Shown here: positions 1 to 27,246 of the stretch, piece after piece
Position numbering within the stretch: position 1 is the stretch's first letter
How the letters are laid out: each line of letters begins with the position of its first letter
Source of the DNA: a virus
Lineage: Duplodnaviria > Caudoviricetes
IMG/VR virus record: IMGVR_UViG_3300037518_000341
Coordinates: 1-27,246 of that record
DNA: 27,246 nt
Direction: 5' to 3' (one strand)
The notes under the pieces: generated by a model
Database searches by the model: none
Told to the model about the DNA's origin: nothing
The model's input: the letters and a program-made list of their open reading frames with translations, nothing else
Translations under genes and position numbers: made by a program

Positions 1-270
1 ATCCAGGACGGTGAGGCGCGGGAGAATCTGATCCTGCAACTGCGGCGCTGGCAGGTCAACCAGGAGGGCGAGGACCTCTGGAAGGCCGCCCACAAGCAGG
101 TGGTGGACGCCAAGAAGAAAATCAAGGCGTTGCTCCCGCTGGACGGGCAGCCCCACCGGTACGTCCTGGACGACTGCGTGATTGAGATCACGGCGGAACG
201 CCCCGGCGGTCACCGGGAGTTCGACGCCAGTTCGCGCCAGGACGTGCGGATCAAACGGGTGCAGGAGTGA
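1..270 (+). CDS. Partial hypothetical protein (5' end outside the window)
   Basis: Frame 1 is open from base 1 (IQDGEARENL...RIKRVQE*) to TGA 268-270, with a GTGA overlap into the next gene. Confidence 0.7.
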   Translation: MQDGEARENLILQLRRWQVNQEGEDLWKAAHKQVVDAKKKIKALLPLDGQPHRYVLDDCVIEITAERPGGHREFDASSRQDVRIKRVQE

Positions 271-626
271 GGCTGGAAAATCCCCAGGCCGCCGTTGCGA
301 GTGCGATGACCGAGGCCGCACTGATGGCGGCGGTTACCGAGTTGGCCCGCGCCCAGGGGTGGCTCGTTTACCACCCCTGGCGCTCGGTCAAGTCAGAAAC
401 GGGATTTCCCGACCTGGTGATGGTCCGCCCGCCCCGGGTGGTTTTCGCCGAGATGAAAACCGAGAAGGGCCGGCTCCGGAAGGGCAGCTGGAACAAGGGC
501 GGCACACGCTATCTGCCGGGGCAGGATGAGTGGCTTGCGACTTTTGGGGAGTGCCCCGGTGTGGAAGTTTTCCTCTGGCGTCCCGCCGACTGGCTGTCGG
601 GCGTAATTGAGCGCATTCTGCGGTAA
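267..626 (+). CDS. VRR-NUC domain (PD-(D/E)xK) nuclease
   Basis: MTEAAL...GW..YH...GFPDLVMVR...FAEMKTEKGRL...Q.EWL...VFLWRPADW is the typical phage VRR-NUC pattern. Confidence 0.85.
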   Translation: MRLENPQAAVASAMTEAALMAAVTELARAQGWLVYHPWRSVKSETGFPDLVMVRPPRVVFAEMKTEKGRLRKGSWNKGGTRYLPGQDEWLATFGECPGVEVFLWRPADWLSGVIERILR

Positions 627-663
627 GTGACAATGGCCGCTTCCATTCCGCATGGGCCTAGGG

Positions 664-752
664 TATAGTGGGCAGAGAAAAGCCCGGCGGCGTTGAAGCG
701 CCCCGGGATTGGCACGATAGGACGTGACTACCGATGCAACTACAGTTTAGCA
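664..752. promoter_or_regulatory. HNH cassette control element, copy 1
   Basis: TATAGT 664-669; A-rich tract; hairpin CCCGG-C-GGCG/TTGAAG/CGCC-CCGGG 683-707; minus-strand TGCTAAACT at 744-752. Confidence 0.75.
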
Positions 753-1270
753 CGCTTCTCACCACCTCCGATACGTCCCTCTGGCAGAGTCCCCTCCTTC
801 CACCCAGATTCTGGAATAAGGTCAACCCTGACGGCCCAATACCCGCGCATTGCCCTGAATTGGGGCCATGCTGGGTGTGGACTGGGAGTTGTCACCGGCA
901 AGGCTACGGGCGATGCAAGGTTGACGGCACGATGGCACGAGCGCACCGGCACACCTACGCAACCCTCATCCAACCCATCCCTGCGGGCCTAGACGTTTGC
1001 CACCACTGCGACAACCCGCCCTGTGTGCGTCCTTCGCATCTGTTTACTGGAACCGATGCCGACAACTCTGCTGACAAGGTGCGGAAGGGGCGGCGCAACG
1101 ATGCACGGGGTGAACGCAATGGGAGTGCCAAGATGACCGCCGCCAAGGTGCTGGAAATGCGCAGGCTGGCCCGCGAGGGAATGACGCAGTGGGCTATTGC
1201 CCGCCGATTTGGGGTGGGCCAATCACAGGTTTCGCGCATCATTCAGCGAAATCTCTGGGCGCATATTTAG
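734..1270 (+). CDS. HNH endonuclease with C-terminal HTH (MQLQF family, copy 1)
   Basis: CWVWTG..GYG..AHRH..VCHHCDNPPCVRPSHL..GT..DN, then RGE.NG.AK and an HTH. Confidence 0.92.
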   Translation: MQLQFSTLLTTSDTSLWQSPLLPPRFWNKVNPDGPIPAHCPELGPCWVWTGSCHRQGYGRCKVDGTMARAHRHTYATLIQPIPAGLDVCHHCDNPPCVRPSHLFTGTDADNSADKVRKGRRNDARGERNGSAKMTAAKVLEMRRLAREGMTQWAIARRFGVGQSQVSRIIQRNLWAHI

Positions 1271-1286
1271 CTAAGGAGGAATAACG

Positions 1287-2099
1287 ATGCGAGAGGAAAT
1301 AGTCGAAATGGTCACTATCGCTTCTGCGACCCTCACAACCAATAGGGAGGGGCAAGAAGCCTGGAAAACGATGGTCGAGATCCCTTCTTTTCACAGCAAA
1401 TATCCGGTGGGGCCGCTCTGGGTACCGGTGACGCAAGGAGCCTACTTGAAGCAAGGGGATCAGGCAAGGGTCAAACTCCGGCGGGGCCGTCAGAAATCCG
1501 GGAGTGCAGGGACCAACGACTGGGATTATTTCTGGGAATGCGAACAATGGGGCACCGAGGAAGCGCCCACAGAAGCCCCCGCGCCCCCCAGTGAGCCGCG
1601 CAGCGGCAACAGCCAGGATGAGTTCCGGCGATCCAAAGAGCAGATGAATTGGATAGAAGCTCTCAACAACGCGACCCACCTGGTGGCTGCTCTGCTGCGG
1701 ATGCCTGATGCTGACGTACATGGATGGCACAACACGGCAGGCGTACAAGCGGAGATACTGGGCTGGGCATCCTGGTTTTTCGACACCATCCTTGCTGGCC
1801 CGCCGGTGGCCGCTGGGGAGCCGGAGCCAGCCCCCGTGCCGCCGGTGGCCCCGGACCCACCGCCGCAACAGGCCCGCGCTGGCACCAGGAAGGCCGCTGA
1901 CGCCCCAGCAGGACCAGACCCGGTCCCAAGTGCGCTGGTGGCCCTAAATGAGGCCAGGAAGGCCGCTGGGGTGTCCGTCCAGCGGCTCAAGGGGGAGGCT
2001 CACGCGCGGTATGGCACCAATGACATCCGGACTCTGGACGCGCGGAGGATTGACGAACTCACGGCGTCCCTGGTCAACGGCGACCTCGGGCCGGGCTGA
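1287..2099 (+). CDS. Hypothetical protein with Pro/Ala-rich linkers
   Basis: Strong SD (AAGGAGG) before ATG 1287; 270 aa; no family recognised. Confidence 0.75.
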   Translation: MREEIVEMVTIASATLTTNREGQEAWKTMVEIPSFHSKYPVGPLWVPVTQGAYLKQGDQARVKLRRGRQKSGSAGTNDWDYFWECEQWGTEEAPTEAPAPPSEPRSGNSQDEFRRSKEQMNWIEALNNATHLVAALLRMPDADVHGWHNTAGVQAEILGWASWFFDTILAGPPVAAGEPEPAPVPPVAPDPPPQQARAGTRKAADAPAGPDPVPSALVALNEARKAAGVSVQRLKGEAHARYGTNDIRTLDARRIDELTASLVNGDLGPG

Positions 2100-2100
2100 T

Positions 2101-2418
2101 ATGCCCTGGAATAGTGGCGACACGCATCTGCCGGACTGCGCCGTGGGCCTGGTGACCCCGGACCGATTGCTCTGCGCCACCGGCTGGCCGCACCGCTGGT
2201 CCGGCTGGCCTGGCGCGTGGTGTCAGGATTGCGGTCTGCCAGACGCGCACGAAATCTGCATCGGACGAGTCTGCGAGTGCCCTTGCCACGAGGCGTTCTG
2301 GGCCGAGTACGCCACGGCAGAGGCGGCTGATGAAAACATGAATTCGTCATCGCCAGAGGCCGATACAGCGGATTTCCCGCAACAGGCGATGGAGGATTTT
2401 CGTCGTGACAACCAGTAG
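2101..2418 (+). CDS. Cys-rich hypothetical protein
   Basis: ATG 2 nt after the upstream stop; HxW..WC.DC..C..C.CPC pattern; start reassigned from 1948. Confidence 0.6.
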   Translation: MPWNSGDTHLPDCAVGLVTPDRLLCATGWPHRWSGWPGAWCQDCGLPDAHEICIGRVCECPCHEAFWAEYATAEAADENMNSSSPEADTADFPQQAMEDFRRDNQ

Positions 2419-2905
2419 ACTGATTTTTGCTTGCCGAAAGTGCAGCACAACCCGGCGGGACCCCGGCCTGTTCTTCGCCCACATCGACCTGGAGAATCAA
2501 CTATCTCGCCTTGTCGATGTTGGCTGGAAGCGGCAGACCACCCTGGAGAGGGCGCTTAGCCTGACGCTCCCGCGCTGGCGATTCTACGATCTGGTCCTGG
2601 CTCCGACGCTTGACGCGCCGCACCACTCGCTGGGGTTCCTGGCGGGCTGTCAGGACCGCCTGCCGCCGGAACTGCTGGCCCGGGTGGACCAGAGATACAC
2701 TCAGCCGGACCACCCCGAGGTCCACCAACCGGTGGAGTGGTGTCATTTCGCGCCGGGCAGCCATCGAGATGGGTCATATCGCCTGGCTCCGTGCGCGATG
2801 TGTCTCGGTGCAGACCTGGGCAAGGTGATTGAGGGGGCGTTCGCTACGCCCAAGGCCGAGGCGGTGGACATGAATATCCCGAACATCCGACGATTGGAGG
2901 GCTGA
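2405..2905 (+). CDS. Hypothetical protein, possibly Zn-binding
   Basis: GGAGG upstream of GTG; CRKC near the N-terminus and CAMC near the C-terminus. Confidence 0.65.
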   Translation: MTTSRLIFACRKCSTTRRDPGLFFAHIDLENQLSRLVDVGWKRQTTLERALSLTLPRWRFYDLVLAPTLDAPHHSLGFLAGCQDRLPPELLARVDQRYTQPDHPEVHQPVEWCHFAPGSHRDGSYRLAPCAMCLGADLGKVIEGAFATPKAEAVDMNIPNIRRLEG

Positions 2906-2908
2906 CCG

Positions 2909-3109
2909 GTGAAACTTACGATTGACCTGGACGAGGAAACCTTTAAGGCTCTGGAGGCGTGTGCTTTGTCCCGGCGGCGCAGCCCAGAATGCCAGGCTGA
3001 GGTATTTATCCGTATCAAACTGGGGCTGCCATACCCATTCCCCCCGGCGCCCGCACCGGCTAAGGGCATTCCGTTGGCGGGGCCGGGGCACTACGATGCG
3101 GGATCGTGA
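2909..3109 (+). CDS. Ribbon-helix-helix (CopG/Arc-like) DNA-binding protein
   Basis: MKLTIDLDEETFKALEACA..RRRS.E.Q...I fits the RHH strand-helix-helix pattern; GGAGG upstream. Confidence 0.65.
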   Translation: MKLTIDLDEETFKALEACALSRRRSPECQAEVFIRIKLGLPYPFPPAPAPAKGIPLAGPGHYDAGS

Positions 3110-3207
3110 TATACTGGCAGCGGCCAAAAAAGAGTCCCGGCGGTGCTTTCAACACCCCGGGACCACGGCACGATAGGAGTTGGCTACCATGCAGTTAGAT
3201 TTTACCA
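3107..3207. promoter_or_regulatory. HNH cassette control element, copy 2
   Basis: TGATATACT 3107-3115; A-tract; hairpin GTCCCGG-C-GGTG/CTTTCAA/CACC-CCGGGAC 3134-3163; AGGAG SD; minus-strand TGGTAAAAT at 3199-3207. Confidence 0.8.
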
Positions 3208-3761
3208 TGCTTCTCACCCCTGACGCCTCCCTCTGGCAAAGTCCCCTTCTCCCACATCGCTTCTGGGCCAAGGTCAACCTCAACGGCCCGCTGCCACCCC
3301 ATTGCCCTGAACTTGGGCCGTGCTGGGTCTGGACGGCGTACTGCAAGCCGAATGGCTACGGTGCATTTAGGTCTTACGGCAGGATGGTCTACACGCATCG
3401 GCTCAGCTATACCTCCCTGGTCGCCCCGATCCCGGAGGGGCAGGATGTTTGCCACCGCTGCGATAATCGCCCCTGCGTTCGCCCGGGCCACCTGTTTGTC
3501 GGGACGAGGGCGGAGAACATGGCAGACTGTGCGCGGAAGGGGCGGGGTGCCGTTGGTGAGCGCAACGGGAGTGTACTTCATCCGGAGCGGGTGCCCCGTG
3601 GTGAGCGCGTCGGGAGTGCCAAGTTGACTACCGCCAAGGTGCTGGAAATGCGCCGCCTGGCCCGCGCGGGCGTCACCCTCAGGGCAATTGCCAGCCGATT
3701 CGGGGTGGACCATACCACGGTCTGGCAAATCGTTCGGCTGAAAAGCTGGGCGCATGTTTGA
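3189..3761 (+). CDS. HNH endonuclease with HTH (MQLQF family, copy 2)
   Basis: Same motifs as copy 1 (VCHRCDNRPCVRPGHL); ATG 3189 chosen by homology and SD. Confidence 0.92.
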   Translation: MQLDFTMLLTPDASLWQSPLLPHRFWAKVNLNGPLPPHCPELGPCWVWTAYCKPNGYGAFRSYGRMVYTHRLSYTSLVAPIPEGQDVCHRCDNRPCVRPGHLFVGTRAENMADCARKGRGAVGERNGSVLHPERVPRGERVGSAKLTTAKVLEMRRLARAGVTLRAIASRFGVDHTTVWQIVRLKSWAHV

Positions 3762-4029
3762 AGGTCCGGAATGGCAATCACTTTGGGGGCAGGGCTGCTT
3801 TTTTTGCTCCTGGGAGCGTCCCGTGGTCCGGCTGTCGCACACCCGGATCTGTTTTTCTTGCCTTGCCCGGAGCTTCCCGGGCTGGCCGGACGAGTGGATT
3901 CAGGACTGGCTACTCCGGCAGGCGGCGGCGCGACTGGCCCAGAACGCACGGATGGAGCGGCGGCAACCCGAGGGGTGGCAGTTGGAGTTGAGATTGCCTG
4001 AGGGGAACCGTGACCCTGTGGTATACTGA
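3754..4029 (+). CDS. Small hypothetical protein with two CxxC motifs
   Basis: Start overlaps the HNH stop; CFFC and CFSC. Confidence 0.5.
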   Translation: MFEGPEWQSLWGQGCFFCSWERPVVRLSHTRICFSCLARSFPGWPDEWIQDWLLRQAAARLAQNARMERRQPEGWQLELRLPEGNRDPVVY

Positions 4030-4033
4030 CCGG

Positions 4034-4309
4034 GTGAGCCGGGGCATCCTGTCAGGTGCCCGTTCCGATATTCAGGAGACGGGTTCCGCCTCCATGCGGG
4101 GGTTCATCGCGGCGGGATTCCGGCCCTTGCCCGGTTACCAACTGCGTTACATCTACTTCCTGAACCCGGCGGCCCGGCCCCGGCTGACGGTACCGGTTAT
4201 CCCGTTTGAACGCATCAAAGCCATTGGCGCGGCGATGTACAAAGGCAAGCGTCCGAAGGATTCCAGCGAACCGGCGGCTATCCATGCCGCAGCCCCTCGG
4301 CAAGCCTAA
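4034..4309 (+). pseudogene. C-terminal fragment of a Mom-like DNA adenine modification protein
   Basis: GYQLRYIYFLNPAARPRLTVPVIPF..I...GA.MYKG resembles, from memory, the C-terminus of Mom-family proteins. No N-terminal catalytic part is visible upstream. TGGTATACT at 4019-4027 precedes GTG 4034. Confidence 0.55.
4249..4290 (+). pseudogene. Truncated 5' half of a tRNA-Gly(TCC)-like element
   Basis: GCGTCCG acceptor strand, short D-like arm, anticodon arm GCGGC-TATCCAT-GCCGC; no T arm or 3' acceptor strand follows. Confidence 0.55.
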
Positions 4310-4328
4310 TTGCGGGGAAGGATGCAAC

Positions 4329-4739
4329 ATGCCCTACAAAGATCGACAAGCCCACCGGGATGCTACAACTAACAGGGTAAGGGAGCGAAAAGCCGTATGG
4401 TTTTTGGCTAATGGTCCATGCAGGGAATGCGGGTCATGGGACCAACTAGAATTAGACCATATTACCCGAGATGAGAAAGAGGATCATCGTGTGTGGGGGT
4501 GGTCTGATGAGCGGCGGATAGTAGAATTGGCAAAATGCCAAGTATTATGCCAATCCTGCCATAGGACAAAGACGAATCGTGAATTAAGCGAGGCTTTTTC
4601 TCAGCCTATAAAACATGGGGCATTATCAGCGTATGATAAGAAAGGGTGCCGCTGTGATTTATGTAAGGCGGTTAAAAGCACGTACCAGCGGAACCATCGG
4701 GGAATAAGGGGAAGGTTTTCGAATGCGTCCGTCGTCTAA
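4329..4739 (+). CDS. HNH endonuclease (CxxC...DH...CxxCH type), lower GC
   Basis: CRECGS..LELDHI...ELAKCQVLCQSCHRTKT and C-terminal HG...Y...GCRCDLC; start reassigned to ATG 4329. Confidence 0.85.
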   Translation: MPYKDRQAHRDATTNRVRERKAVWFLANGPCRECGSWDQLELDHITRDEKEDHRVWGWSDERRIVELAKCQVLCQSCHRTKTNRELSEAFSQPIKHGALSAYDKKGCRCDLCKAVKSTYQRNHRGIRGRFSNASVV

Positions 4740-4796
4740 AGAGGACACCAGTATTCCATGCTGGGGATGGCACTGCGAAGTGACCCGGACGCTCCA
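4725..4796 (+). tRNA. Non-canonical tRNA-Gly(TCC)-like RNA, 72 nt, CCA encoded
   Basis: Acceptor GCGTCCG/CGGACGC, T discriminator, CCA; D stem GTCT/GGAC; anticodon arm CCAGT-ATTCCAT-GCTGG; T arm GGCAC-TGCGAA-GTG(A)CC. Confidence 0.75.
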
Positions 4797-4816
4797 GACA
4801 CTAGACGGTCCCGGCA

Positions 4817-4842
4817 AGCCCCTTGACGGGTCTTCCGGCCTG
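4817..4842. repeat. Late-region imperfect palindrome, copy 1 of 4
   Basis: AGCCCCTTGACGGGTCTTCCGGCCTG upstream of terS. Confidence 0.6.
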
Positions 4843-4874
4843 TTCCCCATGCTAGACCGCATGGCAAAGGTGAA

Positions 4875-5369
4875 GTGATGGCCTCCACAACTGGCGGGCG
4901 ACCCACCAAGCTAACTCCCGAGGTGCAGAGGCGCATCTGCGACGCGGTGTCGGCTGGGAATTATTACGAGCCTGCCTGCCTGTATGCGGGCATTTCCTAT
5001 CAGTCGCTGCGGAATTGGATACAGCGGGGGGAGAAGGCCAAAAGCGGCATCTACTTTGAGTTTCTCGAGGCCCTTACCCGTGCGGAGGCGGAATGCGAGG
5101 TCCGCATGGTCGCCCAGTGGCGCTCGGCGATGCCGACTGACTGGCGGGCCATCAGGGATTTCCTGGAGCGCCGGTACCCAGAACGTTGGGGCCGCAAGGA
5201 GCGGGTGACGGTGGCCGGAGACCCCGAGGCACCGCTGTACATTGCCCCGGTGGAATCGGACGGGAGCGAGTGGGACCACTTGTCGCCCAGCCAACTCGGA
5301 GTGGAGTTCCAGGACACGCTGAATGAGTACCGACGCCTCTACCAATCTGGAGAGTTCACCCCCAGCTAG
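4875..5369 (+). CDS. terS: Terminase small subunit
   Basis: GRPTKLTPEVQRRIC...GNYYE.AC.YAGIS...NW HTH and DWRA...LERRYPERWGR; lies directly before terL. Confidence 0.85.
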   Translation: MMASTTGGRPTKLTPEVQRRICDAVSAGNYYEPACLYAGISYQSLRNWIQRGEKAKSGIYFEFLEALTRAEAECEVRMVAQWRSAMPTDWRAIRDFLERRYPERWGRKERVTVAGDPEAPLYIAPVESDGSEWDHLSPSQLGVEFQDTLNEYRRLYQSGEFTPS

Positions 5370-6963
5370 CCCCTCGACGGGTCTACCGGCTAGCCAGTCG
5401 CCCGATGCGCCTCTAAGCGAGCCCCTCGACGGGTCTCCCGGCGAGTCGCTGGCCCAGGTGCGGGACAAGCTGCGGGGGCTGCACCAGGCCCTCCTGCGGC
5501 GTGACCCGGTGCTCTGGATTGAGAAAAACTATTTCATCAAGGAGACCTCCCGCCCGATTGTCCTTGAGCGGTTCCAGAAGGCCGTCCTCCGTTACGCCCT
5601 CCAACGCAATGAGGATGGCTCATTCCGCTACCAGACCGTGGTGTGGTCCCAACCCAAGAAGAGTGGCAAGACAGCCGTCTCGGGCGCGGTGGGCCGCTGG
5701 GCCGCGGAGACCTGGGGCCGTTACCAGCAGATATTCTGTGTCGGCAACGACGCCAAGCAGGCCCTCGAACGCGCCTTCCAGAGCATCCGGGAATCGATCC
5801 AACTCGACCCACGGTACGATCCGGGGCGGCAGTCCCTCCCCGGCGAGTGGGCGGTGTTGACGACCCGCCTGGATCATCGCTCCGGCTCCCGCATCTCGGC
5901 GGTGGCCACCGACTACCGGGGCGAGGCTGGCTCCAACCCCTCGCTGTCCATCTGGACCGAGCTTTGGGGCTTTTCCAGTCGCGACGCGCTCCGGTTCTGG
6001 GCCGAGATGGCCCCGTCCCCGCTGCGCCTCAACTCCCTCCGATGGGTGGAGACCTACGCTGGCTATGAGGGCGAGAGCGAACTCCTGGAGGAACTCTACG
6101 CCAACATCGTCGTCAACGGGCGGCAGCTGACGGCGGGCGAATTGGGCGACCTGGGTTGCTTCCCCGAATCGCCCAACCCCAACGACCTGGTGCCCTGCTA
6201 CGTGGACGATGCCGCGGGAGCCTTCGCCTATTGGGATGAGGGCGACGTGGCCCGCCGGATGCCCTGGCAGCAGGGACCACGGGGTGAGCAATATTACGCC
6301 AACGAAGCCGCCACCCAGACGCCGAAACAGGTTGACCGGCTCCACCGCAACAAGTGGGTGTCCACCGAGACCAACTTCGTGCCGGTCGAACTCTGGGACG
6401 CCTGCGGGCACCGTCCGCCGCCGCCTTTGCTGCCTGGCGACCAGACCCCGATGGTGGTGGCGCTGGACGCCGCTATCACCGGAGACTGCTTCGGCCTGGT
6501 CGGGGTGACCCGGGACCCGGATAACCCCGACGAAGGGGTGATTGTCCGGGTGGTCCACAAGTGGGAGCCGGACGGTACGCCCCTGGATTTCGAGGCGGTG
6601 GAGCAGGTGGTGAAGCGCCTGGCGGCCAACTACAACGTGGTGCAGTTCGCTTATGACCAGTACCAGCTACACGACTTCAGCACCCGGCTCCGCAAGGCGG
6701 ACGTGGGCTGGTTCAAGGTGTTCTCCCAGGGCGATGACCGGCTGAAGGCCGACAAGCAGTTGTGGGACCTGATCGTGAACCGGCGCGTGCGGCATGATGG
6801 GAACCACGAGTTGCGGGGCCACATCATGAACGCCAACGCCAAGCAGTCGGCCAACGAGGACACCCGGCTGCGGATTGTTAAGAAGTCCGCCAAGCGTCAC
6901 ATCGACCTGGCGGTGTGCCTCAGCATGGCGTCCTATGAGTGTTTGCGCTTATCTCTTTATTGA
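5323..6963 (+). CDS. terL: Terminase large subunit
   Basis: Walker A QPKKSGKT, Walker B-like IWTELW, nuclease VVALDAA...FAYDQYQ...KRHIDLAV. Exact start uncertain. Confidence 0.93.
   Translation: MSTDASTNLESSPPASPSTGLPASQSPDAPLSEPLDGSPGESLAQVRDKLRGLHQALLRRDPVLWIEKNYFIKETSRPIVLERFQKAVLRYALQRNEDGSFRYQTVVWSQPKKSGKTAVSGAVGRWAAETWGRYQQIFCVGNDAKQALERAFQSIRESIQLDPRYDPGRQSLPGEWAVLTTRLDHRSGSRISAVATDYRGEAGSNPSLSIWTELWGFSSRDALRFWAEMAPSPLRLNSLRWVETYAGYEGESELLEELYANIVVNGRQLTAGELGDLGCFPESPNPNDLVPCYVDDAAGAFAYWDEGDVARRMPWQQGPRGEQYYANEAATQTPKQVDRLHRNKWVSTETNFVPVELWDACGHRPPPPLLPGDQTPMVVALDAAITGDCFGLVGVTRDPDNPDEGVIVRVVHKWEPDGTPLDFEAVEQVVKRLAANYNVVQFAYDQYQLHDFSTRLRKADVGWFKVFSQGDDRLKADKQLWDLIVNRRVRHDGNHELRGHIMNANAKQSANEDTRLRIVKKSAKRHIDLAVCLSMASYECLRLSLY
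5368..5445. repeat. Late-region motif, copies 2 and 3 (52-bp spacing)
   Basis: AGCCCCTCGACGGGTCT exact at 5368-5384 and 5420-5436, each followed by nCCGGCnAG. Confidence 0.7.
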
Positions 6964-6968
6964 ATGTG

Positions 6969-6977
6969 TGCTACACT
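6969..6977 (+). promoter_or_regulatory. Extended -10 for a probably leaderless HNH mRNA
   Basis: TGCTACACT, then 7 nt, then ATG 6985. Confidence 0.55.
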
Positions 6978-6984
6978 ACACGCC

Positions 6985-7524
6985 ATGAAAACGTGTAGTG
7001 TAGCAATATGTCCTCACCAAGCTAAGACGAAGGGGTTCTGTAATCCTCACTATCAGCGTCTATGGCGGACGGGAACTGTTAATGCTGAAACCCCAATCAT
7101 GCCCAGAATCATTGGCGATGATGACGCTCGGTTCTGGAGCAAGGTGAACAAAACCGAGACCTGCTGGGAATGGTTGCCCCCAACCATGAAAGGCTACGGG
7201 ATATTCCGCCTTTCTAAGAGAAACATTCTGGCGCATAGGTTTAGCTTCGAGTTATCTGGGAAGATCATTCCTCTGGGATTACAACTGGACCACTTATGCC
7301 GCAATAGAAGATGTGTGCGCCCCGAACATCTGGAAGTTGTGACCAATCGGGAGAACTCTTTGCGGGGTGAAAGCCTCAATGCCCAAAATGCCAGAAAAAC
7401 TACTTGCAAGCGTGGGCACCCCTTTGACGATGTAAATACCTATCGGATGCCGAATGGCAATCGCAATTGTCGTATCTGCCGACATGAGGCTCGTTTACGG
7501 CACTATGTCGCAACCGGCAAGTAG
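6985..7524 (+). CDS. HNH endonuclease with N- and C-terminal Zn-binding motifs, AT-rich
   Basis: CS...C......GFC..HYQR; RFWSKV..CWEW..GYG..AHR..LDHLCRNRRCVRPEHLE.VT.REN; KTTCKRGH..CRIC. Confidence 0.92.
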   Translation: MKTCSVAICPHQAKTKGFCNPHYQRLWRTGTVNAETPIMPRIIGDDDARFWSKVNKTETCWEWLPPTMKGYGIFRLSKRNILAHRFSFELSGKIIPLGLQLDHLCRNRRCVRPEHLEVVTNRENSLRGESLNAQNARKTTCKRGHPFDDVNTYRMPNGNRNCRICRHEARLRHYVATGK

Positions 7525-7565
7525 GTCTTCAAGCTCAGTGGGGCCAGTCAATCTGTGAGGACCTG

Positions 7566-8054
7566 ATGCCAATAGCCTGTTACCGCATCCGCGAGATTAA
7601 GCGGTCGGCGTCCGATGACGGCCTGTACATGGTGGTGGATTTCTGGGACTCCGAGGCGGACCTGACCGGGGGCCAGCCCCCGGCGCTGTCGAACTCATTC
7701 CGCTTCCCTGGCCCCCTGCGGACCACCAAGCTGCAATTCGTGCGGGACCGTGACGGCCTGTACCACCGGCTCAGCGATGACACCTGGGTAACTGAGGAGG
7801 TGGCCGCTGACCTGCTGTCCGCCGAGTTGGAGACGGCGGAGGTGGCGGTTAACCACGTCGCCGTCTTGCACGACGCCATTGCCCGGTACATTGGCCGGGC
7901 GAACCTGCACGGTCAAGGGTCTATCGACACTCTGCATCCGGTGGATGATGAGCCGGACACCGCCGGGGTGGTCCGGCGGCAGGCGGTACAGGATGAGGTG
8001 GGCGTGGGGTACGGGCGGTCAATTGACCGCCCCAACAGTTGGGAGCGGCTGTAA
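7566..8054 (+). CDS. Hypothetical protein
   Basis: GAGG SD, host-like codon use, abuts the next gene. Confidence 0.7.
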   Translation: MPIACYRIREIKRSASDDGLYMVVDFWDSEADLTGGQPPALSNSFRFPGPLRTTKLQFVRDRDGLYHRLSDDTWVTEEVAADLLSAELETAEVAVNHVAVLHDAIARYIGRANLHGQGSIDTLHPVDDEPDTAGVVRRQAVQDEVGVGYGRSIDRPNSWERL

Positions 8055-9854
8055 ATGGCCACCCTCAACCTCACCCTCAGCAACACCGCCAATGACTGGG
8101 GGATGATAGCCGATTATCAACTGTTTTCCACCACCGATGAGTCGCTGCAAACGGGCGCGACCGTCAATGGGTCTGACGGGGCGGGCTACCTCTTCACCGG
8201 CGTTAGCGGCCTGAGCGGGGCCACGATCAACAGCGCCGACGTGAACTGGCCGACCCGCACCACCGAGCTAGGCACGATGGTCTGTAAGATATTCTGCAAC
8301 GACGTGGAGGCTCCCACCGCGCCCGCCGATGGCGCGGCTTTTCAGGCTCTAGCTCGGACCACCGCTGGGGTGGATTTCACGGCCTATGGGCACTCCTCCG
8401 ATGGCGCGCTGATGACGGCGGCGGTCAGCATCGCCACGGTGGTGCAGGAACTGGCGGACACCTGGGACCCCAGCGCCATTTCCGTGCTGGTGGACGATAA
8501 CGGCACTTCGCAGGCTACCAGTAACAACGGGCGGTTCCGGGACCAGAGCCGGGCCGGTGCCGCCGACGCGACCCTGGATATTGACTACACCGAGGGAGTG
8601 TCGGACCAGACCATCACCGGCCCCACGGTCTCCCTGGCCCTCAGCGCCAACGCGCCAACGTTGGCCGCCTCGGGCGCTGCCCCAATAACCGGCCCCACTG
8701 TGAGCCTGGCCCTCAGTGTGCAGGCTCCGGTGGCCAGCGGCTCCGGGACGGCCCCGGCCATTGCGCCAACACCCACGGCGGTTGCCTTCGCGGTCAACGC
8801 GCCAACCCTTGCCCCTTCTGGTGCGGCTCCCATCACACCGACGCCGGTGTCACTGGCCCTCTCGGTGGCGGCCCCCACAATTGCGGGCAGTGGTACCGCT
8901 GCTATCACCGCGCCCACCGTGGCGATGGCCCTGTCGGTAGCCGCGCCAACTGCGAGTGGTAGCGGCACCGCCACGGCCATTGCCCCGACGCCGACCGACC
9001 TGGTCTTTGCGGTCAGCGCGCCCAGCATAGCCGCTGGGGGAGCAGCGCCCATAACCGCCACTCCGGTTAGCCTGGCCCTCTCGGTCAACTCGCCAACCCT
9101 GGCGGGCAGCGGGTCGGCTCCAATCACCGCCCCCACGGTGACATTGGCGCTGACGGTCAACACGCCCTCGGTCGCTGGATCGGGCACCGCCACCGCCGGG
9201 CCGCCTGCCCCTGTGGAGTTGGCCTTCTCGGTCATGCAGCCCACCCAGGTCGCCACCAGCGGCGGTGCCCAGAGCATCACCATGACCGGAGCCGTGGCGC
9301 TGGCCCTATCGGTTAATGCTCCCGCCGTGGCTGGCTCCGGGGCCGCTGCGGTCACCGCTCCATCGGTGGTCCTGGCCCTAACGGTCAACGCCCCGGCGGT
9401 GGCGGGATCCGGCTCAGCCCCGGCGACTCTGGCCCCGGTGGGAATGGCGCTGTCGGTCAACGCGCCGAGCCTTGCGGGTTCTGGCGCTGCCCAGGTCACG
9501 GCCCCGGCAATATCGCTGGCCTTCAGCGTGGCGGCCCCGGCGCTGACCAGCACTGGCGCGGCTCCGGTGGCCCCGGCACCCACCGCGCTGGTTATGTCGG
9601 TGGCGGGGCCGGCGCTGTCGGGCAGCGGCACGGCCACGGCGATCACGGTTGGCGTGGTCCTGTTGGTGCTGTCGGTAAATGCACCCACCACATTTGCGGG
9701 GACCTTCGGCGTCCCGGTTCCGGGGCCAACTAAGGCGGTGGTGGTGAACCCTTACAATGCCCTGACCACCTACAACCCGGGCCGAAACTCGCTTGCCACC
9801 AGTCACGATGGGGGCAATGACGCGGGGCCAACGCATGACGGGGCCAACGCATGA
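8055..9854 (+). CDS. Putative virion fibre/decoration protein with ~15 Ala/Pro/Ser/Thr-rich repeats
   Basis: N-terminal beta-rich domain ending ATLDIDYT, then 24-26 aa repeats. The C-terminus is probably truncated by a 16-bp duplication (natural stop likely TAG 9913-9915). Confidence 0.75.
   Translation: MATLNLTLSNTANDWGMIADYQLFSTTDESLQTGATVNGSDGAGYLFTGVSGLSGATINSADVNWPTRTTELGTMVCKIFCNDVEAPTAPADGAAFQALARTTAGVDFTAYGHSSDGALMTAAVSIATVVQELADTWDPSAISVLVDDNGTSQATSNNGRFRDQSRAGAADATLDIDYTEGVSDQTITGPTVSLALSANAPTLAASGAAPITGPTVSLALSVQAPVASGSGTAPAIAPTPTAVAFAVNAPTLAPSGAAPITPTPVSLALSVAAPTIAGSGTAAITAPTVAMALSVAAPTASGSGTATAIAPTPTDLVFAVSAPSIAAGGAAPITATPVSLALSVNSPTLAGSGSAPITAPTVTLALTVNTPSVAGSGTATAGPPAPVELAFSVMQPTQVATSGGAQSITMTGAVALALSVNAPAVAGSGAAAVTAPSVVLALTVNAPAVAGSGSAPATLAPVGMALSVNAPSLAGSGAAQVTAPAISLAFSVAAPALTSTGAAPVAPAPTALVMSVAGPALSGSGTATAITVGVVLLVLSVNAPTTFAGTFGVPVPGPTKAVVVNPYNALTTYNPGRNSLATSHDGGNDAGPTHDGANA
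8613..9710 (+). repeat. Intragenic degenerate tandem repeat, ~72-78 bp x ~15
   Basis: Consensus ITAPTVSLALSVNAPxLAGSGxAP, counted by eye. Confidence 0.85.
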
Positions 9855-9865
9855 CGGGGCCAACG
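9823..9865 (+). repeat. 16-bp tandem duplication (about 2.7 copies)
   Basis: CGGGGCCAACGCATGA at 9823-9838 and 9839-9854, plus CGGGGCCAACG. Confidence 0.9.
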
Positions 9866-9904
9866 AGGCGGTGGCGGCCCATGACGGGACAAATGCCGTT
9901 GAGG

Positions 9905-10006
9905 TGATATACTAGGAGTAAGCCAAAAAGAGTCCCGGCGGTGCAGAAACACCCCGGGACCACGGCAAACGATAGGGAGATCTACCGATGCAACTACAGT
10001 TTAGCA
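9905..10006. promoter_or_regulatory. HNH cassette control element, copy 3
   Basis: TGATATACT 9905-9913; A-tract; hairpin GTCCCGG-C-GGTG/CAGAAA/CACC-CCGGGAC 9932-9960; minus-strand TGCTAAACT at 9998-10006. Confidence 0.8.
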
Positions 10007-10569
10007 CGCTTCTCACCACCCCCGACGCTTCCCTCTGGCAAAGTCCGCTTCTCCCGGCCCGTTTTTGGGTCAAGGTCAACCCCGCTGGCCCCATGCCTGA
10101 GCATTGCCTTGAGATTGGCCAGTGCTGGGTCTGGACGGGGGCTTGCAACTCGGATGGCTACGGCCAATTCAAGGCTGCCAGCAGGATGGCCGGCGCCCAC
10201 CGGCATCTCTACGCCGCTCTGTTAGCCCCCCTTCCGGATGGCCTCCATGTTTGCCACCGCTGCGACAATCCGCCCTGCGTGCGGCCCGGCCATCTGTTTA
10301 CTGGGACTCCGGCTGATAACGCCGCTGACCGGGAACGGAAGGGGCGAAACAACCCACCCCGAGGTGAGCGGCACGGGAGATATACCCATCCCGAGCAAAC
10401 CGCCCGTGGTGAGGGGCATGGGAGCGCCAAACTGAACACCACCAAGGTCCTGGAAATCCGCAGGCTAGCAAGTGAGGGTCTAACCAAGGCAGCTATTGCC
10501 CGCCAATTCGGGGTGAGCCAGGCCCTGGTGGGGTACATCATCCGGCGGGAAATCTGGGCACACGTATAG
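9988..10569 (+). CDS. HNH endonuclease with HTH (MQLQF family, copy 3)
   Basis: VCHRCDNPPCVRPGHL..GT.ADN and a C-terminal HTH. Confidence 0.92.
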   Translation: MQLQFSTLLTTPDASLWQSPLLPARFWVKVNPAGPMPEHCLEIGQCWVWTGACNSDGYGQFKAASRMAGAHRHLYAALLAPLPDGLHVCHRCDNPPCVRPGHLFTGTPADNAADRERKGRNNPPRGERHGRYTHPEQTARGEGHGSAKLNTTKVLEIRRLASEGLTKAAIARQFGVSQALVGYIIRREIWAHV

Positions 10570-10571
10570 AA

Positions 10572-10599
10572 TTGGCGGGCAATGGCGACATGGTATACT
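10572..10599 (+). promoter_or_regulatory. Sigma70-type promoter
   Basis: TTGGCG-N16-TATACT with a TGn extension, upstream of 10629. Confidence 0.5.
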
Positions 10600-10628
10600 G
10601 AGTTGAGTCAACGCTGCTGAGGTCACCG

Positions 10629-11039
10629 ATGGCGCTTCGTTTTAACCTTTTATTCGGCCAGATGCGGCCCGCGCCCCAAGGCCAGGCCATTGGTCTGACC
10701 CTCATGGGGACCCCCGCCAGCACGCCGGGTAAGGACGACCTCAGCGCCGACGGCAAGATGTACTACCGGCGCAAGCGCCCCATCAAGAGCCTCCAGTTGC
10801 GGAGCCTGGATGGGAGCCGGGCGGCGGTGCTGTACACCACCGACGCCCTGGGCAATATCACGGTGGACGCGCCGGGCCACCAGAACACTCTGATGCAGAT
10901 GGGTTGGCCGCTCTACCAGGGGCCAGGCACCGGCCCGGTGACCCTGGACCAACTGCTATTCCCCAGGCCGTATCTGGGCACCAGTGACCCCTATTACCGA
11001 GTAATCCTCGCAGAATTGGAGGCCCGTAAAGGTGGCTAA
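10629..11039 (+). CDS. Hypothetical protein
   Basis: GAGGT SD; overlaps the next start. Confidence 0.65.
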   Translation: MALRFNLLFGQMRPAPQGQAIGLTLMGTPASTPGKDDLSADGKMYYRRKRPIKSLQLRSLDGSRAAVLYTTDALGNITVDAPGHQNTLMQMGWPLYQGPGTGPVTLDQLLFPRPYLGTSDPYYRVILAELEARKGG

Positions 11040-11511
11040 CATATTCAACAACACCGCTAAAATTGGGCTGCTGAACGGGGCCACCAGCGAGATTGACCTG
11101 ATTAACGACACCATCGTCATCATCGCCCTGGAGGTGAATGACGACCCCGACGACCCCGACACCGAGTTCGTCGCGGACGTGCTGGGAGCCGGTGACGCCG
11201 ACGAGGTGACCAGCACCGGCTACACCGGCGGCTTCGCGGGCGCGGGCCGTCTGACCGCTGGCACCCCTGCGTTCGCCATTGACCAGGCCAACAACCGTGG
11301 CGAGTGGGATTGTGCCGATTTCACCTGGACCAGCATCAGCCAGGCCGGGGCCGAGGTCTGGGCCGGGTTCCTGCTGGCCAAGGAACTGACCAACGACGCC
11401 TCCTCCCCTGCCATTGTCCAGATTGATACGGCGACCGGCCTGCCGCTGACCCCGAACGGCTCCAACATCACCCTGACCATCGACGCCGAAGGGCTGCTGC
11501 ACTTCACCTAG
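11032..11511 (+). CDS. Putative virion structural protein (acidic, beta-rich)
   Basis: IDLINDTI...ADFTWT...GLPLTPNGSNITLT resembles a common phage fibre-associated family; from memory, not searched. Confidence 0.6.
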   Translation: MANIFNNTAKIGLLNGATSEIDLINDTIVIIALEVNDDPDDPDTEFVADVLGAGDADEVTSTGYTGGFAGAGRLTAGTPAFAIDQANNRGEWDCADFTWTSISQAGAEVWAGFLLAKELTNDASSPAIVQIDTATGLPLTPNGSNITLTIDAEGLLHFT

Positions 11512-11525
11512 ACCCGGAGGGGCAC

Positions 11526-11885
11526 ATGGTCACCACGATTGGGGTCGCAGACTTCAACATCAAACAAAACGACACCAGCCCCTTCAAGCGGGTCATGCTG
11601 ACCGGCGCGGACGAGGCTAACAACCCGCTGAGCCTCACCGGAGCCTCGGTCAAGTACATCATGCGCCCCCAGGCGGCGGGGTCCACGGTCAAGGTCAACG
11701 CCGCCGCCGTCATCATTTCCGCCACCACCCCGGTGACCGTGGAGTATCGCTGGGCGGTGGGCGACACCGACACCATCGGTTGGTTCATCGACGAATGGCA
11801 GGTGACCTTCGCGGGCGGCGCGGTGGAGACGTTCCCCAACACCCGACATGGCAGTGTGCTGGTCCATGACGACCTGGCGGATTAG
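11526..11885 (+). CDS. BppU-N-like structural/adaptor protein
   Basis: IKQNDTSP...LTGASV..M...VEYRW..GDTDT.G.F..EW.VTF..G..ETFP; GGAGG SD. Confidence 0.7.
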   Translation: MVTTIGVADFNIKQNDTSPFKRVMLTGADEANNPLSLTGASVKYIMRPQAAGSTVKVNAAAVIISATTPVTVEYRWAVGDTDTIGWFIDEWQVTFAGGAVETFPNTRHGSVLVHDDLAD

Positions 11886-11888
11886 ACA

Positions 11889-14888
11889 GTGGTATTAGTC
11901 AGCGAGCAGGCCCTCAACCGGTCGGTGATCGAACCCTCCCGCGATGAGGGTTTGCCCTACTCCAACCTGGTCCTCAGCATGGCCAGCGTCGCCGACGACT
12001 TTTTTCCCTGGGGCAACAACCTCCCCCTGCGGGACCGGCAACTGCGCGGCTTCTGGCCGACCGAGCCGGTGCTAGCCTCGGCGATCTACACCGTGGTGAG
12101 CCGCAACGCCGCGCTGTCGTGGGGCCTGGAAGGACCACCCCGAACCATCGAATCGGTCCAGCGTATGCTGCACTCGGTGGACCGAGGCCGGGGCTGGGAA
12201 AACTTTATGATCAAGGTCTGCACCGACTACCTGACCCAGGACAACGGCGCGTTCATCGAGATTGTCAGGCAGGGCGAGGGAGCGAACTCCCCGGTGATTG
12301 CGCTCAACCACCTGGACGCGGAACGGTGCCGGCGCACCGGGCGGCTGGATTACCCGGTGATCTATACCGACCGCATGGGGCGGATGCACCGCATGGAGCC
12401 TCATGATGTGATTGACCTGGTGGAGTTCCCCTCACCCATCGAGACGATGAACGGGGCGCAGTTGTGCGCTGTCTCCCGGGTGCTCCGGGCATCACAGATC
12501 CTCCGGGATATCTCGATCTACAAGCGGGAGAAGGTGGCCGGGAATACCCCGATGGGAATCACAATCGTAAACGGAATCAGCCAGAAGTCTATCTCCGACG
12601 CGTTCATTGACCACCGGGAGCGCATGTCCGCTGAGGGGTTCACGCGGTACATCAAGCCCCTGGTGTTCGCCACCACCGACCCCAACGCCAGGCCCACCTC
12701 CGTGGAAATACCCCTCAAGTCCCTGCCCGATGGGTTCGACGAAGACATGGCGATGCGCTGGTACATCAACCAGCTGGCGATGGGATTTGGCGTGGACTAC
12801 CAGGATTTCGCGCCGCTGCCCGGGCGTGCCCTGGGCAGCGGCCAGCAAAGTCTTATTCTCCACATGAAGAGCCGGGGCAAAGGCCCGGCGGTGTTTATGA
12901 AGGCGCTGTTGCACGCCTTCAACTTCCGTGGCATCCTGCCCCAGAACGTGGAGTTCACCTGGTCCGACCGGGACCTGGAGGAGGAACAGGAGACCGCCAA
13001 CCTGCGGGAGGCGCAGTCCCGGACGGACGCGGTGTACGTCGCCAACGGGGTGCTGAATCGCACCGTGATCCGGCGGCGGCTCCTGGAGCGTGGCGAAATC
13101 ACCCAGGAGGAGTTCGACGCCCTGGAAGCTGAGCAACTGGCGGACCCGGCCCAGGCCAACCCGGTGGGTGACCAGATGGGTGACCAGTTCGGCGGCGATG
13201 CGGCCCCGGCGGAGAAGGCGGTGGGCGATGAGCGGGCGGGCTTCGCGGAGCAGGCACGCCTGGATGCGGAGGACGCGCTGGCTCAGGACATGGAGCAGGC
13301 CCTGGCCCGGGTGCTGCGCGACATCAAGAAGCGGCTGAACGGGTCCAAACTGCTGCGCCGGAAAGAGGGGCCGGAGTTTCTTTTTGACGACACGGCATTC
13401 CAGGAGGAGATGCGCCGGGAGTTGGTCTCGGCGATGCTACCCCACGTGCGCCACATCGCGAACGTGGCGCTGGACGCCAACCTGTCCCTTGGCCTCAACG
13501 TGGACCTGGACCGGGTCAACCGGGAGGTGCTGCAATTCTCCAGCACCTACACCAACGATTGGTGGGCCAAACTGAGCGCCAATACCAGCCAGACGCTACG
13601 TGCTGAGTTCATGGCCTGGCAAGAGTTGGGCCTGGGCGACCGGGGGCTGCCCGACTTCATCGACGCGATTGAACCACTGTTCGGCGAGACCCGGGCCAAG
13701 CGGATCGCGGTCACGGAGACCACCCGCATCTTTGATTTGGGCAACAACCTGGCCCACATCGCCGCCGGGGTGACCGAGGAGGAATGGCAGACGGTCCGGG
13801 GCACCGGGGTGGATCAGATGTGCGCCGACCTGGACGGCCAGCGGTTTCCGGTGGACGGCGGCCCAAGGCCGGTGACCGATACTCATATCGGGTGCGTCGC
13901 CGAAGGGACTCTGGTAAACGGCGTGGCGATTGAAGGGGCGTACCGCGTTCACTATTCAGGCCCGATGCTCGAACTTACGACTGAGGCTGGTATGCGTCTT
14001 TCCATCACCCCGAATCACCCGGTGTTGACGGACCGAGGATGGGTGGCTGCGGAGTTCCTCCGCCCAGGTGACAATGTTATCAGCGGCGGCTTTGGTGAGG
14101 GGGTAGTCTCGTGCGCTAACGAACGCATAGCAGATTGCCCAACCGTGATTGAACAGATATTCGGAGCGTTTCCAGTGGTTCGACGGGAACTCATTACGGG
14201 AACGGAGTTCCACGGCGATGGCGGGCGCATGGATGGCTACGTCGATATTGTAAGCGCCGACCGCCAATTGAGGGGTGACCAGGAGTCCAGCGGATTCCAG
14301 CCAGTGGGCCATTTGCCGTTCATCGGCAGTGGCATAGCACATAGATTTTTGGTCCGTTATCGCGCGGCGTTGGTGGCTCTCCGGGCGCATGGGAGTGCCC
14401 CGGCGCGCTCGATTTGCTTTCTGGGTAAGGGCCTTACGTTCGGCCTCGGTCAATTCGGCCATGCGTTGCTGGTTGGCCTCACTAATGGTTCTTCTCGTTA
14501 TGCCATTGGCCAGCAAACGACGACTGATGGCTCGGCGAGAAACGCCATACTTTTGGGCCAGGGCCATTTCGGACTCCCCAGCGAGATAGGCAGCGATGAT
14601 CTCCGCCTCCGGGAGGATCAATTGGTTGGACCTCGGGTCCAATCCAGCATTCCGGATAACTCGGTAGAATTGGGTCAGGGAGACCGGACACCATTGCAGG
14701 ATCGACTTGAGAGCCTTCCCCTCCCGGTATTCCGTGATGAGTTGGTTTCGATCCGCTGCCGTCAATATTCTGGTCATGTCTACGACCTCCAGTCCTCAAT
14801 GTCGATGTATCAAGCTGCCGGAATCGTTATACACAATTGCCGGTGCGCCCGTCTGCCCGTGGTAGCGGACGCGGTGCTGGGGAGATAG
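11889..14888 (+). CDS. Portal protein fused to a MuF/SPP1 gp7-like minor head domain, with an intein
   Basis: Portal-like N-terminus (DYLTQDNGAFIEI...) at the portal position; MuF motifs RAKRIAVTETTR, W.T..D.MC..LDG, and HIG|CRC split by the intein. Confidence 0.85.
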   Translation: MVLVSEQALNRSVIEPSRDEGLPYSNLVLSMASVADDFFPWGNNLPLRDRQLRGFWPTEPVLASAIYTVVSRNAALSWGLEGPPRTIESVQRMLHSVDRGRGWENFMIKVCTDYLTQDNGAFIEIVRQGEGANSPVIALNHLDAERCRRTGRLDYPVIYTDRMGRMHRMEPHDVIDLVEFPSPIETMNGAQLCAVSRVLRASQILRDISIYKREKVAGNTPMGITIVNGISQKSISDAFIDHRERMSAEGFTRYIKPLVFATTDPNARPTSVEIPLKSLPDGFDEDMAMRWYINQLAMGFGVDYQDFAPLPGRALGSGQQSLILHMKSRGKGPAVFMKALLHAFNFRGILPQNVEFTWSDRDLEEEQETANLREAQSRTDAVYVANGVLNRTVIRRRLLERGEITQEEFDALEAEQLADPAQANPVGDQMGDQFGGDAAPAEKAVGDERAGFAEQARLDAEDALAQDMEQALARVLRDIKKRLNGSKLLRRKEGPEFLFDDTAFQEEMRRELVSAMLPHVRHIANVALDANLSLGLNVDLDRVNREVLQFSSTYTNDWWAKLSANTSQTLRAEFMAWQELGLGDRGLPDFIDAIEPLFGETRAKRIAVTETTRIFDLGNNLAHIAAGVTEEEWQTVRGTGVDQMCADLDGQRFPVDGGPRPVTDTHIGCVAEGTLVNGVAIEGAYRVHYSGPMLELTTEAGMRLSITPNHPVLTDRGWVAAEFLRPGDNVISGGFGEGVVSCANERIADCPTVIEQIFGAFPVVRRELITGTEFHGDGGRMDGYVDIVSADRQLRGDQESSGFQPVGHLPFIGSGIAHRFLVRYRAALVALRAHGSAPARSICFLGKGLTFGLGQFGHALLVGLTNGSSRYAIGQQTTTDGSARNAILLGQGHFGLPSEIGSDDLRLREDQLVGPRVQSSIPDNSVELGQGDRTPLQDRLESLPLPVFRDELVSIRCRQYSGHVYDLQSSMSMYQAAGIVIHNCRCARLPVVADAVLGR
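13893..14837 (+). mobile_element. Intein, 315 aa (residues 669-983)
   Basis: Block A CVAEGTLV, block B ITPNHPVLTDRGW...LRPGD, block F YSGHVYDLQ, block G IVIHN followed by extein Cys. Confidence 0.93.
13956..14777 (-). CDS. Antisense HTH + Vsr/DUF559-like putative homing endonuclease nested in the intein
   Basis: GGAGGT-N7-ATG on the minus strand; two HTH-like segments (e.g. YLAGES..ALAQKYGVSRRAISRRL); basic linker; T..E....L...G....Q..VG.Y.IDV....IAVE...R..YL...GW. Confidence 0.85.
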   Translation of the reverse strand: MTRILTAADRNQLITEYREGKALKSILQWCPVSLTQFYRVIRNAGLDPRSNQLILPEAEIIAAYLAGESEMALAQKYGVSRRAISRRLLANGITRRTISEANQQRMAELTEAERKALTQKANRARRGTPMRPESHQRRAITDQKSMCYATADERQMAHWLESAGLLVTPQLAVGAYNIDVAIHAPAIAVELRSRNEFPSNHWKRSEYLFNHGWAICYAFVSARDYPLTKAAADNIVTWAEELRSHPSSVRQHRVIRGDGKTHTSLSRKFEHRA

Positions 14889-14891
14889 CCG

Positions 14892-15299
14892 GTGGGTATG
14901 CGGTACGACCCGATTGGGATCAATCCGAAACTGCCACGGGGTAACGAGTTCGCGGTGGCGGCGGAGCAGGAACTTTCCGGGTTCATCAAGAACCTCCAGC
15001 GCACGGCCCAGACCTACCCGCCCCAGCGTCACCCGGGCCACAGCAGGACCGGCACCCTGCGGCGCTCCTGGTCCAGTGGTACAATGCGGAGCACTGGACG
15101 CATCGTAGGCGAGGTGGGGTCAAACAGTGGGATGGCCCCGTACAACCGCAAAGTGCAGGGGGAGAATGCGGAGCGGGCGTTCTGGGCTGAGGGGTATGGG
15201 TGGCCGGGAGTGGATTCCCTGGCCCACGATGTGACCCAGTTTCTGCCCCTGGTTATCCAGCAGGCGATTGACCGAGTGCTGGACCAGGCCGGAGCATGA
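14892..15299 (+). CDS. HK97 gp10-like morphogenesis protein
   Basis: YPP...RTGTLRRSW...GEVGSN...Y motif. Confidence 0.65.
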   Translation: MGMRYDPIGINPKLPRGNEFAVAAEQELSGFIKNLQRTAQTYPPQRHPGHSRTGTLRRSWSSGTMRSTGRIVGEVGSNSGMAPYNRKVQGENAERAFWAEGYGWPGVDSLAHDVTQFLPLVIQQAIDRVLDQAGA

Positions 15300-17044
15300 T
15301 GGACCAGGACAAAGAGCAGGACGTTTGGGATCGCTTCTGGAACCTCGTGGACAAGCCCGAAAATTGGCAGGATGCTGACACTTGCTGGAACTGGCTCGGC
15401 GCGGTGGACGGCAAGGGCTACGGGCGGTTCAACAGCGGCGACGGCACCGTCATTGCCCATCGGTTCAGCTACCTCAAGGATCATCAACTGGCCGAGGGAA
15501 TGCAACTGGACCACACCTGCCGGAACACCAACTGCGTTCGCCCGGCACATCTGGAGCCGGTGACCCTGGAAGAAAACGTCCGACGGGAGTTTGCTGCGAT
15601 GGCTGATGCCAAGGATGCCACGATGGAGAACATCGACAACAAGGGGTTTGGCTCCCCGATGGACAGCATGGATATTGCGTGGGAACTGGAGTCCCGCAAG
15701 TTCGAGCAGGCCGAGGTGAACTACAATCCTCTCGGTGCCACCGCTGACCAGGGGTGCGCCAACTGCCAGTGGTTCCTCAATCCCGGCTACTGTCTGCTGG
15801 TGCGGGACTGGCCCCAGCCAATTACGCCCAATGGCCTGTCGGATCAGTGGATGGCTCGGGTGCTGCCCGAGGATATGATGAAGGCCAAGGCGGGGTATCA
15901 ACGGCGTCACCGCCAACGTCCGTATGGCGTCAAGCCGAAGATGGAGGGCAAGGGTCTGCTCCACCGGGTGGCGGCGAAGCTCCGGGGCGATGCTGGGCCA
16001 GAGGCTGAGCCAGCCCCCCAGCCATTGGAGAACGACTGGTTTTTCACCAAGACCAAGGACGGCAACCTTTGGTGGATGGCGGTTGCCACCAACAACTTCC
16101 GCGACAACGATTACCCGCCGGAGGTGTTCACGGCCAAGGCTCATCAAAAACTCATGGCCCGGTATGAGAGCGGCGCGACCCCGCTCCCAGAACTGTGGTA
16201 CTGGCACACTCCGGGAACCCGCTGGGGCGAGGCTAAAATGGCGGGCTTCGACGATGGCCTGGTCTGGTACGCTGGCACCGTGGACCCCGGCATGGAGCAT
16301 GTCGCCCAGAAGGTGGCGGCCTTGGCCCCGTTCCTGCGGGTTTCGCACGGCTACCGGAACTTTTCGTATGACGACAAGGCTCGTGGTATAATTGGCGAAT
16401 ATGAGACATTTGAAGTCTCCCCGTTGCCTCTTTCCCGCGAGGCCAACCCATTAACAGCGTTCGCCGTGAGCGATAAGGAGATGGACAGCATGGAGATCAC
16501 CAGGGAGAAGCGAGACCACCTGGTCGGGGTATTCGGCCCCGATTGGGTGAAGAACTTTGAGGCTCGGGGCACCGCCCTGGTGAACCAGGGCAAGGCCGAA
16601 GGGCGGGAACAGAAGGACCAGACCAGCCCACCGGTGCCCGATCCGGCACCGGCACCGGCTGCCACCAATACGCCGGCCCCGGCGCCCACCGCCACGGTGC
16701 CTACCCCGGAACCGGATCAGAAGGCTCAGGCTGATGCCCTGGCCGTGGCGCTGGTGGCGTCGCCGGGCTTCAAGGCCATCAACGATACCCTTGGCATGGT
16801 GGCCACCGAACTGCCCGCGCTCAAGGAGCGGCTGACCAGGGTGGAGACGCAGTTGAAGCAGGGCGATGAGGCCCGGCTGGACGCGCTGGTGGCGGCCCGC
16901 ATCGCGGTGCCCCAGCCCGGCACGGCACCCTCGGAGAAGGCCAGCAATGTGGTCACCGGCGACCAGGCCACCAAGGACTACGGAGCGCCTAACCTGGGCT
17001 TTGACCCGCAGTTCCTCTCCTCGGTGGGCACGTCCACCCGTTAA
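15296..17044 (+). CDS. Putative prohead protease/scaffold with N-terminal HNH and HiPIP-like Cys domains
   Basis: Lies directly before the capsid gene; HNH (LDHTCRNTNCVRPAHLEPVT.EEN); CANCQWF..C..V...I.PNG; protease-like NNFRD...LWYWH...SHG...E.S.LP...ANP.T; Pro-rich and coiled-coil tail. Confidence 0.7.
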   Translation: MMDQDKEQDVWDRFWNLVDKPENWQDADTCWNWLGAVDGKGYGRFNSGDGTVIAHRFSYLKDHQLAEGMQLDHTCRNTNCVRPAHLEPVTLEENVRREFAAMADAKDATMENIDNKGFGSPMDSMDIAWELESRKFEQAEVNYNPLGATADQGCANCQWFLNPGYCLLVRDWPQPITPNGLSDQWMARVLPEDMMKAKAGYQRRHRQRPYGVKPKMEGKGLLHRVAAKLRGDAGPEAEPAPQPLENDWFFTKTKDGNLWWMAVATNNFRDNDYPPEVFTAKAHQKLMARYESGATPLPELWYWHTPGTRWGEAKMAGFDDGLVWYAGTVDPGMEHVAQKVAALAPFLRVSHGYRNFSYDDKARGIIGEYETFEVSPLPLSREANPLTAFAVSDKEMDSMEITREKRDHLVGVFGPDWVKNFEARGTALVNQGKAEGREQKDQTSPPVPDPAPAPAATNTPAPAPTATVPTPEPDQKAQADALAVALVASPGFKAINDTLGMVATELPALKERLTRVETQLKQGDEARLDALVAARIAVPQPGTAPSEKASNVVTGDQATKDYGAPNLGFDPQFLSSVGTSTR

Positions 17045-17046
17045 CA

Positions 17047-17072
17047 AGCCCCTGGCCGGGTCTTCCGGCCAG
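17047..17072. repeat. Late-region motif, copy 4 (perfect 8-bp inverted repeat)
   Basis: AGCCCCTGGCCGGGTCTTCCGGCCAG upstream of the capsid gene. Confidence 0.65.
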
Positions 17073-17126
17073 TTAATCGGGAACCAGGTTTGCTCAGCGA
17101 CGCATTTGGATTGAGAGGTTAAGACC

Positions 17127-18626
17127 ATGTTGATGGACCGCATCAAGCAAGCCGAGTTCCGGGATATGCTGCTGGAGACCCTGGGACTCAAGGCCGCCGG
17201 GAATACCGGCTACAAGCACGACGCCTCCGGCACCCCCACCGCGATCTATGCCCACGGCCCGGAGGGTGTCTTCACCTTCCCCGGCGTGGACGCCAAAGTA
17301 TTCTCCGCCTACGTGGGCGTGGAGTCCGGGGTGATTGGGGTGCTCCCCAAGTTCCCCAGTGTCTTCACCCACCCCGTCTATACCAGCATCACCGGGGTCC
17401 AGGACGACACCGGCAGCGAGGCCGTCCAGGCCTGCGATAATGCCCCGGTCGCGGGGCTGCTCAAGACCTGCAAGCTATCCAGCGTCTTCGGGCGCTACCA
17501 GCGGTCCACCAGGGAGATATACCTGGACCGGCTGGGCATGTACGTCAATCCCGGTGACCCCAACTATTTGCAGATGCAGAACTGGGGTGGCGAGGCGGTT
17601 CCCGGGATCCCCCAGGATATGCTCCACCCGGCGCTGGCTCCCAATGGCAGGATTAACCTCAACAGCGAGATGCAGAAGGTCCTGCTCGAATTCGGGGTCT
17701 CCTTCACCCGGCAACTGGCCCGGCAAATGTACGTTGGCAGCCCCGCCAACAACAGCGTGGTCGGTGAGAACGCCGGGTACAAGGAACTGACCGGGTTCGA
17801 CATTTTGATCAACACCGGGTTCGCCGATATCGAGACCAACACCGCTTGCCCCGCGCTGGACTCGGATATCAAGGACTTCAACTTCGACAACGTTGACGGA
17901 TCCGACACCCAGGATATCGTCAACGTGATGACCTACATGTGGAGGTTCCTCAACAAGAACGCCCGCACGATGGGCTTCACCCCGGTCAATTGGGTCCTCG
18001 CCATGCGCGAGGAACTATTCTACGAAATGACCGCCGTCTGGCCCTGTAGGTACGACACCTACCGCTGCACGACCCAGAACTCGACCACCCAGACGGTGTT
18101 CATCAACGGTCGCGACGAGGTGACCCGGCGCGACGAGCTGCGCAACGGGCGGTTCCTCCTGATCGATGGCATGAGGGTGCCGGTGGTGTTCGACGATGGC
18201 ATCGCCGAGCTTAATGACACCACCTCGGCCAGCCTGAACGCCGGGGAGTTTGCCTCCGATATCTACTTCATCCCGCTGACCGTGATGGGCGGCACCCCGG
18301 TCACTTTCATGGAGTACTTCCAGCACGACAACCCGTCGCTTCAGGAGGCGCTGAACATGGCGCGGGGTGAGGGCCTCTTCACCACCAACGGCGGCTCGTG
18401 GATGTGGAACACCCGGCGGACCAACCTGTGTCTGGCCTGGCAGGGGAAGGTGGAGCCGAGGCTGGTCCTGCGCACGCCGCAATTGGCCGGGCGCGTGCAG
18501 AACGTGAAATATGTGCCTTTGCAACACACTCGGACCGCCTTTCCGGACGATCCATATTTTGCTGACGGCGGAGTCACCAGCAGAATTGGTAACGGCCCTT
18601 CGTTTTACCAGCCCTGGCAGTCGTAG
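17127..18626 (+). CDS. Major capsid protein (probable)
   Basis: 499 aa, GAGAGG SD, strongly biased codons, located after the protease/scaffold. Call rests mainly on synteny. Confidence 0.75.
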   Translation: MLMDRIKQAEFRDMLLETLGLKAAGNTGYKHDASGTPTAIYAHGPEGVFTFPGVDAKVFSAYVGVESGVIGVLPKFPSVFTHPVYTSITGVQDDTGSEAVQACDNAPVAGLLKTCKLSSVFGRYQRSTREIYLDRLGMYVNPGDPNYLQMQNWGGEAVPGIPQDMLHPALAPNGRINLNSEMQKVLLEFGVSFTRQLARQMYVGSPANNSVVGENAGYKELTGFDILINTGFADIETNTACPALDSDIKDFNFDNVDGSDTQDIVNVMTYMWRFLNKNARTMGFTPVNWVLAMREELFYEMTAVWPCRYDTYRCTTQNSTTQTVFINGRDEVTRRDELRNGRFLLIDGMRVPVVFDDGIAELNDTTSASLNAGEFASDIYFIPLTVMGGTPVTFMEYFQHDNPSLQEALNMARGEGLFTTNGGSWMWNTRRTNLCLAWQGKVEPRLVLRTPQLAGRVQNVKYVPLQHTRTAFPDDPYFADGGVTSRIGNGPSFYQPWQS

Positions 18627-18643
18627 ATACTGCTACATATCTG

Positions 18644-18672
18644 TTGCTAACGCTGCCATTCCCGTATATAAT
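18644..18672 (+). promoter_or_regulatory. Sigma70 promoter for a probably leaderless HNH mRNA
   Basis: TTGCTA-N17-TATAAT, then 7 nt, then ATG 18680. Confidence 0.7.
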
Positions 18673-18679
18673 TACAGGA

Positions 18680-19198
18680 ATGGCAGCTTCTTTTTGTTCA
18701 GTAAATGGATGTGACAAACCGGCTAATGCTCGGACGCTTTGTAGTTCCCATTATCATCGGTTCATGCGACATGGAGATCCGGAAGGAGGGCCGCACTATT
18801 ACCGAAAACGCCCGGCATCAGAACGCTTCTGGGCATATGTCAAAAAAGAGGTTGACGGATGTTGGCTATTTAGGAAAGGGAGAAATCAGGACGGTTACTG
18901 CACATTTGAAACTGAGTCTTGGCCAAAGCGTAAGTCTATGTTGGCCCATCGTTATTCATTTCAATTAGCCTATGGCCGGCCACCGGAAGGCGAATTAAAT
19001 CATCTATGCTATGTACGTAATTGTGTTAATCCTGCTCATCTCACAGAAGTGACAAAGATGGAACATATCTTAGAAGGCAACGAACGGCGAAGAGTGGAAC
19101 GGCTGACGTATCGATTGATAGAACGATTAGCGGAAGACTACGGCTGCGCCCTTGACGATATCTTGGCTGGCAGAGTAAGGTTGCAAATACAATCCTAA
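18680..19198 (+). CDS. HNH endonuclease with N-terminal Zn motif, AT-rich
   Basis: CSVNGC..LCSSHYHR; RFWAYV..GCWL..AHRYSF..LNHLCYVRNCVNPAHL. Confidence 0.88.
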   Translation: MAASFCSVNGCDKPANARTLCSSHYHRFMRHGDPEGGPHYYRKRPASERFWAYVKKEVDGCWLFRKGRNQDGYCTFETESWPKRKSMLAHRYSFQLAYGRPPEGELNHLCYVRNCVNPAHLTEVTKMEHILEGNERRRVERLTYRLIERLAEDYGCALDDILAGRVRLQIQS

Positions 19199-19245
19199 CC
19201 ACCAGGCGGGGGGTGATGGCCTCGCCTGGTATTCCTCCTCGGCGC

Positions 19246-19284
19246 GAGGGGCGGGGACTTGGGTCTCCCCGCCCCTCTTCTTTT
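19246..19284 (+). terminator. Rho-independent terminator after the capsid/HNH genes
   Basis: GAGGGGCGGGGA/TCCCCGCCCCTC 12-bp stem plus TTCTTTT; a second hairpin at 19201-19230. Confidence 0.8.
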
Positions 19285-19288
19285 CGTG

Positions 19289-19384
19289 TATAATGTGAGC
19301 AAGAAAAAGTCCCGGCGGTGAGTTGAAGCACCCCGGGACGCGGCACGATAGTTTGGAGGTCTACCATGCAACTACAGTTTAGCA
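19289..19384. promoter_or_regulatory. HNH cassette control element, copy 4
   Basis: TATAAT 19289-19294; A-tract; hairpin GTCCCGG-C-GGTG/AGTTGAAG/CACC-CCGGGAC 19309-19339; GGAGG; minus-strand TGCTAAACT at 19376-19384. Confidence 0.8.
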
Positions 19385-19875
19385 CAAGGGCCCCCCTCGA
19401 CAATCTCCTCTTTGGCAGTCCGCTACTCCCGGCCCGGTTCTGGGCCAAAGTCAATCCCTTCGGCCAACTGCCCACGCATTGCCCGGAACTTAGCCAGTGC
19501 TGGGTCTGGACGGCGTACTGCCGGCCGGATGGCTACGGCCAATTCAGGTCTTACGGCAGGCTGGTCTACACGCACCGGCTCAGTTACGCCGCCCTGGTCT
19601 CCCCCATCCCCGAGGGGCTGCACGTCCTCCACCACTGTGACAATCCCCCCTGTGTGCGGCCTGGACACCTGTTTGCTGGTACGCAGGTAGACAACGTGGC
19701 CGACATGATCAGGAAGGGGCGGCATTGGAACTCGAAACTGAACGATGCCAAGGTACTCGAAATCATCAGGCGGGCCAGCCAGGGCCTCACCCAGCCCGAG
19801 ATTGCCCGCCAATTTGGTGTGAGCCGTAGCATAGTCGGGCAAATCGTCCGGCGGGAAGTATGGAAGCATCTGTAA
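19366..19875 (+). CDS. HNH endonuclease with HTH (MQLQF family, copy 4)
   Basis: VLHHCDNPPCVRPGHL..GTQ.DN and an HTH. Confidence 0.92.
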   Translation: MQLQFSTRAPLDNLLFGSPLLPARFWAKVNPFGQLPTHCPELSQCWVWTAYCRPDGYGQFRSYGRLVYTHRLSYAALVSPIPEGLHVLHHCDNPPCVRPGHLFAGTQVDNVADMIRKGRHWNSKLNDAKVLEIIRRASQGLTQPEIARQFGVSRSIVGQIVRREVWKHL

Positions 19876-20068
19876 TTAATTCGTCGCCTCAATGCGCCGT
19901 TATTGCGGATTTCCCGCACTAGGAGATAGCCAGAATTCGTCATCTTCATTTTAGGTGTATACTTCCGATTGGCCGGGGACTGTCGCTGGTTTCCCGGCCA
20001 TCCCGGGGGTCGCGGGCGAGGGGGAACCCCCGTCCGCGACGTTAAAATCTCTGAGCGACCAGGAGATT

Positions 20069-21061
20069 ATGGACCGTGTCTTTATAACCGGCGGCGCTGG
20101 CTACCTCGGACGAGCGCTAGTGGCCCACCTGCTGACCCAGCACCCCGAGCATCCTCAGGTCACCGTCTACTCCCGAGATGAGGAAAAGCTGGCCCGGCTG
20201 CGGGCGCGATACCCTCACCCTCTCCTACTCACCACCATCGTTGGCGACGTGACCGACGCCCATCACCTCACCATGCAGATGCAGGATCACGACACCGTGA
20301 TCCACTGCGCCGCCATGAAATTCGTCCCGGAATGCGAACTCCAGCCCAGCGAGGCCATCCGCGTTAACCTGCTGGGCAGCCAGATGGTGGCCGCCAGCGC
20401 CGCCAACGTGCCGAGCGTGAAGGACGTGGTGGCAATCAGCACCGACAAGGCGTGCCAGCCCATCAACACCTACGGGGCCACGAAGATGCTCATGGAGCGT
20501 CTCTGGGTGGAGTACAACAAGTGGTGCCCGGCGAACTACCACCTGGTGCGATACGGCAATGTGATCGCCAGCACGGGTAGCGTGGTGGGAATCTGGCGTG
20601 CCCAGATGGAGGCCCAGCAGCAGTTGACCCTCACCGACCCCCTGATGACGCGCTTCTGGTGTGGCGTGGGTGACGCGGTGCAACTGATTCTGCGCAGCCT
20701 GGAGGAGCCGGGGGGAACCATCCTGGTGCCGGAGTTGCCGAGTTCCACGATGGACGAATTGGCCGAAGCGTGTTGGGGCCTGTTCGCTGGACCTACGGCC
20801 CGGGTTTGGGACCTGAACCATTGCACCAGGATCATTGGCAACCGTGGGGGCGAAAAGAGTACCGAGACCCTCATTACGGCGCACGAACGATGGGAGAGTG
20901 AGTCCGCCGGGTGCCTGGGCACCATGCCGCTCCAACGGTTGATTCCGGGCCAACCTATATCACCCACCGGATGCGAAGCCTACACCAGCGAGCACCCCGA
21001 GCACTGGCTGACACAGAGTGAGTTGATCAACCTGCTGATTGAGGCCGTCCGGTGGGAGTGA
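20069..21061 (+). CDS. UDP-GlcNAc 4,6-dehydratase-like (PseB/FlaA1/CapD family)
   Basis: TGGAGYLG, SRDEEK, AAMKFVP..E, STDKA..P.N.YGATK, VRYGNV..S.GSV, TDP.MTRF, GEK..E.L; AGGAG SD before ATG 20069. Confidence 0.92.
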   Translation: MDRVFITGGAGYLGRALVAHLLTQHPEHPQVTVYSRDEEKLARLRARYPHPLLLTTIVGDVTDAHHLTMQMQDHDTVIHCAAMKFVPECELQPSEAIRVNLLGSQMVAASAANVPSVKDVVAISTDKACQPINTYGATKMLMERLWVEYNKWCPANYHLVRYGNVIASTGSVVGIWRAQMEAQQQLTLTDPLMTRFWCGVGDAVQLILRSLEEPGGTILVPELPSSTMDELAEACWGLFAGPTARVWDLNHCTRIIGNRGGEKSTETLITAHERWESESAGCLGTMPLQRLIPGQPISPTGCEAYTSEHPEHWLTQSELINLLIEAVRWE

Positions 21062-21855
21062 TCACGGTCACCGGCGCGGAGGGGATGCTGGGCAGGGCGG
21101 TGACCAACGAGCTTGGGCGGCGGAAACTGCCCCACCTGGCGTCGTCCCGGCATTGGGTGGACATTGGCGACATGAACCGGCACGACTGGCACTGGCTCGG
21201 CTTTGACCGCAACCGTGAGCCAGGGCTGGTGATTAACTGCGCTGGCATTGTGCGCCCCCGGCAGTTGCCAGCGAGTGAGTATATCCGGGTCAACTCCTTC
21301 GGCTCCCACAACCTGGCCGAGCATTGCGGGCGGCTGGTGCAGGTGTCCACCGATTGCGTCTTCGATGGCCTGACCAGACACACTTACGGCGAGTCCTCGC
21401 CGCCCAGCCCGGGCGACCTGTACGGCCTGAGCAAGCTGGCCGGGGAGGTCACCTATGGACCACACCTCACCGTGCGCTGTTCGTTCCTGGGGTTCAGCCC
21501 GAAGAAATTAGGGTTGCTGGACTGGTTCCTGGGCCAGCCCTCGGGCGCGACGGTGGAGGGCTGGACCTCCCGCTGGAGCGGCTGGTTCGTCGATGACCTG
21601 GCGGGGCGGTTAATCGATCTGGCGCTGGACTCGTCCATCACGGGGCTGGCGCATCTGCCGGGCGCATACGCAATGAAGGTCCATATCCTGGAGGCCGTCG
21701 GCAGCCGGTTACGCCCGGATATCCGGGTCGTGCCCACTGACCGGGGAGGCAACCTGAGGCTATGCACCGAGCGCCAGGACACCCTGGAAATCCTGGGGGA
21801 GTATTCGTTCGAGGAGATGATCGAGAATATCTGCGCAGCGCGTAAAGTAGTATAA
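21052..21855 (+). CDS. NDP-4-keto-6-deoxysugar reductase (RmlD-like)
   Basis: VTGAEGMLG, VINCAG, VSTDCVFDG, Y.E...P.P.D.YGLSKLAGE. Confidence 0.9.
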   Translation: MGVITVTGAEGMLGRAVTNELGRRKLPHLASSRHWVDIGDMNRHDWHWLGFDRNREPGLVINCAGIVRPRQLPASEYIRVNSFGSHNLAEHCGRLVQVSTDCVFDGLTRHTYGESSPPSPGDLYGLSKLAGEVTYGPHLTVRCSFLGFSPKKLGLLDWFLGQPSGATVEGWTSRWSGWFVDDLAGRLIDLALDSSITGLAHLPGAYAMKVHILEAVGSRLRPDIRVVPTDRGGNLRLCTERQDTLEILGEYSFEEMIENICAARKVV

Positions 21856-21951
21856 TGGCGGTGAGCCAAAAAGAGTCCCGGCGATGGTATCACATCCCGG
21901 GACCGTGGCATCGAAGGAGGCCAATCCAAACGATGCAGTTACAGTTTACCA
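21851..21951. promoter_or_regulatory. HNH cassette control element, copy 5
   Basis: TATAAT 21851-21856; A-tract; hairpin GTCCCGG-C-GATG/GTATCA/CATC-CCGGGAC 21875-21903; AAGGAGG; minus-strand TGGTAAACT at 21943-21951. Confidence 0.8.
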
Positions 21952-22511
21952 CGCTTCTATCCCCCGACGCTCCCCTCTGGGGCAGTCCGCTTCTCCCACC
22001 ACGCTTCTGGAGCAAGGTTAACCCCGCTGGCCCCCTACCTGACCATTGCCCTGAACTGGGGCAGTGCTGGGTATGGATGGCAGGCACCGCCGGTAGTGGC
22101 TATGGCGAATTCAGTGTCGGCAGCCGTTCCGATGGGACACGAAGACTGGTCTACACGCACCGGCACATCTATGCCACTCTCATTGGCCCAATCCCGGATG
22201 GTCTGTACGTCCTCCACCGCTGTGACAACCCTCCCTGTGTTCGGCCTGGGCATCTGTTTGATGGGACTGCGGCAGATAACCAATCGGACATGAGCCGGAA
22301 GGGGCGGCACGGGAGCGTTCGCCACCCCGAACGAATGGCACGTGGTGAGCGCAACGGGAATTCCAAGTTGAACGATGCCAAGGTATTCGAAATTCACAGG
22401 CTGACCAGGGCTGGCATGACTCAGACCGCCATCGCCCGCCGATTCTTGGTGAGCCGTATGACTGTTAGGCGCATCATCCGGCGCGAAAACTGGAGGCAAG
22501 TTGAGGACTAA
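21933..22511 (+). CDS. HNH endonuclease with HTH (MQLQF family, copy 5)
   Basis: VLHRCDNPPCVRPGHL; start reassigned to ATG 21933 by homology. Confidence 0.92.
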   Translation: MQLQFTTLLSPDAPLWGSPLLPPRFWSKVNPAGPLPDHCPELGQCWVWMAGTAGSGYGEFSVGSRSDGTRRLVYTHRHIYATLIGPIPDGLYVLHRCDNPPCVRPGHLFDGTAADNQSDMSRKGRHGSVRHPERMARGERNGNSKLNDAKVFEIHRLTRAGMTQTAIARRFLVSRMTVRRIIRRENWRQVED

Positions 22512-23187
22512 GTCCGCTCCGATTACCATCACCATGCCTGTGGGACCGCACCCGGCGAACAGCCGGTGGCTGAGGGAGGCTCTTGACTCCATCGCCACCC
22601 AGACCCTTCTGCCCGACCAGGTGGTGGTCATCGCCGACGGCGCTCACCTGGACCTCCCCCTCTGGACTGACCCCCCCTGCAACCTGGTGATCTGGGAAAC
22701 TCCCTGGGTCTCCGGCGTCGCGCACGCATTCAACTTCGGTGTGGCCCTGGCTCGGAATAATCTCGTTCTGATGCTGGGCAGTGATGACCGCTTGGAAGTT
22801 GATGCGGTGGCCGACTGCTGGGCGGCCTGGCAGAAATTCCAGAATCGCCACGGTTACTATTACCTGGACATCCTGTATTCCGATGGGCGCACCCAATCGC
22901 TGGCCTCCAACGCGGCGATGGTGCACAAGGATCTGTGGCACTTAACAGGGGGCTTCCCGCCGGAGTCGGCGGCGGGCCAATGTGACACGGTGCTAATATC
23001 CTCCATCCTGGCGGCCAAGGGCCGGCTGGGGAACCTGCACCGGGTGGCGAGTAAGCGGCCCCCGTACTGGTATCGAGTACATGATGAGACGGACACCGCC
23101 ACCAGGCCCGCGAAGCTGCGGGCGGCGGCGGCGCTGGTCCGGGAGCACTATACTGATTTGGCCGCGGCAGAACCAGGCTCGAATTAA
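22501..23187 (+). CDS. Glycosyltransferase family 2
   Basis: ITITMP...L.EALDSI..QT..P..VVVIADG...A.N.G...A....LGSDD; GGAGG before TTG. Confidence 0.85.
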   Translation: MRTKSAPITITMPVGPHPANSRWLREALDSIATQTLLPDQVVVIADGAHLDLPLWTDPPCNLVIWETPWVSGVAHAFNFGVALARNNLVLMLGSDDRLEVDAVADCWAAWQKFQNRHGYYYLDILYSDGRTQSLASNAAMVHKDLWHLTGGFPPESAAGQCDTVLISSILAAKGRLGNLHRVASKRPPYWYRVHDETDTATRPAKLRAAAALVREHYTDLAAAEPGSN

Positions 23188-23205
23188 ACAGGAGGTAACC
23201 CGGGA

Positions 23206-24309
23206 ATGGAAATTCAGCGACGATCCCTGGAACTAATCAAGCAAATTGGTGGGCACCTCGGCCTGAGGGTGGACCGGGTCAAGGATCAGTTCGGGACCTC
23301 GTATATCCTTAAGCAGCTTGACGAGAGCGGCGTTAACATTGAGGAAAACCTTCGGGGCCTCCGTAATGAGGCGGAGATGCTCAAGCTTCTGAGCGGACTG
23401 GAGGTAGTGCCCCGGCTGATTTCCAGCGGAGATAACTACGTTCTCCAGGAGGATCTGGGCGACGGCGAACCCGTCACCGACCCTGAGCTATTCCGCCGCA
23501 ACTGCGTCAAAATGCTGGCCTGCTTGCGGGACCTCGGGGTGCGCCACGGCGACCTCACCGGCCCTCAATCCGGGGGGGAGTCCAACATCATCGCGAAGGG
23601 TAACTGGCCCTGGGTGGTGGACTGGCAAGAGGCGCACCTGCTCACTGACCCGGCCCCGCAGAAAAGCCCCTACTCCGACTCCTGGCTGCTGATGCGGACC
23701 CTCGCCGATTGGCCCACCGCCACGGGAGAGACGCTGGACACCCCCCGGGTGGCCCGGCGGTGGCAGGCGGTGCTGGAGGCGCTGGGCGCTCATACTGACC
23801 TCACCCTGCCCCTGCTGGGTAAGTTCTTTATCGACCTGGGGACGTACCAGGGGGATTTTCCCGCCCTGGCCTCTGCCGAGGGCATGAACACCATCGGCTT
23901 GGATTTGGGCGGTTTTCGGTCAGGGGAGGACTCGATAAAACAGGGCAGCGAATTGTGGCGGCTCTTCCCCTTCGGAACTATGTTCTTACAGCATGCCGAT
24001 ATCATGGTCTATCACATTCCCACAATCAGAAACTTTGACGTGGGGATGATGTTCAGCACGTTCCCCTACCTGGTGCAGAGCCACGGCGACCGGGCCTATG
24101 AGCGCCTGGCGGAGTGGATGGCCGCCTGCGAAGTCTTCTTCTTCGAGACGCAGCTGGAGGGCGACGGGCCCGGGCTGGCGGTTCACCCGGACCTGGACAC
24201 CGTTGGCGAGATGCTGGTCACCCTGGCCCCGGGCCGGGAGGTTCGCCCGCTGGTGACAATTCCGGTGACGGGGAGGGACGCCAGCAGGACCGTTTTTGAG
24301 GTGCGGTGA
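23206..24309 (+). CDS. Kinase-like plus SAM methyltransferase fusion
   Basis: ILKQ..E...VPRL..LQE.L...RHGDL...NI...VVDW (kinase fold), then FIDLGTYQG..IGLD (Rossmann MTase); AGGAGG SD. Confidence 0.75.
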   Translation: MEIQRRSLELIKQIGGHLGLRVDRVKDQFGTSYILKQLDESGVNIEENLRGLRNEAEMLKLLSGLEVVPRLISSGDNYVLQEDLGDGEPVTDPELFRRNCVKMLACLRDLGVRHGDLTGPQSGGESNIIAKGNWPWVVDWQEAHLLTDPAPQKSPYSDSWLLMRTLADWPTATGETLDTPRVARRWQAVLEALGAHTDLTLPLLGKFFIDLGTYQGDFPALASAEGMNTIGLDLGGFRSGEDSIKQGSELWRLFPFGTMFLQHADIMVYHIPTIRNFDVGMMFSTFPYLVQSHGDRAYERLAEWMAACEVFFFETQLEGDGPGLAVHPDLDTVGEMLVTLAPGREVRPLVTIPVTGRDASRTVFEVR

Positions 24310-24436
24310 TGGACAGAGATCTGGGGGATTTGATAGTTGAACTTAAACCTCACGTTTCTCAGCTGATGCAGCAGTGTCAGGCATTGCCAGAGGGCGCACC
24401 CCTGGTGCAACGAACATATATGGTGCAGAGGTAACG

Positions 24437-25144
24437 ATGATTGGCATCATGTTGCTCACCTACGAACGCACCGACTATGCTCTGGAGACCCTGGAGGGCC
24501 TCAATAGCTACCTCCACACCACAGAGCCGGTCCACCTCCACATCGCCGACGATGGCTCGCGCCAAGAGCATTGGGAGACCATCCTGAACTACGCGCAACG
24601 GCTGACCTGGGTGGCCAGGCTGACCAGCAGCAACAGCGGACGGCAGGGGTACGGGGCCAACTACAACCTCGGCACCCAGGCCATTCACCAGGATTGCGAT
24701 ATCATCCTGCCCCTGGAGGATGACTGGCGGCTGGTGCGTGACCTCCGGCTGGACCCCCTGGCGGCGATACTGCGGAACGATCCGCGGGTGGCGTGCATCC
24801 GCCTGGGGTACATCGGCTGGACCCAGCCGTTGCGGGGCGAGTTCTTCGCCTCCCAGGGGCAGACCCTGCTACTGCTGGACCCCGACTCACCGGAGCCTCA
24901 TGTAGCTAGTGGACACCCAAGATTGGAAACTAGACAATACCAACGTGGTGTCGGACCCTGGACAGCAGGGTTAAGAGCAGGTGAAACCGAATTGGATTGG
25001 TGCAGGCGTGAAGCGGCAAGAAAAGGGGTGGCTTGGCCTGCGGATTTAATTCATCCTCGGGGCGACTTATTTGCCCATATAGGGACGGTGAGCGTATCAC
25101 ATGAATACCCAGACGGAAGAATGGCGTCCAGTAGTGGGGTTTGA
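24437..25144 (+). CDS. Glycosyltransferase family 2
   Basis: LLTYER...IADDGS...GYGANYN...LEDDW...HIG; ATG 24437 with GAGGT SD. Confidence 0.85.
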   Translation: MIGIMLLTYERTDYALETLEGLNSYLHTTEPVHLHIADDGSRQEHWETILNYAQRLTWVARLTSSNSGRQGYGANYNLGTQAIHQDCDIILPLEDDWRLVRDLRLDPLAAILRNDPRVACIRLGYIGWTQPLRGEFFASQGQTLLLLDPDSPEPHVASGHPRLETRQYQRGVGPWTAGLRAGETELDWCRREAARKGVAWPADLIHPRGDLFAHIGTVSVSHEYPDGRMASSSGV

Positions 25145-25673
25145 ACAGGATTACGAAATCAGCAGTTTGGGGCGTGTCCGCAGTCTGAAAAACAAGACTA
25201 ATTCTAAGGTCGGACGAATCCTAAAAACCTGTCTGACTCATGGATATCCATATATTATCCTATACCAAGACAACCAACGGTTTCCTTTCTCAGTTCATGT
25301 ATTAGTCGCCAGGACTTTTCTTGGTGTTGTTCCAGATGGTAAGGAGGTCCACCATATTGATGGCAGCCGCAATAACAATAATCTCGAGAATCTAGCCTAT
25401 GTAAGCCGCGCTCACAACGTTTCTGAAGGATATCGAATTGGCAATAATCGGTCGGGTGAGGACCATGAATGGCATAAGTTGACAGTTAATCAAGTACGAG
25501 AAATTCGCAGAGCTTATCAATCAGGTGAGGGGGGTTATAAGAACCTGGCGAAACGTTTCAATCTCCCCTGGGGCACTATACGCAATATCGTTAAAGGGCG
25601 CAGATGGAAACACATCGGCACCGTCTCCAGCGAGTCAATCCGCGAGGAGCGGGAAGGGGCGGCTCCCGCGTGA
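25101..25673 (+). CDS. NUMOD4-HNH-HTH homing endonuclease, AT-rich
   Basis: EEWRPVVGFE..YEISSLGRVRS (NUMOD4); VHVLVA.TF..EVHHIDG.R.NN.LENL..HN. Confidence 0.93.
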   Translation: MNTQTEEWRPVVGFEQDYEISSLGRVRSLKNKTNSKVGRILKTCLTHGYPYIILYQDNQRFPFSVHVLVARTFLGVVPDGKEVHHIDGSRNNNNLENLAYVSRAHNVSEGYRIGNNRSGEDHEWHKLTVNQVREIRRAYQSGEGGYKNLAKRFNLPWGTIRNIVKGRRWKHIGTVSSESIREEREGAAPA

Positions 25674-25969
25674 CCCTACAGAACCGGTCTTGCCCGGAAT
25701 GCTTCGAGGAATTCCCGAACAAACTGCGGCTGGGCCAGCATCATTGGGACTATTGGCCGAATCCGGGATTCTTGAAAGAATGGCACTTTGCGCGGTATCC
25801 TGTCATGTTCATTTTCGAGGGCAACGCGGTAGGAGTACGGGAATGTTCCCGGTGCCATCGTCAGGAATTCATGCCCCTACGCTACCGTTGGAATTCTCCC
25901 TTCCCGCTGAATCCAGAGATTATTGCTGAATGGTGGGAATGGGTTGGAGAATGGGAGGCGTTGGCGTGA
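25670..25969 (+). CDS. Small putative Zn-finger protein
   Basis: GTGA overlap; CPEC...F....L..HH and CSRCH. Confidence 0.55.
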   Translation: MTLQNRSCPECFEEFPNKLRLGQHHWDYWPNPGFLKEWHFARYPVMFIFEGNAVGVRECSRCHRQEFMPLRYRWNSPFPLNPEIIAEWWEWVGEWEALA

Positions 25970-26180
25970 GACAGTTTGAGGCGGTCCCGGATTTTGTGAG
26001 GGGGCGTTAACACATCTGATATGGTGCGGGAGAGTCAAAGATGTTGGGTCTCAGGGGTATCAGCGGACGCCCAGGCCGGATGTGGGTGCCTGGGGCTGGC
26101 CCAGGTGCCGGGCTGCGCGGCGTGCTGCTCTTGACACATCAGCCCCGAAGCCTTAGAAGGATCGAAGGTACACACGCCCT

Positions 26181-27246
26181 ATGGTAGAGACACTAAAACT
26201 GCACCTCCTGCCCAACTTCCGGGGCGACGACCAGGGCGACGGTGGGATCCGCCGAGTTGTGGAAGCTCAGGAGCGGCACCTGCCGGCCCTGGGCTATGAG
26301 ATCGTGCCCACCATCGCCCAGGCCGATATCATTGCCACCCATGCCGGGAACCACCCCGACGTTCCGCCGGGCAAGCCCTGGGTGGTCCACTGCCACGGCC
26401 TCTATTGGGCCGAGTACCAGTGGGCCAACTGGCACTACGATTTGAACGCCAGGGTGGTCCAGGCCATGCGCCAGGCCGATGCGGTCACCGCGCCGTCCGC
26501 CTGGGTTGCTCAGGCCATCCGGCGCAATATGTGGCTCAGCCCGTCGGTCCTGAGCCACGGCGTGGACCTGGAGGACTGGCCGTATGACCCAGGCCGGAGC
26601 CAGGGGTATGTCCTCTGGAACAAGAGCCGTCCCGACCCAGTGTGTGACCCCTGGCCCCTGGTGGAGTTGGGGCGACTCATGCCCCGGCAGAGCTTTCTCA
26701 CCACCTACTACCCCCAGAGCATGGAGCCGCTGCCCAACGTCACGGTGACCGGCACCCTGCCCTTCACCGAGGCCAAGGTCGTGGTCCAGGAAGCGGAGAT
26801 ATACCTCTGTACCACCAGGGAGACCTTCGGCGTCGGGACGCTGGAGGCGATGGCCGCGGGGGTGCCCGTGGTGGGCTGGGATTGGGGCGGTCAGCACGAG
26901 ATCATCAAGCACGGGGTGACTGGTTGGTTGGCCACCCCAGGCGACCTGGACGGGTTGGCGGAGGGCATCAAATGGGCCAGGATTAACCGTGAGGACATTG
27001 CCCGGGAAGCGCGGATTGACGTTGAGGAGCGGTTCCAATGGCAGGACCGGATCATCGGATATGATCGTCTCTACCGGCGGATGGTGCAGCAGAGTCAGGC
27101 CACCCGACCCAAGGTGTCAGTGGTGGTGCCCCTCTACAACCTGGGGCGCTATCTCACGACCGCGGTCAACAGCGTCATTGCCCAGACGCTGACCGATTGG
27201 GACATGGTGATCGTGGACGACTGCTCCACCGACACCAGCCGGGCGG
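26181..27246 (+). CDS. GT4-GT2 glycosyltransferase fusion, partial (runs off the window; missing from the ORF track)
   Basis: Translated by hand from ATG 26181: GGIRRVV...HCHG...ETFGVGTLEAMAAGVPVV (GT4 Ex7E), then PKVSVVVPLYN...IVDDCSTD (GT2). Confidence 0.9.
   Translation, partial: MVETLKLHLLPNFRGDDQGDGGIRRVVEAQERHLPALGYEIVPTIAQADIIATHAGNHPDVPPGKPWVVHCHGLYWAEYQWANWHYDLNARVVQAMRQADAVTAPSAWVAQAIRRNMWLSPSVLSHGVDLEDWPYDPGRSQGYVLWNKSRPDPVCDPWPLVELGRLMPRQSFLTTYYPQSMEPLPNVTVTGTLPFTEAKVVVQEAEIYLCTTRETFGVGTLEAMAAGVPVVGWDWGGQHEIIKHGVTGWLATPGDLDGLAEGIKWARINREDIAREARIDVEERFQWQDRIIGYDRLYRRMVQQSQATRPKVSVVVPLYNLGRYLTTAVNSVIAQTLTDWDMVIVDDCSTDTSRA

Follow-up and report, generated by a model that had tools for sequence, protein, structure and literature searches.

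The described antisense RNAs of transposases are a closer match to the phage leader analyzed here than symE/SymR, which the earlier note had placed beside IS10 RNA-OUT as a parallel. In IS200, the small RNA art200 is antisense to the tnpA 5' UTR and first codons and blocks 30S binding, and its pairing needs terminal loops; it is described as 90 nt long, as serving one transposase, and as facing a single long stem-loop that hides the Shine-Dalgarno (SD) sequence (PMC4513863). In IS10, facing promoters yield an antisense RNA over the translation start, RNA-OUT, whose 35-bp pairing with RNA-IN begins at the terminal loop domain and the mRNA 5' end; because RNA-OUT acts in trans, control rises with copy number, according to the account in PMC4513863. 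Among phage homing endonucleases, free-standing or intron encoded, a dedicated RNA-level limit is described for T-even I-TevI, I-TevII, I-TevIII, segB, and mobE, where sense-strand hairpins are released by a nearby late promoter; that account mentions no dedicated antisense RNA (PMC2988022). P22 sar and lambda OOP are phage small antisense RNAs that lower the synthesis of one protein (ant and cII, respectively), each presented in PMC12197685 as single-locus control and not as a portable head on selfish genes. The cyanophage S-PM2 antisense RNA CfrI adjoins a homing endonuclease gene; the same source ties it to psbA and its 3' end and does not describe it as covering the endonuclease start (PMC12197685).

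The window, a 27,246-nt stretch of a Caudoviricetes virus, contains five HNH ORFs, all on the plus strand (Table 1). Each of the five cassettes is likely a free-standing HNH homing-endonuclease gene with a common two-hairpin leader. All five products matched HNH_3 (Pfam E values of 1e-7 to 1e-10), and they were 62 to 68% identical to the copy 3 protein; matches to zf-His_Me_endon were also obtained. Residues H90, C92, C97, H102, and N111 were invariant in 56 sequences, and the genes had dN/dS values of 0.23 to 0.41. The cassette proteins contain an intact His-Me-finger nuclease domain and a DNA-binding domain (C-terminal HTH). The top-ranked fold matches were the His-Me-finger homing endonucleases I-HmuI and I-PpoI, at weak scores (E of 0.06 to 0.14, TM of ∼0.3), and PDB sequence searches found no relative of the nuclease. 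The cassette proteins differ from these two enzymes in being free-standing with a C-terminal HTH, and their cleavage activity is a prediction. A guide RNA of the HEARO/IscB type was rejected on the known features of that family, since the protein here is a 170- to 190-aa HNH_3-HTH protein and the leader also fronts nonnucleases.

That the five genes share a leader was borne out: the hairpin pattern matched five times in the window and never in 100 shuffles, and model R1 found no sixth copy within the window. The compensatory stem changes reported earlier (GGCG/CGCC in copy 1 and GATG/CATC in copy 5) were confirmed, with the outer GT/AC pairs absent from the copy 1 stem. The GGCA..CGA segment was also present but had gone unrecognized as one arm of a second hairpin, which spans the ribosome binding site (RBS) and start codon and shows G·U pairing on the minus strand. 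A sense -10 box precedes every copy, but its TG extension is confined to copies 2 and 3. The facing -10 boxes lie 80 to 92 bp apart, start to start. The antisense RNA over the start codon and RBS, put earlier at ∼60 to 75 nt, is predicted here to be 64 to 69 nt long. At its end the window copies have a GC stem followed by a U-run (weakest in copy 1); the stems are bulged, and the scanner did not call them as terminators.

Table 1. Positions of the cassette genes, of the predicted control elements, and of related sites in the window
Feature	Position	Strand	Remarks
Copy 1 HNH_3 + HTH endonuclease gene	734..1270	+	178 aa; ORF, Pfam
Copy 2 HNH gene	3189..3761	+	190 aa; Pfam
Copy 3 HNH gene	9988..10569	+	193 aa; Pfam
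Copy 4 HNH gene	19366..19875	+	169 aa; ORF, Pfam
Copy 5 HNH gene	21933..22511	+	192 aa; ORF, Pfam
Copy 1 sense -10 (predicted)	664..669	+	TAnnnT
Copy 2 sense extended -10 (predicted)	3110..3115	+	TAnnnT with TG
Copy 3 sense extended -10 (predicted)	9908..9913	+	Kept in cassette-less allele
Copy 4 sense -10 (predicted)	19289..19294	+	Directly past strong sense terminator 19246-19277
Copy 5 sense -10 (predicted)	21851..21856	+	TAnnnT
Copy 1 predicted antisense RNA	674..737	-	5' hairpin 737-712, bulged hairpin core 707-683, U-run
Copy 2 predicted antisense RNA	3127..3192	-	Hairpins 3192-3168, core 3161-3136
Copy 3 predicted antisense RNA	9925..9991	-	Hairpins 9991-9965, core 9958-9934
Copy 4 predicted antisense RNA	19302..19369	-	Hairpins 19369-19343, core 19337-19311
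Copy 5 predicted antisense RNA	21868..21936	-	Hairpins 21936-21908, core 21901-21877
Copy 1 antisense extended -10 (predicted)	744..752	-	Within codons 4-7
Copy 2 antisense extended -10 (predicted)	3199..3207	-	
Copy 3 antisense extended -10 (predicted)	9998..10006	-	
Copy 4 antisense extended -10 (predicted)	19376..19384	-	
Copy 5 antisense extended -10 (predicted)	21943..21951	-	
Promoter-like site, 3' end of cassette 3	10572..10599	+	Faces downstream gene
Empty site (filled in L125)	2416..2459	+	Related phage locus L125: cassette inside gene's 5' end, then a recoded copy of the first codons
Empty site (filled in L059)	24303..24438	+	Related phage locus L059: cassette replaces this stretch

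The motif of the predicted antisense promoter, opposite its target and just past the start of that target, was present in all five copies. The minus-strand TGnTAAA(C/A)T lies at +11 to +19 when the A of ATG is +1; the +10 to +18 given previously is the same site with the A counted as 0. Among the other window genes, a minus-strand TAnnnT starting at +7 to +14 was found in 2 of 25. The consensus scanner called none of these antisense promoters; there was no -35, and none was conserved among 86 representatives of the wider family. In the first set of wider loci, whose membership filter was independent of the promoter, the TAnnnT at +7 to +14 was present in 114 of 146 filter-passing loci with a start codon (these include four window copies and many related Solirubrobacterales loci) versus 23 of 100 others, which include some true members. 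Conservation in wider homologues, the check proposed earlier, held in a second set, for which another stem served as the query and the promoter played no part in the filter; there, the minus-strand TAnnnT stood at a fixed distance in 69 of 73 loci. Of 115 matches to a third stem pattern, 2 were clear members, and the -10 was found in 6 of the 107 mostly chance matches kept as a control set. Of the HNH relatives retrieved through the protein alone, 6 had two hairpins, and 5 of these carried the -10 at +8 to +11; of the other 35, 3 had one anywhere in +6 to +18.

The position of the promoter is kept across unrelated proteins and in noncoding DNA, and at Solirubrobacterales loci the -10 persists where ATG is not the start codon. 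In this phage family, the extended -10 survives S/T, Q/D/Y, and T/M/I residue changes. Phe codon 5 is TTT in all 11 cassettes of the family, which are related, so that these do not count as 11 independent events; Phe codons in other window genes are 45 TTT versus 149 TTC, and elsewhere in the cassette genes they are 10 TTT versus 12 TTC, so TTT is common there.

Hairpin pairing was compared between strands in 86 dereplicated representatives, chosen for having the -10. Non-Watson-Crick pairs in the 5' hairpin were G·U on the minus strand in 110 cases and on the plus strand in 2, whereas shuffles gave 963 and 647, respectively. The first paired base lay 7 to 8 nt past the -10 in 77 of the 86, and the minus-strand fold was the more stable in 80 (53% in shuffles). 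An anti-SD-like word overlapped the 5' loop in 58 of the 86, a loose match counted without a control. The second set behaved similarly: the predicted start fell on the base of the second hairpin (the 5' hairpin of the antisense RNA) in 63 of 69 loci, and wobble pairs were G·U on the minus strand in 97 cases versus 7, compared with 46 versus 51 in the control set. Within the window, copies 2 to 4 fold better on the minus strand, copies 1 and 5 fold about equally on both, and the plus strand of copy 5 forms a stable RBS hairpin. The fold spanning the RBS and AUG, with its minus-strand G·U bias, predicts a structured RNA complementary to both. In the wider family the U-run is weak: of the 86 representatives, 49 have 3 to 4 U within 8 nt, and 24 have at least 5. 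Across the family, neither the 5' hairpin nor the two loops are constrained in sequence. Core conservation is by construction because the search patterns preselect the hairpin; diverged stems do exist. MAFFT aligned 80 of the 86 rows, with the doubtful L082, L096, L179, L185, L223, and L345 dropped, but over so wide a family it left the 5' hairpin unaligned; pair counts were therefore taken from scripts that keep all 86.

The two-hairpin element recurs in many other phages and in actinobacterial genomes, soil bacteria included. Downstream genes encode HNH, GIY-YIG, and EndoVII nucleases, integrases, Rep proteins, and HTH proteins, a few are of nonmobile type (peptidase M10, SBP_bac_5, AAA), and Pfam gave no match for 48 of the 105 downstream ORFs. 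The leader is not HNH specific; it was visible by eye in 6 of 41 distinct HNH relatives. At Solirubrobacterales-type loci, a downstream complement of a hairpin arm was found in 39 of 56. BLAST of the leader against plasmids and phages gave mostly noise, the exceptions being Gordonia, Rhodococcus, and Microbacterium phages and two Kitasatospora plasmids; the element is carried by cultured Gordonia phages, Horus and Vivi2 among them, and is thus testable. The strict pattern matched 9 of 101 genomes of the class around genome G001; on visual inspection, the matches in G001 alone resembled members, and the unpublished genome G010 underlies none of the claims made here. A presumed low-GC variant pattern matched no viral stretches.

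The comparison with Rfam called for earlier gave no Rfam 15 covariance-model match to the leaders (E ≤ 5 for the window and E ≤ 2 for 20 other loci), RNA-OUT, sar, C4, and ctRNA being among the families compared if catalogued there, and no prior description of the element was found in the literature searched. The supplements of Fremin et al. (PMC10690425) other than files 1, 2, and 4 held no motif match, and the main-text passages of Weinberg et al. (PMC5737381) do not mention HNH; a catalogued match is possible in the remaining files of Fremin et al. and in the supplement of Weinberg et al. The motif strings did not turn up in the supplementary material of two transcriptome papers on Streptomyces (PMC11678152 and PMC4895711), whose tables may hold coordinates only. 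None of the 15 runs listed for positions 301 to 10300 of the window was of RNA, which argues neither for nor against expression. The predicted RNA architecture is likely uncatalogued.

Several cassettes are polymorphic. At copy 2, a contig of run X7 has 43 different bases in place of positions 3103 to 3786, and at copy 3, positions 9927 to 10610 are missing from contigs of runs X4 and X5; no empty allele of copy 1 was seen among the run contigs compared. Filled and empty alleles alone give no direction of change (gain versus loss). The copy 3 empty allele retains a cassette-like promoter and looks like a loss; here the joint falls within the A-tract, 5 nt short of the stem. The boundaries in L059, L125, and copy 2 are off the hairpins. 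By their synonymous difference of ∼0.5, the window copies are old, related phages have cassettes at other sites, and the leader also fronts integrase, Rep, and HTH genes; the proposed spread within one genome was thus too narrow.

The explanation that we consider probable is that the leader encodes a 64- to 69-nt cis-antisense RNA that blocks ribosome binding, as do IS10 RNA-OUT and IS200 art200. This reading passed every comparative test run (position, start register, and strand-asymmetric wobbles), but the RNA is still a prediction, and it is from such patterns that we infer its expression and its repression of the gene. Both facing promoters would fire, the antisense one being hidden in codons 4 to 7. 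The antisense RNA would start opposite +4, exactly where its 5' hairpin begins, and would end past the bulged second hairpin; the loop region of the 5' hairpin would often hold an anti-SD. On the mRNA, A·C mismatches would weaken the RBS hairpin and so leave the RBS open unless the antisense RNA binds. Binding would probably begin with loop contacts, as in IS200, and pairing with the mRNA leader would block the ribosome, so that enzyme output would stay low and buffered while phage DNA copy number rises. The nuclease would cut or nick cassette-less alleles, by which the cassette would spread. Unrelated selfish genes have had the same control head attached to them.

The predicted layout matches that of art200 and shares with RNA-OUT the facing promoters and an antisense RNA over the translation start. 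In contrast to art200 as described in PMC4513863, the RNA predicted here has two short hairpins, many unrelated downstream genes, and a weakened mRNA RBS hairpin, with no sequence or Rfam match; relative to RNA-OUT, pairing would extend over almost all of the leader, and trans action is hypothetical. Copy-specific silencing, suggested earlier, is only partly supported: cognate duplexes have net energies of -87 to -95 kcal/mol, yet noncognate pairs within copies 2 to 4 still reach -38 to -50 kcal/mol (rough RNAduplex estimates).

Antisense pairing is not the sole way to account for two -10 boxes that face each other at short range. The antisense promoter might be real and repress by transcriptional interference with the sense promoter, pairing being unnecessary, the short RNA a by-product, and the hairpins there only to stop and stabilize it. 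This is unlikely in our judgment, as it leaves unexplained both the conserved 5' hairpin starting from +1 with minus-strand G·U pairs and the downstream hairpin-arm complement at Solirubrobacterales-type loci; interference and antisense pairing could also act together. Lower still is the probability that the small RNA acts mainly on another target (a neighbor gene, a host mRNA, or a protein) and that its overlap with the leader is a side effect. The bulged second hairpin is conserved beyond the needs of self-pairing and is common to unrelated genes, as such a role would predict, but that conservation is partly imposed by the search patterns, and the free variation of the 5' hairpin and both loops is expected if the target is the RNA's own complement.

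Sense-strand control of the T4 type, in which an mRNA hairpin hides the RBS and the minus-strand -10 arises incidentally from the protein sequence, is a documented mechanism for the T-even endonucleases named above (PMC2988022), and the stable plus-strand RBS hairpin of copy 5 would suit it. We nevertheless consider it very unlikely here: the strand asymmetry points opposite to that of the T-even leaders, with mismatches that read A·C in the mRNA but G·U in the opposite strand (110 versus 2 and 97 versus 7); neither hairpin contains the sense -10, which is upstream of both; the minus-strand -10 persists across unrelated proteins and noncoding DNA; and the leader lacks the T-even combination of an mRNA-stable hairpin and a late promoter that skips its 5' arm. 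A conserved bulged base and strand asymmetry are also features of attC-like and IS200-end-like sites, and both are present here in polymorphic cassettes, so the hairpins might serve as single-stranded-DNA signals bearing an extrahelical base, through which a recombinase or transposase would move the cassettes. RNA searches may indeed pick up attC sites (PMC5737381). Yet a -10 box placed at the distance of a transcription start is not expected of such signals, the downstream genes include no common recombinase, and the cassette boundaries off the hairpins fit poorly, which makes this the most improbable of the readings weighed.

An extension of the cis-antisense reading is possible but doubtful: the leader may be a free-moving control head, exchanged among unrelated selfish genes, that confers antisense immunity in trans. 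A resident cassette would silence incoming cassettes with matching loops, and loop divergence would create compatibility groups and let at least seven paralogues coexist in one phage; in Solirubrobacterales, the head would have become an antisense-triggered fold-back switch that hides a distant RBS.

Antisense control has so far been known from a small number of transposases and phage regulators, every one confined to its own locus. In this analysis, one apparently uncatalogued RNA architecture, with hundreds of occurrences, stands before several unrelated nuclease folds, integrases, and replication proteins, and the cultured Gordonia phages make testing cheap. If confirmed, the odd N-terminal sequences of these proteins would be promoter imprints, and the family would supply compact RNA regulators with variable loops for actinobacterial genetics. 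It would also explain in general terms how phages that lack T4-style late promoters keep free-standing homing endonucleases harmless.

The leader shared by the five HNH_3 genes of the window is a real feature, and expression of an RNA from it is predicted from sequence. An earlier note had described, at each of these genes, an ORF preceded by a sense −10, an A-tract, and a bulged hairpin with compensatory changes, together with an extended −10 on the minus strand; all of these were confirmed. The minus-strand extended −10 lies at +11 to +19, counting the A of ATG as +1. Transcription typically starts 7 nt beyond the −10 hexamer, and the predicted antisense start falls opposite +4, where a second hairpin, absent from the earlier note, has its first base. 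With a length of 64 to 69 nt, the RNA so predicted consists of a 5′ hairpin covering the AUG and ribosome binding site (RBS), a short linker, the bulged GC hairpin, and a U-run. In 11 family cassettes, of which the window supplies 5 and related phages 6, pairing holds in 96.8% of cells, and two-sided changes occur in 3 of 20 pairs, all within the second hairpin. The leader RNA falls outside every Rfam family compared, with no match for the window leaders or those of 20 other loci.

The 27,246-base window encodes terminase, portal/head genes, and sugar-modifying enzymes, and it is overlapped by a 54,869-bp metagenome contig (L061, L079, L087, and L088). Several further HNH-type genes in the window belong to families different from those of the five leader-bearing genes, and the window search found no two-hairpin leader at any of them. 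The cassettes and other features of the window are listed in the table.

Positions of cassettes, genes, and repeats in the window
Feature	Position	Observation
Start codons of cassettes 1 to 5	734, 3189, 9988, 19366, 21933	HNH_3 genes with shared leader
53-nt repeat, two copies (74% identical)	2338-2390, 19875-19927	One copy directly 3′ of cassette 4, the other a short way upstream of where the L125 cassette is inserted
Cassette in related locus L125	2416-2459, within start of gene at 2405	First codons of that gene repeated in recoded form behind the cassette
40-nt repeat, four copies	4813, 5364, 5416, 17043	Around terminase genes and before gene at 17127; may serve packaging or regulation
Unrelated HNH_3 gene	6964-7524	Long near-perfect hairpin across first codons (6964-7009); missing from a run X4 contig, where 6941 is joined to 7548
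599-aa protein	8055-9854	Repeats of about 24 residues
16-nt tandem unit	Near 9804	Copy number differs between window and L061
Portal/head gene with an intein domain	11889-14888	
273-aa ORF	13956-14777 (-)	Inside intein region; HTH and weak REase_MTES_1575 matches
582-aa gene	15296-17044	N-terminal HNH_3 domain fusion; directly upstream of 499-aa gene at 17127
Another HNH gene	18644-19198	Own promoter-like site; lacking in related locus L053, where the upstream gene runs straight into the hairpins before cassette 4
Cassette in related locus L059	24303-24438	In place of this window segment

Related-phage contigs differ in the cassettes that they carry, a sign that the cassettes move. A contig of sequencing run X7, with a shorter flank of 210 nt, skips cassette 2; contigs of runs X4 and X5, with shorter flanks of 40 nt and 19 nt, skip cassette 3. 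The empty allele of copy 3 retains the upstream promoter and may represent cassette loss; the L125 cassette, with the recoded codons behind it, reads as a gain. Two more family members, P0014 and P0015, are recorded on the 54,869-bp contig, and the full phage genome therefore probably has at least seven cassettes.

The HNH proteins retain the motif residues that serve catalysis and metal binding, and they are under purifying selection (dN/dS, 0.23 to 0.41). The HNH fold was predicted with confidence (pLDDT 90), and I-HmuI and I-PpoI ranked first among weak fold matches. Protein P0007 is a mosaic of an N-terminal part from copy 3 and a C-terminal part from P0013, and P0004 combines an N-terminal part from P0016 with a C-terminal part from copy 3; the sequences of these mosaics suggest exchange of nuclease and HTH halves.

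Genes behind the leader were sampled in two sets of loci found with different stem patterns. In the first set (72 ORFs chosen from 155 rows, with short ORFs and near-duplicates left out), 22 ORFs carried nuclease domains (HNH_3, HNH, GIY-YIG, T5orf172, and EndoVII); the others had integrase or recombinase (6), Rep_trans (1), HTH (4), other (4), or no (35) domains. In the second set (33 of 53 ORFs, those from longer loci), nuclease domains were found in 12, one a weak LAGLIDADG match, and the remainder had recombinase (2), Rep (1), HTH (2), other (3), or no (13) domains. When distinct HNH relatives were instead collected by protein, the two-hairpin layout could be made out by eye in just 6 of 41, some stems having diverged; five of these six had the −10 at +8 to +11, with start codons set by rule of thumb. 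The diversity of downstream genes and the scarcity of the leader among HNH relatives indicate that leader and nuclease assort independently.

The hairpin pattern, chance matches included, was found at 120 viral loci (about 530 estimated), 121 genome loci (about 670 estimated), mostly in Solirubrobacterales, Streptomyces, and Kitasatospora, and 101 metagenome loci. A filter using stem extension and upstream A content only was passed by 160 of 318 distinct flanked matches. A minus-strand TAnnnT starting at +7 to +14 was present in 114 of 146 filter-passing loci with a start codon versus 23 of 100 others. For 86 dereplicated representatives, all picked because they had the −10, stems were located by a strand-neutral method; G·U pairs numbered 110 on the minus strand versus 2 on the plus strand (shuffles, 963 versus 647), and in 77 representatives the first paired base lay 7 to 8 nt beyond the −10. 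These representatives showed no conserved −35 upstream of the antisense −10, and their U-runs were frequently short. Because they had been selected for the −10, the test was repeated on the second set, found with a different stem. There, 73 of 113 loci passed the same filter, 69 of the 73 had the −10, 63 of those 69 were in register with it, and wobble pairs numbered 97 versus 7. A third pattern, mostly chance matches, gave a −10 in 6 of 107 and wobble pairs of 46 versus 51. Cultured Gordonia phages, Horus and Asapag among them, carry the element before annotated HNH genes; phage Vivi2 has a stem variant beyond the search patterns, with the −10 at +8. The Vivi2 cassette (L394:1460-1600) lies opposite the tail genes, which orients its putative antisense promoter and terminator along the late operon.

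In Solirubrobacterales-type loci, the hairpin ATG is often no start, the gene beginning 60 to 90 nt further on, and the minus-strand −10 is retained in noncoding DNA. A complement of the hairpin arm adjoins the true RBS downstream in 39 of 56 such loci. When the part covered by the antisense RNA was masked, the predicted accessibility of the RBS fell in 23 of 36 scorable loci and rose in 1, with the mean going from 0.41 to 0.33. This modeled drop, although modest, is in the direction expected of an antisense-triggered switch and hints at one.

T-even homing endonucleases are controlled by sense-strand hairpins (PMC2988022), and the leader could be read in the same way. A·C mismatches on the leader mRNA speak against such control, and the strand bias in pairing points to selection of the structure on the minus strand. 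That the promoter lies at a fixed distance indicates that this structure is that of a transcript, and its overlap with the leader makes the leader a perfect target. Transcriptional interference, which sequence alone does not separate from pairing, may add to the predicted repression. We found no earlier description of the element in the literature searched; supplementary data of published surveys may hold one. On promoter and pairing geometry, cis-antisense translational repression is the best account: the predicted RNA would pair with the mRNA leader and repress translation of the downstream gene, in a mode like that of IS10 RNA-OUT and IS200 art200. RNAs of this type prevent 30S binding and are able to act in trans (PMC4513863). 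Among the cassettes, copy-specific silencing is plausible but would be partial.
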